The position numbers and the translations under genes were made by a program. The notes under the pieces were generated by a model, which saw only the letters and a program-made list of their open reading frames with translations, was not told where the DNA came from and did no database searches. Source: an uncultured Actinomycetes bacterium (GTDB lineage Bacteria > Actinomycetota > Thermoleophilia > Gaiellales > Gaiellaceae). Taken from it: a DNA stretch of 64,000 nt. Of the stretch, positions 1-64,000 are shown piece after piece. The stretch covers positions 72,075 through 136,074 of the forward strand of contig CAVOXT010000002.1 in NCBI GenBank assembly GCA_963700495.1, read 5' to 3'. Each line of letters opens with the position of its first letter. Positions within the stretch are counted from its first letter, which is position 1.

Positions 1-495
1 CTCGACGAGCTCGGCGTGCGCTGGGTGAACGACGGCGCGGTTGTCCTGCATCGCGGCAACGGCGGGCGGCCGACCGCCCGCGTCGATTCGGTCGACGAGG
101 ACGACGTCGAGGAAGCCGGCGACCAGATCGAGCGCGCATTCGAGGCGCGTGCCCAGCTCGGCGAGCTCCGGCGTCTGGACGAGCTGCTCGAGGCGCGTCT
201 CTCGGTGGCCGCCCCGCTCCAGCTGGAGCACGAGCTCGAGCCGCGACGCGGACGTGCAGCCGCCGTCGACGCCTACGTCTCGCTCGCCGAGGGGACGAAC
301 TCGACCGTCGAGACGACGGCGCACGCACTCGAGGTCGTCGACGCGCTCGACGGCAAGGTGCCGCTCCACGCCGTCGTCCGGGCCGCCGCTCGCCGCCTCG
401 GGCTGTCCGAGACCGAGACGTCGAGGCTCAGGCGCGAGGCCTTGCGGCTCAGCCGAGAGCTGCTCGAGCTGGGAGCGCTTCAGCTTCATCGCTGA
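1..495 (+). CDS. hypothetical protein, 3' part (ORF runs off the left edge)
   Basis: The frame is open from base 1 (LDELGVRWVNDG...) to the stop at 493-495. The translation is acidic and Leu-rich, not the Arg/Pro-rich pattern of off-frame ORFs. No motif recognised. Confidence 0.45.
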   Translation, partial: LDELGVRWVNDGAVVLHRGNGGRPTARVDSVDEDDVEEAGDQIERAFEARAQLGELRRLDELLEARLSVAAPLQLEHELEPRRGRAAAVDAYVSLAEGTNSTVETTAHALEVVDALDGKVPLHAVVRAAARRLGLSETETSRLRREALRLSRELLELGALQLHR

Positions 496-742
496 GGCGC
501 AGGTCCGGCACCGGCGAGGCCAGCAGTGCGGCGAAGGCCGCGGCTAGCTCGCGGGCGGAGTACGGCTTCGGGACGAAGCCGGTCAGGTGGTCGGTGAGCT
601 CCCCGGCGGCGTGCTCGCTGTAGCGGCCAGCACTCCCTGACTCGCGCGGCGGCGCTCCCCCGAAAGGGGTTAGCCGAGCGTCGAGCCTCGGCTTCGAGCC
701 GGCCGTCCGGCACGCCGAGATCCGGCGCAGGCTGCGCGAGAC
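449..742 (-). pseudogene. remnant of a CheY-type receiver domain (C-terminal half only, one frame break)
   Basis: Two adjacent minus-strand frames carry receiver-like segments. 'PDLGVPDGRLEAEARRSANP' lies in the frame of ORF 486..812, and 'DHLTGFVPKPYSARELAAAFAALL' lies in the tail of ORF 449..2227. There is no N-terminal half and no start codon. Confidence 0.3.
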
Positions 743-744
743 GC

Positions 745-3700
745 TCAGCGGCGTGTCGCGTCCGGCTTGAGCTGCGTCGTCGCGTCCACCTCGTCGAAGA
801 AGGCGAGCGCACGCTCGAGCTCGCCCTCTGCCACGCCCGCCCGTGCGGCGAAGAGCCGCGCGTATGCCTCGTCCGGACGCGACCCGATCTTGGCGAGGAT
901 CTCGGCGGCCTCGAGGAACTCGCTCCGCGCGAACGCGGAGGCCGCGTGGAGCCAGGGCGTCGTGCCGTTCACGGGCGCGAGATCGGCGCCGTGTCCAAGC
1001 GTGACCAGCCCCACGGCGAGGTCGAATGCCTCGAACGAGGGCACCGGGCTGTCCGCGCTCGTCGTCCAGATGCTGAGCAGCTCGTCCGCCGAGAGCAGCG
1101 CCTCGGCGGACTCGCCCGCCACGGCGAACGCGCGGGCCCGGAACGCGAGCGACTGGTTGAGGAACCAGGGATCGTTCGCCTTCCGCGCGATCGCGAGCCC
1201 CCGCTCGGCGTCGTCGACTGCGCCGGCGACGTCGTCTCGCGCGAGGCGGATGAGGCCGCGCACGCGCAGGCACGTCGTCTCCATGTAGTGGGGTGAGCCC
1301 GCCTGCGTGGCCGCGATGAACGCCTCGGCCAGGCGAATTGCCTCTGTCCAGCGGCCGCGCCAGTACGACTCGATCACGCACGCAGCGCTCAGCCACCGCT
1401 CCTCGAACGCGTCGCCGAACCGTTCCGCCGCCCGGCGTCCCTCGGCGAAGAGCTCGAACGCCCGCGGAAGCTCGCCCTGGATCGCGAGCGTCGCGGCGAG
1501 AAAGCGGTAGCCGCGAACGCTCTCCGGCGACTTGATCGCGTCGGCGATCGCGAGGCTGCGCTCGAAGTCCTCGAGTCCACCCTGGTCTCCTCTCGCGAGC
1601 CGCGCGGCGCCGATGTTGTTGAGCGACCGCGCACGGAGATCGTCGAGCCCGAGCAGCTCGGCCATCGCGAGCGCCTCCCGCCCGACCACGATCGCCTCTT
1701 CGGGCTTCTGCGTGCGGACGAGGAAGCGCGACCAGTTCGAGAGCACGAACACCTTCGCGCGCGTCGGTGGTTCGTCGCGGACGAGCGCTGCGGCACGCTC
1801 GAGGTGCTCCTGCGCCGACGCGTGCATCCCCTGGTTGACGAGCAGGTCGGCGGCCATCACGTCGGCGGCCGCCGCGCGCTCGCGGTCGCCGACGAGCAGG
1901 AGCGCCTCCCGGGCCTCTTCCAGCTCCTCCGCGCCGGCGTGCTCCGCATGGAAGCGCGCCTCTCCGACCCGGAGCAGCAGCTCTCCGCGCTTCGGGTCGT
2001 CGGGCGGCATCAGATCCAGCGCGGCGCGGTAGAAGCGGGCTGCAGTCGCGTGCGCGTTGAGGGTGGCGGCGTGCGTGCCGGCGTCGACCGCGGCCCGGCG
2101 CGCCTTGTCCGCGAGACCCGAGACGTCCTGTCCGGCCGCCCGGCCGAGCTCCAGCGCACGCAGGTAGTGGTGGGCGAGGAGCTCCGCTCGATCGTCTGCG
2201 CGCTCGGGAGGAAGCGACTCGATCCACTCCGCCGTGAGCCGGTGGTTCTGCGCCCGCCGCGCCCGAGCGAGCTGCGCGTACGCGACCTCCTGGACGAGCA
2301 CGTGCCGGAACGTGTACTGGAGCTCGTTCGCGATCGAGGACGTGCGCTCTCGCCGGACGAACTCCTTCCGTTCGAGCATCCGCAGCCGGTCCTCGACGAG
2401 CGATCCCGGCTGCGAGCCGATCGCAGCGAGCGACCCGACCCAGAAGACCTGGCCGACGAGCGCCGCGTCCTGAATCACGGCCTTCTCCTCGGGCGGAAGC
2501 CCGTCGAGTCGGGCGGCGATGATTCCCTGCACGGATTCGGGCAGCGGCAGCTCGCGGCTGCGGGCCAGATCGCCCGAGCCGTTCCGGTGCAGGAGGCCGC
2601 GGTCGTTCAGCATCCGCACGTACTCACCGGCGTAGAGCGGGTTTCCGCCGGAGTGCTCGAGCACGATGCGCTGGACCTCGGAAGGCAGGACGTCGCGGTC
2701 GAGGAGCGCGACGAGCAGCTCCTCCGTCTCCTTCTCTCCGAGCGGCGCCAGCGAGATCGAGATCGCGCTTCGCTTGCCACCGCCCCACCCGGGCCGGCGC
2801 TCGAGCAACTCGGGCCGCGCAGTGGCGAGCACGAGCAGCGGCACGTCCGCCGCCCAGTCGAGGAGGTAGTCGAGGAAGTCGAGCAGCCCGTCGTCGGCCC
2901 AGTGCAGGTCTTCGAGCACGAGCGCGAGCGGCCGTCGTTCCGCGAGCGCCTCGAAGAACCGGCGCCAGGCCGCGAACGCCTCGGCCCGGCGGTCCCCGCG
3001 GAGAACGTCCCCGGACGCGAGCCCGACGAGCGGACGCAGGTGCTCCGTCACCCAGCGCGCCTCGTCCGGGTCGGCGATCACCTCGTCCGCCGCGTCCTCG
3101 AGCTTTCGAACCGCGTTCCCGGCCGAGTCGCTCTCTGCGATGCCGACGTGCGCCTTGACCATCTCGGCGAGGGCGAGCAGGCTGAGCCCGTCGCCGTACG
3201 GAAGCGAACGACCTTCGAGCCGTTCGACCGGCTCGGCGCCGGCCGCGGCGAAGAGCTCGAAGACGAGCCGGCTCTTGCCGATCCCTGGAACGCCGACGAT
3301 CGTCACCAGCTGCGAAGCGCGGTCCCGGCGGACGCGCGCGAGCGCCTGAACGAGCACGTCGAGCTCCTCGGCGCGGCCGACCAGGGGTGCGTCGAGGCCT
3401 TCGTCGCCGCGACCCTCCCGAAGCGCGAGCGCAGGCCAGGCGGGCACGGGGAGAGCCTTCCCCTTTGCGATCACCGACTGGCACTCGCCGTACTCGACCG
3501 CGTGCCGGGTCGCGCGATAGGTCGCCTGGCCGACGAGGATCCCGCCCGCCGGAGCCGCCGACTGGAGCCTGGCGCCCGTGTTCATCACGTCGCCCGCCGC
3601 CATGCTCTCGCCTGAGTGCGGGCTCGCTCCGAGCGAGACGAGCGCCTCGCCGGTGTGGACGCCGATCCTCACCTCGAGCCCGAGCGTCGGGTCCGCGGCG

Positions 3701-4146
3701 TTCAGCTCCTCGATCGCGTCGTGGATCGCGAACGCCGCCCTGACCGCGCGCTCCGGATCGTCCTCGTGCGCGACCGGCGCACCGAAGAGCGCGACCACCG
3801 CGTCGCCGATGAACTTCTCCACAGTGCCCCCGACGCGCGCGAGCTCGTCGCGCAGGCGCGCGTGGTAGGGCGCGAGCCGGGCGCGCACGTCCTCCGGGTC
3901 GAGGCGGTCCGCGGCAGCCGTCGAACCGACGAGATCGGCGTAGAGCACGGTGACGACCTTCCGCTCCTCGCCCGGCGCCGGCGCCTGTGGCGCCGCGTCC
4001 AGACGGGTTCCGCACGAGGAGCAGAACGAGGCCCCCGGCTCGGTCAGCTTCCCGCACGTCGGACAGACACGCTCGAGCGAGGCGCCGCAGCTCGCGCAGA
4101 ACCGGTTGCCCGGAAGCGCTTCGACTCCACACGAGGGACACGTCAT
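745..4146 (-). CDS. zinc-ribbon / class III adenylate-guanylate cyclase / P-loop STAND NTPase / TPR-like repeat protein
   Basis: ORF 745..4224, with the start placed at Met27 (MTCPSCG). It has two CxxC..CxxC ribbons (CPSCG..CASCG, CPTCG..CSSCG) and the cyclase motifs 'VTVLYADLVGST' and 'KFIGDAVVALFGAP'. A Walker A motif ('VGVPGIGKS') is followed by a long helical-repeat C-terminus. The 1133 codons are uninterrupted. Confidence 0.9.
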   Translation of the reverse strand: MTCPSCGVEALPGNRFCASCGASLERVCPTCGKLTEPGASFCSSCGTRLDAAPQAPAPGEERKVVTVLYADLVGSTAAADRLDPEDVRARLAPYHARLRDELARVGGTVEKFIGDAVVALFGAPVAHEDDPERAVRAAFAIHDAIEELNAADPTLGLEVRIGVHTGEALVSLGASPHSGESMAAGDVMNTGARLQSAAPAGGILVGQATYRATRHAVEYGECQSVIAKGKALPVPAWPALALREGRGDEGLDAPLVGRAEELDVLVQALARVRRDRASQLVTIVGVPGIGKSRLVFELFAAAGAEPVERLEGRSLPYGDGLSLLALAEMVKAHVGIAESDSAGNAVRKLEDAADEVIADPDEARWVTEHLRPLVGLASGDVLRGDRRAEAFAAWRRFFEALAERRPLALVLEDLHWADDGLLDFLDYLLDWAADVPLLVLATARPELLERRPGWGGGKRSAISISLAPLGEKETEELLVALLDRDVLPSEVQRIVLEHSGGNPLYAGEYVRMLNDRGLLHRNGSGDLARSRELPLPESVQGIIAARLDGLPPEEKAVIQDAALVGQVFWVGSLAAIGSQPGSLVEDRLRMLERKEFVRRERTSSIANELQYTFRHVLVQEVAYAQLARARRAQNHRLTAEWIESLPPERADDRAELLAHHYLRALELGRAAGQDVSGLADKARRAAVDAGTHAATLNAHATAARFYRAALDLMPPDDPKRGELLLRVGEARFHAEHAGAEELEEAREALLLVGDRERAAAADVMAADLLVNQGMHASAQEHLERAAALVRDEPPTRAKVFVLSNWSRFLVRTQKPEEAIVVGREALAMAELLGLDDLRARSLNNIGAARLARGDQGGLEDFERSLAIADAIKSPESVRGYRFLAATLAIQGELPRAFELFAEGRRAAERFGDAFEERWLSAACVIESYWRGRWTEAIRLAEAFIAATQAGSPHYMETTCLRVRGLIRLARDDVAGAVDDAERGLAIARKANDPWFLNQSLAFRARAFAVAGESAEALLSADELLSIWTTSADSPVPSFEAFDLAVGLVTLGHGADLAPVNGTTPWLHAASAFARSEFLEAAEILAKIGSRPDEAYARLFAARAGVAEGELERALAFFDEVDATTQLKPDATRR

Positions 4147-4195
4147 CGCTGTCACAATGCTAGGGCAGCGAGTTCGACTCTCCGAGCTTGCGACC

Positions 4196-5059
4196 ATGTT
4201 CATGGACCTGACTGCCGACAACACGGCGATCGTGTTGGACTCGACGGCCGATCTCCCGGACGCGGCGGAGCGCCATCCGAACTGGCGCGTCGTGCCGCTC
4301 TACGTCAGATTCGGCGACGAGCTCTTCCGCGACTACGTCGACCTCGAGCCGGTCGAGTTCTACCGGCGGCTGCGCGCGTCCTCCGAACAGCCGCGGAGCT
4401 CCCAGCCCTCGCCGGGCGACTTCACGAGAGCGGTCTCGGAGCTCGACGGATACGAACGCGTGCTCATGCTGACGATCTCCGCCGGGCTCTCCGGCACCTA
4501 CGAGAGCGCGCGCGTCGCCGCGGAGGCCGACCCGCGCGCCCGAGCGATCGACACGGGCTTCGTCTCGGGTGCGATCGTCCTGCTCGCCGAGGCGGTTCAG
4601 CGAAGGCTCGAGCGCGGGACGAACGACGAGGAGCTCGCCGACCTGTTCGACCGCTTTCGGCGCGGCGCCCGTTTCTTCGTGACGCTCGACACGCTCGAGT
4701 ACCTCGTGCGCGGCGGGCGTGCCGGACGCGCGGCCGGGTTCGTGGGAGGACTGATGTCGGTCAAGCCCGTGCTCGAGGTCTCGGACGGCGAGATCGTCCC
4801 GGCCCGCCGGGTTCGCGGCCGGACGCGGGCGATCGACGAACTCGAGCGGCTCTTCGTCGACGCGACCGAAGACGAGCCGTCCGTACACGTGGGACTCGTG
4901 CATGCGGATGCCGAGCGCGAGCTGGGAGAACTCGAGGCCCGAGTGCGCCGCTCGCGCCCGAATGCATCGGTCGACTTCAGAGGGATGTTCGGCCCGGTGC
5001 TCGGCACGAACGCCGGGCCTGGTGCGCTCGCGCTCTGCTGGTACCGCGACGACGACTAG
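4196..5059 (+). CDS. DegV family fatty-acid-binding protein
   Basis: This is the real part of ORF 3950..5059, starting at the ATG at 4196 (MFMDLTADNTAIVLDSTADLP). DegV hallmarks are 'SSQPSPGDF', 'LTISAGLSGTY' and 'FVTLDTLEYLVRGGR'. Confidence 0.9.
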   Translation: MFMDLTADNTAIVLDSTADLPDAAERHPNWRVVPLYVRFGDELFRDYVDLEPVEFYRRLRASSEQPRSSQPSPGDFTRAVSELDGYERVLMLTISAGLSGTYESARVAAEADPRARAIDTGFVSGAIVLLAEAVQRRLERGTNDEELADLFDRFRRGARFFVTLDTLEYLVRGGRAGRAAGFVGGLMSVKPVLEVSDGEIVPARRVRGRTRAIDELERLFVDATEDEPSVHVGLVHADAERELGELEARVRRSRPNASVDFRGMFGPVLGTNAGPGALALCWYRDDD

Positions 5060-6358
5060 ACGGAGACGGTCTCGCGAACGTCCGCGTACCAGTCCTCGCG
5101 AGTGAGCGGCAGGCCACTCACGCCTCGGTCCGGCTTGGCGAAGAGCGCCTGGTACACGTTCAGCCGGCCTGTCTGCATCCCGTAGGCCGACCCGGCCATG
5201 TACATGCGCCAGATCCGATAGGTCTGCTCGTCGGTGGCGCGGATCGCGTCGTCCCGGTGCTCGTCGATGCGCGAGACCCAGTGCCGAAGCGTGAGCTCGT
5301 AGTGCTCGCGAAGGCTCTCGACGTCACGGACCTCGAAGCCGGACTGCTCGGCCGCGCGGAGAGCGGTCGAGATCGGCAGAACGCCGCCGTCCGGGAAACA
5401 CGTAGCGCTCCATGAACGACGGGCCTCGCCTCGCGGTCTGCTCGAACTGGTAGCTCCGAGCGACGCCCTGGTTGAGAAAGACGCCGCCGGGCTTCAGCAG
5501 CGCGCGCGCCCTTGCGAAGAAGTCGGGAAGCAGCTCCTCGCCGACGGACTCGAACATGCAGATGGAGACGACCTTGTCGAACGACTCCGGGGCATCGAGG
5601 CTGCGGTAGTCGCGCACCTCGATCCGGCAGCGATCCTCGAGCCCGGCTGCCCGGATGCGCTCGGTCGCAAGCTCGGCCTGCGGCTCGGAGAGCGTGATCC
5701 CGACTGCGTCCACGCCGTAGTGCCCGGCCGCGTGGATCATGAGGCCGCCCCAGCCGCAGCCGATGTCGATCAGCCGCTCGCCCTCGCGCAGCCGGAGCTT
5801 GCGGCACACGAGGTCGAGCTTGCGCAGCTGTGCGGTGTCGAGGTCATCGTCCGGAGAGCCGAAGTACGCGCACGTGTAGACCATCCGCTCGTCGAGGTAG
5901 GAGGCGAAGAACTCGTTCGACGTGTCGTAGTGATAGGTGACGGCCTGCCTGTCGCGTCCGATCGAGAACCGCCTGCCGCGCAACTCCGCGGCGCCGCGAC
6001 CGACGCGCGGTCTCCGCTCGGACGGCAGCGACAGCAGCCGGCGGGCGAGCCCGAGCCGGTCGAAGAGGCCCCAGCGCCGCTCGACGAGGAGAGCGTCGGC
6101 GAGTCCGAACACGCCGTGGATGTCGCCTTCGATGTCGACGTCCCCGAAGACGTAGGCCTCTGCCATGTTGAGCTGCGTCGGCGGCCAGAGCAGCGCGCGA
6201 AGCGACCCCGGATGCGCGAGCACGAGCGTGAACCGCTCGGGCTCGCCGCGAGACGGCTCGACTCTGCGCCCGTCCCAGAGTCGGACGGCGAAGTCGCGCC
6301 GCAGATCGCCGATCAGGTCGTGCAGGATCGCGAGCGTCGTCTCGCCGTGGTCAGCCAT
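5056..6358 (-). pseudogene. cfa: cyclopropane-fatty-acyl-phospholipid synthase paralogue 1 (one frame break near 5397-5402)
   Basis: ORF 5324..6358 carries 'YHYDTSNEFF' and the SAM motif 'IDIGCGWGG'. After 'FMERYVFP' the homologous C-terminus (DGGVLPISTALRAAEQSGFEVRDVESLREHYELTLRHW...LPLTREDWY) continues in another frame to the TAG at 5056-5058. An extra base in the run gtgTTTCCCgg explains the shift. Confidence 0.85.
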
Positions 6359-7646
6359 ACCAATCGTCGCGCGTGAGAGGAAGCCCGGACGATCCCTGCG
6401 GGCCGGGCTTGACGAGCAGCGACTGCCAGAGGTTCAGGCGACCGACGCGCTGGCCGTACGTGAAGCCCGCCATCCCGAGCCGCCACACCCGGTAGGTGAT
6501 CGAGTCGGCGACCTCGACCGCGCGGTCTTCGTTCGCCTCGAGCCGCTTCCGCCAGTGCGCGACGGTCAGCGCGTAGTGCTCGCGCAGGCTCTCGACGTCG
6601 CGAACCTCGAAGCCCGCCGCCTCGGCCGCCTGCAGGGTGGTCGAGATCGGCAGCAGCTCGCAGTCCGGGAAGATGTAGGCCATCGTGAACGAGCCCCCAC
6701 GCCGCGCACGGACGGTCGCGGGCTCGCCGATCCCGTGATTGAGGAACGCGCCGCCCGGCTTCAGGACCTCGAGCACGTGGTCGAAGTACTCGGGGAGCGA
6801 GCCCGCAGTCAGGTGCTCGAACATGCCGATGCTCGAGACCTTGTCGAACGGGCCCGAGACCTCGCGGAAGTCCCGCACCTCGACGCGGCAGCGACCTTCG
6901 AGGCCCGCCGCGCGGATGCGCTCGTTCGCGAGCTCGGCCTGCGGCTCGGACAGCGTCACGCCGAGCGCTTCCACGCCGTAGTGCTCGGCCGCGTGCATGA
7001 CGAGCCCGCCCCAGCCGCAGCCGATGTCGAAGAGCCGTTCGCCCTCGCGCAGCCGCAGCTTGCGGCAGATGTAGTCGAGCTTCTGCTCCTGCGCCGTGTC
7101 GAGGTCGTCGTCCGGCGTGCGGAAGTACGCGCACGTGTAGACCATCCGCCGGTCGAGGAAGAGCCCGTAGAACTCGGGGTCGAGGTCGTAGTGGTAGTGG
7201 ACGGCCTGCGCCAGCCGCTCGGCGGAGTCGCGCCGCCCGCGCAGCCGGGCCGGACCGCGGCCCGCGCGGACGCCGCCGTTCGACGGCAGCTCCAGCGCCC
7301 GCTTCCCGAGCCGAAGCTGCTCGCGGCGCCCCCACTCCCGCTCGATCAGCAGCCAGTCGGCGAGCGGCAGGACCGCCTCGAGGTCGCCCTCGACGTCGAC
7401 GTCGCCGTGCAGGTACGCCTCTGCGAGCGAGAGCTGAAGCTTGCTCGGCGAGGCGAGCATCGCCCGCAGCGCACCCGCGTGCTCGAGGACGATCGTGAAC
7501 CGTGCGTCGACCCCGGGGTCGGGGCCCCACTCCGTCCCGTCCCAGAGCCGGACGGCGAAGTCTCGGGGCTCGTAGCCGCCGAAGAGCTCATCCAGGAGCG
7601 CGAGCGTCCGCTCGGCGGCCTCGGAGCGCTCGTGGACGGAGGTTAT
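6351..7646 (-). CDS. cfa: cyclopropane-fatty-acyl-phospholipid synthase paralogue 2
   Basis: ORF 6351..7460 carries 'HYHYDLDPEFY' and 'FDIGCGWGG'. Homology to the paralogue-1 N-terminus (DFAVRLWDG...FTIVLEHAGALRA) continues in frame upstream to 7652, with no ATG/GTG/TTG. An ATA at 7644-7646 sits 10 nt after a GGGAAGGG Shine-Dalgarno-like run, exactly where a start is expected. The first canonical ATG is at 7460. Confidence 0.8.
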   Translation of the reverse strand: MTSVHERSEAAERTLALLDELFGGYEPRDFAVRLWDGTEWGPDPGVDARFTIVLEHAGALRAMLASPSKLQLSLAEAYLHGDVDVEGDLEAVLPLADWLLIEREWGRREQLRLGKRALELPSNGGVRAGRGPARLRGRRDSAERLAQAVHYHYDLDPEFYGLFLDRRMVYTCAYFRTPDDDLDTAQEQKLDYICRKLRLREGERLFDIGCGWGGLVMHAAEHYGVEALGVTLSEPQAELANERIRAAGLEGRCRVEVRDFREVSGPFDKVSSIGMFEHLTAGSLPEYFDHVLEVLKPGGAFLNHGIGEPATVRARRGGSFTMAYIFPDCELLPISTTLQAAEAAGFEVRDVESLREHYALTVAHWRKRLEANEDRAVEVADSITYRVWRLGMAGFTYGQRVGRLNLWQSLLVKPGPQGSSGLPLTRDDWYG

Positions 7647-7652
7647 GCCGGT

Positions 7653-8550
7653 CTAACCCTTCCCTGACGACGCCGGCGTTCGACTGCTGACTGGTTGCGG
7701 AACCTTCACGTTCCAGGCGAGCCCGAGCTTCTGCGAGCAGCCGAATGACGAGCGCGGTCAGGTCGGGTTGGCGAAGGCTCATCCCGTGGTACGCCATGCT
7801 CGGGAACGCGTGGTGGTTGTTGTGCCACCCTTCGCCCAGGCCGATCGTGCCCATCAGCCAGTTATTACGGCTTTCGTCCCCGGTGTCAAACGGCTGCTTG
7901 CCGAACACGTGGCAAACGGAGTTGACCGCGAAGGTCAGGTGGTTGCCGACCGCGATCCGGACGAGCCCGCCCCAGAGCAGACCGCGCCAGCCGGCGATGG
8001 CGTACGGGATCGCGAGCCCGAGCAGGACCCAGACCATGTTCGTCCGGTCGATGAAGACGACGAGCGGATCGTTGAGGAGCCGCTTGCAGTAGCGCTCGCG
8101 CTCGGCCGGCGTCGGCTTGAGGATCCAGCCCACGTGCGCGTGGAAGAAGCCTTCGACGGGTGAGTGCGGGTCGCCCTCGCGGTCGGATGCGGCGTGATGC
8201 TTGAGGTGCCAGGCGGTCCAGTTGATCACCTTCCCCTGGACCGCCATCGCGCCGAGGGCGAGGAAGGTGCCCCTGACGATCGGGCCGGTCTCGAAGCTGC
8301 GATGCGTCACCAGCCGGTGGTAGCCGATCGTCGTGCCGAGACCGGTGATCACGTACATGCCGACGAGAAGCGCCACGTCCGTCCAGTCGACGAGGCTGTT
8401 CCAGAGGATCCACATCGCGTACCCCGTTGCTGCCAGGGGGAGCACGAGCCCGATGACGAGCACCATGCGGTAGACGGAACGCGGGATCCGGTGCTCGAAG
8501 ACCTTGAGCACGACCGCAGAGGCGACGACGGCGAGGATCAGCCACTTCAT
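7653..8550 (-). pseudogene. acyl-CoA (stearoyl-type, DesA3-like) fatty-acid desaturase (one frame break near 7733)
   Basis: ORF 7588..8550 has the histidine boxes 'HRLVTH', 'HLKHHAASD' and 'HNNHHAF'. After 'VIRLL' the listed frame gives AEARARLERE. Dropping one base gives the family-typical end 'EKLGLAWNVKVP...' and a stop at 7653-7655. Confidence 0.85.
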
Positions 8551-8750
8551 CGGGCGCGGATCCTAACCGTCGTGTCGTTCCCGGCCAACCGAACCCGGCC
8601 CCTCATCTCGGGGAAGACGCCGGCCCAGCCCATCTCGAACTCCGGCAGGGTGAGGCTGACGGCCGACACCTTCGATCTCTGCGTTCCCGTCGCGGACAAC
8701 GCGAAACTCAAGCACGTCGCCGCGCGGCGGCCAAACACACGGACGGCCGG

Positions 8751-10959
8751 CTAGAGGCCGACGATGTCGTCGGGGCGGACGGGGACGCGCGCGAGCTCGC
8801 GTCCCGTCGCGTCGCGGAGCGCCGAGACGATCGCGGCGGTCGAGACGACCGTCGGCGGCTCGCCGACGCCCTTGACCCCGTAGGGCGCGCTCGGCTCGGG
8901 GACCTCGACGAGCACCGACTCGACCGGCGGCATGTCGAGCGTCGTCGGGATCAGGTAGTCGGTGAAGCTCGCGTTCGTGATCAGCCCGTCGCGCGTCTGG
9001 ATCTCCTCCATGAGCGCGAGCCCGAGGCCCTGCGCCGTGCCGCCCTCGATCTGACCCTCGACGGCGTGCGGGTTGATCGCCTTGCCGACGTCCTGCGCCG
9101 TGCCGATCCAGACGACGCGCGTCAGCCCGAGCTCGACGTCGACCTCTGCGACGACACGCATCGCCGCGCAGGCGAACGCGACGTGCGAGCGCTCGCCCGT
9201 GGTCTGGCCCGTCTCGGGATCGAGCGGGCTCGTGCGCGGGTGGCGATAGATCCGCTCGACGTCGACCTCGCCGCCCGGTCCGCTCCCGCTCCTCGAGCGC
9301 AGCGCGGCAGGCGAGCTGCACCGCGCCCGCGGCCATCCACGTCATGCGCGAGGCCGAGGCCGATCCCGCCGAGCCGACGGACGCCGTCGTGTGCGGCGCG
9401 AGCACGACGTCGTCGGTGCCGAGCTCGGTGCGCGCGACCTGGAGGATCACGTTCGTGACGCCCTGGCCGACCTCGGCCGCGGCGCAGTGCACCTCCGCGC
9501 CCCCGTCCGCGCGCAGCCGCACGCGCGCAGCGCAGTAGTCGTCGAAGCCCTCCGAGTAGCAGATGTTCTTGAAGCCGACCGCGAAGCCGACGCCGCGCCG
9601 GACGCCCTCGCCGCGGGTCGTGTTCCCGGCGCCGCCGGGGAGCCGGATCGGGTCGCGCGGGAGCTCCTCGGGCTCGGGTACCGGAAGCTCCGCCGCACGC
9701 CGGATCACCTCGGCGACGGGGAGCGACCCGTCGATCCGCTGGCCGGTCGGCAGGACGTCGCCGGGCGCGAGCGCGTTCCGGAGGCGGAGCTCGACCGGGT
9801 CGATCTCGAGCGCGACGGCGAGCTTGTCCATCTGCGCCTCGGCCGCGAAGCACGTCTGCACGGCGCCGAAGCCGCGCATCGCGCCGCAGGGCGGGTTGTT
9901 CGTGTAGACGCAGGTCGACTCGAGCAGAGCGTTCGGGACCGCGTACGGCCCGCACGCGAACGACGCCGCGTTCGATGTCACGGCGGTCGAGCTCGACGCG
10001 TACGCGCCGCCGTCGAGGAGGATCCGCATGCGGACGCAGACGAGGCGCCCGTCGCGGTTCGCCCGGTGCTCGGCCCAGATCCGCGCCGGGTGACGGTGCA
10101 CGTGCCCGACGAACGACTCCTCGCGCGAGTAGACCATCTTCACCGGCCGGCTCGTGTGCAGCGCGAGCAGCGCGCTGTGGATCTGCATCGAGAGGTCCTC
10201 GCGGCCGCCGAACGCGCCGCCGACGCCGGCGAGGTGGATCCGCACCTGCTCGGGCTCGAGGTCGAGGCACGGCGCGACCTGGTCGCGGTCGACGTGCAGC
10301 CACTGCGTCGCGACGTAGATGTCGACACCGCCCTCGCCGTCCGGCACCGCCAGTCCCGACTCCGGGCCGAGGAAGGCCTGGTCCTGGATCCCGAGCTCGT
10401 ACTCGCCGGAGACCGAGACGTCGCCGGCGGCGTCGGGGTCGCCGTGGCGGATCACGAGCCAGCGGACGACGTTCGGGCGCGGATCGTCGCGGTAGCCGTG
10501 CCCGTCCGTCCGCGCTGGTCGTGGATCGGCTCCTGCTCCAGCGCGCGCTCCGGGTCGACGACCGGCTCGAGCGGCTCGTACTCGACGCGGATCCGCTCGG
10601 CCGCGCGGCGCGCCTGCTCGGGATGCTCGGCTGCGACGAGCGCGACCGGCTCGCCGAAGTAGCGGACGCGGTCGAACGCGAGCACCGGCTGGTCCGGGAA
10701 CTCGAGCCCGTAGCGCTTCTGTCCCGGGACGTCCTCGTGCGTGAGCACCGCGTGGACGCCGGGCGAAGTCGAGCGCCTCGCCGAGGTCGATCTCGACGAT
10801 CCTCGCGTGCGCGTGCGGGCTGCGCAGTGTGTGCCCCCAGAGCATCCCGGCGGCGAAGAGGTCGCTCGAGTAGGCGAACTCGCCCGTCGTCTTCGGGATC
10901 CCGTCGACGCGCTGGACGATCTCGCCGACGCGGCCGAGCTTCAGAGCGCTGGCTCTCAT
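8751..10959 (-). pseudogene. xanthine dehydrogenase / aldehyde oxidase family molybdopterin-binding subunit (at least 3 frame breaks)
   Basis: The gene is split over three listed ORFs. The N-terminus and core lie in 8563..11541 (MRASALKLG..IPKTTGEFAYSSD; GGAFGGRED; CGAMRGFG). The middle lies in 10452..10748 (LTHEDVPGQKRYG). The C-terminus lies in 8751..9161 (GQIEGGTAQGLG..YGVKGVGE). Breaks fall near 10760, 10490 and 9285. The start ATG overlaps the stop of the small subunit (ATGA). Confidence 0.85.
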
Positions 10960-11408
10960 TGCGCGGCCAGCCGGACCGCGTCGAAGATCTTCGCGTAGCC
11001 GGTGCAGCGGCAGAGGTTGCCCGAGAGCGCCTCGCGGATCTCGTCGTCGTTCGGGTTCGCGTTGTGCGCGAGCAGGTCGGCGGTCGCGACGACGAGGCCG
11101 GGCGTGCAGAACCCGCACTGCACGGCGCCGGCCTCGACGAACGCCTCCTGCACGCGGTGCAGCTCGCCGTTCTCCGCGAGGCCTTCGACCGTGACGACGT
11201 CGTGCCCGTCGGCCTGCGCGGCGAGCACGAGACACGCGCAGACGAGCGTGCCGTCGAGGAGCACGGAGCACGAGCCGCACTCGCCCTGCTCGCACGCGTT
11301 CTTCGAACCCGGGAGCCCGAGCCGCTCGCGCAGCGCGAAGAGCAGGCTCTCGCCCTCCCAGACGTCGGCCTCGCGCGGCTCGCCGTTGACGGTGAGCTCG
11401 ATCTTCAT
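10956..11408 (-). CDS. (2Fe-2S)-binding small subunit of xanthine dehydrogenase family enzyme
   Basis: ORF 10956..11429, with the start taken at MKIELTVNG. The cluster motifs 'CEQGECGSCSV' and 'CGFCTPG..CRCTGY' are present. Confidence 0.9.
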   Translation of the reverse strand: MKIELTVNGEPREADVWEGESLLFALRERLGLPGSKNACEQGECGSCSVLLDGTLVCACLVLAAQADGHDVVTVEGLAENGELHRVQEAFVEAGAVQCGFCTPGLVVATADLLAHNANPNDDEIREALSGNLCRCTGYAKIFDAVRLAAQ

Positions 11409-12197
11409 GCGAGACACCGTCGAGCGCACGCTTCGTCAGGACGCGCAGCGCGTGCCGGCGGTACGCGGCCGTCCCGCGGACGTCGTCGATCGGGCTCGCG
11501 GCCTCGGCGACGCGATCCGGAAACGACTCGACCTCGTCCACGCCCTGCGCGCACGAGCGTCGGCACCGGGACCCGCGGAGCCGAAGGCGGCGCGGAGCTC
11601 GTCGCGCTCGACGCGCAGCGCGAGCGACACGACCGCGATCACCATCGCGTTGCGCGGCCCGACCTTCATGAACGTCTCGCCGGCCGGACGCGACGGGCGA
11701 GCACCACGGCGACGATCAGCTCGTCGTCCGCGAGGACGTTCCGCTTCGGCCCGACGACGAAGTCCTGCGAGCGCGACGCGTGCGCTCGCCGCGCACGCTC
11801 GCGAGCTCGACGTCCGTCTCCGCGACGAGCAGCGGCGGCAGCGCGTCCCCGGCCGGCGACGCGGTGCCGAGGTTGCCGCCGATCGTGCCGCGGTTCCGGA
11901 TCTGCGGCGAGCCGACCGTGCGCGACGCTTCGGCGAGGGCCGGCAGCAGGCTCGGCGAGCGGCTCCTCCATCGCCTCGGCGTACGTCAGCCCGGCGCCGA
12001 GCCGGAGCGTCCCGTTCTCGCGCGACCAGCCGCGCAGCTCGGGCACTTCGTTCAGGTTCAGCAGGGTCGGCGGGCGCAGCCGGTCGAAGTTGAGCCCGAC
12101 CATCACGTCCGTGCCGCCCGGGATCGGAACGGCGTCCGGGCGCTCCGCCTTCAGCCGCAGCGCCTCCGTCGAGCGACTGCGGACTGAGGACGTCCAC
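11405..12197 (-). pseudogene. FAD-binding (CoxM/XdhB-like) medium subunit (about 5-6 frame breaks)
   Basis: Recognisable pieces are scattered over three frames: 'DVLSPQSLD', then 'EALRLKAERPDAVPIPGGTDVMVGLNFDRLRPP', 'GSPQIRNRGTIGGNLGTASPAGD', 'DFVVGPKRNVLADDELIVAVVL', 'FMKVGPRNAMVIAVVSLAL' and 'IDDVRGTAAYRRHALRVLTKRAL'. Confidence 0.75.
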
Positions 12198-12226
12198 GGC
12201 GTCTAAGGGTAGTACGTTAGGCGCGT

Positions 12227-13925
12227 ATGCCCGACCTGGCGCGCCGCCTAGCCGTCGCCCGCGGGGACGAGCCTGCCGACCTCGTCGTGCGCGGCGGCCG
12301 CGTGCTCTCCGTGTTCACGCGCGAGTGGCTCGAGGTCGACGTCGCCGTCGTCGACGGGTTCGTCGCCGGCCTCGGCGACTACGAAGGGCGCGAGACGCTC
12401 GACGCATCGGGCCGCTACGTCGTGCCCGGCTTCATCGACGCGCACATGCACCTCGAGTCGTCGAAGCTGCTGGTGGACGAGTTCGCGCGCCTCGTGCTCC
12501 CGCTCGGCACGACGGCCGTCGTCGCCGACCCGCACGAGATCGCGAACGTGCTCGGCACCGACGGCGTGCACTGGCTGCTCGACGCGTGCGACGACCTGCC
12601 GCTCGACGTGTTCTTCATGGCGTCGTCGTGCGTCCCCGCGTCGCAGCTTCGAGTCGCCGCGGCGCGAGCTGACGCACGGGCGACCTCGAAGGGCCTGCTC
12701 CGGCGGCGGCGCGTGCTCGGGCTCGCCGAGATGATGAACTTCCCCGGCGTCATCGCCGGCGACGAGCGCGAGCTCGAGAAGCTCGCGGCTCGACGGCGCG
12801 TCGCACGTCGACGGCCACGCGCCGGGCGTCCTCGGAAAGCGGCTCAACGCCTACGCGGCCGCCGGCATCCGCTCCGACCACGAGGCGTACACGGCGGAGG
12901 AAGGGCGGCGAGCGGCTCCGCGCGGGGATGTGGCTCCTGATCCGCGAGGCGTCCGACGGCGCGGAACCTCGAAGCGCTGCTGCCGCTCGTCCGTGAGTTC
13001 GGGCCGGCTCGGATCGCGTTCTGCACCGACGACCGCGAGCCCGAGCACATCGTCGACGAGGGCCACGTGAACTCGATGGTGCGCGCGAGCGTCGCGCAGG
13101 GGATCGCCCCCGAGGACGCGCTCGTGATGGCCTCGCACAACGCGGCCACATGGCACGGGCTCACGCAGCTGGGAGCGATCGCGCCCGGGTATCAGGCCGA
13201 TCTGCTCGTGCTGCCCGACCTCGAGCGGTTCGAGCCGGAGCGCGTCCTCAAGCGCGGGCGACCCGTCGGCGAGTTCGCGAGCCCGCAGGTCCCGGAGTGG
13301 GTCAAGCACACGGTCCGCGTCGCGCCGATGACTCCTGCCCGACTTCGACCTCCGCTCCACAGGAGGCCCGGTCCGCGTGATCGGCGTCGTCCCCGATCAG
13401 ATCGTGACCGACTCGCTCGTCGAGGAGCCGACCATGCGCGACGGCAGCATCGCGACGGACCCCGAGCGCGACCTCGCGAAGATCGCGGTCGTCGAGCGCC
13501 ACCTCGGGACGGGACGCATCGGGCTCGGCCTCGTCCGCGGCTTCGGGCTCCGCCAGGGCGCGCTCGCGTCGACGATCGCGCACGACGCGCACAACATCGT
13601 CGTCGTCGGGGCGAGCGACCGCGATCTGCACCGCGCGGTCGAGCGGCTCGTCGAGCTCGGCGGCGGCATCGTCGTCGTGTCCGAGGGGAGCGTGCGCGCG
13701 GAGCTGCCGCTTCCCGTCGCAGGCCTGCTGTCCGACCTGCGGCTCGACGAGGTCGTCAGGGCGAGCCGGGCGTGCGTCGAGGCTGCGCGCGCGCTCGGGT
13801 GCACGCTTCCTTCGCCCTTCCAGTCGCTCGCGTTTCTCGCGCTGTCGGTCATCCCGAGCCTGAAGATCACCGACCGGGGCCTCGTCGACGTCGACCGCTT
13901 CGAGCTGGTGCCGCTCGAGGTGTGA
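12227..13925 (+). pseudogene. ade: adenine deaminase (at least 6 frame breaks)
   Basis: The N-terminus lies in ORF 12227..12940 ([33 protein letters not shown]). The middle lies at the start of 13067..15019 (APGYQADLLVL). The C-terminus lies in 13377..13925 (IAHDAHNIVVVG, GGGIVVV). Around 12640-12700 three breaks occur within about 60 nt and the frame is then restored. Confidence 0.85.
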
Positions 13926-15257
13926 GCACGCTCTTCGCCAACGCGCACGTCGTCACGATGGACGACAACGGGACCGAGCACGCAGGCGGCTGGCTGCTCG
14001 TCGAGGACGGGTTCGTCCGCGAGGTCGGCGGCGGTCCGGAGCCGGACGCGACGAGCGCGTCGACCTCGGCGGCGCCGTCGTCACGCCGGGCCTCGTCAAC
14101 ACGCACCACCACCTGTACCAGACGCTCACGCGCGCGCGGGCCCAGCAGGCCGACCTGTTCACGCTGGCTGCGCGAGCTCTATCCGGTCTGGGCGCGCGTC
14201 GACGCCGAGGCCGAGTACGCCGCCGCTCGCACCGGGCTCGCCGAGCTCGCGCTGTCCGGTTGCACGACGGTGTTCGACCACCACTACGTCTTCCCGCGCG
14301 GGCGGCAGGGGCTCGTCGAGGCCGAGGTGCAGGCGGCCCGTGAGCTCGGCGTCCGGATCGTCGCGTCGCGCGGCTCGATGGATCTCGGCGAGTCCGACGG
14401 CGGGCTGCCGCCGGACGAGCTGGTCGAGGACCTGGACGCTGTGCTCGCGGACACCGAGCGGCTCGCGGGGGAGCTCCACGAGGCCGGCCCGGGCGCGCGC
14501 GTCCAGCTCGCGGTCGCGCCGTGCTCGCCGTTCTCGGTCACCGGCCGGCTGATGGAGGAGTCCGCCGCGCTCGCGCGCCGGCTCGGCCTGCCGCTCCACA
14601 CGCACCTCGCGGAGACGGTCGAGGAGGACGACTACTGCCGCGAGCTCTACGGCTGCTCGCCCGTCGAGTACCTGGAGCGGCTCGGCTGGCTCGCCGGCGA
14701 CGTCTGGTGCGCGCACTGCGTGCACATCGGCGACGCCGACGTCGCGCCGCTTCGGGGAGACGGGCACCGGCGTCGCGCACTGCCCGACCTCGAACCTGCG
14801 TCTCGGCGCCGGTGTCGCACCCGTCCGCGAGCTCGTCGACGCGGGCGTCCGCGTCGGGCTCGGCGTCGACGGATCCGCGTCGAACGAGCGGAGCGACCTG
14901 TTCCTCGAGGTGAAGCAGGCGCTGCTCGTCGCGCGCGGGCGGGGCGGGCCGGATGCGCTCACGGTGCGCGACGCGCTCGCGCTCGGCACGCGCGGCGGCG
15001 CCGCCGTCCTCGGCCGTGACGACATCGGCTCGCTCGAGCCGGGGAAGTGCGCCGACTTCGCCGTCTGGAACGTCGACGGGCTCGAGCTCGGCGGCGCCGA
15101 GGACCTCGTCGCCGGGCTCGTGCTCTCCGCGCCGCACCGGGTCGACCGTCTGATCGTCGGCGGCGACGAGGTCGTGCGCGACGGCCGGCTCGTGCGGGCC
15201 GACGAGGACGAGATCGCTCGCGAGCACCGGCTGCAGGCGAGAAGATTCGCCGCATGA
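13922..15257 (+). pseudogene. amidohydrolase, 8-oxoguanine/guanine-deaminase-like (3 frame breaks)
   Basis: The GTG at 13922 overlaps the ade stop (GTGA). 'VSTLFANAHVVTMDD' and 'HTHLAETVEE' lie in the frame of ORF 13067..15019. The metal motif 'GLVNTHHHLYQT' is readable only in a shifted frame between about 14045 and 14160. The tail 'HCPTSNLRLG..GVDGSASN..' runs into ORF 14910..15257. Confidence 0.75.
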
Positions 15258-15541
15258 CTCTCTCGACGCACGTCCTCGACACGGAGCGCGGACGGCCGGC
15301 GGCGGGCGTCCGCGTCGAGCTGTACCGGGGCGACGACCGGCTCGCGGATCAGACGACCGACGAGGACGGCCGCATCGCCGACCTCGCCCCGGGGCTCGAC
15401 CCGGGCGTCTACCGGCTCGTCTTCCACCCGGGGTCGCCGTTCTTCCGCCGCGTCGAGCTCGAGGTCGAGCTCGGCGACGGCCACAACCACGTCCCGCTCC
15501 TCGTCTCCTCCTACGCGTGCGTGACCTACCGCGGCAGCTGA
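15254..15541 (+). CDS. uraH: hydroxyisourate hydrolase (transthyretin-like)
   Basis: The ATG at 15254 lies inside ORF 15047..15541 and overlaps the upstream stop (ATGA). The protein begins 'MTLSTHVLDTERGRPAAGV' and ends with the C-terminal 'YRGS' signature. Confidence 0.9.
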   Translation: MTLSTHVLDTERGRPAAGVRVELYRGDDRLADQTTDEDGRIADLAPGLDPGVYRLVFHPGSPFFRRVELEVELGDGHNHVPLLVSSYACVTYRGS

Positions 15542-15543
15542 CC

Positions 15544-15954
15544 GTGGACGAGCTCGCGGAGCTGTTCGAGGGCCGCACCCGTTTCGTCGAGCGCCTCGCG
15601 CAGCTCGAAGACCCACTCGACGCGGCCTCGGGCCTGATCGACCGGGTTCCCGAGGACGAGGTGGTCGAGGCGCTTGCAGCGCACCCTCCGATCGGCGGCA
15701 AGGGCCTCTCCGAACGCTCGGCGCACGAGCAGGGCACGGACGACGACGCCGCCGTCGAGACCGAGCTCGCGTACCTGAACCAGGTCTACGAGGAGAAGTT
15801 CGGCTTCCGCTTCGTCGTCTTCGTCAACCGGCGCCCGAGGCGCGAGATCCTCGAGGTCCTGCGCGAGCGGCTGGCGCGAACGCGTGAGGAGGAGCTCGAC
15901 ACGGCGATGCACGAGCTCGTCGCGATCGCGCGCGACCGCTGGACGAACCCGTGA
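15544..15954 (+). CDS. uraD: OHCU (2-oxo-4-hydroxy-4-carboxy-5-ureidoimidazoline) decarboxylase
   Basis: Frame of ORF 15517..15954, with the start taken at the in-frame GTG 3 nt after the uraH stop. Motifs are 'AAHPPIG', 'LNQVYEEKFGFRFVVFV' and 'REEEL'. Confidence 0.85.
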   Translation: MDELAELFEGRTRFVERLAQLEDPLDAASGLIDRVPEDEVVEALAAHPPIGGKGLSERSAHEQGTDDDAAVETELAYLNQVYEEKFGFRFVVFVNRRPRREILEVLRERLARTREEELDTAMHELVAIARDRWTNP

Positions 15955-15978
15955 CTGTCGCTCGCCTTCGGCCCCTCC

Positions 15979-16003
15979 GTGGGGGAAACCAGGTTTCCCC
16001 CAC
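15979..16003 (+). terminator. perfect palindrome GTGGGGGAAACC-A-GGTTTCCCCCAC followed by a T-rich tract
   Basis: A 12-nt inverted repeat lies 25 nt after the uraD stop. 'ttcttcttgtctt' follows within 10 nt. Confidence 0.45.
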
Positions 16004-16023
16004 GAGCCCCTTCTTCTTGTCTT

Positions 16024-16048
16024 GTGGGGGAACCTCCCGGTCCCCCAC
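16024..16048 (+). promoter_or_regulatory. second hairpin with the same arms (GTGGGGGA-9 nt-TCCCCCAC) upstream of puuD
   Basis: An 8-bp stem reuses the arm sequence of the first hairpin and lies 35 nt upstream of the puuD ATG. Its function is unknown. Confidence 0.3.
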
Positions 16049-16082
16049 CCCCTCCACCCGCTCACGGGCTAAGAACTGGCCC

Positions 16083-17289
16083 ATGAGCGTTCTCCTCGAC
16101 GCCTACGTCGTCGACTGGCTCGACCTGCTCATTCGCTGGCTCCACGTCGTTGCTGCGATCGTCTGGATCGGCACGTCGTTCTACTTCGTCGCGCTCGACA
16201 GCCATCTGCTCCCACCGCGGGACCGGCGCGACGGCGACGAGGGCATCGGCGGCGAGTCGTGGGAGATCCACGGCGGCGGCTTCTACCGCGTGCAGAAGTA
16301 CCGCGTCGCGCCGGAGACGCTGCCCGAGCCCTTGCACTGGTACAAGTGGGAGGCGTACACGACCTGGCTGAGCGGCTTCGCGTTGCTCGTCGTCCTGTAC
16401 TACGTCGACGCCGACACGTACCTCGTCGACCCCGCGGTCGCGGATCTCAGCACGCAGTCGGCGGTCGCACTCAGCCTCGCCCTGCTCGTGCTCTCGTGGT
16501 TCGTCTACGACGGACTCTGCCGGCTGCTCGGCAACCGCGAGCTGCTGCTCGCCGGCGCGCTCGTCGCCTTCGTGACGGTTTCGGCCTACGTGGTGAGCGA
16601 GCTGTTCAGCGCCCGCGCTCTGCCGATTCAGCTCGGGGCGATGATCGGGACGATGATGGTCGGCAACGTCCTGTTCGTGATCATCCCGGGCCACTGGGAG
16701 CTGATCCGCGCGAAGCAGGCCGGGCGCGAGCCGGACCCGGTGCACGGGATCAAGGGCAAGCAGCGCTCGGTGCACAACAACTACCTGACGCTGCCCGTCG
16801 TCCTGGCGATGCTCGGGCCGCACTTTCCGTTTGCATTTGCAGGTGACAACGGGTGGCTCGTCCTCGTCGCGCTGATGCTGGTCGGCGCGTGGGTACGCCA
16901 CTTCTTCAACCTGCGGCATCAGGGTCGAACGGTCTGGGCGATCCCGGTCACCGCGGCGCTCGCGGTCATCGCGATCGCCGTCGCGATCCGCCCGGACGAC
17001 ACCGCGACCGCGGACACCGGTGCCGCGGTGCCGTTCGCAGCGGTCGCGACGATCGTCGAGCAGCGATGCGCGACGTGCCACTCGGCGAGCGCCGACGAAC
17101 GAGTCGTTCTCGACGGCGCCGCTGGGGATCATGTTCGACACGCCGGAGCAGATCCGCGCGCGTGCGGACGCGATCGACGAGCAGGCGGTGCGAACGAAGG
17201 CGATGCCGCTCGGGAACGTGACGGGGATGACGGACTTGGAGCGCGAGCTACTCGGCCGCTGGATCGCGCAGGGCGCGCGCGTTCCTTAG
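16083..17289 (+). pseudogene. puuD: membrane urate hydroxylase (cytochrome-c type, PuuD) (one frame break near 17095)
   Basis: The ATG at 16083 (MSVLLDAYVVDW) lies inside ORF 15951..17363. The protein is polytopic and carries the heme-c motif 'CATCHS'. The family C-terminus 'PLGIMFDTPEQI..MPLGNVTGMTDLERELLGRW' continues in ORF 17020..17289. Confidence 0.85.
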
Positions 17290-17359
17290 CTTCCGGACCG
17301 ACCGAGAAATACCCAATCTTCACGACAAGACCAATATCGTATTGTGATAACCTATCCTC
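17290..17359 (+). promoter_or_regulatory. AT-rich intergenic region upstream of vapB (probable TA promoter/operator)
   Basis: This is the lowest-G+C stretch I see in the window (..aaatacccaatcttcacgacaagaccaatatcgtattgtgataacctatcctc). No convincing -35/-10 spacing could be fixed. Confidence 0.25.
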
Positions 17360-17595
17360 ATGAAGCAACACCGAATCACGCAGGGTGGCCAGTTTCACTA
17401 CCAGCTGCTGTGCGGAGGCGATGGGGCACTTCGACTGTCGGTATCGAGGATCTCGGCGATTCCGTCGTGGTCAGGCCGCTGCCCGACGATCCGATCGCGG
17501 CCGCCCGCGGTGCGCTGCAAGGACGCATCGGCTCGATCGCCGAACTTCGCGCCAAGGCGCGAAAGGATGAGGGAAGCGCCGAAGGCCGGCGTTGA
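17360..17595 (+). CDS. vapB: AbrB/SpoVT-fold antitoxin (VapB-like)
   Basis: The ATG at 17360 gives 'MKQHRITQGGQ', then the frame of ORF 17344..17595 gives 'VSLPAAVRRRWG..VVVRPLPDD'. Together these form the canonical looped-hinge motif, but only if one base is missing near 17393. Alternatively the gene starts at the GTG at 17344 with no break. The stop overlaps the vapC start (TTGA). Confidence 0.7.
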
Positions 17596-18026
17596 TTCTC
17601 CTCGACGCCTACGCCCTTGTCGCGCTCGTAGCGGAAGAGCCGGCAGCCGACGAAGTCGAGAACCTGCTGCGGACAGGAGACACTGGAATGGTGGTCGCAA
17701 ATCTCGCCGAGGCGGTTGACATCTCTCAGCGCGTTCATGGTCTCGGCGCGGACGATGTCCGAGCGGCGCTGGAGCCTCTACTCCTGGCAGACGTTGTCTC
17801 GGTAGTCATCTCAGGAGAGCCCGACGCGTGGCTCGCAGCTGAGCTTCGCGCACGGCACTACGACAGAAAGACGCGCTCGCTTTCCATGGCAGATTGCTTC
17901 CTGCTCGCTCACGCGCTCACGGCGAGTGCTCGGATCGCAACGGCTGACCCCCCGCTTGCCGGGGCTGCACGATCCGAGAGCATCGGGGTGGTTGCCCTTC
18001 CCGACTCGGCCGGCAATCGGCCGTAG
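17592..18026 (+). CDS. vapC: PIN-domain ribonuclease toxin (VapC-like)
   Basis: The ORF begins 'MILLDAYALVAL' (N-terminal acidic PIN residue) and later carries 'SMADCFLLAHAL'. It is 144 aa and has a 4-nt overlap with the antitoxin. Confidence 0.85.
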   Translation: MILLDAYALVALVAEEPAADEVENLLRTGDTGMVVANLAEAVDISQRVHGLGADDVRAALEPLLLADVVSVVISGEPDAWLAAELRARHYDRKTRSLSMADCFLLAHALTASARIATADPPLAGAARSESIGVVALPDSAGNRP

Positions 18027-18044
18027 TCCCTTAGAGTCGCTCTC

Positions 18045-18455
18045 GTGATCGAGATCGCCGCCGGTGGGTTTCGCTTCGTCGCTCGCTTCGAGGAGGAGGC
18101 CGCGCCGCAGAGTGTCGCGGCGTTCCGTCGGCTGCTTCCGCTCGAGTCGAAGATCATCCACTGCCGCTGGAGCGGCGAGTCGAACTGGATCCCCTTCGGC
18201 GAGCTCGAGCTCGGGATCGGGCCCGAGAACGCGACCTGCTACCCCGCGCCCGGCCAGCTGTTGCTCTACCCCGGCGGTCTGAGCGAGACCGAGCTTCTGT
18301 TCCCGTATGGTCACTGCGCGTTCGCGAGCAAAGCAGGCCCGCTGGCCGGGAACCACTTCGCGACCGTGATCGAGGGTCTCGAGCACCTCCCCGAGCTCGG
18401 CCGGCGCACCCTCTGGCAGGGCGCTCAGGAGATCACGTTCGAGGAGCGCGCCTAG
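18045..18455 (+). CDS. DUF3830 (cyclophilin-like) family protein
   Basis: 136 aa. 'FVARFEEEAAPQSVAAFRRLLP..HCRWSGES' resembles DUF3830 as I recall it. It lies in a ureide-pathway context. Confidence 0.65.
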   Translation: MIEIAAGGFRFVARFEEEAAPQSVAAFRRLLPLESKIIHCRWSGESNWIPFGELELGIGPENATCYPAPGQLLLYPGGLSETELLFPYGHCAFASKAGPLAGNHFATVIEGLEHLPELGRRTLWQGAQEITFEERA

Positions 18456-19510
18456 GACGCCAGGCGCCGCAGCGTCGCCGCCAGCACCTCGACGGCGAGC
18501 GCGATGTCCTCGTCGCTCGTCAGTTCCTCGGGCGAGTGGCTTACTCCGCCGTTCTGGCTGCGCACGAAGAGCATCCCCGTCTCGACTCCCGCCGCCGCGA
18601 GCACGCCGGCGTCGTGGCCCGCACCCGAGGGCAGCTCGACGGCAGGAAGCTCGAGGCGCTCGATCTCCTCGCGGAGGACCGCTCTGATCGGCTCGTCGAG
18701 CACCACCGGCGCCAGGTCGTGGCCGGGCTCGAGCCCCAGCTCTGCGAGGAGTCTCGTGAGCCGAGCCTCGTCGGGCGCCCGCGCGTCGACGACGAGCCGA
18801 ACTCGTCCCGGCACGACGTTCGCCGCGCCGGGCTCGACCTCGAGCCGGCCGACCGTCGCGACCGCGCCGTCGATCCGCCCTGCAACCTCGCGGACGCGGA
18901 GCACGTACTCGGCCGCCTTCACGAGCGCGTCGTCGCGCGCGTCCATGGGCGTCGTGCCCGCGTGCCCCGCCTTGCCCTCGAAGACGACCTCCCGCCGCGT
19001 CGACCCGACGATGCCGGTGACGACGCCGAGCGGTGCTCCGGCGCGCTCGAGCACGGGTCCCTGCTCGACGTGGAGCTCGACGTAGCTGCCCGGCAACCGT
19101 CCGCCGGCCGCGAGCGCGAGGCTCCCGAAGCAGCCGCGCTCCTCGTCCCTGAACGCGACGACGCCGAGCGTGCGCACACTCGCTCCGACGGCCGCGACCG
19201 CTTCGATCCCCGCCACGACACCGAGAGCGCCGTCGTACCTCCCGCCCTCGGGGACGCTGTCGAGATGCGAGCCCGTCCAGACCTCGGGCAGCTCCGGTCG
19301 GGCGCCTTGCAGCCGGCCGACGACGTTCCCGAACCCGTCGCACTCGACGACGAGGCCTGCCTCCTCCATCCACCGAGCGCCGAGCTCGCAGGCCTCGCGC
19401 TCGGCGTCGCTGCCGGCGAGCCGGTTCGCGCCGCGGCCGCCGCCGAGCGCGTAGAGCAGGTCGAGCCGTTCGAGCACGGTGCTCGTCACAACGCGACGAT
19501 CATGCCCCAC
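18452..19510 (-). CDS. allC: allantoate amidohydrolase / N-carbamoyl-amino-acid hydrolase (M20 family)
   Basis: Motifs are 'TGSHLDSVPEGGRYDGALG', 'ELHVEQGPVLE', 'GKAGHAGTTPMDARDDAL' and 'SGAGHDA'. At 352 aa it is somewhat shorter than typical family members. Confidence 0.8.
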   Translation of the reverse strand: MGHDRRVVTSTVLERLDLLYALGGGRGANRLAGSDAEREACELGARWMEEAGLVVECDGFGNVVGRLQGARPELPEVWTGSHLDSVPEGGRYDGALGVVAGIEAVAAVGASVRTLGVVAFRDEERGCFGSLALAAGGRLPGSYVELHVEQGPVLERAGAPLGVVTGIVGSTRREVVFEGKAGHAGTTPMDARDDALVKAAEYVLRVREVAGRIDGAVATVGRLEVEPGAANVVPGRVRLVVDARAPDEARLTRLLAELGLEPGHDLAPVVLDEPIRAVLREEIERLELPAVELPSGAGHDAGVLAAAGVETGMLFVRSQNGGVSHSPEELTSDEDIALAVEVLAATLRRLAS

Positions 19511-19656
19511 CGTCGAGCGTTCAGCGCTCGTTTAGGCGGGACACCGGGAAGGCTTTAGCGACACTGCGCACGGTGGTCCGTGCTGCGCCACAGCAAGCGG
19601 AGCACGAGCCGTCGCCGCGCTCACGGCCCTGTGCGGCGGCGGCTCTCCGTCGTGCG

Positions 19657-20109
19657 TTACGCCTCGAGATCGAGTCGCTCGGCGTTGATCTCGATCACGT
19701 TCCGATCCGGATCGAGGATGTAGATCTGGGGGTAACCGGTCGTCGGGCGCGGGCTCACCTTCATCTTCATCAGGTCGGTCTCGTCCGCGTCCTCCCGGTA
19801 GCCCTTGGAGGTCAGAAACTCCAGCGCCTCCCGGAAGCTCGAGACCCGCACCCCGAGGTGGATGTCGCCCGGGTCGGGGCCCTTCCCTTCACGGAACGTC
19901 GCGTCGTGCTCGCCGATGAGGTGGAGCTCCCCTGCGCCGAGCTGGAACCACGTCCCCGCGAAGTCGAACGGCGGCCGCTCGATCGTTCGCAGCCCGAGGA
20001 TCTCGTTGTAGAAGCGTGTCGCGCGCTCGACGTCGGTGACCGGAAGGCTGACGTGGTGGATCACCTCGGGGTTCAGGCCGGCGCGCGTCTTGTCGTGCTG
20101 CTCGCTCAA
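19657..20109 (-). CDS. VOC (glyoxalase/bleomycin-resistance/dioxygenase) family protein
   Basis: ORF 19657..20169, with the start taken at the in-frame TTG (MSEQHDK). Motifs are 'IHHVSLPVTDVERATRFY' and 'HLGVRV..YILDPDRNVIE'. Confidence 0.75.
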   Translation of the reverse strand: MSEQHDKTRAGLNPEVIHHVSLPVTDVERATRFYNEILGLRTIERPPFDFAGTWFQLGAGELHLIGEHDATFREGKGPDPGDIHLGVRVSSFREALEFLTSKGYREDADETDLMKMKVSPRPTTGYPQIYILDPDRNVIEINAERLDLEA

Positions 20110-20189
20110 CGTTCCGAACGCTAGCCGACGTCGAGGTAGGCTCGAACCGTGGAGATCGAGCGCGAGCACGACGAAGACGTCTGACCGGC

Positions 20190-21035
20190 GTGAGCGGCCT
20201 CTCGATTCTCGGGGCCGGCGCGCGCTGGACTCGGCGGCTCGGTCTCGGCGCAGCTCTGCGAAGCGTGCGCGACTGTCTCGACCGGATCTTCGTGCGCCTG
20301 CAACGTCCGCCGCTCAAGGCCCGCGTCGACGGGCTGATGCTTCACGGCTATCTGCGGCACCGCAGCTTTCTCGCTCACGTCGCGTCCGGGACGTACGAGA
20401 CGACCTTCCGGCGGCTGTTCGAGGATGCCCTTGCGCCCGGGACGACGGTGGTCGACGGCGGTGCGCATCTCGGCCTCTACTCGTCGCTTGCCTGCCGTCG
20501 CGTCGGATCCGCGGGTAGGGTGATCGCGTTCGAGCCCGACCCGTACAACGCCGCCGCGCTCGAATTCAATGTCCGTCGCGCGGGCTGCGCGAACGTCACG
20601 ATCGTCCGCAAGGCACTCGCCGACACCCCGGGCCGCGCGGTGTTCCAGCAGAGCCTCGGCACGATCTCGAGCTCGTTCGAAGCGCGCAGCGGTCGCGGGC
20701 CGTTTCGTGAGATCGAGGCAACGGTCGCATCGGTCGACGAGGAGCTCGGCGACTCGGAGCTAAGCGCGCTCGTGATCAAGCTCGACGTCGAGGGAGCGGA
20801 GACGCGCGCGCTCGCCGGGATGGCGAAGACGATCGCGCGTGCCGAATCCGTCGTCCTGTTCGTGGAGGTCAACCCCACCGCTCTCGCAGCCAACGGCACC
20901 GACGCGGGCGCACTGCTGGCCCAGCTCGATCTGCTCGGCCTGAAGCCGTCTCTCATCGACGAGGACGGCGACTCGCTCGCGCCCGTGAGCGAGACGGGGT
21001 CGCTGCGCGGAAATCTCTACTGCGTCCGCGCCTGA
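20190..21035 (+). CDS. FkbM family SAM-dependent methyltransferase
   Basis: Motifs are 'VVDGGAHLGLYS', 'AFEPDPYN' and 'IKLDVEGAE'. Confidence 0.8.
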   Translation: MSGLSILGAGARWTRRLGLGAALRSVRDCLDRIFVRLQRPPLKARVDGLMLHGYLRHRSFLAHVASGTYETTFRRLFEDALAPGTTVVDGGAHLGLYSSLACRRVGSAGRVIAFEPDPYNAAALEFNVRRAGCANVTIVRKALADTPGRAVFQQSLGTISSSFEARSGRGPFREIEATVASVDEELGDSELSALVIKLDVEGAETRALAGMAKTIARAESVVLFVEVNPTALAANGTDAGALLAQLDLLGLKPSLIDEDGDSLAPVSETGSLRGNLYCVRA

Positions 21036-21865
21036 GCCAAAAGCTGCGCGACGACAGCCGAGACGGTGTTGGAGGCAATCGCGAACCCGACCCCTTCGCT
21101 GCCGCCGGACTGGCTCGTGATCTGGGCGTTGACGCCGATCACCTCGCCCTCGTCGTTCAGCAACGGGCCGCCCGAGTTGCCCTTGTTGATGGCGGCGTCG
21201 GTCTGGATCGCGCCCGTGATCGTGGATCCGTTCGGTGAGTCGATCTCACGGCCGAGCGCGCTGACGATGCCGCTCGTCACGGTGTTCTCCAGCCCATAAG
21301 GAGAGCCGATTGCGATCACGCCGTCGCCGACCTCGAGGTCGTCCGAGTTACCCAGCGTGAGCGGGTGGAGATCCCCGGCCGGCACATCGACCTGGAGCAC
21401 CGCGAGGTCGCTCGAAGCGTCGGTGCCGACGACCTTCGCGTCGTGGGTCGAGCCGTCCGAGAGCGTGACGCTCACAGAGGTCGCTCCCTCGACGACGTGC
21501 TCGTTCGTGACGATGTGGCCCTCGGTGTCGTAGACGAAGCCGGTGCCCTCGCCCTCCTGCTGCTGCGTCTCGCCGAACGGGCCGGCCTGGACTTCCGCCG
21601 TCACGTTCACCTGGACGACGCCCGGAGACGCGGATGCGGCGATGTCGCCGATCGTGAGCTCCGAGCTCGTGTCGGCAACCGACACGTTGCTCGATGAGAT
21701 TGTGGTCGTGACCGTCGCCGGATCGGAGGCGGCCTCGTAGAGCAGCGCGCCACCGGCGCCGCCGACAGCTGCGGCCGCGATCACGACCGTCAGCGCGGCG
21801 AATCGTGCTCGGATCCGAGGGCCGGGGACGGGCGCGGTGTCGGCGTTCCAGTTCATCGACCCCAT
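21017..21865 (-). CDS. S1C trypsin-like serine protease (HtrA-like catalytic domain, no PDZ), membrane anchored
   Basis: An N-terminal hydrophobic anchor is followed by 'IVTNEHVV' (His), 'DLAVLQV' (Asp) and 'GNSGGPLL' (Ser). Confidence 0.85.
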   Translation of the reverse strand: MGSMNWNADTAPVPGPRIRARFAALTVVIAAAAVGGAGGALLYEAASDPATVTTTISSSNVSVADTSSELTIGDIAASASPGVVQVNVTAEVQAGPFGETQQQEGEGTGFVYDTEGHIVTNEHVVEGATSVSVTLSDGSTHDAKVVGTDASSDLAVLQVDVPAGDLHPLTLGNSDDLEVGDGVIAIGSPYGLENTVTSGIVSALGREIDSPNGSTITGAIQTDAAINKGNSGGPLLNDEGEVIGVNAQITSQSGGSEGVGFAIASNTVSAVVAQLLAQARTQ

Positions 21866-21994
21866 GAGACCACCCAGCTCTGTGCAACAGCTGACGCCTT
21901 CCTCAGGATCTGCTGTGAGCCGTCGCCGGCGTTCCTAACCAGAGTTTTACGCGGATCACAGCCGCTTCTCAGCACGCCGCGGCTACCCTGCGGC

Positions 21995-23050
21995 GTGGCC
22001 TTTCTCCACCGACGCATCAGCCGACGCGGCCGTCTGCTCGCCCTGGCAACCGCGGCGGTCGCGCTCCTCCTCTTCGTCTCACCTGCAGCTCCGAGCTCTC
22101 GAGTTGGGAGCACAGGCCTCGTCGCGTTCAAGGACGCGATCGTCACCAAGCCTTCGACCGTCGCGCTGCAGTCGGCGGCTTCCGTCTGGGGCGGCACCTA
22201 CACGACGAGCAGCGGCGAGCAGGTGCGCGTCTTCTCCTCGAACGCCTATCCCCTTGACGAGACCCGCAACCAGCTCTGGGCCGAGTTCCTCTCGAAGCTC
22301 GTGCACGGCAGCGAGCTCTCGACGGTCACGCTCGAGCTCGACACTCCGTTCGAGGTTCAGCGGTTCTGCGGACGGGGTGCCGTCGCGTGTTACGACCCGA
22401 GCGACAAGACGATCTACGCCTCCACCGAGCGAGTCGCCGCGGACGTCTCTGCGGAAGGCGTGATTGCACACGAGTACGGCCACCATGTCGCCGCCTCGCG
22501 GTCGAACGCGCCCTGGGATGCACTCGACTGGGGAACGAAGCGCTGGGCCTCCTACGCCAACATCTGCGCAGGCACCGAGGCCGGTCAGCTCTTCCCGGGC
22601 GACGAACGGGCCTCGTACCAGCTCAACCCGGGCGAGGCGTTCGCCGAGGTGTACCGCGTTCTGAACGAGCGCAAGCTCGGCCTCGCCGAGAGCGCATGGA
22701 CGATCGTCGACGACCGCTTCCGCCCCGACGCAACGGCGCTCTCGCTCGTCGAGCAGGACGTCCTCTCACCGTGGGTCGCAGCGTCCTCGCTCTCTTCGAC
22801 CGGACAAGTGGCACGACGTGCGACCAAGTCCGTGGCGGTGAAGACGACGCTCGACGGCCGCCTGACCGCGACGCTCAAGAGCTCGACGCGTGTCCGGGCC
22901 GAACTGCTCGTCGGCGGCAACGTGGTCTCGACGAAGTCGGGCAAGAGCGTGACGTTCGCGACGACGGTCTGCGGATCGCGCAAGGCGACCGTTCGCGTGC
23001 GGGCCGCGGCCGCTGCGGCGAAGTACACGCTGGCCGTCGCGCGTCCTTAA
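21995..23050 (+). CDS. secreted hypothetical protein with HExxH motif (possible zinc metallopeptidase)
   Basis: The N-terminus is signal-peptide-like (RRGRLLALATAAVALLLFVSPAAP). There is a single 'IAHEYGHH' motif and a protein-like composition over 351 aa. Confidence 0.6.
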   Translation: MAFLHRRISRRGRLLALATAAVALLLFVSPAAPSSRVGSTGLVAFKDAIVTKPSTVALQSAASVWGGTYTTSSGEQVRVFSSNAYPLDETRNQLWAEFLSKLVHGSELSTVTLELDTPFEVQRFCGRGAVACYDPSDKTIYASTERVAADVSAEGVIAHEYGHHVAASRSNAPWDALDWGTKRWASYANICAGTEAGQLFPGDERASYQLNPGEAFAEVYRVLNERKLGLAESAWTIVDDRFRPDATALSLVEQDVLSPWVAASSLSSTGQVARRATKSVAVKTTLDGRLTATLKSSTRVRAELLVGGNVVSTKSGKSVTFATTVCGSRKATVRVRAAAAAAKYTLAVARP

Positions 23051-23074
23051 CGTCTACTCGAAGGAGGTGCGAGA

Positions 23075-23662
23075 TCACCGCCGCACTTCCTCGTTCCAGA
23101 CGCGCACGACCGGAGTCTCCCGCTCGTAGCCGACGACGCTGATCGTCGCGGGTTCGAGCGCGAACAGGCGGCCCCCCGACGGATCGAGGCCGAGCCAGCG
23201 CGCGGTGAGCACGCGCAGCAGGTGCCCGTGCGCGAAGACGGCGGCGTCGCCGTCGAGCGACCGAAGCTCCGCGATCACCCGGCCTGCTCTCGCCCCGACC
23301 TCGCCGGCCGTCTCGCCACCGGGAACACCGTCGCGCCAGAGCGTCCAGCCGGGACGTTCCTCCCTGATCTCGACCGTCTTCTTCCCTTCGTAGGCGCCGT
23401 AGTCCCACTCCATCAGGTCGTCGCGGGGCTCGGCGACGTCGCCGAAACCGGCCAGCCGGGCGGTTTCGGTCGCCCGCGCGAGCGGGCTCGTCAGGACGCG
23501 CGCGAACCGCCACCGACGGAGCTCCTCACCGAGCGCTTCGGCCGCGGCGCGTCCTTCGTCGTTCAGGGAGACGTCGGTGCGGCCGGTGTGCCTGCCGTCG
23601 CGGCTCCAATCCGTTTCGCCGTGCCGGACGAGGACGATCTCCGGGGGGCGAAGGTCCGACAC
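23075..23662 (-). CDS. histidine phosphatase (phosphoglycerate-mutase-like) family protein
   Basis: Carries the 'LVRHGETDWS' RHG motif and 'FAHGHLLR'. Confidence 0.85.
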   Translation of the reverse strand: MSDLRPPEIVLVRHGETDWSRDGRHTGRTDVSLNDEGRAAAEALGEELRRWRFARVLTSPLARATETARLAGFGDVAEPRDDLMEWDYGAYEGKKTVEIREERPGWTLWRDGVPGGETAGEVGARAGRVIAELRSLDGDAAVFAHGHLLRVLTARWLGLDPSGGRLFALEPATISVVGYERETPVVRVWNEEVRR

Positions 23663-23758
23663 GCCACGTGATTATCCGAGGGTGTTGCGAAGAGATCAAA
23701 GGTAGACTCGCCCGAGATTCCCCTCCCATCGCCGTCAGGAGAGGACGTTCGGTCGCGT

Positions 23759-24139
23759 ATGAGCGCATCGGTCGAGGGTCGCACCCGGACAACCGAAGCT
23801 GTACGAATCCGCGACATCACCCGCGAGGTCGCCGAGGCGGTCCGACGGAGCGGCGTCCGCGACGGCATCTGTTGCGTCTTCTCGCCCCTCACGACCTGCG
23901 CCGTTCGCGTGAACGAGTTCGAAGCGGGGTTCGTCGAGGACTTCGCGACGTTGCTGTCGCGCCTCGTGGCCAACGGCCGGGCACGCGGCGTGTCGATGCT
24001 GCTCGGGCCGGCCGGGGAGTCCATTCCCGTCTCGGACAGCAAGCTCTGTCTGGGAACGTGGCAACGCGTGCTCTTCGTCCAGCTCGACGGGGAGCACGAG
24101 CGCGAGCAGGGTTGGCAGGTCCAGGTAATCGGCTCGTAA
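23759..24139 (+). CDS. YjbQ/UPF0047 family protein (secondary thiamine-phosphate synthase-like)
   Basis: 'LCLGTWQRVLFVQLDG' resembles the YjbQ C-terminal motif. The stop lies 1 nt before the next start. Confidence 0.65.
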   Translation: MSASVEGRTRTTEAVRIRDITREVAEAVRRSGVRDGICCVFSPLTTCAVRVNEFEAGFVEDFATLLSRLVANGRARGVSMLLGPAGESIPVSDSKLCLGTWQRVLFVQLDGEHEREQGWQVQVIGS

Positions 24140-24140
24140 C

Positions 24141-25628
24141 GTGATCCGGATCCGCGTCGAGCCGCGCGTAGACGCAGACGTGATCGTCGTCGGTGCCGGC
24201 CCGGCCGGAGCTGCGACAGCGGTGCACCTGGCGCGCGGCGGGATCGACGTCCTGCTCGTCGACCGCAGTCGCTTCCCCCGCGACAAGATCTGCGGCGACT
24301 TCGTCGGCCCGGTGGCGCTCGCCGAGCTCGAGTCGCTGGGCGTCGACCGCCTTGGGAACTTCAGTGAGACGAACATCGTCAGGCGCGCGGGGGTCCACCT
24401 CGACGGGCGACAAATCGTCGAGCGGCCGTTTCCGGCGGGCCACGGCTTCGCGCCGTACGGGCGGGTGATCCCGCGCCTGGACTTCGACGCCTGGGTCGTC
24501 GAAGCCGCGGACCGGGCCGGTGTCCGGATCGTCGAGGACTTCCACGTGGCGGAGCTCGGTCACACGCAGGACGGTGCCGTGGCCTTGCAGGAGGCGCAGA
24601 ACGGCCGGACGCTGCACGCGCGGATCGTGATCGGCGCAGACGGCAGCAACTCGACCGTGGCGCGGGCGCTTCGCGGCGGCTCGCCCCCGCGCGCCGATCG
24701 AATCATCGCCGTGCGCGCGTACTACACGGGGGTCGGCGGCCCGGACGACCGTGCCGACCTGTACTTCTCGTCGGACAGCTTCCCGGGCTACTACTGGCTC
24801 TTCCCGACGGGTGCGTCGGCGGCGAACGTCGGGGTCGGGATGGTCCTCGAGACGGTGCCTCCGACGCGCGACCACCTCCGGGACCTGCTCGCCCGCCTGG
24901 TCGAGCGGGACGAGTCGCTGCGCGGGCGGCTCGGCGGTGCCACCCTCGAGGGGAAGGTCGTCGGGTGGCCGCTGACGACGTACAACCCCGGTCTCCCGCT
25001 CGTCGGCGACGGGCTCGTGCTCGTCGGCGACGCGGGCGGCCTGATCAACTCCCTCAACGGCGAGGGCATCCAGTACGCGCTCCTGAGCGCGCGCTGGGCT
25101 GCCGAGACCGTTGCGGAGGCACTTACCGCCGGGGACGTCTCGCACGACGCACTCGTGCCGTACGCCGAACGCGTCGACCGTGAGCTCCGCTACGACCTCG
25201 GCCTCTCCCGGCTCGTCGTCCAGCTGATCTCGTACCGGGCGCTCAATCCCGTCTGGCTGCTCGCGCTCCAGGTGATCGCCGCACGATCGCGCGGCAATCC
25301 CGCGTACGCGGAGACGACAGGCGGCGTGCTCGCGGGTGTCGTTCCCGCTCAGGCGGTCCTGACCCCGAGCATCGTCGCGCAGACGGTCGGACAGGCCGCG
25401 TGGACTGCCGGCGCGCAGCCGGCGCGCGCGGTTCTGCGCCGGCCGATGACCGCGGCTGAGATCGGCGTCGACGTGGCGCGAACGGCGTTCGATCTTGCGT
25501 ACGACGTCGCGCGGGAACGCCGCGGCGTCGTCCGTTGGGCTTCGTCTTCGGCTGTGACGGCTGCGGCGCTCGCGGGGCGTGCGTCGCGCGACGCGGTTCG
25601 CCTACCCGGTCGTCGCGCGAGGACCTGA
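24141..25628 (+). CDS. geranylgeranyl-reductase-family FAD oxidoreductase, paralogue 1
   Basis: Motifs are 'DVIVVGAGPAGAATA', 'FPRDKICGDFV', 'VIGADGSNS' and 'LVGDAGGLINSLNGEGI'. The protein has about 100 extra C-terminal residues. Confidence 0.85.
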   Translation: MIRIRVEPRVDADVIVVGAGPAGAATAVHLARGGIDVLLVDRSRFPRDKICGDFVGPVALAELESLGVDRLGNFSETNIVRRAGVHLDGRQIVERPFPAGHGFAPYGRVIPRLDFDAWVVEAADRAGVRIVEDFHVAELGHTQDGAVALQEAQNGRTLHARIVIGADGSNSTVARALRGGSPPRADRIIAVRAYYTGVGGPDDRADLYFSSDSFPGYYWLFPTGASAANVGVGMVLETVPPTRDHLRDLLARLVERDESLRGRLGGATLEGKVVGWPLTTYNPGLPLVGDGLVLVGDAGGLINSLNGEGIQYALLSARWAAETVAEALTAGDVSHDALVPYAERVDRELRYDLGLSRLVVQLISYRALNPVWLLALQVIAARSRGNPAYAETTGGVLAGVVPAQAVLTPSIVAQTVGQAAWTAGAQPARAVLRRPMTAAEIGVDVARTAFDLAYDVARERRGVVRWASSSAVTAAALAGRASRDAVRLPGRRART

Positions 25629-25633
25629 AGCCG

Positions 25634-26677
25634 TCAGAGGTCGCGCTCGACCATGTAGTCGACGATCTGCTCGATGAACCTGCGGTCGTCTCCGGGCGGC
25701 GCGTCCGCGTAGGCGACCTCGAACTCCTCCAGCGCGCCCGCGGCCAACTCGCGCGCGCACTCCCGCGCGTACTCGACGCACTCGTACTTCGCCATCATCC
25801 TGTACACCCACCGGACGTCACGGAGGGCACGCTCCGTGCGAGAGGCCGAGAGAAACCGCTCCATCCGTTCGTGCTCGGTCTCGGTGGCCGCGTTGAGGAC
25901 GTGGATCAACATCAGCGTTCGCTTGCCCTCCCAGACGTCGCCGCCGATCTCCTTTCCGTACAGCTCCCGGTCACCGATGAGGTTGAGCAGGTCGTCCTGA
26001 ATCTGAAACGCAGCGCCCATGAAGTACCCGAAACGGTTGAACCGGTCGAGGTCGATGCTGATGTCCCCGGTCCCGATGAGCGCGCCGATACGGCACGGAT
26101 GGATGCACGTGTACCAGCAAGTCTTCTTCAGGATCATCCGCAGGTAGTCGTCATCGGTGAGGCGGCAGTCGTTGTCCCGAACCCACCCGAGCTCCATCGC
26201 CTGACCTTCGACGGACTGCAGCACCATGTGCTGGATCTCCTCGAAGACCCGCCAAGTCATCGTCGGACCGAGCACCGACAGGTTCTCCATCAGCGGCTGA
26301 ATGCTCAGGACGTTCATCGCGTCGCCGACGTTGACGGCGATCCCGAGGCCGTGCTCGGCGTGCAACGTCGGCCGCCCGCGCCGGTACTCGCTGCCGTCCT
26401 CGACGTCGTCGTGGACGAGGAACGCGTTGTGGAAGAACTCGATCGTCACTGCCGACCGGAGCACACTTTCGATGCTGCCGCCGAACGCGCGACAGGTGCC
26501 GATGCAGAGCCCCGGACGGAGACCCTTCCCCGGCCGGGTCGGATACGACGGGACGAGGTCGTAGAGATACCTGCGGGGCTCGCGCACAGGAACGCTGCCG
26601 AGCAGCGCCCGGCGGGTCAGGTCGTGGTAGTCGCGGAGCCGTTCCTCCACGAACTCACGGGCCGCTGCTTCCTGCAT
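25634..26677 (-). CDS. trans-polyprenyl (GGPP-type) diphosphate synthase
   Basis: The first Asp-rich motif is 'FLVHDDVED' and the second is 'FQIQDDLLN'. 'GKGLRP' is also present. Confidence 0.9.
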   Translation of the reverse strand: MQEAAAREFVEERLRDYHDLTRRALLGSVPVREPRRYLYDLVPSYPTRPGKGLRPGLCIGTCRAFGGSIESVLRSAVTIEFFHNAFLVHDDVEDGSEYRRGRPTLHAEHGLGIAVNVGDAMNVLSIQPLMENLSVLGPTMTWRVFEEIQHMVLQSVEGQAMELGWVRDNDCRLTDDDYLRMILKKTCWYTCIHPCRIGALIGTGDISIDLDRFNRFGYFMGAAFQIQDDLLNLIGDRELYGKEIGGDVWEGKRTLMLIHVLNAATETEHERMERFLSASRTERALRDVRWVYRMMAKYECVEYARECARELAAGALEEFEVAYADAPPGDDRRFIEQIVDYMVERDL

Positions 26678-26692
26678 CGCTCGCGACCGGCG

Positions 26693-27457
26693 CTAGTCGT
26701 CGACGCTGACGACCAGAACTGCGCGCACGCGTTCGAGCTTTGAAGCGAGCACGAGGCCCGAGTAGACGCCCGGCGCCGTCCCTTTCGGCACCTCGACGCT
26801 GATCGTCACGCTCTCACGATCGTGCGCCGGAATCGTGAGGCTGGCGGGCTCGAAGGTGACGTGGCTCGCGGCGATCTTCTCCCCGCCGGCGTTCACGAGG
26901 TCGGTCGCCTGGAACGTGAACTCGGCCGTCGGCGTGTCGCCGTCGTTCTCGAGCGAGAACGGCACGGTCGCGGAGCCCCCGGCCGGAACGTCACCGGGCA
27001 GCTTGATCGTCGGCGCGTCCGACGGTGACCCGACGGCCGCCGGCGATCCGTCGCCGACCGAGATGCGCTGTACGAGCCCGCCGAGCGATCGGGTCGGGAC
27101 GTTCAGAAGGTCGAGCACGATGTCGACGACCTCGTGCGCGTCCCTGCGGAAGCGCGCCATCACTTCGTCGGGGTTGGTCGAGCGCATCTCGGCGACGTCC
27201 ACGAGCCGCGCCTCGATCTGCTTCGCTGCCCCGATCCCCGCGGCGAGCTCCTCCTCGAGGATCGTCGAGGCCTGCGAGACGATCCGCGATGCGCTGCGTG
27301 CGAGGCCCTTCACCACTCCGGCGTCCACCGAGACACGCGTACCGGCCTCCGGCGCAGCCGGCGGCGGGGGCGGTGGCTTGGGCGGCTTGCGCTTGGGCGG
27401 CCCGGGAGGCGCCGCCTCGGGCTCCGGCGATTCGCCGGCGCTCCTAGCCCGGGCCAT
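26693..27457 (-). CDS. hypothetical protein (Pro-rich N-terminus, Ig/CARDB-like C-terminal beta domain)
   Basis: 254 aa. It carries 'PKRKPPKPPPPPPAAPE' and then a beta-rich tail, 'ATVPFSLENDGDTPTAEFTF..TISVEVPKGTAPGVYSG'. It overlaps the upstream gene by 14 nt. Confidence 0.55.
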   Translation of the reverse strand: MARARSAGESPEPEAAPPGPPKRKPPKPPPPPPAAPEAGTRVSVDAGVVKGLARSASRIVSQASTILEEELAAGIGAAKQIEARLVDVAEMRSTNPDEVMARFRRDAHEVVDIVLDLLNVPTRSLGGLVQRISVGDGSPAAVGSPSDAPTIKLPGDVPAGGSATVPFSLENDGDTPTAEFTFQATDLVNAGGEKIAASHVTFEPASLTIPAHDRESVTISVEVPKGTAPGVYSGLVLASKLERVRAVLVVSVDD

Positions 27458-27773
27458 GCGTCGGCGTCGGCGTCTTGTCGTCGCGGCAGTTGAAGAGGCG
27501 TGTCAGACCCTTGATCGTGATCGCGGCGACGGGGCGGTCGAACACGTCGATCGCGATCGTGTACGCGCTCTCGGCGCAGATCGGCTCACACACCTGGATG
27601 CAGACGGGGATGACCCCGCGCGCAGCCAGGTTCATGTCCATCTCGACCTGGAACGGCTGCTCGTCCGAGCGGACGACCACGTGGGCGGGCGCATCCTTCT
27701 CGAAGCGATGGTCGAGGAGCGCCTGATCCTTCGGCCATTCGACGATTCTCACGAGCTGCTCATCTGGCGGCAT
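27444..27773 (-). CDS. hypothetical protein
   Basis: Frame of ORF 27444..27812. The start is taken at the ATG at 27773, which is preceded by a strong GGAAGGAGG Shine-Dalgarno sequence. No motif recognised. Confidence 0.6.
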   Translation of the reverse strand: MPPDEQLVRIVEWPKDQALLDHRFEKDAPAHVVVRSDEQPFQVEMDMNLAARGVIPVCIQVCEPICAESAYTIAIDVFDRPVAAITIKGLTRLFNCRDDKTPTPTHGPG

Positions 27774-27838
27774 GGCCCCTCCTTCCGCTCGGGCGCAAGC
27801 TAGAGATACCACACGATCGGCCTGCGGGCTAGTTCACA

Positions 27839-28402
27839 TCACCCCGGAGCTCCGTACAGCTTCACCGTCCGATAGAGCTTCACGCGCTGTCGGCCGGAAA
27901 CGAGGTCGGACACGAGCCGATCGAGGCCTTGACAGGCGTCGTCGAGCTGTTCTACGACCATCGTGGCGGCATCCGTTCCGAAGCCGGCGTGATAGCGCTT
28001 GAGCTCGAGGATCGAGATCCGGTCGAGGAGGTTTCCCGGCGTGATCAGGGCAGCCGGCTGCGTCTCGCTGCTGCCGTCGCGGTCACCCAGCTCCCGGATG
28101 AGGCGCTCGTCGAGCGCGTCGATACAGGCAACACGTCGGCGATTCGAGTCGTCGATGTCCCGCTTCAGCGCGGCCAGGCGGTTGGAGTTGTCGTAGCGCA
28201 CGCGGCACTCGTCCTCCAGATGCCACTGGAAACAGTTGATCAGGCACAGCTGGACCACTGAGCCCATCCAGTCGTTTTCTATCGCCGGAAAAGCCGCGGC
28301 TGCGGCGTCCCACTCGAGCGGCGGCTCACGTCTGTGCCACCTGTCGATGAGCGCCTCACACGCTGCGGCGAGTTCGCGACCCGGCGGGATCGACACGACC
28401 AA
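27839..28402 (-). CDS. DUF4254 family protein
   Basis: 'LCLINCFQWHLEDECR' matches the DUF4254 core (N-x-x-LWH-x-ED) as I recall it. 187 aa. Confidence 0.6.
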   Translation of the reverse strand: MVVSIPPGRELAAACEALIDRWHRREPPLEWDAAAAAFPAIENDWMGSVVQLCLINCFQWHLEDECRVRYDNSNRLAALKRDIDDSNRRRVACIDALDERLIRELGDRDGSSETQPAALITPGNLLDRISILELKRYHAGFGTDAATMVVEQLDDACQGLDRLVSDLVSGRQRVKLYRTVKLYGAPG

Positions 28403-28470
28403 GTCGCCGCAGTCTACGCGGTGACCGGCATCGGTTATCGTGCATCCGAGATTCCGAACGGAGGCGTGAG

Positions 28471-28857
28471 TTGATCAACCGCCCTACTGCTCTGGATCCT
28501 GGCGAGCTTCTCTCCCGGTTCAGGGCGTCCTACCGCAACTACTACAAGCTCTGGACGGCGACGTCCGTTCCGGACGGCACGGTCCTGGAGACGCCGGCAG
28601 CGCACCCGCTCGGCGAGGACGATCTGCCCGACGGCGCCCGCCGCCTGCTCGCGGCGTACCGCGAGGAGCATCCCAAGGAGCAGTTCGTCTTCCTCAAGTA
28701 CATGCGGATCGTCGACGGGGAGCCGGAGCTCGTAGTCGAGGACGAGTCCGACCTCCCGCCCGAGGAGGAGCTCCTCACGTTGAGCCAGACGGTCACGCTC
28801 AACACCAACCACCACGTTCGGGTGATCACCGACATCTTCGTCGCCCGGCGCGCCTGA
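28471..28857 (+). CDS. hypothetical protein
   Basis: 128 aa with protein-like composition and a TTG start. The stop overlaps the next ATG (TGATG). Confidence 0.5.
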   Translation: MINRPTALDPGELLSRFRASYRNYYKLWTATSVPDGTVLETPAAHPLGEDDLPDGARRLLAAYREEHPKEQFVFLKYMRIVDGEPELVVEDESDLPPEEELLTLSQTVTLNTNHHVRVITDIFVARRA

Positions 28858-29996
28858 TGGCCAACGACCCGTACGCCTTGAAGGGCGTGACGCCTCGGGT
28901 CGAAGTGACGGACGGCAACCGGGACCGGCCGCTGGTGCTGCTGCTGCACGGCGCGAAAGGAACGATCCTGGACATGGTGGACCCCGCCGCCGGGCCGGAC
29001 AACAACTACGACCACCTCGCCCCCCTCAGGCCGGAAGTCGCGATCGGACAGAGCGTGTATCCGGGGATAGGCATCTGGTCGTGCTGCGAGCTCGATGACA
29101 AGAAGGACGTTCGCAGCTGGCGCGACGTGCTCAGAGAGAACGACTTCGCGACGGCCGCGTACAGCCAGGTGGATCCCGACGGGCTCCTCGCTGCGCCGAT
29201 CGAGCAGCTTGTCGGCGTCGTGCAGACGCTGAAGCTGCCGCAGGACGGGCTCACCATCCCGGATGGCAAGGACTTGCCGGGCGCGTACAAGCCGTACGGG
29301 CGCATCGTGCTGCTCGCACACAGCCGTGGCGGCCTCCTGTCGCGGGCGTTCCTCAAGTCGTTCCCCGCCGAAGCGACGTCGATCACGACCCTCATCACCC
29401 TGCACTCCCCACACACCGGGAGCAGCCTGGGCAACCTCGCGGTCGACGTCACCGGCGCCATCGAGGACCTGCGCTCGGTGCTCGGCAACGTGGTCATCGA
29501 TGCGCTGGGTTGGCTTCGTGACATGGCCAACGCCCCGGTGTACACCGAGCTTGGTGTCGGCAGTCCGTTCCTGACCGACCTCGCCACGGACGAACTCCCG
29601 CTGAAGGGGATCGAGTACTTCACTTTCGGTGGCGTCAGCGTTCGCCTGACGCGCATCAAACAGTGGGTGTACACACTCGAGAGCGCTCTGCCGAAGTGGC
29701 GCTGGCCTCCGTACGACCACGCCCGGGTCGAGACCGAGGTGCCGGGCGCGTCGCCGGTCGCCAACTCTCTCCCGGACGTGATCGAGGAGCTCACCGAGGG
29801 CCGCGGTGACCTGCTCACGGCCGACAGCCGGACGCGCCTGCGGTTCGCCGACGACACGGTCGCAACCCACCAGACGAACCCGATCAACCATGCCGAGGCG
29901 CTGTGGGACCCGATCCTCCAGCAGCAGGTGCTGCGGATCCTCGGCGTCGAGATTCCAGGAGGTGACCGGCCGGGTGTCCCACCCTTCTGGGGATAA
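28857..29996 (+). CDS. alpha/beta hydrolase (lipase / PGAP1-like)
   Basis: 'LLLHGAKG', the nucleophile elbow 'LLAHSRGG' and 'LHSPHTGS' are present. Confidence 0.75.
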   Translation: MANDPYALKGVTPRVEVTDGNRDRPLVLLLHGAKGTILDMVDPAAGPDNNYDHLAPLRPEVAIGQSVYPGIGIWSCCELDDKKDVRSWRDVLRENDFATAAYSQVDPDGLLAAPIEQLVGVVQTLKLPQDGLTIPDGKDLPGAYKPYGRIVLLAHSRGGLLSRAFLKSFPAEATSITTLITLHSPHTGSSLGNLAVDVTGAIEDLRSVLGNVVIDALGWLRDMANAPVYTELGVGSPFLTDLATDELPLKGIEYFTFGGVSVRLTRIKQWVYTLESALPKWRWPPYDHARVETEVPGASPVANSLPDVIEELTEGRGDLLTADSRTRLRFADDTVATHQTNPINHAEALWDPILQQQVLRILGVEIPGGDRPGVPPFWG

Positions 29997-30336
29997 GAGC
30001 GACGAGCAGGCCATCCGGGAGCGAGCCGTAGCGGCCGGCCGCGCGGCCGAGCGCGTCGTCGCGCTCGCGCTCGATCGACTCGAGGGCCTGTCGCTCTGGG
30101 CGCTCGAGCAGGCGGCCGACGCCCAGCCGGAGAGCGATCGGCTGCGCACGGCCGAGCAGCGCCTGAGCCGGGCGCGGTCGTTCGCGGCCCCCCTCCCCCG
30201 GGTCGCAGGGCGGCTGGTCGCCGGCTCGACCTACTTCGGCGGCCGGTTGGCCCCGGAGGTGGTCCGCTCCGCCAAGGAGATCCTGGGCGAGACGTCGGAG
30301 TTCCTGAACTCCGACCGCGACCCGCAGGACGACTGA
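29997..30336 (+). CDS. helical hypothetical ORF without a canonical start (may be a C-terminal extension of the hydrolase via a frame break)
   Basis: This is the tail of ORF 29806..30336 (SDEQAIRERAVAAGRAAERVVALALDRLEGLSLW..). It looks protein-like, but it has no ATG/GTG/TTG until its last third. Confidence 0.3.
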
Positions 30337-30405
30337 TCCAGGCGGGGTCGCCTACGTCCCACTCGACCGAGCAGTTCCCTCCGGCCGCCCTGGCCGGGGA
30401 CATCG

Positions 30406-31379
30406 ATGCCTTCCTGGCCCAGATCGGGCGCGAGCTCGAGCCGCACTTCCAGCGCGCGATCGACCGCATTCCCGAGATCGAGTCGCTCAAGGAGGGTGTC
30501 GTCTTCCAGGTGCTGAGCGGCGGCAAGCGCGTCAGGGCCGCGCTGTGCGCAGCCGTGTGCGAGGTCTTCTCCGGCAGCTACCGCCAGGCGCTCGGTTTCG
30601 CAGCCGCGCTGGAGCACCTCCAGAACTTCACGCTCGTGCACGACGACATCGCCGACGGTGACGTGGAGCGGCGCGGCCGGGAGTCGGCCTGGAAGCGCTT
30701 CGGGCTCGCACACGGAATCAACATCGGCGACGTCTTCATACCGCTCAGCGGGCTGGCGATTCTCGAGACCGACCTGGACGTCCAGACGAAGATGCGTCTG
30801 TTCCGGGTTCTCGCCGACAACGGCCTGGAGGTCGTCGAGGGGCAGAGCCTCGACATCAACCTGCGGGCGAACGACGCCCCGAGCGAGGCGGCGTACGTGG
30901 CCTGCACCGCCAAGAAGACCGGCGCCTTCTTCGCGATGGCGATCGTCGGCGGCGGAGTCATCGGCGGCGCGACAGAGCACCAGCTCGAGGACCTCGGGGT
31001 GTTCGCGCACGACGCCGGCGTGGCGTTCCAGATCAAGGACGACCTGCTCGACGTGATCGGAGGGAAGGGCCGCACGCTGGGATCCGACGTCATGGAAGGC
31101 AAGCGGACGGTGATGGTCGCCTACGCGCTCGAGCGGGCATCGGAGTCAGACGGACAGCGGCTCGTGGAGATCCTCAACCGGCATCGCGACCGCACCACCG
31201 CCTCGGACGTCGCCTGGGTCCACCGGCTATTCGACCGGACGGGCGCGCGGGCGCGCGCCGAGGCGACCGCCGAGCGGCGCATGTCTGAGGCGATCGACCG
31301 CCTGCACAGCCTGCCCCAGACGTCGGCGAAGTACCGCTTCCTTCGACTCTGCCGGTACCTCACGCGACGGGAGCACTGA
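30406..31379 (+). CDS. trans-polyprenyl diphosphate synthase, second copy
   Basis: ORF 30510..31379 carries 'LVHDDIADGD', 'FQIKDDLLD' and 'GGKRVRAAL'. The family N-terminus (AFLAQIGRELEPHFQRAIDRIPEIESLKEGVVFQ) continues upstream in frame with no start codon. The ATG at 30406 is one base out of frame; 'atg gcc ttc' may have become 'atgccttc'. Confidence 0.8.
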
Positions 31380-31381
31380 GC

Positions 31382-31401
31382 CCGAGCCGCCGAAGGCTCG
31401 G
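31382..31401 (+). terminator. stem-loop CCGAGCC-gccgaa-GGCTCGG directly after the polyprenyl synthase stop
   Basis: A perfect 7-bp stem starts 3 nt after the TGA, with no U-tract. It is followed by a 150-nt non-coding gap. Confidence 0.4.
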
Positions 31402-31531
31402 AGACTTGTAACACGGAGCCCGCGTAGGAGAGACTAGGAACAAGCCTCTCCGACGCCACAGGGGGACGCTAATCGCCGCAGACGGTCTTGAGGATGCGAG
31501 GCTGGAACAGGCCATCGCGTATCTGTCCAGC

Positions 31532-32197
31532 TTGCTCGGAGACGAGGGCTCTTCGGCTGCCCAACTCGCGCCCTGGCAGGAACCGCCCGTGCGGGTCCCG
31601 ATGCTCAGCGGCCGAGTCAGCGCCACCGACCGGCTGAGCTGGTGGTTCCGGCCGACGGCGGACGGCCGCGATCCGTGGGACAGCTTCTTCGAGCAGTCGG
31701 CGACCTCGTTCGTCGAGGAGGCCGCGTCGCCGCCGGCTGGTCCGGCCGCGCCTGCGGAGCCGCCGGGCCGGCGTGCCGCCCTGCGGCTTCTCCTTGCCGA
31801 GCCCGACGAGGAGATGATGGATTCGGACGCCGAAGCCGTGGTCACGTGCCTCTACGACTTCGTGCACGCAGTGGGGCGAGGCGACGTCGTAACCGCGGTC
31901 GAGGAGTGCGTCGCGCCCGAGTACCACGCGATGGAAGACGACGTCGAGGTCGATCGCGACGCGCTGGCTGCGCAGCTCCACGCTCAGCTCGACCGGTTGC
32001 GGGGCTGGGAGATCGACGTCTCGCTCGTCGAGATACCCGAGCCGATCCTGCATCCGGACGGCATCCTCGTCTACACGGAGTTCCAGATCGAGGCCACCAA
32101 GGACGGAGCTCGACAGACTGTCCTCCACCGCCGGTTGGCGGTGTTCCGCCAGGGGCGCGATCGACGCTGGCGGATCGCCGCACTGAGCCCCGTCTGA
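31532..32197 (+). CDS. hypothetical protein (C-terminal NTF2/SnoaL-like fold suspected)
   Basis: 221 aa. The second half (VVTCLYDFVHAVGRGDVVTAVEECVAPEYHAMEDD..RRWRIAAL) has an NTF2-like pattern. The start is uncertain (TTG at 31532 or ATG at 31601). Confidence 0.5.
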   Translation: MLGDEGSSAAQLAPWQEPPVRVPMLSGRVSATDRLSWWFRPTADGRDPWDSFFEQSATSFVEEAASPPAGPAAPAEPPGRRAALRLLLAEPDEEMMDSDAEAVVTCLYDFVHAVGRGDVVTAVEECVAPEYHAMEDDVEVDRDALAAQLHAQLDRLRGWEIDVSLVEIPEPILHPDGILVYTEFQIEATKDGARQTVLHRRLAVFRQGRDRRWRIAALSPV

Positions 32198-32203
32198 GGC
32201 GGC

Positions 32204-33892
32204 GTGAAGGCGTTCTCGCACCCTCCCCAGGTGCCCGCCCAGCCCGAGGCGGTACTGCCGGCCGTGATGCTGTCGCGCTACCTCTTCTTTCTCACGCAGC
32301 GGCCGATCAGCCGAAGCAACACGCACTACGTCCGGCAGCGCATCCACGGCATGCAGTCGCTCGGCCGGCTGTTGGAGGAAGCCGACCACGAGCTCATGTC
32401 GGCGAGCCTTCGCCTCCTGCAGACGCTCGATCCCGGCAACCTGCACGAGACTTCCGAGCGCCTCCAGCTGACCCTCTTCCCCTTCGCACGAGCGGACATC
32501 CCGGCCACGTACATCAGCGCCGACGCGCCGCCGCCTCCCGAGTTCCTTCGTTCGTGCGAGCGCATCCTCCTGGTGCTGGGACCGGCGATCGGGATCGGGG
32601 ACGAGATCGTCACGTTCCCACTCCCCCAGTGGATCAAGCGGGCGAATCCGGCTGCTCACCTGACGACCCTCACCGCATACGAGGGCCTCTGGGACGGAGT
32701 GGCCGCCGTCGACCGTGTCGCCACCTACCGCGACTTCGCCGCCGTCGTCGGTGCGATGCGAGGCGACGACGACATCGGCAAGGCCGACCTCGTGCTCCTC
32801 GTCGACTTCGAGAACCCGGAGCTCTATCGGGCGGTCACCGCGGAGAAGGAGATCGCGAAGTACGCAGAGCTGTCGCTCGGCGCCCGCGTCCTCGCAGCGG
32901 TCGACAACGTCGAGGGCTGGACGTACCACCAGACGCTGCCTGTTGCCTACTTCAGGAACGTCTACGACGGCTTCGACGAGTTGGCCCGCTGCCTCGGCGT
33001 CACTCCGGACCCGGCCGATCGGCTCGACCCGAGCTCCAGCAGCGGCGACGGGAGCGGTGAGCTGCGCGTGTTCGTGTCACCGTTCTCGTCGAAGTACGAC
33101 CCGTCGCCGCGTTACTGGAGCACGCTCTTGTCGACGCTGATCCCGGACGGCGCAGGACGGGCGGTGCAGTTCGTCCTCGACCCCGGGCCGAACTCGACCA
33201 CGCATCGGTTCGCGACCGAGGTCGCCCGCGCAGCGGCGGCCCGCGGCAGGCAGGCCGCGGTCTCGTATGCCGTTGCGGGCGCCGACGGAGGGCGGCTTCC
33301 CCTGTCAGGCGTCTTCGAGGAGCTGAAGCGCGCGGACGTCGTGGTGTGCGCGGATTCGTTCGCGGCGCACGCGGCCCCGCGCATGGCGTGCACGACGCTC
33401 GTGGTCGCGAGCCCCGGTCTCGAGAACTGGAGGGTCCCGAGCGACCGCAGCTACTACTTCGACGCCGAGACGCCGATCGGCGAGCTCGTAGCCGGCATGC
33501 GCCAGATCCTCGAGCTGCACGGCATCGGGCAGACGGTCACGGCTCGACCGTCGGTCGGTGACGCCGAGGAACGTCTCGCCCACGCCGACGCCGAGCTCGA
33601 ACGCGCCGTGGCGGCGAACGCGAGCCTCGTGGAACTCTGCGCAGCGTACGAGCGGTTCCGCGCAGCGAGGGACGAGGTGGTCAACCGGCTCGAGGCCTGG
33701 CCTCCGTCCGCCGCAACGCTCACCGGCGACTACGCGTACGAGATTCCCGCACGGGACCTGAACGGGGACCACACCTTCCCCGCGGGGCTCGAGCCGGATA
33801 CGCGGATCTTCGTGAAGAACCACTGGCTGACGTGGCGGAACACGAATCTCCGCAAGTACCTGGACTCCCGCCTGGAGGAGACCCGCGCATGA
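32204..33892 (+). CDS. glycosyltransferase family 9 (heptosyltransferase)-like protein with long extensions
   Basis: 'RILLVLGPAIGIGDEIVTFPL' and 'ADVVVCADSFAAHAA' resemble the two GT9 core motifs. 562 aa. Confidence 0.6.
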   Translation: MKAFSHPPQVPAQPEAVLPAVMLSRYLFFLTQRPISRSNTHYVRQRIHGMQSLGRLLEEADHELMSASLRLLQTLDPGNLHETSERLQLTLFPFARADIPATYISADAPPPPEFLRSCERILLVLGPAIGIGDEIVTFPLPQWIKRANPAAHLTTLTAYEGLWDGVAAVDRVATYRDFAAVVGAMRGDDDIGKADLVLLVDFENPELYRAVTAEKEIAKYAELSLGARVLAAVDNVEGWTYHQTLPVAYFRNVYDGFDELARCLGVTPDPADRLDPSSSSGDGSGELRVFVSPFSSKYDPSPRYWSTLLSTLIPDGAGRAVQFVLDPGPNSTTHRFATEVARAAAARGRQAAVSYAVAGADGGRLPLSGVFEELKRADVVVCADSFAAHAAPRMACTTLVVASPGLENWRVPSDRSYYFDAETPIGELVAGMRQILELHGIGQTVTARPSVGDAEERLAHADAELERAVAANASLVELCAAYERFRAARDEVVNRLEAWPPSAATLTGDYAYEIPARDLNGDHTFPAGLEPDTRIFVKNHWLTWRNTNLRKYLDSRLEETRA

Positions 33893-34950
33893 TCGCCGCC
33901 GCAGATGTCTCGGTGGAGAGCGCCCGCGCGGTGTTCGCACGTCGGCTCGCGCGAGGACTCGACAGCGTCAGCAGGGGCCAGCACCCGAGCGGCGAGATGC
34001 TGTCGTTCCGCCGCGACCGGGAGGGCAACTACACGTACATCCGAAGCCCGTTCCTGTCGACGTTCGTGCACGACGCGCTCGCCTGCTTCGATCCGACCTC
34101 GCCCGGCTGGCTCGACGGCAGTCTCGAGCTGCTTCCCGAGCGCTCACAGGCGCGTTTCGTGCGGACCGTCGTGGAGCTGCGGCAGCGGATTCGCAGCTTC
34201 CTGATCTGGCAGCAGGAGGCGACCGGCTACTGGCGGTTCTTCGGACGGGGGAGCGGCATCGACCCGGACGTGAACTCGACCGCGTGCGCCTCGGTGGCGT
34301 TGCTCGAAGGGCACGGCGTCCGGAGCCTGACGCGGTGGGAGCTCCAGCAGTCGCTGATCCTCTCGTTCCGCTCGGCGGACGGCCCGTTCTTCACGTTCCT
34401 GAAGCCGCGGCAAGGCGGATACGGGTGGCTGAGCGACGAGGGCGTTCCGGTCGTCGGCTTCGACCGCGTGGTCAACGCGGAGGTGCTTCGCTACCTCGCC
34501 CGAGTGGGCCGTGGCGCGACGCCCGAGGCGAGCAGCCTCGCCGACTGGCTGCTCGGCGAGACAACCGGGACGGACGCCCTGACCGGCTCGCCGCTCTACC
34601 CCAATCCGGTCTCCTTCGTGTACGTCCTCGGCAGGGCTCTCGAAGAGTCAGACGTGCCCGCCCTGAACGAGGCACTGCTGCGGCTGGTGCTACGGCTGCA
34701 GCAGGCCGACGGCGGCTTCGGCGGCCCGCTGAGCACTGCGATGGGCGCGACGACGATGCTCACCCTCGGCCACCGCGGCTCCGAGCTGGACTCGGCCCGG
34801 CTGGCGGTGCTGCGGGCGCGTGGCTCCGGCGACTCGTGGACGTACGAAGACTTCGTCGTCCACGGCTTCGGCGCTCCGGCGTGGACGACGGCGCTCTCGA
34901 TGGCATTCCTTGCTCGCCACCACTGCGCGACAGGCGAGGCTCCGGCATGA
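33889..34950 (+). CDS. prenyltransferase/terpene-cyclase-like alpha/alpha-toroid protein
   Basis: The ATG at 33889 overlaps the upstream stop (ATGA). QW-like repeats are present: 'WQQEATGYWRFFG', 'RSADGPFF' and 'LQQADGGFGG'. Confidence 0.6.
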   Translation: MIAAADVSVESARAVFARRLARGLDSVSRGQHPSGEMLSFRRDREGNYTYIRSPFLSTFVHDALACFDPTSPGWLDGSLELLPERSQARFVRTVVELRQRIRSFLIWQQEATGYWRFFGRGSGIDPDVNSTACASVALLEGHGVRSLTRWELQQSLILSFRSADGPFFTFLKPRQGGYGWLSDEGVPVVGFDRVVNAEVLRYLARVGRGATPEASSLADWLLGETTGTDALTGSPLYPNPVSFVYVLGRALEESDVPALNEALLRLVLRLQQADGGFGGPLSTAMGATTMLTLGHRGSELDSARLAVLRARGSGDSWTYEDFVVHGFGAPAWTTALSMAFLARHHCATGEAPA

Positions 34951-36031
34951 CGACGACGCGCACCGACCTGCTCGGGACAATCGACGCACTCCACGAGGCG
35001 TGCGCGGGAAACGCAAGCGCTTCAAAGCCGACCGCGGCGAGCAGATCGACGGCTACCGCAGCTTGATCAGCGCAGGGATCGACGACGCGCTCGCGCAGCT
35101 GCAGGTCGAGATGTCGGAGCTCTCTGCGGGAAACGAGGTCGTCCAGCAGGTCGCCGAGCAGATGTCGGCATACGTCGCGTGGATGCAGTGGTCGCTCTGG
35201 GATCTCCCGGTTCTGGCGGTGGCGCTCGACCCGGATCCCGACGAGTTTCGCGACGCCGTCACCGCGTGCGGCCTTGCCTACATCGCGATCCGCGCGTTCG
35301 ACGACGTGATCGACCAGCACTTCACCTACAAGGGGCGGCGGGACACGCTGCTCGGCACGGTCAGCGCCACCTACGCAGACACGCAGCAGGCCAGAGGACT
35401 CAGCACGCTCGCCGGGTTGCTGCTGTGCTTCGAGGGTCTCGGCCGGCTCGCATCGCGAGGCGACCGCCGCCGCGACGCTCACAGGCGTGCTCGGCTCGCT
35501 CCGGCGGGCCGTGATCGGGGCGATGATGGAGTACACCCCCGCGCGGCAGTGGTCCGACGAGGACTACGTGCGGATGGTGCGGCTGAAGAACGTCGACTAC
35601 TGGCGGGCGCTGTACTCCGCCGTCGACCCGGAGCGCGCCTCCCCGCTCTACCCGTTCCTGGAGCGCTACTACGAGGTCGCCCAGTACCTGAACGACGTCG
35701 AGGACTACGACGACGACGTCCGGCGCGGACAGCCCAACCTGCTCGCGCTGCACGGCAACGGCAACGGCAACTGCAGGCCGGTCGACGATCCGCGGCCGTG
35801 GGCCGTGACCGACCAGATCGAGGCGATGCTCGCCGACCGGGTGCTCGATCTGGGGACGGTGGCCGCGGGCCTCGACGCCACCGAGCGGGCCGTCGCCGAG
35901 TCGAAGCTGGCCGACCTGCTCGACGCCGCGCGGGGCGCGGGGCTCTTCGCGGACGGCGCGCGGCGACAACGGACGCCGGAGGCCGTCGACGCCCTCGAGC
36001 TCTACCCGTTCTCCGAGCTCGACGGACGTGA
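34947..36031 (+). pseudogene. class-I terpenoid-synthase-fold protein (at least 3 frame breaks)
   Basis: The start overlaps the upstream stop (ATGA). Pieces lie in three listed ORFs: 34284..35066 (tail: MTTTRTDLLGTIDALHEA), 34820..36031 (AIRAFDDVIDQHF) and 35487..36560 (YYEVAQYLNDVEDYDDDVRRGQPN). The end is inferred from a GTGA overlap at 36028-36031. Confidence 0.5.
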
Positions 36032-36875
36032 TCGAGCAGGGCGGGCGGCAGGTCGATCGTCGACGTGCCCTGCGGTGCGTGCGGAAGCGGCGACCGGCGC
36101 GATCTCTTCCGCAAGCAGGGATTCCGCTTCCATCGCTGCCGCTCGTGCAGCGCACGTGTACGTCAGTCCTCGCATCTCCGACGACCTCCACGACAGGGTC
36201 CGTCGCCGTCCGACGACGGCGGGCCTCCCGACAAGTACCTCGAGGTGCAGCGCATCTACGCCGAGCACATCTGCGACCTGCTCCGGCAGCGGACACCCGG
36301 CGCGCGGCTGCTGGACATCGGCTTCGGGCGCGGCTACGTGCTGCAGATGGCCCAGGTGTACGGGTTCGAGGCCTACGGCCTCGACAGCTCTCCCGCAAGG
36401 GTCGAGCCGATGCTGCCGCTGTTCGGGCACCGCGTCGCGCACGCCGTCGTCGGGCGAGACCCGTTTCCGTGGGACTCGTTCGACGTCGTCGTCTTCAGCC
36501 ACGTGCTCGAGCATCTCCCGAACCCCGGCGGTGCGCTCGTCGACATCGCCTCGATCATGAATCCGGGCGGCTGGCTCTACGTCGCCGTACCCGACGTCGA
36601 CTCGATGGACTTCAAGATCTTCGGCAAGCACTGGGACGTCATCAGCCCGCTCGTCCACCTCCAGTACTTCACGGAGGAGTCGCTGACGCGCGTCCTCGAG
36701 TCCAGCGGCTTCCAGGACGTCCAGCGCATCCGGCATCCCCACCTGCGCGACGAGGTCTCGCCGCGGTGGATGCGGCTGATGCGCCAGCTCGGCGGAAGCG
36801 AGTTGAGCGAGCTGACGATGCTCGCCAAGGTGCCCGACGACCCGGCGTTCTTTCCGGTCGAGGACGGCGGGCTGA
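36028..36875 (+). pseudogene. class I SAM-dependent methyltransferase with N-terminal zinc ribbon (about 3-4 frame breaks)
   Basis: The main body lies in ORF 36065..36991 (CGACGS..RCRSC, 'LLDIGFGRGY', 'VVVFSHVLEHLPNP'). The segment 'HVYVSPRISDDLHD' is readable only in another frame between about 36150 and 36200. Confidence 0.7.
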
Positions 36876-36876
36876 C

Positions 36877-37943
36877 GTGCGGGTCCTCGTGCTCACGGCC
36901 GACTACGCGCCGGGCGCCTGGTCCGGGATCGGGACCGCGGTGGCCGTGCAGGCTGCGGCGGTCGCCCGGCGGGGTTTGGACGTCGACGTGATGGTCCCGG
37001 AGGACCGCATCGCGCGAGGTGCGGCGCAGACCGCGCGGCTGCGAGTGCGTCCGTTGAACCGCTCACGCTTTCCGTGCAGGCCGGACGACTTCGACGTCGT
37101 CCACCTCCACTCGCTCGGGTTCACCGAGCTGGCGCTGCAGATCCGGAGCAGGTTCGGCATCCCGCTCGTCTACACCGCGCACGCGTCGCTCCGCGACGAG
37201 CTTCCCAGGCAGACCCTCCGGGTGGACGCGGGTGCAGGACCTCGTGATCGCTCGGAGCGACCACGTCGTGTTCCCGAGCGCGGCCGAGCGGGCTGCGGCG
37301 ACGCACCGTACGCCCGGCCTGGCGAAGCGGAGCAGCGTGCACCCGAACGGCGTCCCTCCCGCCGTCGTGCACTGCGACGCCTCCGCAAGAACCGGGCCGA
37401 TCGTGTTCGCCGGACGGTTTGCGGAGACGAAGGGCCTGGCGCTGCTGAGCGAGATCGTCGACTCGCTCGACGGCCACCCGGCGATCCGCTTCGTGCTCGC
37501 CGGTGGGCACGCGGAGCCTGCAGGCCGCCGCATGGTCGCCGATCTCGTCGCCCGCCATCCCGAACGGTGCCGGACCGTCGGTTGGCTCGCGCCGGCCGCG
37601 CTGCAGCGGCTGTTCGCGAGGGCGAGCATGGTGCTGGTGCCGAGCCGGTACGAGCCGTTCGGACTGGTGGCGCTCGAGGCGATGCGGGCGGGGGCGCCCG
37701 TCCTCGCCGCTGCGACCGGAGGGCTCCGCGAGGTCGTCGGCCCGGGATCGGGCGGCCTCCTCGTCCGCTCCCGACGCCCCGAAGACTGGTGCGCGGCCAT
37801 CCTCGAGCTCTGGAGATCACCGGGGCTGCGGACCTCGCTGGCACGACGCGGCCCAAGCTACGTCGCAGAGCGCTACGACCCGGACACCCTGGCGGGTGCG
37901 CTGGTCGACGAGGTGTACCGGCCGCTCGCCGCGGGAGGTGTGA
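36877..37943 (+). pseudogene. GT4-family (GT-B) glycosyltransferase (frame break near 37205)
   Basis: The N-terminal half lies in ORF 36028..38493 (VRVLVLTADYAPGAWSGIG..VHLHS). The C-terminal half lies in ORF 37232..38050 (FAGRFAETKG, 'PSRYEPFGLVALEAMRAGAPV'). Confidence 0.75.
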
Positions 37944-38721
37944 GCGTGACGCCTTCGCGACCAGGTCGTTGCGATCACGGGGGCGTTCACGCGGCATCGG
38001 CAAGGCGATCGCGCTCCGACTTGCGCGCGAAGAGCCGCGGCACGTCGTGATCGGCTACGTGTCGAACAACAACGCGGCACGGGCAACGGTCGACGAGCTG
38101 TCGGAGCTCGGCGTCCCGGCGACGACCGTCCGCGTGGACGTCGCGCAGGAGCAGATGCTGCGCGAGATGTTCGACCGCATCCGCAACGAACTCGGCCGAT
38201 TCGACGTGTTCGTCAGCAACGCGGCGCGGACGACGTTCCGCCCCGCGATGGAGCTCAACGTCACGCAACTGGCAGAAGATCATGGACATCAACGCCCGCG
38301 CGTTCCTGCTCGGGTCGCAGCTGGCGGCCGAGCTCATGCGCGAGGGAGGCGGCGGCCGGATCATCGCGATCAGCAGCCTCGGATCACGCTTCGCCGTGCC
38401 CGACTACTCGGGTCTCGGCGCCGCCAAGGCGGTCATCGAGACGCTCGCGCAGGTACCTCGCGGTCGAGCTGGCGCCGTGGGGCATCAACGTGAACGTCGT
38501 CTGCGGCGGCTTCGTCGACACGCCAGCATGCGCCTCGCCGCCGACTATCGCGAGCTCACCGAGCATCTCGTCGCGAAGACGCCTGCCGGCCGGCTCGCGA
38601 CAGCCCGACGACCTCGCCGGGATCGTGGCGTTTCTCTGCTCACCCGACTCGGACTGGATCCGGGGCCAGACGCTGGTCGCCGACGGCGGCTACTCCGTCG
38701 GCCCTCTCACGCCGGACATGA
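37940..38721 (+). pseudogene. SDR-family oxidoreductase (enoyl/ketoacyl reductase-like; at least 4 frame breaks)
   Basis: Pieces are 'VVAITGAFT' + 'GIGKAIALRLA', 'VFVSNAA', 'IIAISSLGS..YSGLGAAKAV' and 'GINVNVVCGGFVDT..LVADGGYS', spread over three frames. Confidence 0.65.
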
Positions 38722-39481
38722 CGATGACGCTCTCGAGATTCGACGGTCGCGTCGGCGCTGGTCACCGGCGGCTCGCGTGGGATCGGCCGCGCGATCGCCG
38801 TCCAGCTCGCACGCGAGGGCGCCGGCGTGGTCGTCGACTACGTGCGCGCCGAGGAGCGAGGCCGAAGCGGTCGTCGAGGAGATCACCTCGTCGGGCGGAG
38901 ACGCCCACGCTGTTCCAGGCGGACGTCGCGACGAGGCCGAGGTGAAGGAGCTCGTGCGCTTCGCGGTCCGACGCTCGGCGGCATCGACGTGCTCGTCGCC
39001 AACGCAGGAACGGTGCAGGATCAGCTCGTGGGGATGATGACGCGTGAAACAGTGGGACACCGTGCTCGACGTCAACCTGCGCGGAGCGTTTCTCTGCATT
39101 CGCGAGGTCCTGCCGTTCCTGATGCGACAAGAAGTCGAGCTCGGTCGTGTGCCTCTCGTCTGTCGCCGCCGTACAAGGCGGGACGGGGCCACGCCAACTA
39201 CGTCGCCGCAAAGGGCGGGCTGAACTCGATGGTGAAGTCGCTGGCCGTGGAGCTGGCGCCGAAGGGCGTCCGGGTGAACGCCGTCTCGCCCGGTGTTATC
39301 GCCACGCACATGTCGGAACGGGTGCCGACGGCTGGCGGGCGACGAGATCCTGGACGGAATACCGCTGCAACGCTACGGCGAGCCGGACGACGTCGCGCAG
39401 GCCGTGTGCTTCCTCGCCTCCGACGACGCGAGCTACGTCACCGGAGAGATTCTTCAAGTCACGGGAGGGTTCGGACTATGA
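38718..39481 (+). pseudogene. fabG: 3-oxoacyl-ACP reductase (about 9 frame breaks in 760 nt)
   Basis: Pieces are 'MTMTLSRFDGRV', 'ALVTGGSRGIGRAIA', 'IDVLVANAG', 'SSVAAVQGGTG', '[17 protein letters not shown]' and '[17 protein letters not shown]'. They alternate between all three frames. Confidence 0.75.
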
Positions 39482-40060
39482 ACAGCACGTCGCAGGCCGA
39501 CGTGGGCCGCCTCGGACGAGGTCGCCCTGAAGGTCCGAACGCTGACCGCAGAGAACCTCGAGCTCGACCTGGAGGACGTGCAGATGGAGTCGTCGTTCTT
39601 CGAGCTCGGTGCCGAGTCGCTCGACCTGCTCGACGTTGCCTTTGCGCTCGAGAGCGAGTACCGGATCTCGTTCCCCCGCACCGACATCCTCGAGCGGGCG
39701 ACCGAGCACTTCGGCGAGGAGGCGCTGGTCAAGGACGGACTCGTCACCGACCTGGGGCTGCAACTCCTGCGCGAGGGAATGCCCGAGTTGGACCCGGACC
39801 TGATCAAGCCCGGGCTGCGCGACACGGATGTCGCCCAGAAGATCACCGTCGGAAGCTTCGCGCGGATCACACAGCGACTGATCGACGCGAAAGCCGACTT
39901 CTCTCGGACTGCCCCGAGTGCGGGAGCCGCCTCGTCGAGTCGGAGATCATGCCCGAGTTCGAGTGCCCCGGCTGCGGCAAGATCGTTCCCGTTCCGAGCG
40001 GCGACGAGTGCTCTGCAGGATCTCATCGACCTGCACCAGCAGACCGTGGGGGCTCAGTGA
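39478..40060 (+). pseudogene. acyl-carrier-protein-like protein with internal insertion and C-terminal zinc ribbon (3 frame breaks)
   Basis: The ATG overlaps the fabG stop (ATGA). 'FFELGAESLDLLDVAFALESEY' (the Ser attachment motif) lies in ORF 39578..40060. 'CPECGSRLVESEIMPEFECPGCGKIVPVPSGDE' lies in the frame of ORF 38827..40506. The end 'ALQDLIDLHQQTVGAQ' returns to the first frame. Confidence 0.6.
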
Positions 40061-40506
40061 GGTTCCTGCTCGTCGACTCGATCTTGGAGCTCGAGACCGG
40101 TGCACGCGCCGTCGGGGTCAAGAACATCTCGATGAGCGAGGACTTCCTGGCCGACCACTTTCCCGACCGGCCGATCATGCCGGGCATGCTCATCCTCGAG
40201 TCGCTCGTCCAGCTCGCGGACTGGGTCGTTCGCGATGCGAGCAACTTCGACAAGATCGGCGTGGCCGCGGGTTTCGACCGGATCAAGTTCCGCCGCGTCG
40301 CGCGCCCCGGCGACCAGCTCCGGCTGGAGGTCGGCTTGAGCTCGTCGGATGACGGAACGCACGAGTTCCGAGGCAAGGCGTACAGCGGTGACGAGCTTGC
40401 CGCCTCGGCGAACATCACCATGATCGAGGCTCCGCTCGAGGACTATCTCGACGCCGATGCGGCGCGTGCTTCCCTTGCGATCCTGCGGCGGGACGGCGTC
40501 CCGTGA
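40057..40506 (+). CDS. FabZ/FabA-like hotdog 3-hydroxyacyl-ACP dehydratase
   Basis: The GTG at 40057 overlaps the upstream stop (GTGA). 'EDFLADHFPDRPIMPGMLILESLVQ' carries the catalytic His motif. Confidence 0.8.
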   Translation: MRFLLVDSILELETGARAVGVKNISMSEDFLADHFPDRPIMPGMLILESLVQLADWVVRDASNFDKIGVAAGFDRIKFRRVARPGDQLRLEVGLSSSDDGTHEFRGKAYSGDELAASANITMIEAPLEDYLDADAARASLAILRRDGVP

Positions 40507-41805
40507 GCACGGCCCCCCGCCGTGTCGTCATCACCGGCATGGGCGCTCTCACCTCGCTCGGTACCGACGTGGAGTCGAGTTGGGAGGCAGTGCTGGCGGG
40601 CCGGTCGGGCGTGCGCCAGATCAAGCAGTTCGAGAGCGACGAGTTCCCGGTGAACATCGGCGAGCGAGGTCGACGTCGACGAGCTGGAGGTCGACGGGTT
40701 CGACGAGTCGCTGCGGCCGTTCGTCACGCGCTCGGTGAAGCTGGGCGCGTGGGCCATGACCGAGGCGTGGGAGCAGGCGGGGCTCGAAGGGGGCAGCTAC
40801 GACCCCTGGCGGACGGGGCTCATCGTCGGCGCCTCCAACTTCCCCGTCATCGAGGAGTCCGAGTACAGCTGGCCGACCGAGGCACTCAACGTCGAGCGCT
40901 ACAAGGACCAGTACCTGGCCATCTGCGAGGACATGCCCCAGCTGCTGGCCCAGCGCGAGATCGGGATGGTCTCCGCCCTGCTTGCCGCCCCGTACCCGAT
41001 CAAAGGGCCGTGCATGACGGTGCAGTCCGCCTGCGCGTCGGCGACCCAGGCGATCGGCGAGGCCCTCCAGATGATCCGGCACGGCCAGGCGGACCTGATG
41101 GTGGCCGGAGGCGCGGACAGCATGCTCTCGGCCGTCTGCGTGACCGGCTTCACGCTGTTGACGGTCGCTTCGACCTATCGCGGCGACCCGGGCAAGGCCT
41201 GCCGGCCGTTCGACCGCAAGCGTGACGGCCTCGTCCTGGGCGAAGGTGCGGGGATCGTCATCCTCGAGAGCCTGGAAGCCGCACAGGACCGCGGCGCACC
41301 GATCCTCGCCGAGGTCGTCGGCTACGGCTCGTCGGCGGACGGGTACCGCTTCACGGACAGCCATCCGGAAGCGCGCGGCGCAGTGCAGTGCATGCGCGCG
41401 GCGCTCGCCGACGCCGACCTCCAGCCGGAAGACATCGACTACATCAACGCTCACGGGACCGGCACGCCGCAGAACGACCGCACCGAGACGTTCGCGATCA
41501 AGCAGGTGTTCCGGGACCACGCCTACGCGATTCCCGTGAGCTCCACGAAGTCCCAGCTCGGACATCTGCTGTGCGCCTCGGGCGGAGTCGAGCTCGTGAT
41601 CACGGTCGAGGCTCTGCGAAAGGGAATCGTCCCCCCGACGATCAACCTCGAGAACCCCGACCCGGACTGCGATCTCGACTACGTGCCGCACACGCCTCGC
41701 GAAGCGGACCTCGAGCTCGGGCTCTCGAACTCGTTCGGGTTTGGCGGCCAGAACGGCACGCTCATCGTCCGCCGCTCGGACGCCGCCACGGGAGCGGCCG
41801 GGTAA
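40503..41805 (+). pseudogene. beta-ketoacyl-ACP synthase (FabF/KS-alpha type; one frame break near 40665)
   Basis: 'RVVITGMGALTSLG' lies in ORF 40503..41225. The rest lies in ORF 40735..41805: the active-site Cys 'TVQSACASATQAIG', 'INAHGTGTPQND' and 'KSQLGHLLCASG'. Confidence 0.9.
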
Positions 41806-42269
41806 TGCGCTTCCTGCTCTTCGATCGCATCACCGAGGCCGAGCGCGGAAAGCGGATCCAGGGCGTCAAGCTGGTGAGCCTCACGGACGGCGCGCTCGCC
41901 GACCACTACCCGCGCCGAGCGGTGCTGCCGCCGACGTTGGTCGTCGAGGCCATGGCGCAGCTCGGTGGAATGCTCCACGTCCTCAACCACGACTTCTCGG
42001 TCGAGATGCTGTTGGTGCTCGTCGACCGCGTGAAGCTGGCTCGCCCGGTGCTTCACGGCGAGACGATCACGATCGAGGTCTGGTCGGAGTACGACCACCC
42101 GTACGGCGCGACCATGAACGGCGAGGCACGAGTCGACGGAGACGTGGTTGCGACCGCCGGCCGCATCGTCTACGCGCACGAGATCATCACCGACCCGAAG
42201 CGGATCCAGAAGGCACGGGATCGCTTCGCCTACCAGGGCGGCTCGCCCGCCGAGGTGTGGGTCGCGTGA
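41805..42269 (+). CDS. second hotdog-fold dehydratase-like protein
   Basis: The ATG at 41805 (TAATG overlap) lies inside ORF 41388..42269. The sequence 'MRFLLFDRITE..ALADHYPRRAVLPPTLVVEAMAQ' parallels the first dehydratase. Confidence 0.7.
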   Translation: MRFLLFDRITEAERGKRIQGVKLVSLTDGALADHYPRRAVLPPTLVVEAMAQLGGMLHVLNHDFSVEMLLVLVDRVKLARPVLHGETITIEVWSEYDHPYGATMNGEARVDGDVVATAGRIVYAHEIITDPKRIQKARDRFAYQGGSPAEVWVA

Positions 42270-43543
42270 GCGTCGCGGTCGTGACGGGAGTGGGTGTCGT
42301 GTCGCCGCTGGCGACGAGCGCGGCCGAGCATTTCGATGCCTGGATCGAGGGACGGTCCGCCGTCGCGGAGTCCGCCGAGCCCGAGTTCGAGAAGTACGCG
42401 CCCCAGCTCGAGGCCCGGGTCACCGGCTTCGACCGGAAAGAGGCGATCTCCAGCCGCATGCTCAGGAAGCTGCTGGCGCCGAGCGCGGGCTTCGCGGTCG
42501 GCGCCGCCGGAGAGGCGATCGCCGACGCCGGGCTCTCCGGCGAGCCCGAGGTGCTCGCGGACTGCGGGCTCTACATCGGATCGCTCTCGCTGGAGATCGA
42601 CCCCGACGTCTTCATCGCACCGCTGCGGGCGTCGCTCACGAGGGAGGGCGAGTTCGACCTGTCGCTGTTCGCCCAGCGGGGGATGAAGCTGCTCGATCCG
42701 CTGTTCCTCGTCCGCGCGCTGCCGAACGCCGGCCTCTGCGGAGTGTCTCTCGAGCATCAGGTGCTCGGACCGAACACGAACCTCACGAACGGCCCGACCT
42801 CGGGACTCGCGGCCGTCGCGCTGGCGGTGGCAGCGGTCGAGCGCGGCGAGATCCGCTGCGCGATCGCCGGCGGCTACGACTCGCTGCTCGTGATGGACGC
42901 CCTCGCCGAGCATCTGATCGCCGGACGCCTGGCCCGGAACGGCGGTGCGCCCGAACGGGCATGCCGCCCCTTCGACCGCACCCGCGAGGGATACGCGCTC
43001 GGGGAAGGCGCCGCCTTCGTCGTCGTGGAGTCGGTCGAACACGCCCGGGAGCGCGGGGCGAACTCCTACGGCCGAATCCTCGGCTACTCGAGCACCACCG
43101 ACCCGGGTCTCCTCGGCCCTTCGAGCCCCTTGGACGGCACTGCGCTCGAGCAGGCTGCCCGCCTGGCCCTCGAACGCGCGGGGACGGCCCCCGCGGAGCT
43201 CGGCGCCATCTTCGGCGACGGTCTTGCAACCGAGCTGGACGACATCCGGGAGAGCGACGCCGTCGGCCGCGTGCTCGACGGGGCCAAGGTGCCCTTCACC
43301 GCGCCGACGAGCGCGATCGGCTACACCGGCGCCGCCAGCGGGGTGTTCTCGCTGCTCCATGCCCTGGTCGCGGTCCGCCGAGGAGTGGCCCCGCCGCTCG
43401 CGAACTGCGACGAGCTCGACCCTCGCTGCCCGGTCCACCACCACTCCACTCCTGCGCCGCTCTCTCCGGAGACGGTCCTCGTGTGGAACAGCGAGCGCGG
43501 CGTCAAGAACGTCGCGATGGTCGCCGGCCCCGACGCCCCCTGA
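42266..43543 (+). CDS. KS-like partner lacking the catalytic triad (chain-length-factor-like)
   Basis: The GTG at 42266 (GTGA overlap) lies inside ORF 41741..43543. It has a thiolase fold, but 'NLTNGPTSGLAA' replaces the A-C-A-S-G Cys site and 'FGDGLATELDD' replaces 'HGTGT'. Confidence 0.8.
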   Translation: MSVAVVTGVGVVSPLATSAAEHFDAWIEGRSAVAESAEPEFEKYAPQLEARVTGFDRKEAISSRMLRKLLAPSAGFAVGAAGEAIADAGLSGEPEVLADCGLYIGSLSLEIDPDVFIAPLRASLTREGEFDLSLFAQRGMKLLDPLFLVRALPNAGLCGVSLEHQVLGPNTNLTNGPTSGLAAVALAVAAVERGEIRCAIAGGYDSLLVMDALAEHLIAGRLARNGGAPERACRPFDRTREGYALGEGAAFVVVESVEHARERGANSYGRILGYSSTTDPGLLGPSSPLDGTALEQAARLALERAGTAPAELGAIFGDGLATELDDIRESDAVGRVLDGAKVPFTAPTSAIGYTGAASGVFSLLHALVAVRRGVAPPLANCDELDPRCPVHHHSTPAPLSPETVLVWNSERGVKNVAMVAGPDAP

Positions 43544-43553
43544 GAGCCGGAAG

Positions 43554-44393
43554 GTGTACGTCCTCGCCGCTCTGCTCATCCCGGTCGCGGTGGCAACCGC
43601 GCTCCTCACGAGGCTGTTCCTGCGCCAGGACCGCCTGATCTTCCGGCCCGGACCGGTGCTCGACCGCAGCCCGGCGAGCATCGGGATCCCCCACGAAGAG
43701 CTGCGGCTGGCGGCCGACGACGGAACGAGCGTGACCGCCTGGTGGGTCGCCGGAGCCGCGGAGGCACCGGTCGTCCTCTACTTCCACGGCAGCGAGGGCA
43801 ACCTCACCCACGAGCTGCCGGTCGTGCACTTCCTCAACTCGCTCGGTGTCAACGCGCTGCTCGTCGAGTACGTCGGCTACGGCTCGGACGAGTTGCGGCC
43901 GAACGAAGCCGGCTGCTACCGGACCGCCGACGCGGCCTGGAGGTACCTGACGCAGGATCGGGGTTTCGCCGAGGACCAGGTGATCCTGTTCGGGCACTCG
44001 CTCGGGGCCGCCGTGGCGGCACGCAGCGCCGCAGGGCGTGGCTGCGCAGGGCTCGTTCTTCAGAGCGGCTTCACCTCGGTGAAGGATCTCGCTGCGCGCG
44101 CCTACCCGTACCTGCCGGTCCGGCCGTTCCTGCGGACCCGCATGGACGTGCTCGAGCCGGTCCGGCGCAGCCGGTGCGCGGTGCTCGTCATCCACTCGCG
44201 AGACGACGAGCACATTCCCTACGAGCAGGGCCGGCGCCTGTTCGACGAAGCCCGCGCGACGAAGAAGCTCGTCACGCTCCGGGGGTCGCACTTCGGCCTG
44301 ACCTGGCACCGCTCACCCGAGATCAGGGCCGCGTGGCGCGAGCTGCTCGCACGGGACTTCAGCACCTGGGCGGCGCAGGCAGAGAGCAGCTGA
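43554..44393 (+). CDS. alpha/beta hydrolase (ABHD/BEM46-like) with N-terminal TM helix
   Basis: The GTG at 43554 follows a GGAAGG Shine-Dalgarno sequence. Motifs are 'VVLYFHGSEGN', 'LFGHSLGAAVA' and 'VIHSRDDEHIP'. Confidence 0.8.
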   Translation: MYVLAALLIPVAVATALLTRLFLRQDRLIFRPGPVLDRSPASIGIPHEELRLAADDGTSVTAWWVAGAAEAPVVLYFHGSEGNLTHELPVVHFLNSLGVNALLVEYVGYGSDELRPNEAGCYRTADAAWRYLTQDRGFAEDQVILFGHSLGAAVAARSAAGRGCAGLVLQSGFTSVKDLAARAYPYLPVRPFLRTRMDVLEPVRRSRCAVLVIHSRDDEHIPYEQGRRLFDEARATKKLVTLRGSHFGLTWHRSPEIRAAWRELLARDFSTWAAQAESS

Positions 44394-45016
44394 TGCGGGA
44401 CGAGGTCCGCCGGATCGCGCTCGGGACCAAGGGCTTCCTCACCGAGCCCGAGGGATTGCGCCTGTACGAGCTGGCACGCAGCAGCTCGGGCGACGGACCG
44501 TGTCTCGAGATCGGCTCCTACTGCGGCAAGTCGGGACTGTTCCTCGGGGAAGGGTGCCGGGAGACCGGCCGGCATCCGCTGTTCACCGTTGACCACCACC
44601 GCGGCTCCGAGGAGCACCAGCCGGGAGAGGCGTACCACGACGCCGAGCTCTACGACGACGGCGAGCAGGCGATGACGACGCTGCCTGAGCTGGTCCGGAA
44701 CATCCGGACGGCCGGGTTGGAGAGCTGGGTTATCCCGCTCGTCGCCGAGTCGGAGATCCTCGGCCGGTATTGGCCCGAGCACAGTCTCAGCCTCCTGTTC
44801 CTCGACGGCGGGCATTCGGAGTCGGACGCCTTCGGCGACTACCGGACCTGGCACCGCTGTCTCCGGCCGGGCGGGTACCTGTGCATCCACGACGTCTTCC
44901 CCGACGCGACCGACGGCGGTCAGGCTCCGTACGGCGTCCTCTGCGAGGCGAGGTCGGACGACTCCTGGCAGTACGAGGGGATGGTCGAGACCCTCGCCGT
45001 CCTGAAGCGGCTGTGA
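44393..45016 (+). CDS. class I SAM-dependent (O-)methyltransferase
   Basis: The ATG at 44393 (TGATG overlap) lies inside ORF 43742..45016. Motifs are 'CLEIGSYCGKS', 'LLFLDGGHS' and 'LRPGGYLCIHDV'. Confidence 0.75.
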   Translation: MRDEVRRIALGTKGFLTEPEGLRLYELARSSSGDGPCLEIGSYCGKSGLFLGEGCRETGRHPLFTVDHHRGSEEHQPGEAYHDAELYDDGEQAMTTLPELVRNIRTAGLESWVIPLVAESEILGRYWPEHSLSLLFLDGGHSESDAFGDYRTWHRCLRPGGYLCIHDVFPDATDGGQAPYGVLCEARSDDSWQYEGMVETLAVLKRL

Positions 45017-46065
45017 GCACTGCGATCCGCTCCTCGCGCCACCTTGGAAAGTTCCCGCGTGCTCGAACGGACACGTGGGTGATGGTCGGCCAGGACGGCG
45101 GCCAGTCGATCGACCTCGGCGATCAGGCCCTCGTCGTCTTCTCCGACACGCTGCTGCTGCCGACCGACGCTTCCGACCAGGTGTCCGACCGGCACAAGAC
45201 CGCGCCCCCCTATGCGGACGACGTCGCGGAGCGCGGCGTGTTCCTGGCGAACTGCGCCGCGCTCGTCGACGGGGCCGATCTGCGTGAGGGCCTCCGCCGC
45301 CTCAGGTTCTTCACGGACGACGACGAGTTCCCCGTCGAGATCCTCGCGCCGACCGAGGACGAGACAGCGGCCGGCCTGCGCTTCTGGCCGGCTCACGGCG
45401 TGGCGTCCGGCGGCGGGGTCTACCTCTACTACCTCGGCATCGAGACGCTCACGCCGCGCGACGTGTGGGACTTCCGCAACGTCGGCGTGGGACTGGCCCG
45501 ACTCGACCCGGAAACGGGCCGCTGCGAACGGATCCGTGTCGACGGCGACTGGTGCCTGTGGCGGCCGCGGTCCGACGACTTTCACTTCGGCGTACAGGCG
45601 GTCCGGCACGACGGTCAGGCGTACGTCTTCGGGAGCACGCGCCACGGGCTGGACGTCTCGGCGCTGCTCGGCCGTGTGCCGCTCGAGGAGATCGCCGACC
45701 CGGGTGCGTACGAGTTCTACGACCCGGGACGCGACGCGTGGCTCGCCGACTCCGGTCTGGCCGGAAGTCTCGGCCCGTGCGGCAGTGACTTCTCAGTCTC
45801 GTTCAACGCGTACCTCGGCCGGTGGCTGATGGTGTACGTCGACGCGTTCAGCAAGCAGCTCGCGCTCAGGCTCGCCGATCGGATCGAGGGGCCCTACTCC
45901 GAGCCGGAGATCGTCGGGCGGTTGCCTCATGCACCCGCGAGCGACCTGGTCTATCTCGGGTTCGAGCATCCGAAGTTCGCGCGCGACGACGGCCGCCGCG
46001 TTCTGGTCTCCTACTGCGAGCCCCGCTTCGAGATGTGCTCGCTCCTCGAGGTCTCGTTCCAATGA
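45013..46065 (+). CDS. DUF4185-like protein (beta-propeller glycoside-hydrolase-like)
   Basis: The GTG at 45013 overlaps the upstream stop (GTGA). 'GQSIDLGDQALVVFSDTLL', 'FWPAHGV' and 'VYLYYLG' resemble DUF4185 as I recall it. Confidence 0.5.
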   Translation: MSTAIRSSRHLGKFPRARTDTWVMVGQDGGQSIDLGDQALVVFSDTLLLPTDASDQVSDRHKTAPPYADDVAERGVFLANCAALVDGADLREGLRRLRFFTDDDEFPVEILAPTEDETAAGLRFWPAHGVASGGGVYLYYLGIETLTPRDVWDFRNVGVGLARLDPETGRCERIRVDGDWCLWRPRSDDFHFGVQAVRHDGQAYVFGSTRHGLDVSALLGRVPLEEIADPGAYEFYDPGRDAWLADSGLAGSLGPCGSDFSVSFNAYLGRWLMVYVDAFSKQLALRLADRIEGPYSEPEIVGRLPHAPASDLVYLGFEHPKFARDDGRRVLVSYCEPRFEMCSLLEVSFQ

Positions 46066-48548
46066 GTGACGAGACGCTGCAGGGTCTCGCGCAGCGCCTG
46101 CCGGCCTTCGGCGACCGGCGCGCGCTCGGGCTGCGCGGCTCGTACGGCAGTCGTTGGTGGACCTATCGTCGGGTGCACGCCGAGGCCTTTCGCTTCGCCG
46201 GCCTCCTCGAGGACCGCGGGGTTCAGGCAGGCGACCGCGTCGCGATCTGGGGCGCCAACGGGCCGGAGTGGGCCGCCGCTGCATTCGGCGCGATGCTCAG
46301 AGGCGCGGTCGTCGTTCCGATCGACGAAGGCACCTCGGCGTCGCATGCCTCGCAGCTCGTCGAGCTCGCCGGACCGCGGCTCGTCTTGCACGACCCGAAC
46401 GTCGACGTCGGCGCGCTCGGCGTTCCGGGTCTGTCCCTCTTCACCGCCGCCGAGCACGCCGGCGAACGCAACGTCGTCGTGCCGGTCGGGCCGGAGGACC
46501 CGGCGTTCCTCCTCTTCACCTCGGGGTCGACGCGCGAGCCGCGCGGCGTGGTGCTGACGCACCGAAACCTCGTCAGCCAGGCCGCCGCTTTCCGACGTTG
46601 GCGATGGCTGACGCGGATGCACGCCTATCGCTTGCTGGCGCTCTCGCCCCTCAGCCACGTGCAGGGCCTCGTGATGGGACTGGTGGTGCCGGCCTCGCTC
46701 GGGCTGAGCGTCCTGTATTCCGAGTCCGTCGAGCCGGCGCACGTGATCCGGACGATCCGTCAGAACCGGATCAACATCCTGCTCGCCGTCCCAAGGGTGC
46801 AGGGAATGCTGGCCGACGCACTGCGCGCGTCCCCGTACGGCGACGGCCGCCGGACCCTCGGCGAGCGAGCGTCGGAGATCCGCGCGTTCGTGCTGCGGCG
46901 CCACGTGCTGTTCCTTGCGACGCGTCGACAGCTCGGCTACTCGTTCGGCGTCCTGCTCGTCGGTGGTGCGACGCTCGCGCCGGACGACGAGCGCTTCTGG
47001 TACGAGTGCGGCTACGTGCTGGCTCAGGGGTACGGCCTCACGGAGACGAGCGCACTCGTTTCGGTCCACGTGAACGGTCCCTTCGGGGCGCGCCTCGGGT
47101 CGGTCGGACGAGCGCTCCCGCACCAGGACGTCCGGATCGGCGCCGACGGCGAAGTCCTCGTGCGCGGTCCGAATGTGACGGGCGGTGACGGCTACCTGCA
47201 CACCGGCGACCTGGGCCGCCTCGATGCGCGCGGACGACTGTGGCTGCGGGGCAGGAAGGACGACGTGATCGTCACCGGCGAGGGCCTCAACGTCCACGCC
47301 GACGACGTCGAAGCGAGCCTCCGTGCCGTCGCGGGTGTCCGCGACGCGGTCGTCGCCGATCTCGACGACGGCGGTCAGGTTCACGCCGTGCTGTTGCTCG
47401 ACGACGGCAGCGCGCCCGGCGAGGTCGTGGCGTCGGCCAATGCGACGCTCGAGCCGTATCAGCGCGTGCACAGCTGGAGCGTCTGGCACGAAGGCGACTT
47501 CCCGCGCACGAGCCTGCTCAAGGTGCGCCGCGCCGAGGTGATCGGCGCAGCCCGCGCCGGCAACGGCGGCACGGCGAGGCCGGACGCCGCCCCCGACCTC
47601 GGGACGATTCGCGCCGAGGGCGACCGCCGCCGCCGGTTGCAGCTGCTGGCCCGCTACCTCACGGATCCCGACAGTGGGAGCGACCCCGACGCGCAGATCG
47701 AGGACTTCGGGCTGAGCTCGCTCGACGCGGTCGAGCTGCTTGCGATGATCGAGGTGATCGAAGCGAGGCCGATGCCGCAGCTCTCGATCACACCGGCAAC
47801 AACCGTCGCCGAGCTCCGCCGTTCGGTCTCGGGTCCGTCCCCAAAGCGCGTGCTGCCGACGCGCCAGCCTAGGTGGTCCGCCGCGTTGCCCGGGCGGTTG
47901 ATGCGACTCGCGACCCGGCCGCTGCTCGTCGGGAGCTGGGCACACCTCGCGGCGGGAGTCTCGGTCGTGCACGACCGCCCCCCGCGCGGGCAGTGCGTCC
48001 TCGCCGTCGCCCCGCACCGTCACTGGCTCGACGCGTTCGCGGTGCAAGCCGCCCTGCCCGCAGGGACGCGCACCATCACGGTCACGAACCGCGACTTCGC
48101 CGAGCACTTCGCACCGACCGACGACGTGCCGCGCCGCGCGCGGTTTGCGGTCGGCTTCGCGTACCACCTTCTCTGGCCGATGGTCTTCCAGTTCGCGATC
48201 GTGCCGAACTACGGAAGCACGCGAGAGGGGCTCCAGGAGCTCGGCACAGCGATCGACCGCGGGCTCAGTCCGATCTCGTTCCCGAAGGGACTCGCGCCAC
48301 CGGGACAGCCCAACCCGCGTCACGAGCCCGGGATCGCCGAGCTCGCGACGCAGACCCAGCTGCCGGTGGTTCCCGTCTGGATCGACGGCAACGACGAGCT
48401 CGGCGTGCTGCCCCGCCGCAGAAGGCCCCGGGTGACGGTCCGGTTCGGCGAGCTCATACCCGTCGGTCCGCAGACCGAGCCGAACGAGGTGGTCGAGCGC
48501 GTCGAGGCCGCCTACGAGCTGCTTGCACGTGCGGGGGGCATGCGATGA
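46062..48548 (+). CDS. tri-domain fusion: acyl-AMP/CoA ligase - phosphopantetheine carrier - PlsC-type acyltransferase
   Basis: The ATG at 46062 overlaps the upstream stop (ATGA). Adenylation motifs are 'LLFTSGSTREPRGV', 'QGYGLTETS', 'YLHTGDLG' and 'GRKDDVIV'. The carrier motif is 'DFGLSSLDAVEL', and the acyltransferase H-x4-D motif is 'APHRHWLDAF'. The 828 codons are uninterrupted. Confidence 0.85.
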   Translation: MSDETLQGLAQRLPAFGDRRALGLRGSYGSRWWTYRRVHAEAFRFAGLLEDRGVQAGDRVAIWGANGPEWAAAAFGAMLRGAVVVPIDEGTSASHASQLVELAGPRLVLHDPNVDVGALGVPGLSLFTAAEHAGERNVVVPVGPEDPAFLLFTSGSTREPRGVVLTHRNLVSQAAAFRRWRWLTRMHAYRLLALSPLSHVQGLVMGLVVPASLGLSVLYSESVEPAHVIRTIRQNRINILLAVPRVQGMLADALRASPYGDGRRTLGERASEIRAFVLRRHVLFLATRRQLGYSFGVLLVGGATLAPDDERFWYECGYVLAQGYGLTETSALVSVHVNGPFGARLGSVGRALPHQDVRIGADGEVLVRGPNVTGGDGYLHTGDLGRLDARGRLWLRGRKDDVIVTGEGLNVHADDVEASLRAVAGVRDAVVADLDDGGQVHAVLLLDDGSAPGEVVASANATLEPYQRVHSWSVWHEGDFPRTSLLKVRRAEVIGAARAGNGGTARPDAAPDLGTIRAEGDRRRRLQLLARYLTDPDSGSDPDAQIEDFGLSSLDAVELLAMIEVIEARPMPQLSITPATTVAELRRSVSGPSPKRVLPTRQPRWSAALPGRLMRLATRPLLVGSWAHLAAGVSVVHDRPPRGQCVLAVAPHRHWLDAFAVQAALPAGTRTITVTNRDFAEHFAPTDDVPRRARFAVGFAYHLLWPMVFQFAIVPNYGSTREGLQELGTAIDRGLSPISFPKGLAPPGQPNPRHEPGIAELATQTQLPVVPVWIDGNDELGVLPRRRRPRVTVRFGELIPVGPQTEPNEVVERVEAAYELLARAGGMR

Positions 48549-49816
48549 GGGTCACCATCCTCACGGCCGGGTCGCGCGGCGACATCCAACCGTACGTGGC
48601 GCTCGGCGCCGGCCTGCGCCACGCCGGCTTCACCGTGCGGCTGGCGACCCACGTCGGCTTCCGGGATCTCGTCGAGTCGCAGGGCCTGGAGTTCGCCAAG
48701 GTCGCGCATCCCTCGGACGTGCTGACCACGGACCCGCGTTGGGAGGCGCTTCAGAACGCCGGCGACACCGCCGGACGGTTCGTGCGCCGCTCCGCGCGGG
48801 TCGTGCGGATGATTCAGCCGCTGCTCACGGGAATGCTCGACGACTACTGGGCGGCGTGCCAGGGAGCAGACGCGGTCATGAGCTCCGTCGCCGGAATCGG
48901 CGGGCCTCAGCAGGCCGCCGCTCTCCACGTTCCACACTGCTGGGCGCTCGTCCAGCCGATGAGTCCGACCGCCGAGTACCCGCACTTCATGGCCCCCGCC
49001 CCGCGCCGCCTGCCGCGACGGCTCAACTTCCGCACCCACGTCATCGCCGAGCGGGTTCACTGGCGTCTGTTCCGCGCCGCCGTCAACCGTTGGCTGGCCG
49101 CCAACCTCGGCGCGGGTTCGGTTCCCAAGCCCGCGCCGGGCGGCCTCTTCGGATCCGGTGCCGGCTCGATCGTGTACGGGATCAGCCCCTCGGTGGTTCC
49201 GCGGCCGAGCGACTGGCCGCCGAACATCGCGCAGTTCGGTCACTGGTTCCTCGACTCGGCGCCCGACGCGACCCTTCCGGCCGAGCTCGAAGACTTCCTC
49301 GATGCGGGCGCTCCGCCCGTCCTCGTCCATGCGGACCGGATCGGCGTGACCCCGCGCGAGGACTTCGTCGCGATGGCTGTCCGCGTGCTTCAGCGCCTCC
49401 GTTTGCGCGGACTCGTCTCCGGACCGGAGGCGGGAGCGCTGCCCGACTCGGCTCTGTACATCCCACCGGTTCCTTTCGACCGGCTCTTCCCGCTGGTTGC
49501 CGGCGTCGTGCACCACGGCGGCGTCGGGACGACCGCGACGTCGTTGCGAGCGGGGATCCCGAGCTTCGGTGTGCCCGGGTTCTTCGACCAGCAGTTCTGG
49601 ACCTCACGCGTTGCGGCGCTCGGCGCGGGACCTCGCCCCGTGGCGGCGCGACGAATGACGGAAGCGCGGTTCGAAGCGGCGATCGCGCAGCTCGTCGGCG
49701 ACGCCTCGATCCGAACGCGGGCCGCCGAGCTGGGACGCCGGATCAGGTGCGAGCGCGGAGTCGACGAGGCCGTCGTCCACCTGCGGGCCGTCCTCGCTGG
49801 AGCGAGCGATGCCTAG
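48545..49816 (+). CDS. GT1-family (MGT/UGT/sterol-glucosyltransferase-like) glycosyltransferase
   Basis: The ATG at 48545 overlaps the upstream stop (ATGA). The sequence begins 'MRVTILTAGSRGDIQPYVALG' and later carries 'VVHHGGVGTTATSLRAGIPSFGVPGFFDQQFW'. Confidence 0.8.
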   Translation: MRVTILTAGSRGDIQPYVALGAGLRHAGFTVRLATHVGFRDLVESQGLEFAKVAHPSDVLTTDPRWEALQNAGDTAGRFVRRSARVVRMIQPLLTGMLDDYWAACQGADAVMSSVAGIGGPQQAAALHVPHCWALVQPMSPTAEYPHFMAPAPRRLPRRLNFRTHVIAERVHWRLFRAAVNRWLAANLGAGSVPKPAPGGLFGSGAGSIVYGISPSVVPRPSDWPPNIAQFGHWFLDSAPDATLPAELEDFLDAGAPPVLVHADRIGVTPREDFVAMAVRVLQRLRLRGLVSGPEAGALPDSALYIPPVPFDRLFPLVAGVVHHGGVGTTATSLRAGIPSFGVPGFFDQQFWTSRVAALGAGPRPVAARRMTEARFEAAIAQLVGDASIRTRAAELGRRIRCERGVDEAVVHLRAVLAGASDA

Positions 49817-50159
49817 CGTCTACGGGCTGCACCGCGTGCGCCTCCGCCCCGGCGTCGACCCGGAGGAGTTCGAGCGGTTCACGCTCGCGGAGTTCCTGCC
49901 GGCGCTTCAGGCGCTGCACGCTCCGGGTGTGCAGTTCGCGCTCCTGAAAGCAGAGCGCGGCGCGGACGCGGGCGAGTATCAGTTCATGATGGTCTTCGAC
50001 AGCGTCGAGACCCGCGATCGGTACTTCCCGGAGGAAGTTCGCGCGTCGGACGAGCTGATCGAGCTGATCCAGCCGCTCGCACCGCTCGCCGAGGTCTGGG
50101 AGGGGCTGTCGGCCCGCGAGAAGACGGACTGGCTGAGGCTCGGGGACGGCCCGTCGTGA
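49809..50159 (+). CDS. hypothetical small protein (alpha+beta barrel-like?)
   Basis: 116 aa with protein-like composition. It has an 8-nt overlap upstream and a GTGA overlap downstream. Confidence 0.5.
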   Translation: MPSVYGLHRVRLRPGVDPEEFERFTLAEFLPALQALHAPGVQFALLKAERGADAGEYQFMMVFDSVETRDRYFPEEVRASDELIELIQPLAPLAEVWEGLSAREKTDWLRLGDGPS

Positions 50160-52045
50160 GGCAGCTGCCGAACGTCACGGCGTTGCCGCCGCTGCTGCGG
50201 CGTTCCCGGTCCAACACCAACGGGCTGCTCGAGCTGCTGCGGTATTCGAGCTCCCCGCTGCGGAATCGTGTTCGGGCGCGCTTCCCACGAGTCGAGGCGG
50301 AACGGATTCTGGGGATCGCCAGCACCGGGCACGGCGCCAGCCTGACCTACCTCGATGCCTCCGGCGTCGTCCGAAGCTCACAGCTCGAGCGCTGGACCGG
50401 AACGAAACACATGATGCTGTTCTCGCGCGATGAGGACGAGGCTCTCCGCGAGCCGAGCTCGAAGATCGACAAGACGATCAACCACCTCTTCACCCACGGC
50501 TACGGGCGTTTCCCGGACAGCCGGGTCTTCGAAGACACGATCGACTCGTGGCGCGAGTGGTTGCTGCGCGGGCTGGACGTCGACGTCGGCAGCATCGACC
50601 TCGTCGTGACGAGCGACGGACACTTCGCGACCGGGTGGGCTCGCCTCGGCCCCCACCTCCGGCGCTGGTTCCCCAACGCAACCATCGTCAGGGCGATCGA
50701 GCATCACGAGATCCACCAGCGCCAGGCCTTCTGGGCCAGCGGCCTCGACGAGGCAGCGGTGCTCACGCTCGACAGCGCAGGCGAGGCGCTCCCGCGGCGC
50801 CGCTGGCGAAAGCTCGCCGGAACGCTCTCCGTGATGAACCAGGCCGGCGAGTCGCACATCGTCCGCGAATGGCTGTCCCCGCAGATGAGCTCCGGCGCGA
50901 TCTTCGACGCCGCCACCCACCACGTCGGCTTCCGGCAGGGCGAGGAGGGCAAGACGATGGGCCTCTCGGCGTACGGGTCCGGCGAGCTGTTCGAGTCGCT
51001 GCGACCTCAACTCAGCCTGCACGCGGACGGAGGCTTCTCCTTCCTCGCCCTGACCGACTTCGAGGCCGCGCTCGCGCGCTACACGCCCAAGCGGGAGCAG
51101 GGCGAGGAGATCACCGCCCGGCACATGGAGGTGGCGTTCGCCGGGCAAGCGATCGTGGAGCTGATCGTCAGCAACGCCTGGCGCGCGGCACTCGAGTCGA
51201 CGGGCCGCCGCGACCTGGCATACGCCGGCGGGGTGGCGTTGAACAGCGTGGCCAACGGCAGGGCATGGCGCGAGGTGGGCCCGAGAAGCGTCTACATCCC
51301 GCCGAACGCAGGCGACGCGGGTCAGAGCCTCGGCTGCGCACTGTTCGGCGCGTACGAGCTCGCAGGCTGGGAGCCGCCGGACGAAGAGCTGGCCGAGTAT
51401 CTCGGCCCCACCTACGGCGAAGACGCGATCGCGAGCGCCGTGGCGTCGAACGACCATCCAACGACCCGCCCCGCCGCATTGGAGGAAGTGGTTGCGGCGT
51501 GTGTCGCCAACGGGCACATCGTCGCCCGGTTCGACGGCGGCGCGGAGTTCGGGCCGCGGGCGCTCGGGAACCGGAGCATCCTGGCCGATCCTCGCCGTCC
51601 CGGCATGAAGGACTACCTCAACCTCCGGGTCAAGCACCGCGAGTCGTTCCGGCCCTTCGCGCCGGCCGTGCTCGACGACCACGCCGGCGAATGGTTCGAG
51701 CTCGACGTGCCGAGCGCCTACATGCTGCGGGTGGTGCCGATCAGGCCCGACAAACTGGGGCAGATACCAGCAGTGGCGCACGTCGACGGGACCGCGAGGG
51801 TCCAGACGCTGTCCGAGCCGCAGAACCCCGAATTCTGGCGCACGATCTCGGCCTTTCGCGACAGAACCGGCGTGCCGCTCGTGCTCAACACCTCCTTCAA
51901 CCTGGCCGGGAGGCCGATCGTGGAGACACCGGCGGACGCGGTCGAGTGCTTCGCCGGTTCAGAGATCGACGTGCTCGCCGTCGGGCCGTTCGTCATCTCG
52001 AAGAAGCCGCTGGAGGAGTACCTCGCAACCGACTCCGGAGCTTGA
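50156..52045 (+). CDS. NodU/CmcH-family carbamoyltransferase
   Basis: Motifs are 'ILGIASTGHGAS', 'GGVALNSVANG', 'PNAGDAGQSLG', 'GPRALGNRSILADP', 'KHRESFRPFAP' and 'HVDGTARVQT'. Confidence 0.85.
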   Translation: MRQLPNVTALPPLLRRSRSNTNGLLELLRYSSSPLRNRVRARFPRVEAERILGIASTGHGASLTYLDASGVVRSSQLERWTGTKHMMLFSRDEDEALREPSSKIDKTINHLFTHGYGRFPDSRVFEDTIDSWREWLLRGLDVDVGSIDLVVTSDGHFATGWARLGPHLRRWFPNATIVRAIEHHEIHQRQAFWASGLDEAAVLTLDSAGEALPRRRWRKLAGTLSVMNQAGESHIVREWLSPQMSSGAIFDAATHHVGFRQGEEGKTMGLSAYGSGELFESLRPQLSLHADGGFSFLALTDFEAALARYTPKREQGEEITARHMEVAFAGQAIVELIVSNAWRAALESTGRRDLAYAGGVALNSVANGRAWREVGPRSVYIPPNAGDAGQSLGCALFGAYELAGWEPPDEELAEYLGPTYGEDAIASAVASNDHPTTRPAALEEVVAACVANGHIVARFDGGAEFGPRALGNRSILADPRRPGMKDYLNLRVKHRESFRPFAPAVLDDHAGEWFELDVPSAYMLRVVPIRPDKLGQIPAVAHVDGTARVQTLSEPQNPEFWRTISAFRDRTGVPLVLNTSFNLAGRPIVETPADAVECFAGSEIDVLAVGPFVISKKPLEEYLATDSGA

Positions 52046-52052
52046 GGCAGCG

Positions 52053-53475
52053 ATGAGGGTCCTCTTCATCACCTACTGCTTCGGGGATCCAGCGGGCCAG
52101 GCGCTGATCGGGGTCTACAAGCGCGGGCTTCGCGTCGCTCTCGAGCTCCACGACCGCGGCCACGACGTGCTCTTCGACTGCACCGGACGCGGCAGCTACC
52201 GCGACGACCTGACCGAGTTCGCGGAGGACCGGATCCACTTCGTCGACCTGGGCCTCTACGACGGCGAGAACGACGGCTCGGAGCGGAGCCGGCAGAACTC
52301 CCTGCAGGCGATGTCGCGTTGCCGGCCCGACCTCGTCGTCGTCGGCGAAGCACCACTTGCCGGGACGCTCCTGGAGGCAACTCTGTGCGCGGTCGAGCTC
52401 GGCATACCGGTCGCGCTCCTCGACAACGCCTACAACGCGCGAGCGGTCCGGCGTTTCCTCAGGGACCACGGCGGGATGGTGGATGCCGTCGTTCTCACCG
52501 GCCCGAGCTGCGCGCACACGGGGGCGCCGCCCGCACACCTTCGGCAGGTACCGCCTTTCGTGACGAGCGCGCGGTCGGAGGCAGCGCTGCTGGTCGAGGA
52601 ACGCCTGGGGCTTCGCGCAGAGCGACTCGTCTGCATCCTGGCCTATGACGGCAAGGTCGAGCGACTCGGTTTCTCGCTCATCGAGAGCCTCGACGCGCCT
52701 GAGGCGGCGTACGTCTTCATGTCGAGAGATCCCGAGGAGTGTGAGCGGCGTGCGGCGGCGCTTCCCGAAGATCTGAGGGCGCGAGTCCGGGTGCTCGAGC
52801 TGCTCCCGGATCCGCTCCTGTTCGGACTGATCGAGCTGTCCAGCCTCGCGGTCGTCAAGTACGGGTTCATGCAGGTCACCGAATGCATGTCGCTCCGCAC
52901 ACCGGTGATCTGCGCGTACCACGAGGGCCCAACGTGGCTCGATCTGCTTCCTGGAGCGTGCCGGTCGTTCGTGCACGCGGCGGAGCACGAAGACGCAGAC
53001 CCGGCAACGGTCGCCGCGGCCGGGAGGTTTCTCGAGGTCGGCGAGCGGGCGATGGCCTCCATCCACGACGGCGAGTTCGATGCGAGCGTTCGGGCGGCCG
53101 ACTTCCTGGAGGCCGTACCGGCAGAGCCAGCGCCGAGAAGCGTCGACCGAAGCCGTCCGAAAGTTCCCCGAGAAGCAGGTGCGCGCCGCCGTCCGCGCAG
53201 CAACGGGGCGCCGGTCGGTCAGCGTCCTGCTCATGCGCGCGATGCGGCTACGTTCGCTCCCGGGCGAGGAGGTGCATTCGCTCGTCTGCCGCTACACGAT
53301 CGACGGCGCCGAGCGCTTCCTGCGGCTCTGGGGGCACCGCTACGCCTCGGGCCGGGCGGTCAAGCGCGGACGGAGGGAGGCCGCTCGCTCCGGGAGACGG
53401 GTGCTCTTCGCGTCGCCGCGCGAGCGCGTGCTGATCGAATCGGATCTTGGTCAATCGATGCTTCCGCCGCTGTAG
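52053..53475 (+). pseudogene. GT-B-like protein with novel C-terminal domain, tandem copy A (frame break near 53125)
   Basis: This is the first 358 codons of ORF 52053..54908 plus ORF 53080..53475. By comparison with copy B, the C-terminus (SVSVLLMRAMRLRSLPGEEVHSLVCRY..RFLRLWGHRYASGRA) is in the other frame and ends at the TAG at 53473-53475. Confidence 0.7.
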
Positions 53476-53477
53476 GG

Positions 53478-54908
53478 ATGAGGGTCCTCTTCATCACCTA
53501 CTGCTTCGGGGAGGTCTCGGGGCAGGCTCTCATCGGGGTCTACAAGCGCGGGCTGCGCATCGCTCTCGAGCTCCACGACCGAGGCCACGAGGTGCTCTTC
53601 GACTGCACCGGACGCGGCACCTACCACGATGACCTGACCGAGCTCGCGGACCAGCGGCTGCAGTTCGTCGACCTCAACCTCGACGCCGTCGACGAGGAAG
53701 GCCTGGAGCGGAGCCGCGAGAGGGCCCTGCAGGCGATGTCCCGCTGCCGGCCCGATCTCGTCGTGGTGGGCGAGGCGCCGATGCTCGGCACGCTGCTCGA
53801 GGCCACCCTGTGCGCCGTCGAGCTCGGCATACCGGTCGCGCTGCTCGACAACGCCTACAGCGCGCACGCGGTGCCGTACTTCCTTCGGAACCACGGCGGG
53901 ATGATGGACGGCGTTGTCCTGACAGGCCCGAGCTGCACGCATGCGGAGACGGCGCCCGCACACGTCCGCCAGGTTCCGCCGTTCGTGACGACCGCCTCGT
54001 CGGAGGCAGCCCAGCTGGTCGAGCACCTCGGGCTCCGACAGGAGCGCTTGGTCTGCGTCCTGGCGTATGACTCGAAGGTCGAGGGGCTCGGCTTCTCGCT
54101 CGTCGAGCGCCTGCGCGCACCCGACATCGATGTTCTCTTCTTGTCCCGATCCCCAGAGGAGAGCGAGCGGACGGCAGCCCGTCTGCCGGCGGAGCTCCGC
54201 GCCCGCGTCCGGGTGCTCGGCTTGCTTCCGGATCCGCTTCTCTTCGGACTGATCGAGCTGTCCAGGCTCGCGGTCGTCAAGTGCGGGTTCATGCAGGTCA
54301 CCGAGTGCATGGCGCTCAGGACCCCGGTGATCTGCGCATACCACGACACCGCGACGTGGCTCCGGTGGGTGCCCCGCGCCTATCTGCCGTTCGTCCACAT
54401 TGCGGAGCACGACGAGGCGGACCGAGCGACACTTGCCGCCGCCGCGCGTCTCTTCGACGTCCCCGAGCAGGCGATGAGCTCGATCCATGACGGGTCGTTC
54501 GACGCGACAGCCAGCGCGGCCGACTTCCTCGAAGGCCTGTCCGCGGAGCAGCGTCCGGAGACATGGACCGAGACCGTCGACGTCTTCCCCGAGACACAGG
54601 TGCGAGAGGCACTGCGCACGGCTGTGGGAGGACAGGAGGTCAGCCTGCTGCTGCTGCGCGCGATGCGCCTGCGCGCCCTCCCGCGCGAGGAGGTGCATTC
54701 GCTCGTCTGCCGGTGCAGGGTCGACGGCGGCGAGCACTTCCTTCGCCTGTGGGGTCACCGCTACGCCTCGGGACGCGCGGCGAAGCGGGCGCAGCGGGAG
54801 GCCGTTCGCTCAGGGCGACAGGTGCTCTTCGCGTCGCCGCGCCGGCGCGTGCTGATCGAACCGGACCTCGGTCAGGAGCTGCTGCCGCCGTTGCTCGGCG
54901 CCCACTGA
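53478..54908 (+). CDS. GT-B-like protein with novel C-terminal domain, tandem copy B
   Basis: This is the internal Met476 of ORF 52053..54908. The sequence 'MRVLFITYCFGEVSGQALIGVYKRGL..' is colinear with copy A along its full length. Confidence 0.75.
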   Translation: MRVLFITYCFGEVSGQALIGVYKRGLRIALELHDRGHEVLFDCTGRGTYHDDLTELADQRLQFVDLNLDAVDEEGLERSRERALQAMSRCRPDLVVVGEAPMLGTLLEATLCAVELGIPVALLDNAYSAHAVPYFLRNHGGMMDGVVLTGPSCTHAETAPAHVRQVPPFVTTASSEAAQLVEHLGLRQERLVCVLAYDSKVEGLGFSLVERLRAPDIDVLFLSRSPEESERTAARLPAELRARVRVLGLLPDPLLFGLIELSRLAVVKCGFMQVTECMALRTPVICAYHDTATWLRWVPRAYLPFVHIAEHDEADRATLAAAARLFDVPEQAMSSIHDGSFDATASAADFLEGLSAEQRPETWTETVDVFPETQVREALRTAVGGQEVSLLLLRAMRLRALPREEVHSLVCRCRVDGGEHFLRLWGHRYASGRAAKRAQREAVRSGRQVLFASPRRRVLIEPDLGQELLPPLLGAH

Positions 54909-56377
54909 TCGCGCAGCGCGTGACTGAGAGCCTGCGCGGCAAACTCGAACGCCGCAGGGGCAAGCGCGGCCGACCAGCCGACCACCGCGCCCGGATTCCG
55001 AATCGTCGCGCGGGCTGCGGCACGCGGAGTGCCGCCTCCCGCACCGCGGCCGCCGAGCGCCAGGACGGCCGTTCCGGCGGCCGATCGCACGGTCTGCTCG
55101 ATCGCCGCCGTGATCATGCGCCGAGACGCAGCGTCACGCGCCGGAAGCACACCGACGAGGATGCCGCCGGCGGTGTCGGCGAAGACAGGATCGCGCCGCG
55201 CGCGGGCGGCGAGCGTCCGGAGCGTCCCCAGCCAGATCCCGTTCAACGACCGGTTCTTGATCAGCGCCACGATCATCTGCGCGAGCGCCATGTCGTAGCG
55301 CACGTGCTCGCGCACCTGTCGGGCGTACGGGGTCAGCCCTTCCTGCGAGCAGTCGCCGCTTCTGATCGCCGTGCCCACTGCGTTCGCCGCCCACTGCCCC
55401 GACAGCAACGCGTACTGAATCCCCTCGCCGTTCAGCGGGTTGATCAGGCCGGCGGCGTCACCGACCAGCACCATCCGGTCGCCGACGAGCGGCTGCCGCG
55501 GGTCGAAGGTCGCGAGAGGCCAGCCCACGATCTTGCCTTCGAGACGCGCACCGTCGAGCCGCTCGCCGAGAGCACGATCGCGGCGGACGAGCTCGAGCAG
55601 TAGCTCGCGCAGGTGTTGCGTCGTTCGGGGCACCGTCTGAAGCGCCATGCCGACTCCCACGTTCGCTTCGCCGTCGCCGTTCGGGAAGACCCAGGTGTAG
55701 CCGGGGAACGACTGTTCGGAGAAGTACAGATCCGCGCGGTCCGCTCGGCCGTTGACGCCCGTGTAGTAGCCGCGCACGGCGATGATCCGACGGTCCCTCC
55801 GCGAGTCTCCGCCCCGAAGGATGCGGGCCATCTGCGAGTTCGAGCCGTCCGCGCCTACGACGACTCGGGCCCGCAGCGAGCGCTTCGCCTGCCCCGCCTG
55901 CACGACGACCTGCACCCCGTCGAGGTCGCGGCGGACCTCCGCGATCTTGCAACCGTCGAGCAGCGCAGCCCCGGACTCGATCGCGGTCTCGACAAGCCAC
56001 TGGTCGAGGACGGTACGAGGGATCACGCGACCGAGTGCGGGCATGCCTTCGACCGGCGGGAGCGAGCGAACGATCAGCTCTTCCCCGTCCAGGAAGAGTG
56101 CGGCTTCGCGCACGCAGTTGGTGCGCAGGTACTCCTTTCGCCCGCCGAAGCCGAGCCGTTGCAGCTCGAGCAGGGCGACCGGGCCGACGAAGTCTCCGCA
56201 CACCTTGTCGCGCGGGAAACGCTTGTGGTCGAGCAGGACCACGCTGAATCCCGCGCGGCACAGGTGGGCCGCTGTGGCGGCACCCGCCGGCCCGGCGCCG
56301 ACGACAACGACGTCGGCGTCGTGGGCCTGGGCGGGTCGGTGTGCGACTACCGGCGGTCGGTCAGCGCTTGCGGACAA
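54872..56377 (-). CDS. geranylgeranyl-reductase-family FAD oxidoreductase, paralogue 2
   Basis: 'DVVVVGAGPAGAATA', 'FPRDKVCGDFV', 'VVGADGSNS' and 'LVGDAAGLINPLNGEGI' are colinear with the 24141..25628 gene, but on the opposite strand. Confidence 0.85.
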   Translation of the reverse strand: MSASADRPPVVAHRPAQAHDADVVVVGAGPAGAATAAHLCRAGFSVVLLDHKRFPRDKVCGDFVGPVALLELQRLGFGGRKEYLRTNCVREAALFLDGEELIVRSLPPVEGMPALGRVIPRTVLDQWLVETAIESGAALLDGCKIAEVRRDLDGVQVVVQAGQAKRSLRARVVVGADGSNSQMARILRGGDSRRDRRIIAVRGYYTGVNGRADRADLYFSEQSFPGYTWVFPNGDGEANVGVGMALQTVPRTTQHLRELLLELVRRDRALGERLDGARLEGKIVGWPLATFDPRQPLVGDRMVLVGDAAGLINPLNGEGIQYALLSGQWAANAVGTAIRSGDCSQEGLTPYARQVREHVRYDMALAQMIVALIKNRSLNGIWLGTLRTLAARARRDPVFADTAGGILVGVLPARDAASRRMITAAIEQTVRSAAGTAVLALGGRGAGGGTPRAAARATIRNPGAVVGWSAALAPAAFEFAAQALSHALRDQWAPSNGGSSS

Positions 56378-56756
56378 GTCCGAGCTGCGTGGCGGCTCCG
56401 AGCTCGTCAGTCAGTCCGAAGGTCTCGACTACGCGACCTTTCTCGAACCGAAGAATGGTGATCCCACTGACGTCCAGCGCCTTGCCGGTGCCCTTGACGC
56501 TGCCGAACAGTGCGTGCTTTGCGGCTCCCTTGTGGGTGCCGGTCGCCGACCACCGAACGACGACCTTTTCGCCTTCCGCGATCATGTCTTCGAGCTCGAT
56601 CTTGAGGTCAGGCAACGCCCGCGTAGCAGCCTTGGCACTCGCAGCGCCTCCTTCCTTCAGGTTGGTCCCGAGCACCTTCTGGGCGGCGGCAAGGTCGCCG
56701 GTGGCGAGCTTGTCGAAGACACGCTTGGTCAGCGCGCGATTCTCTTTTGCCGGCAT
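56361..56756 (-). CDS. SnoaL-like ester/polyketide cyclase family protein
   Basis: ORF 56361..56801, with the start taken at MPAKENRAL. Motifs are 'PDLKIELEDMIAEGEKVVVRWSATGTHKG' and 'ILRFEKGRVVETF'. Confidence 0.7.
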   Translation of the reverse strand: MPAKENRALTKRVFDKLATGDLAAAQKVLGTNLKEGGAASAKAATRALPDLKIELEDMIAEGEKVVVRWSATGTHKGAAKHALFGSVKGTGKALDVSGITILRFEKGRVVETFGLTDELGAATQLGLVRKR

Positions 56757-56853
56757 TTCGAACTCCCCTCTGACGGACTTGGCGCGAAGTCGCTTCACCA
56801 CGTCGTCGGCAAGGGCGAGCAGTGGCTGGCCGCTGGACTTCGTACTGCCGACT

Positions 56854-57624
56854 TTAGCGCAGTGAACTCGCCGTGTCAGTTCGAAATTCCAGCGCGTGCG
56901 TCACCAGCCGCCAGTCGTCACCTTCGACCGCGAGGGCGGCGGCGAAGCCGTCGTCCGCTGCCGGCTCGACGAGCTTCCACCGTTGCGGCTCGTCGGCACC
57001 TCTCGCCGACCTGAGCAACGCGGGAGGAGCCCCCGGCTCGAGCGACACGTCAAAGGAGTCCAGCCGCATCGCAAGGCCGGTTCCACACGCTTTGATGTAC
57101 GCCTCCTTGCGCGTCCAGCACCGGTAGAAAGCCGCCACCCGGTCGTGTGCAGGCAGAGCCTTCAGCGACGCTGCCTCGGCCGGTGAGAAGAAGTGGTCGG
57201 CGATCCCGACGACGTCGCGGTCGCGTCGAACGTCTTCGAGATCGACCCCAAGCTCGCGGTCGACGCTGACCGCGATCAGCGCCCTGTCCCCGGAGTGGGC
57301 GAGATTGAAGCGCATCCCGCCGTTGCGGGCGAGATACGGCTTTCCATATCGGGCACGGGCGAACTGGACATCCTCCGGAGCAACTCCCAGATAGCCGCCC
57401 AGGAGATGCCGGAGCACGCCATGGGCGACGGAGTAGCGAACGCGGTGCCGCTCGAAGACGAAGCGCCCCGCGCGGGCGCACTCGTCCGGGTCGAGGCTGC
57501 TCCCGAGCGCCCGAAGCGCGTCCTCGGGCGGTTCGAGCCGCGTGCGCCACACGTGCACCTCGCCTCGGCGGATGACGAGATCGTCCGCGCGAACGGGAAA
57601 TACGACTGTCGACCGGGCCGCCAA
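56854..57624 (-). CDS. Sfp-type 4'-phosphopantetheinyl transferase
   Basis: Motifs are 'FNLAHSGD', 'LGVDLE' and 'CWTRKEAYIKA'. Confidence 0.85.
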   Translation of the reverse strand: MAARSTVVFPVRADDLVIRRGEVHVWRTRLEPPEDALRALGSSLDPDECARAGRFVFERHRVRYSVAHGVLRHLLGGYLGVAPEDVQFARARYGKPYLARNGGMRFNLAHSGDRALIAVSVDRELGVDLEDVRRDRDVVGIADHFFSPAEAASLKALPAHDRVAAFYRCWTRKEAYIKACGTGLAMRLDSFDVSLEPGAPPALLRSARGADEPQRWKLVEPAADDGFAAALAVEGDDWRLVTHALEFRTDTASSLR

Positions 57625-57631
57625 GGCCGTC

Positions 57632-58098
57632 CTAACCGGCAGCGTCCACTTCCACGCCCTCGCACGCCAGCACGAGCTCCTCGATCACGACCTCGTTCCC
57701 CTTCGCGTTCAGGGTCGGGCCGGTGTACTTGACCGGCCAGGCGGCGTGAACCAGCCAGCGCCGGACGGGGCTTCGCTCGGCGTCGTTGAGCACGATCGTC
57801 ACGTTCCGCCGGACGAGGTTCCACCGCGGATCTCGTCGAACCAGCGATAGAGGTCGAGGTCGGACGAGACGCCGCGCCGGAGCGTCACGTTCCCATACCG
57901 GACTCGCCCCGGAAGCTTGCGCGACCCCGAGCCCGCGTCGGTCCCCTCGCGATACTCGATCACGTCGATGCTCGCATCGGGCACGTGGACCTCCGCGAAC
58001 GCGGCGCTGCCGATTCCGTCGATCTCGACTGAGAAGTTGAAGTTCGGGTACGGGGCTCGGTCACGTAGGGCGGCACGCGGAGACGTTAGAACGCGCAC
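57632..58098 (-). pseudogene. phage T4 gp19-type tail-tube family protein (one frame break near 57815)
   Basis: ORF 57799..58152 carries 'PNFNFSVEIDGIGSAAFAEV..IEYREG..RKLPGRVRYGNVTLRRG..LYRWF'. After 'IRGG' the family C-terminus (NLVRRNVTIVLNDAERSPVRRWLVHAAWPVKYTGPTLNAKGNEVVIEELVLACEG) continues in another frame to the TAG at 57632-57634. The start is taken at the in-frame GTG at 58098. Confidence 0.7.
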
Positions 58099-58139
58099 AG
58101 CCGCCGCGCAAATGGCGCGCTGCGCTCTAATACCGACTG

Positions 58140-58508
58140 ATGACGGAACCACTCGCGCAGATGAAGTGCGTCGCGTGTCGCCGCGACGCGCCGACCGTGT
58201 CGGATGCCGAGATCGCCGAGCTCCTGCCGGAGATCCCGGACTGGGAGCTCCTCGAGCTCGACGGCATCAAACGCCTCCAGCGGGTCTTCTCGTTCGACGA
58301 CTTCGCGCAGGCGCTGGCGTTCACGGACGCTGTCGGCCGGCTCGCGGAAGAGGAGGGGCATCATCCCGCGCTGCTGACCGAGTGGGGCCGGACGACGGTC
58401 ACCTGGTGGACGCACAAGATCAAGGGGCTGCACCGGAACGACTTCATCATGGCCGCGAAGACCGACCGGCTCCCCGGGCCGAGGAAAGAGGTCGCAGAGC
58501 CCGCGTAA
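58140..58508 (+). CDS. phhB: 4a-hydroxytetrahydrobiopterin (pterin-4a-carbinolamine) dehydratase
   Basis: Motifs are '[29 protein letters not shown]' and '[19 protein letters not shown]'. Confidence 0.85.
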
Positions 58509-58571
58509 GGAATCTCCCGCGGCGCGGTTGTGGAGACAGGAATCGCATCCACGACCGAAGGGAGATTCACC

Positions 58572-59153
58572 ATGAAACTCCGGATCCCGTTCCCCACGAC
58601 CATCGTCTTCATCGTCGTCCTCGTGCTCGCACTCGCCGGCACGGCGACGGGAGCGGCGCTCATCACGGGCGCTCAGATCCAGAACAACACGGTCAGCAGC
58701 CTCGACCTCAAGAACAACTCCGCGGCAAGCGTCGACGTGGCGAACAATTCGCTAACGACGCTCGACGTCAAGGACGGCTCGCTGCAGTCGGTCGACTTCG
58801 CACCGGGCCAGCTCACCTCCGGGCCGGCCGGTCCGGCCGGGCCCGCCGGGCCCGCAGGCCCCCAGGGGCCCGCAGGACCCCAGGGCGTTGCCGGGCTCTC
58901 GGCGGTCCAGATCGTGAGCAGCTCCACCCCGAGCAACTCCGTCAACTCCAAGGTTGCGAACGTGTCCTGCCCGGCAGGCAAGCAGCTCGTCGGCGGCGGC
59001 GCGCACATCTGGGACGCCGGTGGGAGCGTCGCTCTCGACGAGAGCTACCCGACCAGCGCGTCGAGCTGGCGGGCAACCGCGTACGAGATCAACGCGACCG
59101 CAGTCAACTGGCACGTCGAGGCCTTCGCGATCTGCGCGATCGTGGCCCCGTAG
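58572..59153 (+). CDS. membrane-anchored collagen-like repeat protein
   Basis: The ATG at 58572 follows a GGGAG Shine-Dalgarno sequence, inside ORF 58530..59153. An N-terminal TM/signal anchor is followed by four NN-x3-S-x-D decapeptides, GPAGPAGPAGPAGPQGPAGPQG, and a Cys-containing globular tail. Confidence 0.75.
   Translation: MKLRIPFPTTIVFIVVLVLALAGTATGAALITGAQIQNNTVSSLDLKNNSAASVDVANNSLTTLDVKDGSLQSVDFAPGQLTSGPAGPAGPAGPAGPQGPAGPQGVAGLSAVQIVSSSTPSNSVNSKVANVSCPAGKQLVGGGAHIWDAGGSVALDESYPTSASSWRATAYEINATAVNWHVEAFAICAIVAP
58821..58886 (+). repeat. coding G-X-Y (collagen triple-helix) triplet repeat, 7 units
   Basis: (GPA)4-GPQ-GPA-GPQ is encoded by an imperfect 9-nt periodic DNA repeat. Confidence 0.8.
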
Positions 59154-59179
59154 CAAACCAAATCCTCCTCCGGACGACC

Positions 59180-59208
59180 CCGAGCGCGGCGAATCCCGCC
59201 GCGCTCGG
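59180..59208 (+). terminator. 12-bp perfect stem-loop CCGAGCGCGGCG-aatcc-CGCCGCGCTCGG
   Basis: It lies 27 nt after the collagen-like gene stop. There is no U-tract, which is common in high-G+C genomes. Confidence 0.5.
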
Positions 59209-59244
59209 ACCCGTGTGGGCGGCTGGCTGCTCACGCCATGCGCC

Positions 59245-61179
59245 ATGATCAGCAGCGTGAGCTCGATCGTGCCTCGCGCGGCGTTTCTCATCGTGCTCGC
59301 GGCGGTCGTGCTCGCACTCGTGCCGGCGGCCGGTGCAAGCCTCGCCGACGAGACCGAGCTCGCGGAGCGGTATGCACCCGTCGTGCGACTCGTCCAGCAG
59401 CCCGAGGAGTGCGGCCCGGGCGAGCCCTACCAGCCGATGGACGTCGAGCTCCTCTTCGACGAGCCGACCGTGGCGCTCCGAGGGCCGTGGAATCCCACCG
59501 ACCTCGTGAAGATCGGCCCGGACGCAGGCGACCTCGCCGGTCTCTACGAGTACCACCTCGATTTCCCGGGGGACGCCCTGAATCCCGGGTGCGACTACGA
59601 GCGCTGGGCGCGCAGGCTCACCACAGGCCACAACCCGGCCGTCTACGCCCACGTGGCCACCGACCCCGGCTACCCCGGCAAGCTCGCGCTGCAGTACTGG
59701 ATCTTCTATCCGTACAACGACTGGAACAACCTGCACGAGGGCGACTGGGAGAACATCCAGCTGATCTTCGACGCGGGGAGCGCTGCCGAAGCGCTCACGG
59801 GCGAGCCGGTCTCCGTCGGCTACAGCCAGCACGAGGGGGCCGAGGGCGCTTCCTGGGGCGACGACAACCTCACGATCGCCGACGGCACACACCCGGTCGT
59901 CTATCCGGCCGCCGGGTCGCACGCGAACTTCTTCGACGACTCGCTCTACGTCGGGAGCTCCGCGCAACAGGGTGTCGGCTGCGACGACACGCGCGGCCCA
60001 CACGTCGAGTACCGCCCGACCGTTCTCACGATCCCGAGCGACCCGGGACAGGCGAGAACAGACTTTCCGTGGATCGCCTTCGAAGGGCGCTGGGGCGAGC
60101 TCCAAGAGGCGTTCTTCAACGGCCCGACGGGCCCGAACCTCAAGAAGTCGTGGACCGAGCCGATCGCCGTATCCGAAGACTGGAGAGACCGGAGCTACGC
60201 GGTTCCCGTCGGCGGTGTTCTCGGCACGGGAGCCACCGACTTCTTCTGCTCTGCGGTCGGGACGGGCTCCATGGGTCTCGTCAGGTTGCTCCGAAGCCCC
60301 CTCATCACGCTCGGTGCGCTCGCGGTGCTCCTCGGCATCCTCCTGTTCGCCTTCTCGCGCACGACCTGGCGGCCGGTTGCGCCGCTCCGGCTCGCGCGGC
60401 GCAGGAGCTGGGGACAGGTTCTCAGCTCGTCAGGACGCATGTACGTCCACCGGATTCGCCTCTTCCTCGGCATCGGACTGCTGCTGTTCCCGGTCGTCGT
60501 CGTGACGACGCTGCTACAGAGTCTCGTAATCGGCGGAGCACGTCTTCTCGGTGTCGAGCCCGAGGGCGAGGCCGGAGGTGCGCTCGTGCTGGTTGTCGTC
60601 GGAGTCGGCACGACGCTGACCGTGTTCGGGCTGGCACTCGTGCAGGCGGCGACGGCCTGTGCGCTCGTCGAGATCGACGAGGGTCGAACGATCGGGCCTG
60701 TCGAGGCGTACCGGCTGGCACTCAGGAGAGCGCGTCCCTTGCTCGGAGCGGTCGCGATCGCAGTCGCAATCTGGTTCGTGCTCTCGAGCACCATCGTCCT
60801 CCTCCCCGTTGCGATCTGGCTCGCGGTTCGCTTCGCGCTCCTTGCCCAGGTCACGGAGCTCGAGGACACGTCGGCTGTCGGTGCGCTGAGGCGGAGCTCG
60901 CGGCTCGTGCGACGGCACTGGCTCAAGATCGCGTCCCTCGTGGGAGTCGGCGCCGCGGTGGTGATAGCAGCCGGACCCTTCCTCGGCGCGCTCCTGATCC
61001 TGCTCACGAGCTTCCCGCTCGCGTTCCTCAACCTCGTCGCGGGGGTCGTGTACGTGCTCGCAATGCCGTTCGTCGCGTTGGCGACGTGCTACCTGTACTT
61101 CGACACGCGAACGCGGCTCGAGCTCGACGCGACGGATGAGTCGGACGAGCTTCCCGCCGAGATTCAGCTCTCGACGTAG
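59245..61179 (+). CDS. Vps62-like (DUF946-type) extracytoplasmic domain fused to a polytopic membrane domain
   Basis: The ATG at 59245 lies inside ORF 58954..61179. A signal anchor is followed by 'YAPVVRLVQQPEEC', 'LQYWIFYPYNDWNNLHEGDWENIQLIF' and then about 7 hydrophobic helices. Confidence 0.7.
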   Translation: MISSVSSIVPRAAFLIVLAAVVLALVPAAGASLADETELAERYAPVVRLVQQPEECGPGEPYQPMDVELLFDEPTVALRGPWNPTDLVKIGPDAGDLAGLYEYHLDFPGDALNPGCDYERWARRLTTGHNPAVYAHVATDPGYPGKLALQYWIFYPYNDWNNLHEGDWENIQLIFDAGSAAEALTGEPVSVGYSQHEGAEGASWGDDNLTIADGTHPVVYPAAGSHANFFDDSLYVGSSAQQGVGCDDTRGPHVEYRPTVLTIPSDPGQARTDFPWIAFEGRWGELQEAFFNGPTGPNLKKSWTEPIAVSEDWRDRSYAVPVGGVLGTGATDFFCSAVGTGSMGLVRLLRSPLITLGALAVLLGILLFAFSRTTWRPVAPLRLARRRSWGQVLSSSGRMYVHRIRLFLGIGLLLFPVVVVTTLLQSLVIGGARLLGVEPEGEAGGALVLVVVGVGTTLTVFGLALVQAATACALVEIDEGRTIGPVEAYRLALRRARPLLGAVAIAVAIWFVLSSTIVLLPVAIWLAVRFALLAQVTELEDTSAVGALRRSSRLVRRHWLKIASLVGVGAAVVIAAGPFLGALLILLTSFPLAFLNLVAGVVYVLAMPFVALATCYLYFDTRTRLELDATDESDELPAEIQLST

Positions 61180-61190
61180 CGAGCATGCCG

Positions 61191-62336
61191 CTAGTCCGGG
61201 ACGGGATCGAGCAGGTCGATCTTCAGCGAGTGCTCCGAGTCGCCGGGGAAGCGAACCTCGTAGCCGCGCCCGCTCCTGCGCTCCTTTTCGACGAACCCCT
61301 TCAGCCGCTTCCCCAGTTCGTTGGTGCCGTCGCCGTACGTCAGGTGGAGGACGAAGTCGTCGTCATCCCGGGCGTCCGAGATCATCTGCATCGTGGCCAT
61401 TTCGGGGTTGTCGTCCGTACCGTCCGCAGAGACGACGTAGTGGTCGGCGACGATCTGCCGAAAGAAATCGGTCTCCACGTTCCGGTCGCTGCCGTGGTGC
61501 GGGAGCTTGAGGATGTCGACGTGAAGCGGCGGGTGATCGAGCAGTCCGGCGCTGCGTAGCCCGGCGAGGATGTCGTCGCCGCGACCGTCACCGGTGAGGA
61601 GCATCCGTTTCTCCTCGACCTTCGCGAGGACGACGATGCTGGACAGGTTGTACACCGACCGGTCGAGGTAGCCCGCGATCGTCGCGTTTGACGGCGCTCG
61701 GTCGCGGACGTCGCGTTCCCAGCGCTTCTGGAGATCCGCGAGGCGATCCGGGTCCGGGCCGATGACCGTCAGCTCGAGCCCGTCGCCCCAGTCGACCGTG
61801 CGCGGCGCGACGACCGTGCCGTCGAAGGGCCGATTCACGTCGAGCGCAAGCGCCGTCGCCGTGTCGCGCAGCCGGCGTCCCTGCGCGATGCTCGCGACGA
61901 CGAGCTGCGCCGGCTTGCTGAGGCCGGCTGAGCCTGTCGGCGAGCCGGTTGCGAGTGCGGACACCGCCGCCGGGACGCTCGCCGGGCCACCGCCGCCCAC
62001 GATGTCCTCGAAGCTGTTGTGCCAGAGGGCGAGGACCTCGAAGCTCCCGTCGCTTCCGTCCTCCTGTTCCTGCGCGAGCTGCTCGACGAGATCGAGCACG
62101 CCCCTGACATGGTCGTCGTCGATGTGGCTGACGACGACCAGCTGGAGCTGCAGCGCACGGTCTGGGTCGCGGCTAGCGCGGAGCTCGTCGAGCCTCGGCC
62201 GGAGGGTCCGTTTGTAGACGCCGCTCGGCCCTCCGTCGATCACCGCGACCAGCGGACCGTCGGTGGGGCCGTAGTGGAGGATCAGGCTGTCGCCCTGGTC
62301 TGCCTGGAGCGCCTCCAGCGTGAAGATCAAGCTCAC
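61191..62336 (-). CDS. ComEC/Rec2-type metallo-beta-lactamase-fold hydrolase (standalone)
   Basis: The GTG at 62336 overlaps the subtilase stop (GTGA), inside ORF 61191..63458. Motifs are 'GDSLILHYG', 'VVVSHIDDDHVRG' (the H-x-D-x-DH variant), 'MLLTGDG' and 'LKLPHHGSDRN'. There is no signal peptide. Confidence 0.8.
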   Translation of the reverse strand: MSLIFTLEALQADQGDSLILHYGPTDGPLVAVIDGGPSGVYKRTLRPRLDELRASRDPDRALQLQLVVVSHIDDDHVRGVLDLVEQLAQEQEDGSDGSFEVLALWHNSFEDIVGGGGPASVPAAVSALATGSPTGSAGLSKPAQLVVASIAQGRRLRDTATALALDVNRPFDGTVVAPRTVDWGDGLELTVIGPDPDRLADLQKRWERDVRDRAPSNATIAGYLDRSVYNLSSIVVLAKVEEKRMLLTGDGRGDDILAGLRSAGLLDHPPLHVDILKLPHHGSDRNVETDFFRQIVADHYVVSADGTDDNPEMATMQMISDARDDDDFVLHLTYGDGTNELGKRLKGFVEKERRSGRGYEVRFPGDSEHSLKIDLLDPVPD

Positions 62337-63970
62337 ACCGCCTGCAGCGCGCGCAGGACGTCGAGCATGCCGTTGCCCTGGAAGTACCGTTCGCGACCGA
62401 GGTCGGTCGCGTTCTCGCAGAGCACCCGCTTGATGCGCTCGGGCTGCCCGATGAACTCGTGGTAGCGGGCCATCAGCAACGCCGCCGCGGCGCTGACGTG
62501 TGGTGCCGCCATGCTCGTGCCGTCCATGGTGCTGACCCTCCGACCCGGGATCGGCGAGGTGATCTTCTCGCCCGGCGCGACGAGATCCGGCTTCAGCCGC
62601 CCGTCGCCCGTCGGCCCGCGGCTCGAGAAGTACGAGACGCCGTAGGAGTGCGGCTCGAAGCGGTGCGTCGCGCCCACGGTGATTACGCCCTGGGCGTTGC
62701 CGGGGTCGGTGATGCTGATGCTCCGGTACCCCTCGCTCGACTCGCCCTGCATCGTCTGGAAGCGCGCATATCCGTCGTTGCCGGCCGCGGCGACCACCAC
62801 AGTCCCGGCTCCAACCAGCCGCTCGCATTCCTCGCACACCGGTGTTCGGCCGCACGCGTAGTTCGCAACGTCGTGACGAATCGAAAGGCTGGCGTTGACG
62901 CCGTGGACAAGGACTCGATCCTTGTTCGCGTTCAGGTAGCGGACGAACTGCAGCGCTGCGATCAGCGAGAACTCGTCCCCGTTGCCGTCCGCGTCCAGCA
63001 CCCGCAGGTCGTACAACTCGAGCCCGGCGGCGACGCCGAGGAGGTTTGCTTCGTTCGGCATGCCCTCGTCGCTGACCCGCCAGTCGGCGGTCAGGATTCC
63101 CGCCACGTGGGTGCCGTGCTCGTGCGCGGGCGGCACGTACGTCGTCGGCTCGTGTGGAACGCTCAGGAGCGGTTCGAGTGCGAGCCAGTCGATCGCCCGG
63201 CCGGCCTTCAGGGCGCGACGGAAGTCGCTGACACGCGCGCGGTCGTCGCGGCTCAACTGATGCTCGCTCAGATCGGCGTCCGGGTTCAGGAGCCGCCGCA
63301 GGCGAGTGAAGTCGTAGGTCGCGACGATCCGTGTCCGGTTTCGGGCCGGTGACCCCCGGCGCGCGGCCTCGAACGGCTCCGGGTACGGGTCGCCCTTCTC
63401 GTCGCGCTTGCGAAAGGCGGGATGGGTTGCGTCGATGCCGCTGTCGACCACACCCCACCGAAGCGAGCTGCAGCTCAGGTCGAACAGGCGCACCGCCGCA
63501 TCGGCCTTGACCGCGAGGATCGAGCGCGAGATGGCCGGACTGGCGGGACGGTTCCTGTCGACCCGCCAGAGCAGATCCGTGGGCAGCGGCTCGGTCAGGT
63601 CGCCCTCCGCGACCAGGTCGAGCACAGCCTCGACGAGCTGCTCGTTCGACGGCTCGGCCTTCGCGCGTTTGCGCCGGCGCTCAAGCTCGATTCTCCCGAC
63701 GATCCGGATCAGCCAGAGCAGGTCGGGCGACACATCGCCTCCGAAGCCGGAGGGGCCGGTGTCCGACAGCTGCTCGGCGATCCGCTTCTTCACCGCCGGG
63801 TCGCGGAGCTTCTCGACGTGGCTCAGGTCGGCCTTCGTGCGCCAGACGTGTTCGCGCCACCAGTGCGTGAGCGGGAGCGCGACCTTCACCAGCTCTTCGA
63901 ACTCGAGCTCCGCGACGACGTACGACTCGTTGTAGGCGACTCGTACCTCGGCTGGGTGGTCCTGCCTCAT
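62333..63970 (-). CDS. S8 (subtilisin) family serine peptidase, cytoplasmic type with ~175-aa N-terminal extension
   Basis: The catalytic triad is 'VVDSGIDATHP' (Asp), 'HGTHVAGIL' (His) and 'GTSMAAPHVS' (Ser). There is no signal peptide. The ATG directly abuts the TAG of the upstream gene. Confidence 0.9.
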   Translation of the reverse strand: MRQDHPAEVRVAYNESYVVAELEFEELVKVALPLTHWWREHVWRTKADLSHVEKLRDPAVKKRIAEQLSDTGPSGFGGDVSPDLLWLIRIVGRIELERRRKRAKAEPSNEQLVEAVLDLVAEGDLTEPLPTDLLWRVDRNRPASPAISRSILAVKADAAVRLFDLSCSSLRWGVVDSGIDATHPAFRKRDEKGDPYPEPFEAARRGSPARNRTRIVATYDFTRLRRLLNPDADLSEHQLSRDDRARVSDFRRALKAGRAIDWLALEPLLSVPHEPTTYVPPAHEHGTHVAGILTADWRVSDEGMPNEANLLGVAAGLELYDLRVLDADGNGDEFSLIAALQFVRYLNANKDRVLVHGVNASLSIRHDVANYACGRTPVCEECERLVGAGTVVVAAAGNDGYARFQTMQGESSEGYRSISITDPGNAQGVITVGATHRFEPHSYGVSYFSSRGPTGDGRLKPDLVAPGEKITSPIPGRRVSTMDGTSMAAPHVSAAAALLMARYHEFIGQPERIKRVLCENATDLGRERYFQGNGMLDVLRALQAV

Positions 63971-64000
63971 CTACGTCTCCACCGAGCCGCTGGCGCAGGA
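63971..64000 (-). CDS. 3' end of an upstream co-oriented gene (runs off the right edge)
   Basis: The minus-strand reading '..SCASGSVET' ends at the TAG at 63971-63973, immediately followed by the subtilase ATG. Only 9 codons are visible. Confidence 0.3.
   Translation of the reverse strand, partial: SCASGSVET

Follow-up and report, generated by a model that had tools for sequence, protein, structure and literature searches.

Patchy single-base frame breaks in the purine-catabolism genes of a Gaiellales metagenome-assembled genome: probable long-read consensus errors

Nanopore-only assemblies are known to retain residual consensus indels, which lead to frameshifted or fragmented gene calls and are assessed by IDEEL-type tests (Sereika et al. 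2022, PMC9262707; MFD-LR, PMC12313526). Short-read polishing is required for bins of less than 40-fold coverage (PMC9262707). The Microflora Danica (MFD) MAGs are Nanopore-only genomes, assembled with Flye and given one round of Medaka polishing (PMC12313526). Here we describe a purine-catabolism island of an uncultured Gaiellales bacterium, lying in a window of 64,000 nucleotides (the whole stretch of DNA analyzed), in which the reading frame is broken again and again.

Like the consensus indels of Nanopore-only assemblies, these breaks are single-base events in conserved genes, occur throughout the genome with essential genes included, are absent from the short-read assemblies of relatives and reach the rate seen at loci of MFD long-read MAGs. 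Unlike the classic homopolymer indels of Nanopore data, which are often deletions, 20 of the 24 breaks are insertions, 14 of 18 insertions do not lengthen a homopolymer, and they form kilobase-scale clumps that coincide with SNP-like sites. The locus also recalls the pseudogene islands and reductive decay of the Mycobacterium leprae type, as neighboring genes of one pathway are frameshifted. However, it differs from such decay in having no nonsense codon, no deletion larger than 3 nt, no relaxation of selection and a bias towards insertions, and in that essential genes are affected. A further likeness is to a haplotype-collapse artefact, in which the alleles of SNPs or MNPs are written in tandem: the breaks are patchy, extra substitutions are absent, and 12 of 18 inserted bases match an alternative allele, a likeness that rests on the polymorphism of relatives and not on polymorphism within the sample. 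No description of a tandem-allele failure mode was found in PMC9262707 or PMC12313526.

Frame breaks in the purine-catabolism genes

Breaks were placed by two methods, a frameshift-aware protein-to-DNA alignment against intact orthologues and a base-level alignment to a closely related contig, L161. On the loci of relatives, the protein-to-DNA frameshift alignment was run on tblastn-restricted regions. Genome and metagenome contig searches for related loci gave best relatives at 92-93% amino-acid identity, and a protein search with the read-through of the molybdopterin subunit revealed no relative closer than 93%. The read-through of adenine deaminase gave a single 96% match (P0002) in the protein search, which led to L161. 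Over positions 11257-23737, L161 is 95.5% identical in nucleotide sequence, about species level, and every gene in it is intact; each break in this span appears as a 1-nt difference from L161. Its Flye-style contig name suggests that L161 is also a long-read contig, and at ~95.5% identity it belongs to a different strain.

Both alignments placed the breaks that the original prediction had described across the purine genes, which are thus real features of the deposited sequence. The coding part of positions 9273-17393 contains 24 frame-breaking 1-nt indels in six genes. The predicted counts held for the molybdopterin subunit (3), the amidohydrolase (3), puuD (1) and vapB (1), and adenine deaminase, given as at least 6, has 7; the FAD-binding subunit, for which 5-6 had been counted, has 9. 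The gene identities proposed from the letters alone agree with the Pfam matches.

On the minus strand, the xanthine-dehydrogenase-type molybdopterin (large) subunit (8751-10959; Pfam MoCoBD_1/MoCoBD_2), aligned to the related loci L001 and L007, carries insertions at ~10769 and ~9273 and a deletion at ~10513. Its read-through of 735 aa is canonical, homologues measuring 734-738 aa. The 2Fe-2S (small) subunit (10956-11429, minus strand; Pfam Fer2_2/Fer2) is intact in a single open frame. The FAD-binding (medium) subunit follows on the same strand (11405-12197); its orthologue matches FAD_binding_5, and base-level alignment to L161 revealed a deletion at 11419 and insertions at 11539, 11567, 11679, 11698, 11769, 11779, 11952 and 12169, together with one in-frame 3-nt difference at 11608. 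This subunit is unbroken in 12 of 12 reference loci.

On the plus strand, adenine deaminase (12227-13925; Pfam Amidohydro_1, Adenine_deam_C) contains only insertions, all single-base, at 12644, 12677, 12695, 12784, 12910, 12956 and 13340. Its read-through of 563 aa has the usual length of the family, and the 96% identical homologue P0002 likewise measures 563 aa. The guanine-deaminase-like amidohydrolase (13922-15257, plus strand; Pfam Amidohydro_1) has a deletion at 14050 and insertions at 14164 and 14744. Both uraH (5-hydroxyisourate hydrolase; 15254-15541, plus strand; Pfam Transthyretin/HIUase), which shows no indel against L161, and uraD (OHCU decarboxylase; 15517-15954, plus strand; Pfam OHCU_decarbox) are intact. 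The gene puuD, encoding a PuuD-type membrane urate oxidase (16083-17289, plus strand; Pfam Urate_ox_N), has one insertion at 17089. The vapB-like antitoxin gene (17360-17595, plus strand) lacks one base at 17393 relative to L161, where its counterpart is unbroken, encodes 78 aa and weakly matches MazE_antitoxin; the next gene is vapC (17592-18026), with a Pfam PIN domain. Intergenic 1-nt differences from L161 at 17302 and 17355 are of the same kind as the coding breaks and flank the vapB and puuD events.

As had been noticed from the sequence, the frame is lost and regained within short distances: three +1 insertions fall within 52 nt of adenine deaminase (12644-12695), and a -1 is followed by a +1 at 14050-14164 in the amidohydrolase. 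The corrected frames contain no in-frame stop. The three short genes named as intact (2Fe-2S subunit, uraH, uraD) are indeed so, and the nearby 1082-aa cyclase (757-4002, minus strand) is one open frame.

Spread over the genome and relation to sequencing technology

A hidden Markov model (HMM) of codon usage detected 809 frameshift-like junctions in the 3.4 Mb genome (~2.38 per 10 kb), 520 of which fall in 63 patches of ~1-20 kb that together make up 9% of the genome. One of these patches, without strand, spans 9273-17393 of the window (C2:81348-89160) and holds the purine-gene breaks. A second patch in the window (35454-40662, plus strand; 10 HMM junctions) covers a lipid or polyketide-type cluster with methyltransferase, glycosyltransferase-like, SDR, ACP, dehydratase and ketosynthase genes. 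Hence, the original picture of a locally poor sequence stands as regards the indel type of error, but the stretch is one of ~63 patches and not the only one affected. GC content was considered as a reason for the patchiness and rejected, the correlation being positive but weak (Spearman 0.19). The gene rpoC (C6:346.9-351.3 kb) is spread across three frames by two shifts; since it is essential and present in a single copy, a broken rpoC cannot be a pseudogene.

Junction rates were compared between assemblies of different origin. The HMM gave 3.08 junctions per 10 kb for 36 loci of MFD long-read MAGs, 0.033 for 39 loci of short-read MAGs and isolates, and 0.068 for 44 JGI contigs. Breaks are thus about 50-90 times rarer in the short-read assemblies of relatives, and set beside the present genome these loci indicate that the break rate tracks sequencing technology and not lineage. 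For the 8.5 kb of the island, the HMM registered 12-13 junctions, against 0.03-0.06 expected from the relatives' short-read assemblies (Poisson P < 1e-23). In 12 other MFD MAGs the same five genes contain 82 shifts (75 insertions and 7 deletions) and almost no stops. Twelve further loci of relatives, of which nine come from public metagenome contigs or short-read MAGs, have one shift in total, in the long-read MAG L001. We infer from its contiguity (6 contigs, 3.4 Mb), error rate and error profile that the present genome is a long-read assembly as well.

Error spectrum and competing explanations

The original prediction had favored sequence error over pseudogenisation, and this preference is upheld by the genome-wide breaks, rpoC included, the technology-linked rate, the intact L161 and purifying selection. 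The dN/dS comparison it had proposed gave 0.173 for the broken genes and 0.193 for intact neighbors, with zero in-frame stops; accordingly, neither relaxed selection nor nonsense mutations alongside the frameshifts were found in the broken genes by dN/dS and stop count. The frameshift-aware alignment to orthologues, likewise proposed, listed the 24 1-nt events together with the base-level alignment to L161, most of them not in homopolymers. Bacterial mutational spectra are deletion-biased and driven by slippage. No such spectrum, with deletion bias and duplicative insertions, was found among the breaks (20 insertions versus 4 deletions), and in the L161 alignment 14 of 18 insertions do not copy an adjoining base. 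Consequently, the L161 alignment rules out simple homopolymer error for most sites.

When the three closest relatives were compared, 12 of 18 inserted bases proved identical to the other allele of a SNP in a neighboring column (null 0.17, p = 5e-6). With 12-13 relatives the match to a neighboring SNP allele rises to 16 of 19 insertions (null 0.39). In this analysis, polymorphism among relatives stands in for that of the sample itself. The allele matches and the non-duplicative insertions together suggest that two haplotypes were collapsed and their alleles written in tandem. Low coverage, which the original prediction had offered as a cause, fits less well, as most insertions lie outside homopolymers at SNP-like sites. 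Noise resembling that of raw reads, due to very low coverage of the locus, is unlikely as the only cause because substitutions in the patch are not elevated, dS and dN being equal to those of intact neighbors.

We therefore consider it very probable that the frame breaks arose as errors in the consensus of a metagenome assembled from long reads, most probably by a Nanopore-only procedure of the Flye plus Medaka type, and are not mutations of the organism. We infer the error status of the indels from their genome-wide spread, the technology and error profile, L161 and the selection data. The consensus of this 6-contig, 3.4 Mb MAG carries patchy single-base indels, mostly insertions, with the purine island inside one patch. 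By the likeliest mechanism, reads of two co-existing haplotypes would have been collapsed into one consensus, and the consensus step or the polisher would have written both alleles of a SNP in tandem, adding one base and shifting the frame. The insertions are much likelier to be true within-population SNPs set in tandem than real extra bases, in which case the patches of artefacts would mark out the segments that vary between strains.

A very recent true pseudogenisation of several purine-catabolism genes in this strain, with the indels as real mutations, would agree with the presence of the indels in the deposited sequence and their concentration in a single functional island. However, lesions of this very kind are found in 63 patches across the genome and reach the essential rpoC, dN/dS is not raised, nonsense codons are absent, the 5:1 insertion bias with non-duplicative insertions is the opposite of bacterial mutational spectra, and an identical error profile is seen in unrelated long-read MAGs and not in short-read assemblies, all of which makes this reading highly improbable. 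Among the 24 events, one or two could be real, and toxin-antitoxin genes often carry isolated genuine frameshifts, which would favor a mixture of mostly assembly errors with a few strain-specific mutations, such as vapB 17393 and puuD 17089; the deletions at 17393 (A/T context), 11419 and 14050 also misfit the tandem-allele insertion pattern. Yet these sites lie within the same patch or on its margin, the flanking intergenic differences at 17302 and 17355 are of like kind, and no property separates candidate real sites from the other errors, so that the mixture is very unlikely.

The predominance of the +1 direction and the conservation of the downstream frames would be compatible with real extra bases that are read through by +1 frameshifting, either programmed or suppressor-mediated, or else corrected at the RNA level. 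Such decoding or correction is exceedingly improbable given that the 24 sites have no common motif, that they are conserved in 0 of 12 relatives and not in L161, and that the phenomenon follows sequencing technology and not phylogeny. No sign of programmed ribosomal frameshifting (a conserved slippery motif or shift site) was found in the 24 sites, the 12 loci or L161. That the extra bases are truly in the DNA of the cell, with a genome-wide, motif-less +1 load, including the two shifts in rpoC, tolerated through +1 suppression or transcript repair, we regard as extremely improbable.

Consequences for annotation

Under the consensus-error explanation, the cell's own xanthine dehydrogenase, adenine deaminase, amidohydrolase, puuD and vapB genes would be intact. 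The coincidence of insertions with SNP alleles may help tool developers to trace the cause. With ~800 or more breaks in the present genome and similar loads in many related long-read MAGs, long-read catalogues need frameshift-aware gene calling or haplotype-aware re-polishing. The breaks of the purine island are almost certainly an ordinary artefact and not gene decay, and their consequence is for annotation rather than for biology: taken at face value, the MAG seems to be without xanthine dehydrogenase, adenine deaminase and urate oxidase, which would lead to wrong metabolic reconstructions of soil Gaiellales.

Frame breaks in the purine-catabolism cluster

The window corresponds to C2:72075-136074 of a 3.4 Mb genome (G000; 6 contigs, 70% GC), for which the genome database entry gives a completeness of 91% and a contamination of 0.3%. 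This genome is related to MAGs of the Gaiellales/Gaiellaceae, many of which come from the Microflora Danica (MFD) long-read catalogue. Using Pfam, the purine-catabolism cluster at 8.75-18 kb was resolved into the three subunits (FAD, 2Fe-2S and Mo) of a xanthine-dehydrogenase-type enzyme on the minus strand, and adenine deaminase, a second amidohydrolase, uraH, uraD and a PuuD-type urate oxidase on the plus strand. The purine genes are followed by a vapBC pair, a DUF3830 gene and an M20 amidohydrolase.

Frame-breaking 1-nt indels were located with a purpose-written frameshift-aware protein-to-DNA aligner, using intact orthologues of related loci as queries against the window. The read-through adenine deaminase, used as a protein query, led to P0002 (96% identical, 563 aa) and hence to its contig, L161. 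This 12.3-kb contig, on which all genes are called intact, aligns to 11257-23737 at 95.3-95.6% nucleotide identity; the strain differs. Exact positions were taken from the base-level alignment with L161, except for the Mo subunit, which lies outside this contig and was placed against the related loci L001 and L007.

As the original prediction held, the purine-island genes are frame-broken: both alignments together yielded 24 events, comprising 20 insertions and 4 deletions, in six genes of the purine island and the vapB region. The FAD subunit carries nine, a deletion at 11419 and insertions at 11539, 11567, 11679, 11698, 11769, 11779, 11952 and 12169; the predicted 5-6 was too low, the only count that was off. 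Adenine deaminase has seven insertions (12644, 12677, 12695, 12784, 12910, 12956 and 13340), the amidohydrolase a deletion at 14050 and insertions at 14164 and 14744, the Mo subunit insertions at 10769 and 9273 and a deletion at 10513, puuD one insertion (17089) and vapB one deletion (17393). The frame is indeed lost and regained within short stretches, at 12644-12695 and 14050-14164. The correct frames were likewise found free of in-frame stops in every gene checked against the L161 frames, and the short genes are unbroken, as is the nearby 1082-aa cyclase at 757-4002.

Between genes, too, the window differs from L161 by single nucleotides in the manner seen in coding sequence, at 12222, 17302, 17355, 21923 and 23711. 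Differences of 3 nt, in-frame at 11608 and 21831 and intergenic at 17314, look like ordinary strain variation. The vapBC pair (MazE-like antitoxin and PIN, 17300-18030) lies between puuD and the DUF3830 gene and has a lower GC content (0.65); at least vapB occupies the same site in L161, so that this placement is common to the closest relative. Between uraD and puuD, which overlap by GTGA in L161, the window holds a 127-nt insert (15955-16082) that is missing from L161. Its two hairpins have the stem GTGGGGGA...TCCCCCAC, and it provides a new ATG start for puuD. The hairpin motif occurs at five places in the genome (contigs C1, C2 twice, C5 and C6), and the insert is possibly a small palindromic element of the REP or MITE kind.

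Distribution of frame switches across the genome and among relatives

A codon-usage Viterbi model was trained on long ORFs of G000, and a junction was counted where the frame switched on the same strand with the upstream frame open for at least 60 nt. The model recovered 12-13 of the 24 known events, with correct coordinates. Genome-wide it called 809 junctions (2.4 per 10 kb), strongly clumped: 53% of 5-kb bins had none, against 30% under Poisson. Sixty-three patches with at least four junctions each (median span 3.7 kb, jointly 9% of G000) contain 520 of them. The purine island is not special, but one among these 63 patches. A second patch in the window, with about 10 junctions (35454-40662, plus strand), falls within a cluster of lipid or polyketide type (methyltransferase, glycosyltransferase-like, SDR, ACP, dehydratase and ketosynthase genes) and is of the same artefact class as the island. 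The model found zero junctions at 17.4-35.4 kb, and base-level alignment with L161 no coding frameshift at 17.4-23.7 kb. Isolated junctions outside patches were called at 53112 (plus strand), 5397 (minus; borderline, with an open overlap of only 74 nt) and about 63961 (minus).

An essential gene is affected as well. The single-copy rpoC (C6:346941-351280, minus strand) is spread over three reading frames, with breaks near 347860 and 348415, and its last piece holds one TGA. The adjacent rpoB is unbroken, and so is valS.

As a technology control, the same model was run over 119 loci of relatives. Junctions per 10 kb were 3.08 for MFD long-read MAGs (36 loci), 0.033 for short-read MAGs and isolates (39 loci) and 0.068 for JGI metagenome contigs (44 loci). 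At 2.38, G000 groups with the MFD long-read MAGs, and we infer its sequencing platform accordingly. Across 12 other MAGs of the MFD set, the corresponding five purine genes contain 82 frameshifts, 75 of them insertions, with stops almost absent; 12 further loci (nine from short-read MAGs or public metagenome contigs, three from cleaner MFD MAGs) have one shift in all, in the adenine deaminase of L001, the closest MFD relative. This shift, at about 7500-7540 of L001 near the end of the gene, makes deaminase and amidohydrolase look like a single fused ORF of 1087 aa; this MAG probably shows the same artefact. The MFD long-read MAGs were assembled with Flye from Nanopore-only reads, polished by one round of Medaka and screened by coding density only (PMC12313526). 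The same group reported that, under about 40-fold coverage, R10.4 bins cannot yet do without short-read polishing if frameshifted gene calls are to be avoided (PMC9262707).

Gene decay, sequence error and the origin of the extra bases

True decay of the genes would leave further traces. Twenty-odd neutral indels are normally accompanied by many more neutral substitutions, mostly non-synonymous, and by some nonsense codons, and bacterial mutation is deletion-biased. Between window and L161, neither excess substitutions nor nonsense codons were seen. In L161 gene frames, dN/dS was 0.173 over the five broken genes (dS 0.110) and 0.193 over nine intact ones (dS 0.102), with no in-frame stop in any of them; this comparison, which had been proposed as a check, thus gave no decay signal. 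Read-through lengths match the family norm (adenine deaminase 563 aa, Mo subunit 735 aa), and the 5:1 excess of insertions is opposite to the bacterial bias. Decay was rejected on the unraised dN/dS, the lack of stops and this reversed excess. Homopolymer miscalling was rejected as the main source of the extra bases because 14 of 18 insertions in the L161 alignment do not duplicate the adjacent base.

We tested the hypothesis that the consensus emits both alleles of one SNP in tandem. In 12/18 cases, at least one of the three closest relatives carries the inserted base as its allele in the neighbouring alignment column (position-randomised null 0.17, p = 5e-6); with 12-13 relatives the figure is 16/19 (null 0.39). 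At 12644 the window reads TCG-C-AGC, L161 AGC and L001 CGC; at 12910 it reads C-GAG, L161 CAG and the related locus L009 GAG. Two haplotypes would have been collapsed, the consensus writing both SNP alleles one after the other and so gaining a base. Such a collapse fits these matches, which use polymorphism among relatives; that within the sample we infer. It would account for the excess of insertions, their non-homopolymer contexts, the clumping into kb-scale patches and the absence of extra substitutions.

The view that sequence error is likelier than pseudogenisation is supported by the split rpoC, the technology rates and dN/dS. The frame breaks of the purine island are not a real biological feature, and the purine pathway of the source organism is to be treated as intact.

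Follow-up and report, generated by a model that had tools for sequence, protein, structure and literature searches.

Positions 24141–57624 of the window, the whole 64,000-nucleotide stretch of DNA analysed here, probably represent a single biosynthetic gene cluster that is inherited together and makes a hybrid lipid, a reading that we hold with moderate confidence. The cluster is conserved and uncharacterised, and its product is probably a decorated lipid, our best guess being a terpenoid–fatty-acyl lipid that bears sugars and a carbamoyl group.

Conservation of the island across loci

The single biosynthetic island proposed in the initial annotation held up when synteny was compared over 33 loci from MAGs of Actinomycetota, Chloroflexota, Myxococcota and Acidobacteriota and from soil metagenomes, with positive results in several phyla. 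The same collinear core, consisting of the NTF2-like gene, g12, the class II terpene-cyclase-like gene, the 641-aa fusion and GT4, followed by the ER, KR, ACP, DH, KS, DH, CLF, hydrolase and methyltransferase genes, recurs in L001–L005, L008, L009, L013, L014, L017, L020–L022, L024 and L033. Among the loci long enough to show each gene, g12 lies upstream in 22/24 and m14 downstream in 24/26, while KS is present in 15/16 and CLF in 13/14. The genome loci carry MAG titles (Actinomycetota, 'Firmicutes', Promineifilaceae, Myxococcaceae and Enhygromyxa), and among the loci compared the cluster was found solely in uncultured bacteria, of several phyla.

Around this core, a PPS or GGR gene occurs within 10 kb in nine of the 13 long loci, and neither does so in L006, L014, L030 and L033. 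Linkage also takes in the carbamoyltransferase, the ligase fusion, the PPTase and the tandem-pair family in L003, L006, L009, L014, L020 and L033, and the PPTase is linked with the core in L003, L006, L014, L017, L020 and L022; in L017 the GGR–SnoaL–PPTase trio is shifted as a unit to the opposite end of the cluster. Variants in other loci have two further genes next to glycosyltransferases, one for a PIG-L-family deacetylase and one of the B12-radical-SAM type. The inverted GGR paralogues that had been described as bracketing the region are indeed present, at the coordinates given and on opposite strands (53% identity over 461 aa, E 1e-135), with the peptides quoted for them, but the bracket did not prove to be a conserved architecture, as other loci have GGR elsewhere or lack it within 10 kb.

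It is barely credible that independent isoprenoid, FAS/PKS and sugar clusters were brought together here by chance. GGR, PPS1, the DUF4254 gene and some tailoring genes do differ from locus to locus, but in several phyla the terpenoid-type genes g13 and m14 share one invariant collinear operon with the FAS genes and GT4; for the core, independent occurrence of the three blocks was not observed, and chance juxtaposition is already contradicted. No characterised whole-cluster counterpart was found, the homologues all being unnamed or 'hypothetical', and none of the papers searched combines these parts, in agreement with the first reading, which did not recognise the combination as a described cluster.

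Gene content, edges and frameshifts

Thirty-three genes were counted in the island of ~33 kb (Table 1). Those from 28471 to 54908 all share a strand, and their stop and start codons overlap, an operon structure; the right end is closed, past GGR2, by the SnoaL and PPTase genes. Just beyond the PPTase gene, ~430 bp are unaligned against a 96%-identical contig and the gene calls differ, so that synteny is broken. On the other side, the genes left of GGR in L001 differ from those in the window. Purine catabolism is encoded in the left flank of the window.

Table 1. Genes of the island, with positions in the window and supporting matches.
Gene	Positions	Strand	Matches and remarks
GGR1, FAD geranylgeranyl-reductase family	24141..25628	+	495 aa; TIGR02032 208.7 bits; PF22578 GGR_cat
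PPS1, short-chain trans-prenyl diphosphate synthase	25634..26677	-	347 aa; PF00348 E 1.8e-56
g04, weak Ig/fn3-like C-terminus	26693..27457	-	sub-threshold Pfam matches only; kept in L001, L002, L008, L017
g05	27444..27773	-	109 aa; no family match; kept in L001, L002, L017
DUF4254 protein	27839..28402	-	PF14063 E 3e-21; core-linked in 7/13 long loci
g07	28471..28857	+	128 aa; kept in L002, L003, L020, L021
alpha/beta hydrolase, PGAP1-like	28857..29996	+	379 aa; PF07819 E 8.8e-07
g09	29962..30336	+	124 aa; adjoins PPS2 in L002, L003, L005, L020, L021
PPS2, N-terminally short trans-prenyl diphosphate synthase	30510..31379	+	289 aa; PF00348 E 1.8e-49
g11, NTF2/DUF4440-like	31532..32197	+	PF14534, weak; first invariant-core gene; upstream in 19/22 loci
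g12, initially 'GT9-like'	32204..33892	+	562 aa; no Pfam or NCBIfam match
g13, monodomain class II terpene-cyclase-like	33889..34950	+	353 aa; predicted structure, profile search
m14, fusion	34947..36875	+	641 aa; frameshifted in window; intact in L013, L001, L002
GT4 glycosyltransferase	36877..37949	+	PF00534/PF13692; frameshifted in window; intact 356 aa in L013
SDR1, FabL-like enoyl-ACP reductase	37946..38721	+	split over three frames in window
SDR2, FabG-type 3-oxoacyl-ACP reductase	38724..39481	+	PRK12826.1-2 247.7 bits (cut-off 222); frameshifted in window
ACP, carrier protein	39478..40060	+	193 aa; PF00550; frameshifted in window
DH1, FabZ-like dehydratase	40057..40506	+	PF07977 E 2.7e-18; FabZ models; His + Glu kept
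KS, FabF-like	40503..41805	+	Cys-His-His triad; one frameshift at 40661 in window
DH2, FabZ-like dehydratase	41805..42269	+	PF07977 E 1.5e-11
CLF, chain-length-factor-like KS paralogue	42257..43543	+	lacks Cys, His and His
alpha/beta hydrolase	43554..44393	+	N-terminal hydrophobic anchor
Methyltransf_24 SAM methyltransferase	44393..45016	+	PF13578 E 2.4e-19
DUF4185 protein	45013..46065	+	PF13810
acyl-AMP ligase + ACP + PlsC-type acyltransferase fusion	46062..48548	+	828 aa; ElbD-like without reductase domain
GT1-family glycosyltransferase	48545..49816	+	PF06722, PF03033
g31	49809..50159	+	116 aa; no significant match
CarbT, NodU/CmcH-type carbamoyltransferase	50156..52045	+	PF16861 E 9e-67; PF02543
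dupA, first of tandem paralogue pair	52053..53475	+	unnamed family; frameshift at 53124 in window
dupB, second of tandem paralogue pair	53478..54908	+	476 aa
GGR2, FAD geranylgeranyl-reductase family	54872..56377	-	501 aa; TIGR02032 224.4 bits
SnoaL-like protein	56361..56801	-	PF07366 E 2.3e-21
Sfp-type 4'-phosphopantetheinyl transferase (PPTase)	56854..57624	-	PF01648, PF22624

The gene inventory of the initial annotation was recovered, mainly by Pfam/NCBIfam, save for three labels drawn from motifs. GT4, GT1, the NodU-type carbamoyltransferase, both SAM methyltransferases (as Methyltransf_23 and Methyltransf_24), both alpha/beta hydrolases, the SnoaL-like protein, the Sfp-type PPTase and the two trans-polyprenyl synthases (both as polyprenyl_synt) were found in this way. 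No search confirmed g12 as 'GT9-like', the GT9 structure 3tov matching no better than E 0.24; its family has 194 representatives among 1.84e9 proteins, with D384 and H389 (inside DSFxAHxAP) and K297 invariant. The first reading overlooked that a 951-aa ORF consists of two tandem paralogous genes, dupA and dupB. The 'GT-B-like' label of this pair likewise came from motifs; dupB has no PDB match, and the sole family support for the pair is precomputed Glyco_trans_4 Pfam matches on seven of the 52 proteins of the family. The sugar-transferase roles of g12 and of the tandem pair are putative and unproven.

The first reading also missed 36 frameshifting indels in 35001–40700 and one at 53124 (~37 in total), which break seven genes in the window, namely m14, GT4, SDR1, SDR2, ACP, KS and dupA. 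These are best read as assembly (consensus) errors rather than pseudogenes, because the 96%-identical contig has all seven genes intact and, in a part where the window is unbroken, shows a separate block of 23 indels, of which 22 shift the frame. The number of genes hit would suit a decaying relic in the host genome with seven pseudogenes, but the intact genes of that contig and the confinement of the indels to two sharp blocks with none between, a signature of consensus errors, make this highly improbable. Further genes of the window look frameshifted too.

The acyl-chain and isoprenoid genes

The KS, the Cys-less KS, the two hotdog dehydratases (FabA/FabZ-type genes) and the carrier described earlier were all confirmed, the catalytic triad being present in the first KS and absent from the second, and the ligase–carrier–acyltransferase fusion was resolved into AMP-binding (PF00501 E 4e-63), PP-binding (PF00550) and weak PlsC-type (PF01553, 19.5 bits, with an HxxxxD motif) domains. 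The carrier has a C-terminal Cys4 zinc-ribbon extension, with matches to NCBIfam ACP models and a Zn-ribbon. Both reductases are SDRs, as had been stated, but the enoyl-reductase nature of SDR1 (FabL model 277 bits versus 191 for the runner-up) had been overlooked. The KS scores 436.6 bits with PRK07314, over the cut-off of 387, and in the PDB it matches T. thermophilus FabF best, with 356 bits compared with 212 bits for the ishigamide KS. By homology, a FabF-like KS together with a FabL-like enoyl reductase is FAS-like machinery, which makes a saturated chain likelier than a pigment of the aryl-polyene kind. Neither FabD nor FabH was found in the island.

The analogy with aryl-polyene or highly reducing type II PKS clusters drawn in the initial annotation, and the pigment allowed for there, were not supported. 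The outline parts do match, with a KS and Cys-less partner, two hotdog dehydratases, a KR, a discrete ACP, an adenylating enzyme, an acyltransferase, a glycosyltransferase and a methyltransferase within one operon, and precomputed tables give PF22818 ApeI-like for DH1 orthologues; a direct Pfam scan, however, did not recover ApeI-like even at E 10. In contrast to aryl-polyene clusters, the island has terpenoid genes inside the operon and its hosts include Actinomycetota and Chloroflexota MAGs. Because housekeeping FabF is the best match of the KS, the FabL-like enoyl reductase lies in the invariant core and no aryl-polyene-type thioesterase, LolA/MMPL export or aryl-starter genes were seen in the island, a pigment is unlikely, and an aryl-polyene-type pigment cluster that gained terpenoid and sugar genes is very unlikely.

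On the isoprenoid side, GGR1 and GGR2 both exceed the NCBIfam TIGR02032 geranylgeranyl-reductase cut-off of 158.8 bits. PPS1 has IdsA/GGPP synthase as its top NCBIfam models, both DDxxD motifs and a Phe at -4 of the first, and PPS2 has a Phe at -5 relative to its first DDxxD; their products look short-chain, C15–C20 rather than C50–C55. The 'alpha/alpha toroid' reported for g13 was borne out as a class II terpene-cyclase fold: the best Foldseek matches of its AF2 model (pLDDT 87) are AsDMS, 8pak/8paj, MstE and SsDMS (E ~1e-11, TM 0.67), and its profile matched SHC in the PDB at E 1e-6. It shares the single (alpha/alpha)6 barrel of ~350 aa with drimenyl-diphosphate/drimenol synthases, with MstE and with the myxobacterial enzymes 8pak/8paj (TM 0.6–0.69), but is 13–19% identical to these monodomain cyclases, belongs to a separate, nameless family of 85 proteins and conserves the DxDD-like motif partly, the first Asp alone being invariant; moreover, the island has no UbiA/ABBA prenyltransferase partner.

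The m14 fusion comprises, in order, an all-alpha domain (DDxxD, NDxxDxxxD), a Cys4 zinc ribbon and a SAM methyltransferase domain akin to TcaB9/KijD1/MtmC. Its invariant motifs, RxxDDxxDxH..YKGR and AQxLNDxxDxxxD..GQPN, lie at helix ends ~130 residues apart. The all-alpha domain gave no Pfam or PDB sequence match, and hhalign against prenyl synthases returned 0.4% probability. The label 'class-I terpenoid-synthase-like' was confirmed by no search, and the candidate assignment is made at the level of motifs and is unproven.

Proposed pathway and related systems

The analysis shows to which families the genes belong and that they stay linked across loci; each step of the following route, with its order and substrates, is inferred. 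PPS1 and PPS2 would provide a prenyl diphosphate of C15–C20 size, and g13 would cyclise it in a protonation-initiated reaction; the Asp-rich domain of m14 may then ionise or transfer the diphosphate, its fused methyltransferase may add a methyl group, and GGR1 and GGR2 would saturate whatever double bonds are left. A dedicated, largely saturated acyl chain would come from a private FAS-like set of type II (FabF-like KS, Cys-less partner, FabG-like KR, two FabZ-like DHs, FabL-like ER and ACP, the last primed by the Sfp PPTase). Activation and transfer of an acyl chain would fall to the ElbD-like fusion. Sugars would be added by GT4 and GT1, probably also by g12 and the tandem pair, while the NodU-type enzyme would carbamoylate and the Methyltransf_24 enzyme methylate. 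An enzyme joining the isoprenoid to the acyl part was not recognisable in the island, nor was a transporter or flippase; almost all of its proteins are predicted to be soluble.

Alternatively, the product may be an acylated, carbamoylated envelope oligosaccharide or glycolipid, with isoprenoid genes confined to making or modifying a polyprenyl-phosphate that acts as carrier or anchor, outside any hybrid terpenoid core, and with GGR partly saturating this carrier as in the dolichol type. The many sugar-related genes (GT4, GT1, the carbamoyltransferase, PIG-L deacetylases in variants and DUF4185, a family of endo-D-arabinanases, GH183; PMC10115798), the accessory status of PPS and GGR and the resemblance of the m14 methyltransferase domain to NDP-sugar C-methyltransferases speak for it. 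We nevertheless consider it unlikely: the invariant core includes the class II cyclase-like g13 and the Asp-rich domain of m14, neither of which a carrier lipid needs, the PPS sequences look short-chain, and no membrane protein was found in the island, be it a polyprenyl-phosphate glycosyl-1-phosphate transferase, a flippase or another.

Several known systems resemble parts of the preferred terpenoid–fatty-acyl lipid cluster. The rhizobial acpXL-fabZXL-fabF2XL-fabF1XL-adhA2XL-lpxXL locus, which provides lipid A with its very-long-chain fatty acid, is alike in gene content: a private ACP, a FabZ-like DH, two FabF-like KS, a dehydrogenase and a dedicated acyltransferase together supply a glycolipid with a special acyl chain. 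To our knowledge, it has no terpenoid, carbamoyl or GT1/GT4 genes. Moenomycin-type phosphoglycolipid clusters, which make an isoprenoid lipid via unusual prenyl-synthase-fold enzymes and hold several glycosyltransferases, a carbamoyltransferase and a methyltransferase, share these gene classes with the island, but no MoeO5-type enzyme was recognised in the island, and we know of no FAS set in moenomycin clusters. The hopanoid side-chain genes hpnI/hpnJ/hpnK, which serve in making hopanoid glucosamine and cyclitol ethers, recall the deacetylase and B12-radical-SAM variants; however, these two genes are absent from the window, and neither a squalene-hopene cyclase nor hpnH is present. In the elb operon for myxobacterial ether lipids, ElbD combines acyl-CoA-synthetase-like, ACP and AGPAT-like acyltransferase domains in one polypeptide (PMC9131029), an architecture shared by the island fusion, although the latter lacks the FAR1-like reductase domain and elbA/B/C/E are absent from the island; ElbD-like homologues without FAR have been reported from other phyla (PMC9131029).

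Gene map, limits and frameshifts

The G+C content of the window is ~70%, so that lists of open reading frames are crowded with spurious frames; genes were therefore chosen by third-position G+C, then translated and scanned against Pfam and NCBIfam. These scans gave 33 genes within the island. Along its plus-strand run the stop and start codons of neighbouring genes overlap, nearly all of the island proteins are predicted to be soluble and no transporter was found among the island genes. The limits of the cluster are supported at the right end by a break in synteny, where ~430 bp just past the PPTase gene do not align to a 96%-identical contig and the gene calls differ, and on the left by the encoding of purine catabolism on this flank and by locus L001, which carries IspH and HxlR genes to the left of the geranylgeranyl-reductase-family gene where the window has YjbQ.

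Coordinates of the features discussed (L-numbers denote homologous loci)
Feature	Sequence	Coordinates	Strand
Signalling ATPase	Window	745-4155	-
CMAS-type methyltransferases, desaturase	Window	5324-8550	-
Adenine deaminase; PuuD-like urate oxidase	Window	12227-13925; 16083-17363	
Match to ERZ25039502 contig	Window	23920-64000	
Region compared for indels	Window	23920-44967	
Island	Window	24141-57624	
GGR1	Window	24141-25628	+
Short divergent gene set	Window	25634-28402	-
Indel block two	Window	27380-32900	
Plus-strand run	Window	28471-54908	+
Toroid	Window	33889-34950	
Indel block one	Window	35001-40700	
Carrier protein	Window	39478-40060	
Carrier protein	L013	15575-16156	
951-residue ORF	Window	52053-54908	
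GGR2	Window	54872-56377	-
GGR2-SnoaL-PPTase	Window	54872-57624	-
gp19-family ORF	Window	57799-58098	-
Collagen-like secreted protein	Window	58572-59153	+
IspH/LytB	L001	1942-2967	-
Extra tailoring genes	L008	2091-7453	
Extra tailoring genes	L006	3473-5227	
Extra tailoring genes	L011	11438-12208	

Repeated changes of coding frame were found in the window at ~35.0-40.7 kb; one SDR is split over three frames, the KS lacks its N-terminus and the 951-residue ORF consists of two tandem paralogues joined by a frameshift. The genes that are broken in the window are intact in the ERZ25039502 contig (an ENA sample containing loci L013 and L010; 96% identical), with products of 641, 356, 256, 250, 193, 149, 433 and 473 residues. 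Comparison of the window with L013 revealed 36 indels of lengths not divisible by three in block one, where the window ORFs are broken, and 23 indels (22 of lengths not divisible by three) in block two, where the breaks are in the L013 contig and the window ORFs are whole, with zero indels between or outside the two blocks in the region compared. Real pseudogenisation, in which the island would be a decaying relic, was rejected because the closely related contig has the genes intact and the indels lie in two sharp blocks. This pattern fits consensus errors in unpolished stretches of long-read assemblies. Annotation pipelines would mislabel seven core genes in the record as pseudogenes, the frameshifts being assembly artefacts. 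On the left flank, the adenine deaminase gene is split into two ORFs and the C-terminus of the PuuD-like urate oxidase is garbled after CxxCH; both defects are probably further frameshift errors.

Isoprenoid enzymes

The initial annotation placed two inverted geranylgeranyl-reductase-like paralogues around the region, and both genes (GGR1 and GGR2) are present in this arrangement, with the peptides that it quoted found in each product. The proteins belong to the TIGR02032 family (208.7 and 224.4 bits against a cut-off of 158.8), combine an FAD Rossmann fold with the GGR catalytic domain (PF22578) and are 53% identical to each other (E = 1e-135). Assignment as MenJ-type menaquinone reductases was rejected, with scores of 144-165 bits against a cut-off of 700 bits, and the scores for the ChlP and DGGGPL reductase equivalogs are likewise far below the cut-offs. 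In L001, a 70%-identical relative, IspH/LytB of the MEP pathway lies directly upstream of the cluster's geranylgeranyl-reductase-family gene. The two prenyl synthases score 191.6 and 168.7 bits with PF00348, above the gathering threshold; the DDxxD motifs (FARM and SARM) are invariant in alignment A7, an aromatic residue occupies position -4 or -5 relative to the first DDxxD, and the closest NCBIfam models for both are those of short-chain IdsA/GGPP synthases.

The 353-residue protein that had been labelled an alpha/alpha-toroid has a class II terpene-cyclase fold. Its predicted structure (pLDDT 87) shows the (alpha/alpha)6 barrel of the SHC/CPS beta-gamma type, and it matches class II cyclases almost exclusively; each of the top 40 Foldseek matches belongs to this class (E = 1e-11 to 1e-5), the best being drimenol and drimenyl-diphosphate synthases, the 345-residue 8pak/8paj and MstE, with E values of ~1e-11 and TM scores of 0.6-0.69. 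The family profile also matches squalene-hopene cyclase (E = 1e-6). The general-acid motif of class II terpene cyclases is DxDD (or DxDTT); in the DxDD-like motif of the toroid only the first Asp, D127, is invariant, and at the middle Asp position the family members have N, A, S, C or D.

The 641-residue fusion protein m14 starts with an all-alpha domain that is confidently modelled by AF2, followed by a Cys4 ribbon and then a methyltransferase whose closest structural matches, TcaB9, KijD1 and MtmC, are sugar C-methyltransferases with a zinc ribbon. The N-domain contains the invariant motifs RxxDDxxDxH..YKGR and AQxLNDxxDxxxD..GQPN, with D119, D120, D123, N249 and D250 invariant; D253 and D257 are invariant in alignments A2 and A6, and D253 is nearly invariant in A4. 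In the AF2 model these Asp-rich motifs are positioned at helix C-termini, in the manner of the two Mg-binding Asp-rich motifs on facing helices of class I terpenoid synthases. The N-domain has no Pfam or PDB sequence match and no significant Pfam, NCBIfam or PDB profile match, and an hhalign comparison with the prenyl synthases of the cluster gave a non-significant probability of 0.4%, although DDxxD..YKGR was aligned with DDxxD..RRGR. With the full model as query, Foldseek retrieved methyltransferases alone from PDB and from BFVD, the methyltransferase domain swamping the lists. Because the sequence and profile searches lend no support and the fold lists are swamped in this way, the N-domain may be assigned to the class I isoprenoid-synthase type at the motif level only.

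Acyl machinery and tailoring enzymes

The KS scores above the NCBIfam cut-off for the FabF subfamily, and among solved relatives it scores 356 bits with Thermus FabF, 255 with the actinorhodin KS and 212 with the ishigamide KS; it carries the Cys-His-His residues, all three of which are missing from its partner CLF. SDR2 scores above the FabG subfamily cut-off, and the best model for SDR1 is the FabL enoyl-ACP reductase (277 bits, below the cut-off of 328; next model 191). For the dehydratases DH1 and DH2 the FabZ models are best but below cut-off, with the His and Glu residues retained. With a carrier protein matched by ACP models, the KS, KR, DH, ER and ACP form the discrete enzyme set of a type II FAS. 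FabD and FabH (malonyl-CoA:ACP transacylase and KS III) are absent among the 33 cluster genes, and housekeeping enzymes would have to supply these activities. Since KS, KR, DH and ER with the ACP and PPTase form a complete reducing cycle, the acyl chain would more likely be saturated than polyenic.

Aryl-polyene (APE) clusters are characterized by the lack of an ER, an APE-type KS, the ApeI/ApeP dehydratases, the ApeK thioesterase, LolA/MMPL export and an aryl starter ligase. In contrast, the island has a FabL-like ER and a KS nearest to FabF, and a search of its genes turned up nothing for APE export, for the thioesterase or for the starter. An ApeI-like Pfam label is given to DH1 orthologues in precomputed tables, but our own Pfam scan showed no such match even at E = 10. 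On these grounds an APE pigment cluster, to which the parts list had initially been likened, was rejected.

The carrier protein has 193 residues, including a conserved C-terminal CxxC...CxxC zinc-ribbon extension, whereas a usual ACP has ~80 residues and such an extension is unusual. The Sfp-type PPTase, for which a length of ~230-290 residues is expected, comprises an ACPS domain and an AASDHPPT N-domain. The 828-residue fusion contains PF00501 and PF00550, and its last 240 residues give a weak PlsC-type match (PF01553, 19.5 bits against a cut-off of 23 bits) in which HRHWLD fits HxxxxD; the proposed ligase-carrier-acyltransferase fusion thus stands, with a weak match at its acyltransferase end. 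The order ACS-ACP-AGPAT-like acyltransferase is that of ElbD (PMC9131029); the fusion shares this order and, unlike ElbD, has no FAR1 domain, which is optional in ElbD-like proteins.

Pfam and NCBIfam also bore out the two polyprenyl synthases, the KS with its Cys-less partner, two FabZ/FabA hotdog proteins, two SDRs and the carrier, as well as GT4, GT1, the carbamoyltransferase, Methyltransf_23 and Methyltransf_24, two alpha/beta hydrolases, SnoaL and the Sfp-type PPTase. The assignments of GT4, GT1, the carbamoyltransferase and DUF4185, a family of endo-D-arabinanases (PMC10115798), are secure. The carbamoyltransferase has Carbam_trans_N and Carbam_trans_C domains (75.4 and 224.3 bits), placing it in the NodU/CmcH family, and is not a NodU equivalog (146 bits against 1000). 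The GT9-like label of the 562-residue protein g12 was not sustained: six members of its family (194 representatives among 1.84 billion proteins) have no Pfam match at E = 10, NCBIfam and PDB profile searches were without significant matches, the best GT9 structure, 3tov, gives E = 0.24 over 77 residues, and a DSxxxHxA-like motif alone resembles GT9. Seven of the 52 proteins in the family of the tandem pair have precomputed Glyco_trans_4 matches; the family has no PDB match, and the pair has no significant Pfam, NCBIfam or PDB profile match.

Conservation of the cluster and its possible product

The toroid family is small and unnamed, with 85 members among 5.8 billion clustered proteins and eight loci among 185,579 species genomes, so that the recipe is rare. 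All eight loci are in MAGs, titled Actinomycetota, 'Firmicutes' (two), Promineifilaceae, Anaerolineae, Thermoanaerobaculia, Myxococcaceae and Enhygromyxa; JGI metagenomes add 22 toroid loci, and m14 relatives also occur in MAGs named Gemmatimonadales, Dormibacteraeota, Bryobacteraceae and Sulfotelmatobacter. In a tblastn comparison of the cluster proteins with all loci, a collinear core was recovered in the order NTF2-like g11, g12, toroid, m14, GT4, SDR1, SDR2, ACP, DH1, KS, DH2, CLF, hydrolase and Methyltransf_24 (optionally followed by DUF4185). Among the loci long enough to show each gene, g12 lies upstream of the toroid in 22 of 24 and m14 downstream in 24 of 26; KS is present in 15/16, CLF in 13/14, and a prenyl synthase or geranylgeranyl-reductase-family gene within 10 kb in 9/13. 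Several lineages have the carbamoyltransferase, tandem-pair family, PPTase and ligase-ACP-acyltransferase fusion linked to the core, in shuffled positions, and in L017 the SnoaL-PPTase-GGR trio is at the opposite end of the cluster. Because one collinear core recurs across the loci, chance juxtaposition of separate clusters was rejected for the core, and the single island of the initial annotation holds.

Variants of the cluster also encode a PIG-L deacetylase, BtaA-like DUF3419, GNAT, a CMAS-like methyltransferase or a B12-radical-SAM enzyme, additions consistent with modification of a lipid-linked amino sugar or hydroxyl group. The extra tailoring genes of the distant versions (see the table) also include SnoaL and a B12-binding radical SAM protein with DUF4070.

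The family assignments and the linkage are direct results of the searches, and from them we infer substrates, step order and product. On the best-supported reading, a single cluster would direct the synthesis of a hybrid lipid that combines a short isoprenoid, a custom fatty-acyl chain and a glycosyl part; the isoprenoid would possibly be cyclised and saturated, and the glycosyl part would be carbamoylated and methylated. The main rival explanation is that the isoprenoid genes merely serve a carrier lipid. An exact look-up of the proteins encoded in the window gave no match, the homologues of the toroid, tandem pair and m14 are all unnamed, and no characterised counterpart of the cluster was found, the literature search yielding no paper that combines these parts; searches for DUF4254, 8PAK and myxobacterial cyclases gave nothing relevant. 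A tentative extension of the hybrid-lipid reading, which we consider somewhat improbable, is that uncultured soil bacteria of several phyla make a new bacterial lipid class, joining a cyclised saturated isoprenoid, a custom acyl chain and a carbamoylated, methylated sugar head in one molecule, with at least four enzyme families that have no described member (g12, the toroid, the m14 N-domain and the tandem pair). If this is true, uncultured members of the Actinomycetota, Chloroflexota, Myxococcota and Acidobacteriota would widely share a compact recipe for a new type of lipid. Several protein families that lack annotation would then gain functions, the class II cyclases would gain a monodomain family and the isoprenoid enzymes a new Asp-rich domain, and geochemists and lipidomics workers would have a gene marker for an unassigned lipid.

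Just outside the cluster, a lone 99-residue ORF matches the gp19 tail-tube family of phage T4 (E = 5.6e-22); most of it lies in the non-aligning stretch, and tblastn against the 96%-identical contig did not show it. Further right lies the gene of a small protein, predicted to be secreted, with a collagen-like GPAGPAGPAGPAGPQGPAGPQG repeat. Another lipid-modifying set is located 16 kb upstream of the island, where two lipid methyltransferases of the CMAS (cyclopropane/mycolic-acid) type stand in a row with a fatty-acid desaturase. Near the left end of the window lies a large signalling ATPase of 1136 residues, in which double zinc ribbons occur together with an adenylate/guanylate cyclase domain, AAA_16 and TPR.

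Follow-up and report, generated by a model that had tools for sequence, protein, structure and literature searches.

A typical carrier protein is a minimal four-helix shuttle, ~80 residues long, and what determines its choice of partner is a central problem of FAS/PKS engineering. The canonical type II acyl carrier proteins (ACPs; E. coli AcpP, type II PKS ACPs such as AntF, and ApeE/ApeF) are free-standing PP-binding proteins with a (D/E)SLD Ser motif at the start of helix II, and their genes adjoin those for KS/CLF, KR and FabA-like dehydratases. Long-chain ACPs of the RPA2022/AcpXL type (PDB 2KW2, 3LMO) are enlarged for a special lipid chain and likewise have their own KS, dehydratase and KR set. 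The E. coli ape (aryl-polyene, APE) cluster has aryl starter activation, a LolA-like/MMPL export set and two short ACPs. Small C4 zinc ribbons are known from DUF35 proteins, in which the ribbon docks onto thiolase-superfamily enzymes and is accompanied by an OB fold, with no carrier domain. The carrier gene that we describe here shares the Ser motif, the free-standing form and the gene neighbours of the canonical ACPs. Positions 39478-40060 of the window (the whole 64,000-nucleotide stretch of DNA analysed) very probably encode a single 194-residue ACP, with an insertion, a zinc ribbon and a C-terminal helix, that is cut by four single-base assembly errors and is neither a pseudogene nor a normal ACP gene with a second reading frame embedded in it.

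As assembled, the gene falls into four segments spread over two reading frames (Table 1). Translation of the window places the ACP part in the frame whose start positions are 2 modulo 3 (frame 2), where it reads ..AASDEVALK..FFELGAESLDLLD..ISFPRTDILE..GMPELD..ITVGSFARITQRLIDAKADFSR, and the ribbon part, CPECG...CPGCG, in the frame whose start positions are 1 modulo 3 (frame 1), where it reads DCPECGSRLVESEIMPEFECPGCGKIVPVPSGDE. Frame 2 then resumes for the 15 final codons, QDLIDLHQQTVGAQ and a stop, and the stop codon (40058-40060) overlaps the GTG (40057) of a FabA-like dehydratase gene. All strings quoted in the initial annotation of this locus, together with its off-frame ribbon, are present in this translation. 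The ATG of the carrier gene is itself already in frame 1, which implies a fourth frame change at ~39502, overlooked in the initial annotation, without which the first start codon in the ACP frame would be the GTG at 39578. The eight residues that follow from this ATG align with MN-RPQAD of the homologue P0001 (L014:10001), and a 3-nt difference between the two at 39486-39490 stays in frame.

Table 1. Features of the carrier gene and its surroundings, in window coordinates; L014 and L015 are related loci described in the text.
Feature	Position	Strand	Evidence
Conserved biosynthetic operon, putatively served by the carrier	32204..50060	+	Syntenic gene tables L014, L016, L017, L018; tblastn of L014 proteins against 18 ribbon-form loci
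Indel hot zone of the assembly	35016..40661	.	38 single-base indels against L014; L015 sides with L014 against the window
Carrier start and 8 first codons (MNSTSQAD), frame 1	39478..39501	+	ATGA overlaps stop of upstream SDR gene
Surplus G, frame 1 to frame 2	39502..39502	+	blastn of window against L014: window GACGTGG, L014 GAC-TGG
Frame-2 block: ACP four-helix core, ~45-aa insertion, helix IV	39503..39906	+	PF00550, invariant S46, AF2 secondary structure
PP-binding match	~39530-39700	+	Pfam PF00550
Putative phosphopantetheine Ser codon	39617-39619	+	GAESLD; S46 invariant
Insertion, containing near-invariant GMPELD	~39713-39847	+	
Helix IV	~39848-39898	+	AF2 model
Missing base, third of Arg codon cgN, frame 2 to frame 1	39906..39907	+	L014 TCTCGTGACTGC, window TCTCG-GACTGC
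Predicted C4 zinc ribbon DCPECG..x14..CPGCG..PSGDE, frame 1	39907..40008	+	Cys invariant in 78 homologues
Ribbon Cys codons	39910-12, 39919-21, 39964-66, 39973-75	+	
Two more missing bases (40008/9, 40013/14), in [I/V/L/M]-L-[M/L/V] codons; net return to frame 2	40008..40015	+	L014 GAGATCCTCATGCAG, window GAG-TGCTC-TGCAG
C-terminal helix (QDLIDLHQQTVGAQ) and TGA stop	40016..40060	+	Model helix 174-192; GTGA overlaps dehydratase start
FabA/ApeI-like dehydratase gene	40057-40506	+	Pfam FabA 3.8e-18 for 40060-40506

The ribbon, CPEC-x14-CPGC, consists of two CxxC knuckles whose spacing lies within the ~10-20 residues of the general pattern CxxC-x10-20-CxxC. A six-frame translation of the whole 3.4-Mb genome contains 119 instances of this pattern, which corresponds to ~0.02 expected per 600 bp, and the four Cys are conserved in the homologues described below; judged on these two observations, the motif is not a chance product, as the initial annotation had argued.

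Since a search of 40 same-genus and same-order genomes returned no orthologue and matched only housekeeping ACPs (E ~1e-4), metagenome proteins were used to repair the gene. The repaired protein has the 194 residues predicted for it and matches 133 proteins, of which the top 120 are mostly 190-205 aa long, with 90-100% query coverage and identity of up to 93%. ACP and ribbon lie in one open reading frame in all 112 homologues of 170-260 aa, and S46, C144, C147, C162 and C165 are invariant in an alignment of 78 sequences (A1). A profile search extends the family to 708 clusters (50% identity) at E <= 1e-10; its distant members vary in Cys spacing, and in one homologue (L034) CPAD replaces the last CxxC. 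On the family tree, ribbon presence is strongly clustered, with 12 changes compared with ~46 for shuffled labels. Because truncated metagenome fragments, and Cys spacings too irregular for the pattern, raise this count, it carries no inference on the number of origins.

By sequence, then, the repaired protein is a member of a conserved, unnamed family of ~195-aa composite carriers. Databases list these proteins under the plain name 'acyl carrier protein', Pfam and NCBIfam hold no dedicated family for an ACP-zinc-ribbon protein, and full-text literature searches turned up no account of an ACP that carries a zinc ribbon. The domain pairing had been flagged as unfamiliar; it is the property of a large family and not unique to this gene. 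With more than 120 full-length homologues, the search for orthologues showed ACP and ribbon to share one ORF; the pattern that would have spoken against a fusion, orthologues with an ACP of ~85 aa and a stop before the ribbon, was not what it returned.

Pfam PF00550 is matched with 36.2 bits by the frame-2 segment and with 35.1 bits by the repaired protein (cut-off 20.8), whereas the NCBIfam ACP equivalogs (TIGR00517 AcpP, AcpM and the AcpXL-like PRK06508) reach at best 40.1 bits against a cut-off of 71; with every NCBIfam ACP model below its cut-off, the protein belongs to none of the named ACP equivalogs. An AF2 model of the repaired protein predicts one compact fold (pLDDT 92.3, pTM 0.87). 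It contains an ACP four-helix bundle (helices 12-25, 46-60, 69-77 and 123-139), and the ~45-aa insertion of the initial annotation lies between helix III (69-77) and helix IV (123-139). The best PDB fold matches to the model are all ACPs, and searches of the PDB by sequence and by fold matched only the ACP core, leaving ribbon and insertion without a match. The ribbon is modelled with short strands (159-161 and 168-170) at pLDDT 95-98; no ribbon was among the PDB matches returned, and curated zinc-ribbon models score below their thresholds (Pfam best 15-17.5 bits against cut-offs of 27-34; NCBIfam 22.4 against 61), with a precomputed PF08271 match for a few homologues.

The bases that differ can be located by comparison with the nearest relative locus (L014), whose DNA is 96.6% identical over 20.6 kb. 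It has an intact carrier gene of 193 aa, with the same 4-nt overlaps with its neighbours, and the comparison reveals four frame-breaking single-base indels in the window's copy: one surplus base near the N-terminus and three missing bases, one before the ribbon and two after it. The proposal of two compensating indels that hide an ACP-zinc-ribbon fusion was therefore right about the fusion and the indels, but not about their number. An independent Logan contig (L015) agrees with L014 with 0 gaps and shows 30 gap openings against the window over 36159-41460. All 54 indel columns between the window and L014 are single bases, confined to 29998-32883 and 35016-40661, and from 40.7 to 50 kb there is only one indel, at 46172, which is intergenic. 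In the first of these zones L014 is broken and the window intact, while from 35 to 40.7 kb the reverse holds; the genes broken by the 35016-40661 zone are the methyltransferase, GT4, both SDRs, the carrier gene and the 5' end of the KS gene. Mismatch density is uniform, and in broken genes the third codon position takes most of the mismatches (2/2/17, 6/1/20 and 1/4/14). Most indels lie outside homopolymer runs, and we rejected a homopolymer-type error model.

Across the source genome (6 contigs, 91% complete), a strand-aware codon-phase HMM found 1,141 stop-less same-strand frame slips. These are clumped, with a mean of 3.4 and a variance of 22.7 per 10 kb, 83 of the 338 bins at zero and a maximum of 30; as the HMM combined with a stop-codon test catches about one quarter of the true indels in the known hot zone, the genome-wide counts are lower bounds. 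An earlier HMM that lacked strand information was dropped, its baseline of 12-14 switches per 10 kb on intact loci being too high. The rpoB gene is intact and in one frame, from which we conclude that errors are patchy and non-uniform.

These observations bear on three other accounts of the frame changes. None of the 13 same-genus genomes searched contains the carrier gene, which makes the operon accessory and its decay conceivable in principle; such dispensability, and the concentration of breaks in one part of the operon, would suit a recently inactivated cluster in which the frameshifts are biological and the carrier gene is a true pseudogene. We nevertheless consider this improbable. Each of the 38 indels in 5.6 kb is exactly 1 nt long, larger deletions are absent, and the substitutions, which are not in excess, retain the third-position bias of purifying selection. 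In the near-identical relative a similar hot zone affects different genes of this operon, and more than 1,100 similar slips are clumped across the whole genome. Taken together, a single-base hot zone with third-position bias, a relative with its own hot zone elsewhere and this abundance of clumped frameshift candidates point, on comparative grounds, to assembly error rather than a pseudogene.

Programmed ribosomal frameshifting, or some other recoding that joins the segments in translation, has nothing in its favour except the frame changes themselves; it would require four shifts (+1, -1, -1, -1) within 580 nt at sites without a slippery sequence, when close relatives encode the same residues in a single frame, and we regard it as extremely improbable. 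The same holds for the second option of the initial annotation, an ordinary ACP gene that contains or overlaps a small independent gene for a zinc-ribbon protein in another frame; we give it almost no weight. In the window as it stands the ribbon frame does differ from the ACP frame, but no separate start codon stands at the head of the ribbon segment, which sits in a long spurious frame-1 ORF (38827-40506), the AF2 model packs both parts into one globule, and this option is refuted because the homologues, 112 out of 112 in the 170-260 aa range, carry both parts in one ORF. A single carrier gene broken by assembly errors remains our strongly preferred reading.

The repaired carrier is the sole free-standing carrier of a type II KS/CLF/KR/DH cluster. 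The operon runs in the order unknowns, 641-aa methyltransferase (MT), GT4, SDR, SDR, ACP-zinc ribbon, ApeI-like dehydratase, KS, FabA-like dehydratase, CLF-like KS, alpha/beta hydrolase, MT, DUF4185, AMP-ligase fusion and GT28, and this arrangement recurs at loci from Chloroflexota, Acidobacteriota and Actinomycetota. SACAS and HGTGT motifs occur in the KS, and NGPTSG and DGLATE in its CLF-like partner, which lacks the catalytic Cys (both with Pfam ketoacyl-synt matches), and orthologous loci contain PF22818 (ApeI-like) and PF07977 dehydratases and two SDR/KR genes. Among the 18 ribbon-form species loci, KS and CLF lie within 6 kb in every case, both SDRs are present in 15-16, and both dehydratases and GT4 in 15. 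A carrier with a private KS/CLF/KR/DH set is conserved in Actinomycetota, Chloroflexota, Acidobacteriota, Calditrichota and Myxococcota. From the genes of the cluster, we infer that its product is of glycolipid type.

Within this cluster, the Ser of the carrier would be phosphopantetheinylated, and the KS/CLF pair, the SDR reductases and the two FabA-like dehydratases would build an acyl chain on it, which would then pass to the hydrolase, the AMP-ligase/acyltransferase fusion and the glycosyltransferases to give the glycolipid-type product. The four Cys would bind one Zn2+, stapling the C-terminal helix and the ribbon onto the inserted lobe to form an enlarged, rigid carrier whose extra surface could make it selective for its partners, keeping it apart from the housekeeping FAS, could give added shelter to a long chain, or could do both. 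For the ribbon, zinc stapling and docking are both candidate roles, and it may combine the two.

It is possible, though less likely than not, that the fusion is real but that the ribbon serves mainly to dock or latch a partner enzyme, which could be the KS-CLF pair or an enzyme of off-loading or tailoring, by analogy with the zinc-ribbon DUF35 scaffolds of thiolase-fold enzymes. The invariable proximity of KS and CLF at ribbon-form loci is consistent with such a role, as are the overlap of the 208-aa carrier gene with a fused KS-CLF gene in Acidobacteriaceae bacterium KBS 96 and the conserved ribbon surface motifs E153, P158 and E159. GT4, MT, hydrolase and DUF4185 likewise go with the ribbon, being present at ribbon-form loci and absent from 61 of 62 loci scored ribbon-less, the exception being L034 with its degenerate ribbon. 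Published work describes DUF35/PhlB-type proteins in thiolase-fold enzyme complexes. Against this, ribbon-less relatives serve similar KS/CLF/DH sets, which implies that KS-CLF does not need the ribbon, and the high pTM is equally compatible with a purely structural role.

As a tentative synthesis, the ACP-insertion-zinc-ribbon protein may represent an undescribed class of composite carrier, in which a zinc-stapled lobe would either shelter the growing chain or present a dedicated surface for docking or latching, tying the chain to a private type II synthase and to glycolipid tailoring enzymes, and which would have spread by horizontal transfer over at least six phyla. At more than twice the normal carrier size, and predicted to be rigid and zinc-stapled, the family provides a possible natural model for making a carrier orthogonal or fitting it to an unusual chain, and it marks an uncharacterised, widespread lipid pathway; the existence of a cultured carrier strain, KBS 96, makes the question accessible to experiment. 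On the genomic side, patchy single-base indel zones shred real genes in the source genome and in at least two related long-contig MAGs, and gene calls, pseudogene counts and "odd frame" findings in such zones are unreliable until the assembly is polished.

Set against the known systems, the carrier is most readily compared with the canonical ACPs, over ~60 residues of which (AcpP, PfACP and AntF) Foldseek aligns the model with a TM of 0.60-0.66 normalised to the target. Where these proteins have ~80 aa, the window's carrier has ~195, with a 45-residue helix III/IV insertion containing a near-invariant GMPE and a C-terminal C4 ribbon and helix. The RPA2022/AcpXL type provides the only solved structures that align past the core (129-135 columns, TM 0.69-0.71 normalised to the target), but TM normalised to the query is 0.38 and identity 20-22%, and these ACPs, at 94-101 aa, have neither a zinc ribbon nor an equivalent insertion. 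Ribbon-less 'long ACPs' of ~137 aa, from Thermodesulfobacteriota and Polyangium, share the same ACP core and insertion (profile positions 13-140) and belong to clusters with KS, CLF, KR and two dehydratases, but stop after helix IV, lacking both the ribbon and the C-terminal helix. For DUF35/PhlB the likeness is an analogy for a possible docking role, with no homology claimed. With the APE cluster, finally, the locus shares the core of KS and CLF, ApeI-like and second FabA-like dehydratases, and KR. The gene tables of the syntenic loci contain none of the aryl starter activation, LolA-like/MMPL export or two short ACPs, and for this reason the cluster is not filed as APE: it is APE-like in its core only and is set apart by a single oversized ACP, glycosyltransferases, DUF4185 and an AMP-ligase fusion.

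We read window 39300-40300 and translated it in all three forward frames, recovering every sequence string quoted in the initial annotation. The ACP part lies in the frame whose coordinates equal 2 modulo 3 (..AASDEVALKVRTLTAENLELDLEDVQMESSFFELGAESLDLLDVAFALESEYRISFPRTDILERATEHFGEEALVKDGLVTDLGLQLLREGMPELDPDLIKPGLRDTDVAQKITVGSFARITQRLIDAKADFSR), the zinc-ribbon part continues in the frame equal to 1 (DCPECGSRLVESEIMPEFECPGCGKIVPVPSGDE), and the end of the gene is back in frame 2 (..QDLIDLHQQTVGAQ, then stop), where the TGA codon (40058-40060) shares bases with the GTG that starts a FabA-like dehydratase (Pfam PF07977, 3.8e-18). The proposed frame-shifted ribbon with a return of frame is therefore present, but not through two changes: the ATG at 39478 is in frame 1 (MNSTSQAD) and no start codon was found in the ACP frame upstream of the GTG at 39578, so that the gene needs four. 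The pattern CxxC-x10-20-CxxC occurs only 119 times when the entire 3.4-Mb genome is translated in six frames, or ~0.02 expected per 600 bp, in agreement with the suggestion that a four-Cys ribbon is unlikely to arise off-frame by chance.

The frame segments were joined into a 195-aa test sequence, which gave 133 matches in a large protein collection. Nearly all of the best 120 are 190-205 aa long, with query coverage of 90-100% and identity up to 93%, reached by the closest, P0001 (193 aa); named matches are annotated "acyl carrier protein" or "phosphopantetheine-binding protein", and the ribbon is present in all 112 matches of 170-260 aa. One 158-aa oddity, P0032, is the window's own predicted product, its middle being the ribbon read off-frame. 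In the homologues a single ORF spans ACP, insertion, ribbon and C-terminal helix, and an ordinary ACP of 85 aa that stops ahead of the ribbon, the form set beforehand as speaking against a fusion, was not found among the orthologues. Since orthologues hold both parts in one ORF, the ACP-zinc-ribbon fusion that indels had been supposed to hide is real.

The P0001 gene sits on a 238-kb contig, 20.6 kb of which forms L014, the syntenic locus of the nearest relative. L014 is 96.6% identical to window 29473-50060, with 54 gap columns, every one single-base; a second, independent Logan contig, L015, is 99.2% identical to L014 with zero gaps and shows 30 gap openings against the window. With the surplus base deleted and the missing bases allowed for, the alignment yields a product of 194 aa, exactly the length predicted for the repaired protein.

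Frame differences in the carrier gene, elements of the predicted fold and gene order around the carrier
Feature	Position	Strand	Source and detail
In-frame 3-nt difference	39486-39490	+	L014 alignment
Surplus G	39502	+	L014 alignment
Missing base, third base of Arg codon	39906/7	+	L014 alignment
Missing bases	40008/9 and 40013/14	+	L014 alignment; window GAG-TGCTC-TGCAG vs L014 GAGATCCTCATGCAG
Helix I	residues 12-25		AlphaFold2 model
Helix II	residues 46-60		AlphaFold2 model
Helix III	residues 69-77		AlphaFold2 model
Inserted lobe, small hairpin and two helices	residues 78-122		AlphaFold2 model
Helix IV	residues 123-139		AlphaFold2 model
Ribbon	residues 144-170		AlphaFold2 model, pLDDT 95-98
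Long C-terminal helix	residues 174-192		AlphaFold2 model
Upstream block: unknown genes, 635-650-aa methyltransferase, GT4, SDR, SDR			Gene tables, L014, L016, L017, L018
Core block: ACP-Zn ribbon, ApeI-like DH, KS, FabA-like DH, CLF-like KS			Gene tables, L014, L016, L017, L018
Downstream block: alpha/beta hydrolase, methyltransferase, DUF4185, AMP-ligase fusion, GT28			Gene tables, L014, L016, L017, L018

Comparison of the sequences makes it very probable that these frame breaks are assembly errors. Indels against L014 number 14 in 29998-32883 and 38 in 35016-40661, with one only in 40.7-50 kb (at 46172, intergenic), and mismatches are spread evenly at 2-4%. Within the broken genes, mismatches by codon position are dominated by the third (e.g. 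2/2/17 and 6/1/20 in the two SDRs, 1/4/14 in the carrier), the signature of continued purifying selection, and the persistence of this bias argues against real, recent decay of the gene, which we consider highly unlikely. A reciprocal check using tblastn with proteins of L017, a more distant intact locus, found L014 broken and the window intact in 29998-32883, and the window broken and L014 intact in 35-40.7 kb; it is hard to see a biological cause for hot zones in different genes of one operon in near-identical genomes. In L014's own hot zone (L014:500-3430, the counterpart of window 29998-32883), the polyprenyl synthase and the next two genes are split into 2-3 frames, which leaves the 323-aa and 359-aa gene calls of L014 there unreliable.

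A strand-aware HMM of codon phase, paired with a stop-codon test, detected 9 of the ~38 known hot-zone breaks and 0 in the clean 40.7-53 kb. Over the whole genome it returned 1,141 frame-slip candidates, strongly clumped per 10-kb bin (mean 3.4, variance 22.7, maximum 30, 83/338 bins empty); rpoB is intact, so that the errors are local, not uniform. The source genome comprises six contigs at 91% completeness, and several related loci bear "contig_N" names and "MFD...bin" MAG labels, from which naming they look like long-read metagenome assemblies. With assembly error preferred, the ribbon in another frame loses interest as stated for the window; the underlying carrier family is moderately interesting and accessible to experiment.

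Further apparent frame breaks were observed. An earlier hot zone at window 4949-17098 holds 16 stop-less same-strand slips by HMM, denser than the carrier-gene zone, and a lone candidate at 53116, in the otherwise clean 40.7-64 kb, coincides with tandem GT-B-like genes apparently fused by a frame break. Two long-contig MAG loci are also affected: L017:14200-19100 contains 7 candidates (8 across entire L017, which also encodes an implausible 1218-aa DUF4185-AMP-ligase 'fusion'), and at L045:1330-2587 the KS is split into two overlapping ORFs. The homologue P0100 (333 aa, 142-kb ENA contig) is an apparent ACP-ribbon-dehydratase fusion in which Arg/Pro/Gly-rich text replaces the C-terminal helix after the ribbon, followed by the dehydratase's MRFLLVDS; it is most likely a further frameshift artefact, not a genuine tri-domain protein.

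We searched 1.84 billion representative proteins with a profile of the family and obtained 708 clusters at E <= 1e-10. The long form (180-210 aa) has a four-Cys ribbon with Cys spacing that varies among distant members; the short form (~137 aa) has the same insertion and ends after helix IV. Among GTDB species representatives the long form occurs in Actinomycetota, Chloroflexota, Calditrichaceae, Bryobacterales/Acidobacteriaceae, Thermoanaerobaculia, a gammaproteobacterial MAG and Myxococcaceae, with KS and CLF <=6 kb away in 18/18 loci and SDRs, DHs, GT4, methyltransferases, hydrolase and DUF4185 in 13-16 of 18. The short form, in Thermodesulfobacteriota and Polyangium, lies in KS/KR/ACP/2xDH/KS clusters without glycosyl and methyl tailoring genes. 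Gene order is common to L014, L016 (a contig with a 200-aa homologue), L017 and L018 (Chloroflexota); many junctions of the operon are 4-nt overlaps, and the gene tables of these four loci list no second free-standing carrier. None of the 13 genomes of the same genus that were searched has the carrier gene; the operon is therefore accessory here and was probably acquired horizontally.

Individual loci depart from this arrangement or extend it. A Myxococcaceae MAG member in a full cluster (L034:6001-6528) has CPADQ in place of CxxC as its second knuckle, either a three-Cys-plus-Asp site or a degenerate ribbon. A distant ribbon-form member (L020:177-6053) lies in another cluster (KS, CLF, ACP-Zn ribbon, KR, LpxA-like acyltransferase, QueG-like Fe-S protein), so that the carrier type is not bound to a single pathway. 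The cultured Acidobacteriaceae bacterium KBS 96 (L038:6001-9314) encodes a 208-aa member overlapping an 896-aa fused KS-CLF gene, with DUF4185, PIG-L deacetylase and glycosyltransferase upstream, and provides a usable experimental system for the ACP-zinc-ribbon gene. Elsewhere in the window, a second CxxC-x18-CxxC motif (36071-36148, +; CGACGSGDRRDLFRKQGFRFHRCRSC) lies close to where the 641-aa methyltransferase gene begins and may represent an N-terminal domain with which that enzyme binds zinc, and two neighbouring CPxCG-x10-CxSC motifs (4012-4140, -) look like a double zinc ribbon.

The carrier would bear phosphopantetheine on the Ser encoded at 39617-39619; its chain would be extended by KS/CLF, processed by the SDRs and two hot-dog dehydratases, and passed to the hydrolase, ligase-acyltransferase and glycosyltransferase gene products to give a glycolipid-type product. 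One zinc ion, bound by the four Cys, would staple the ribbon and C-terminal helix to the inserted lobe. Because KS-CLF linkage is strict and the ribbon is associated with tailoring genes, the extra mass may act as a surface for docking or for partner specificity; ribbon-less relatives serve similar KS/CLF/DH sets, so that KS-CLF as such does not need the ribbon. Alternatively, the extra mass may enlarge the shelter available to a long chain, the one argument being resemblance to AcpXL-type ACPs.

Across an alignment of 78 homologues, S46 (the GA[EQ]SLD serine), C144, C147, C162 and C165 are invariant, as are P65, R72, G92, E102, R128 and D175, and GMPE in the insertion and MPEF in the ribbon are nearly so. 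AlphaFold2 on this alignment gave a mean pLDDT of 92.3 and a pTM of 0.87, high enough that all elements are predicted as a single rigid globule. By the tests that define an ACP (model score, serine, fold) the protein is one; none of the NCBIfam models accepts it, it fails all named ACP equivalogs, and zinc-ribbon models (Pfam, NCBIfam) all score below their cut-offs. No account of an ACP carrying a zinc ribbon turned up in full-text searches of the literature. Matches in a profile search of PDB sequences are confined to positions 13-75, and Foldseek against the PDB returned ACPs only, with ~60 residues aligned, except for the specialised ACP RPA2022 (2KW2/3LMO), which aligns over ~130 columns with a TM of 0.38 normalised to the query. 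The carrier is an ACP with two additions, insertion and ribbon, seen in no solved ACP.
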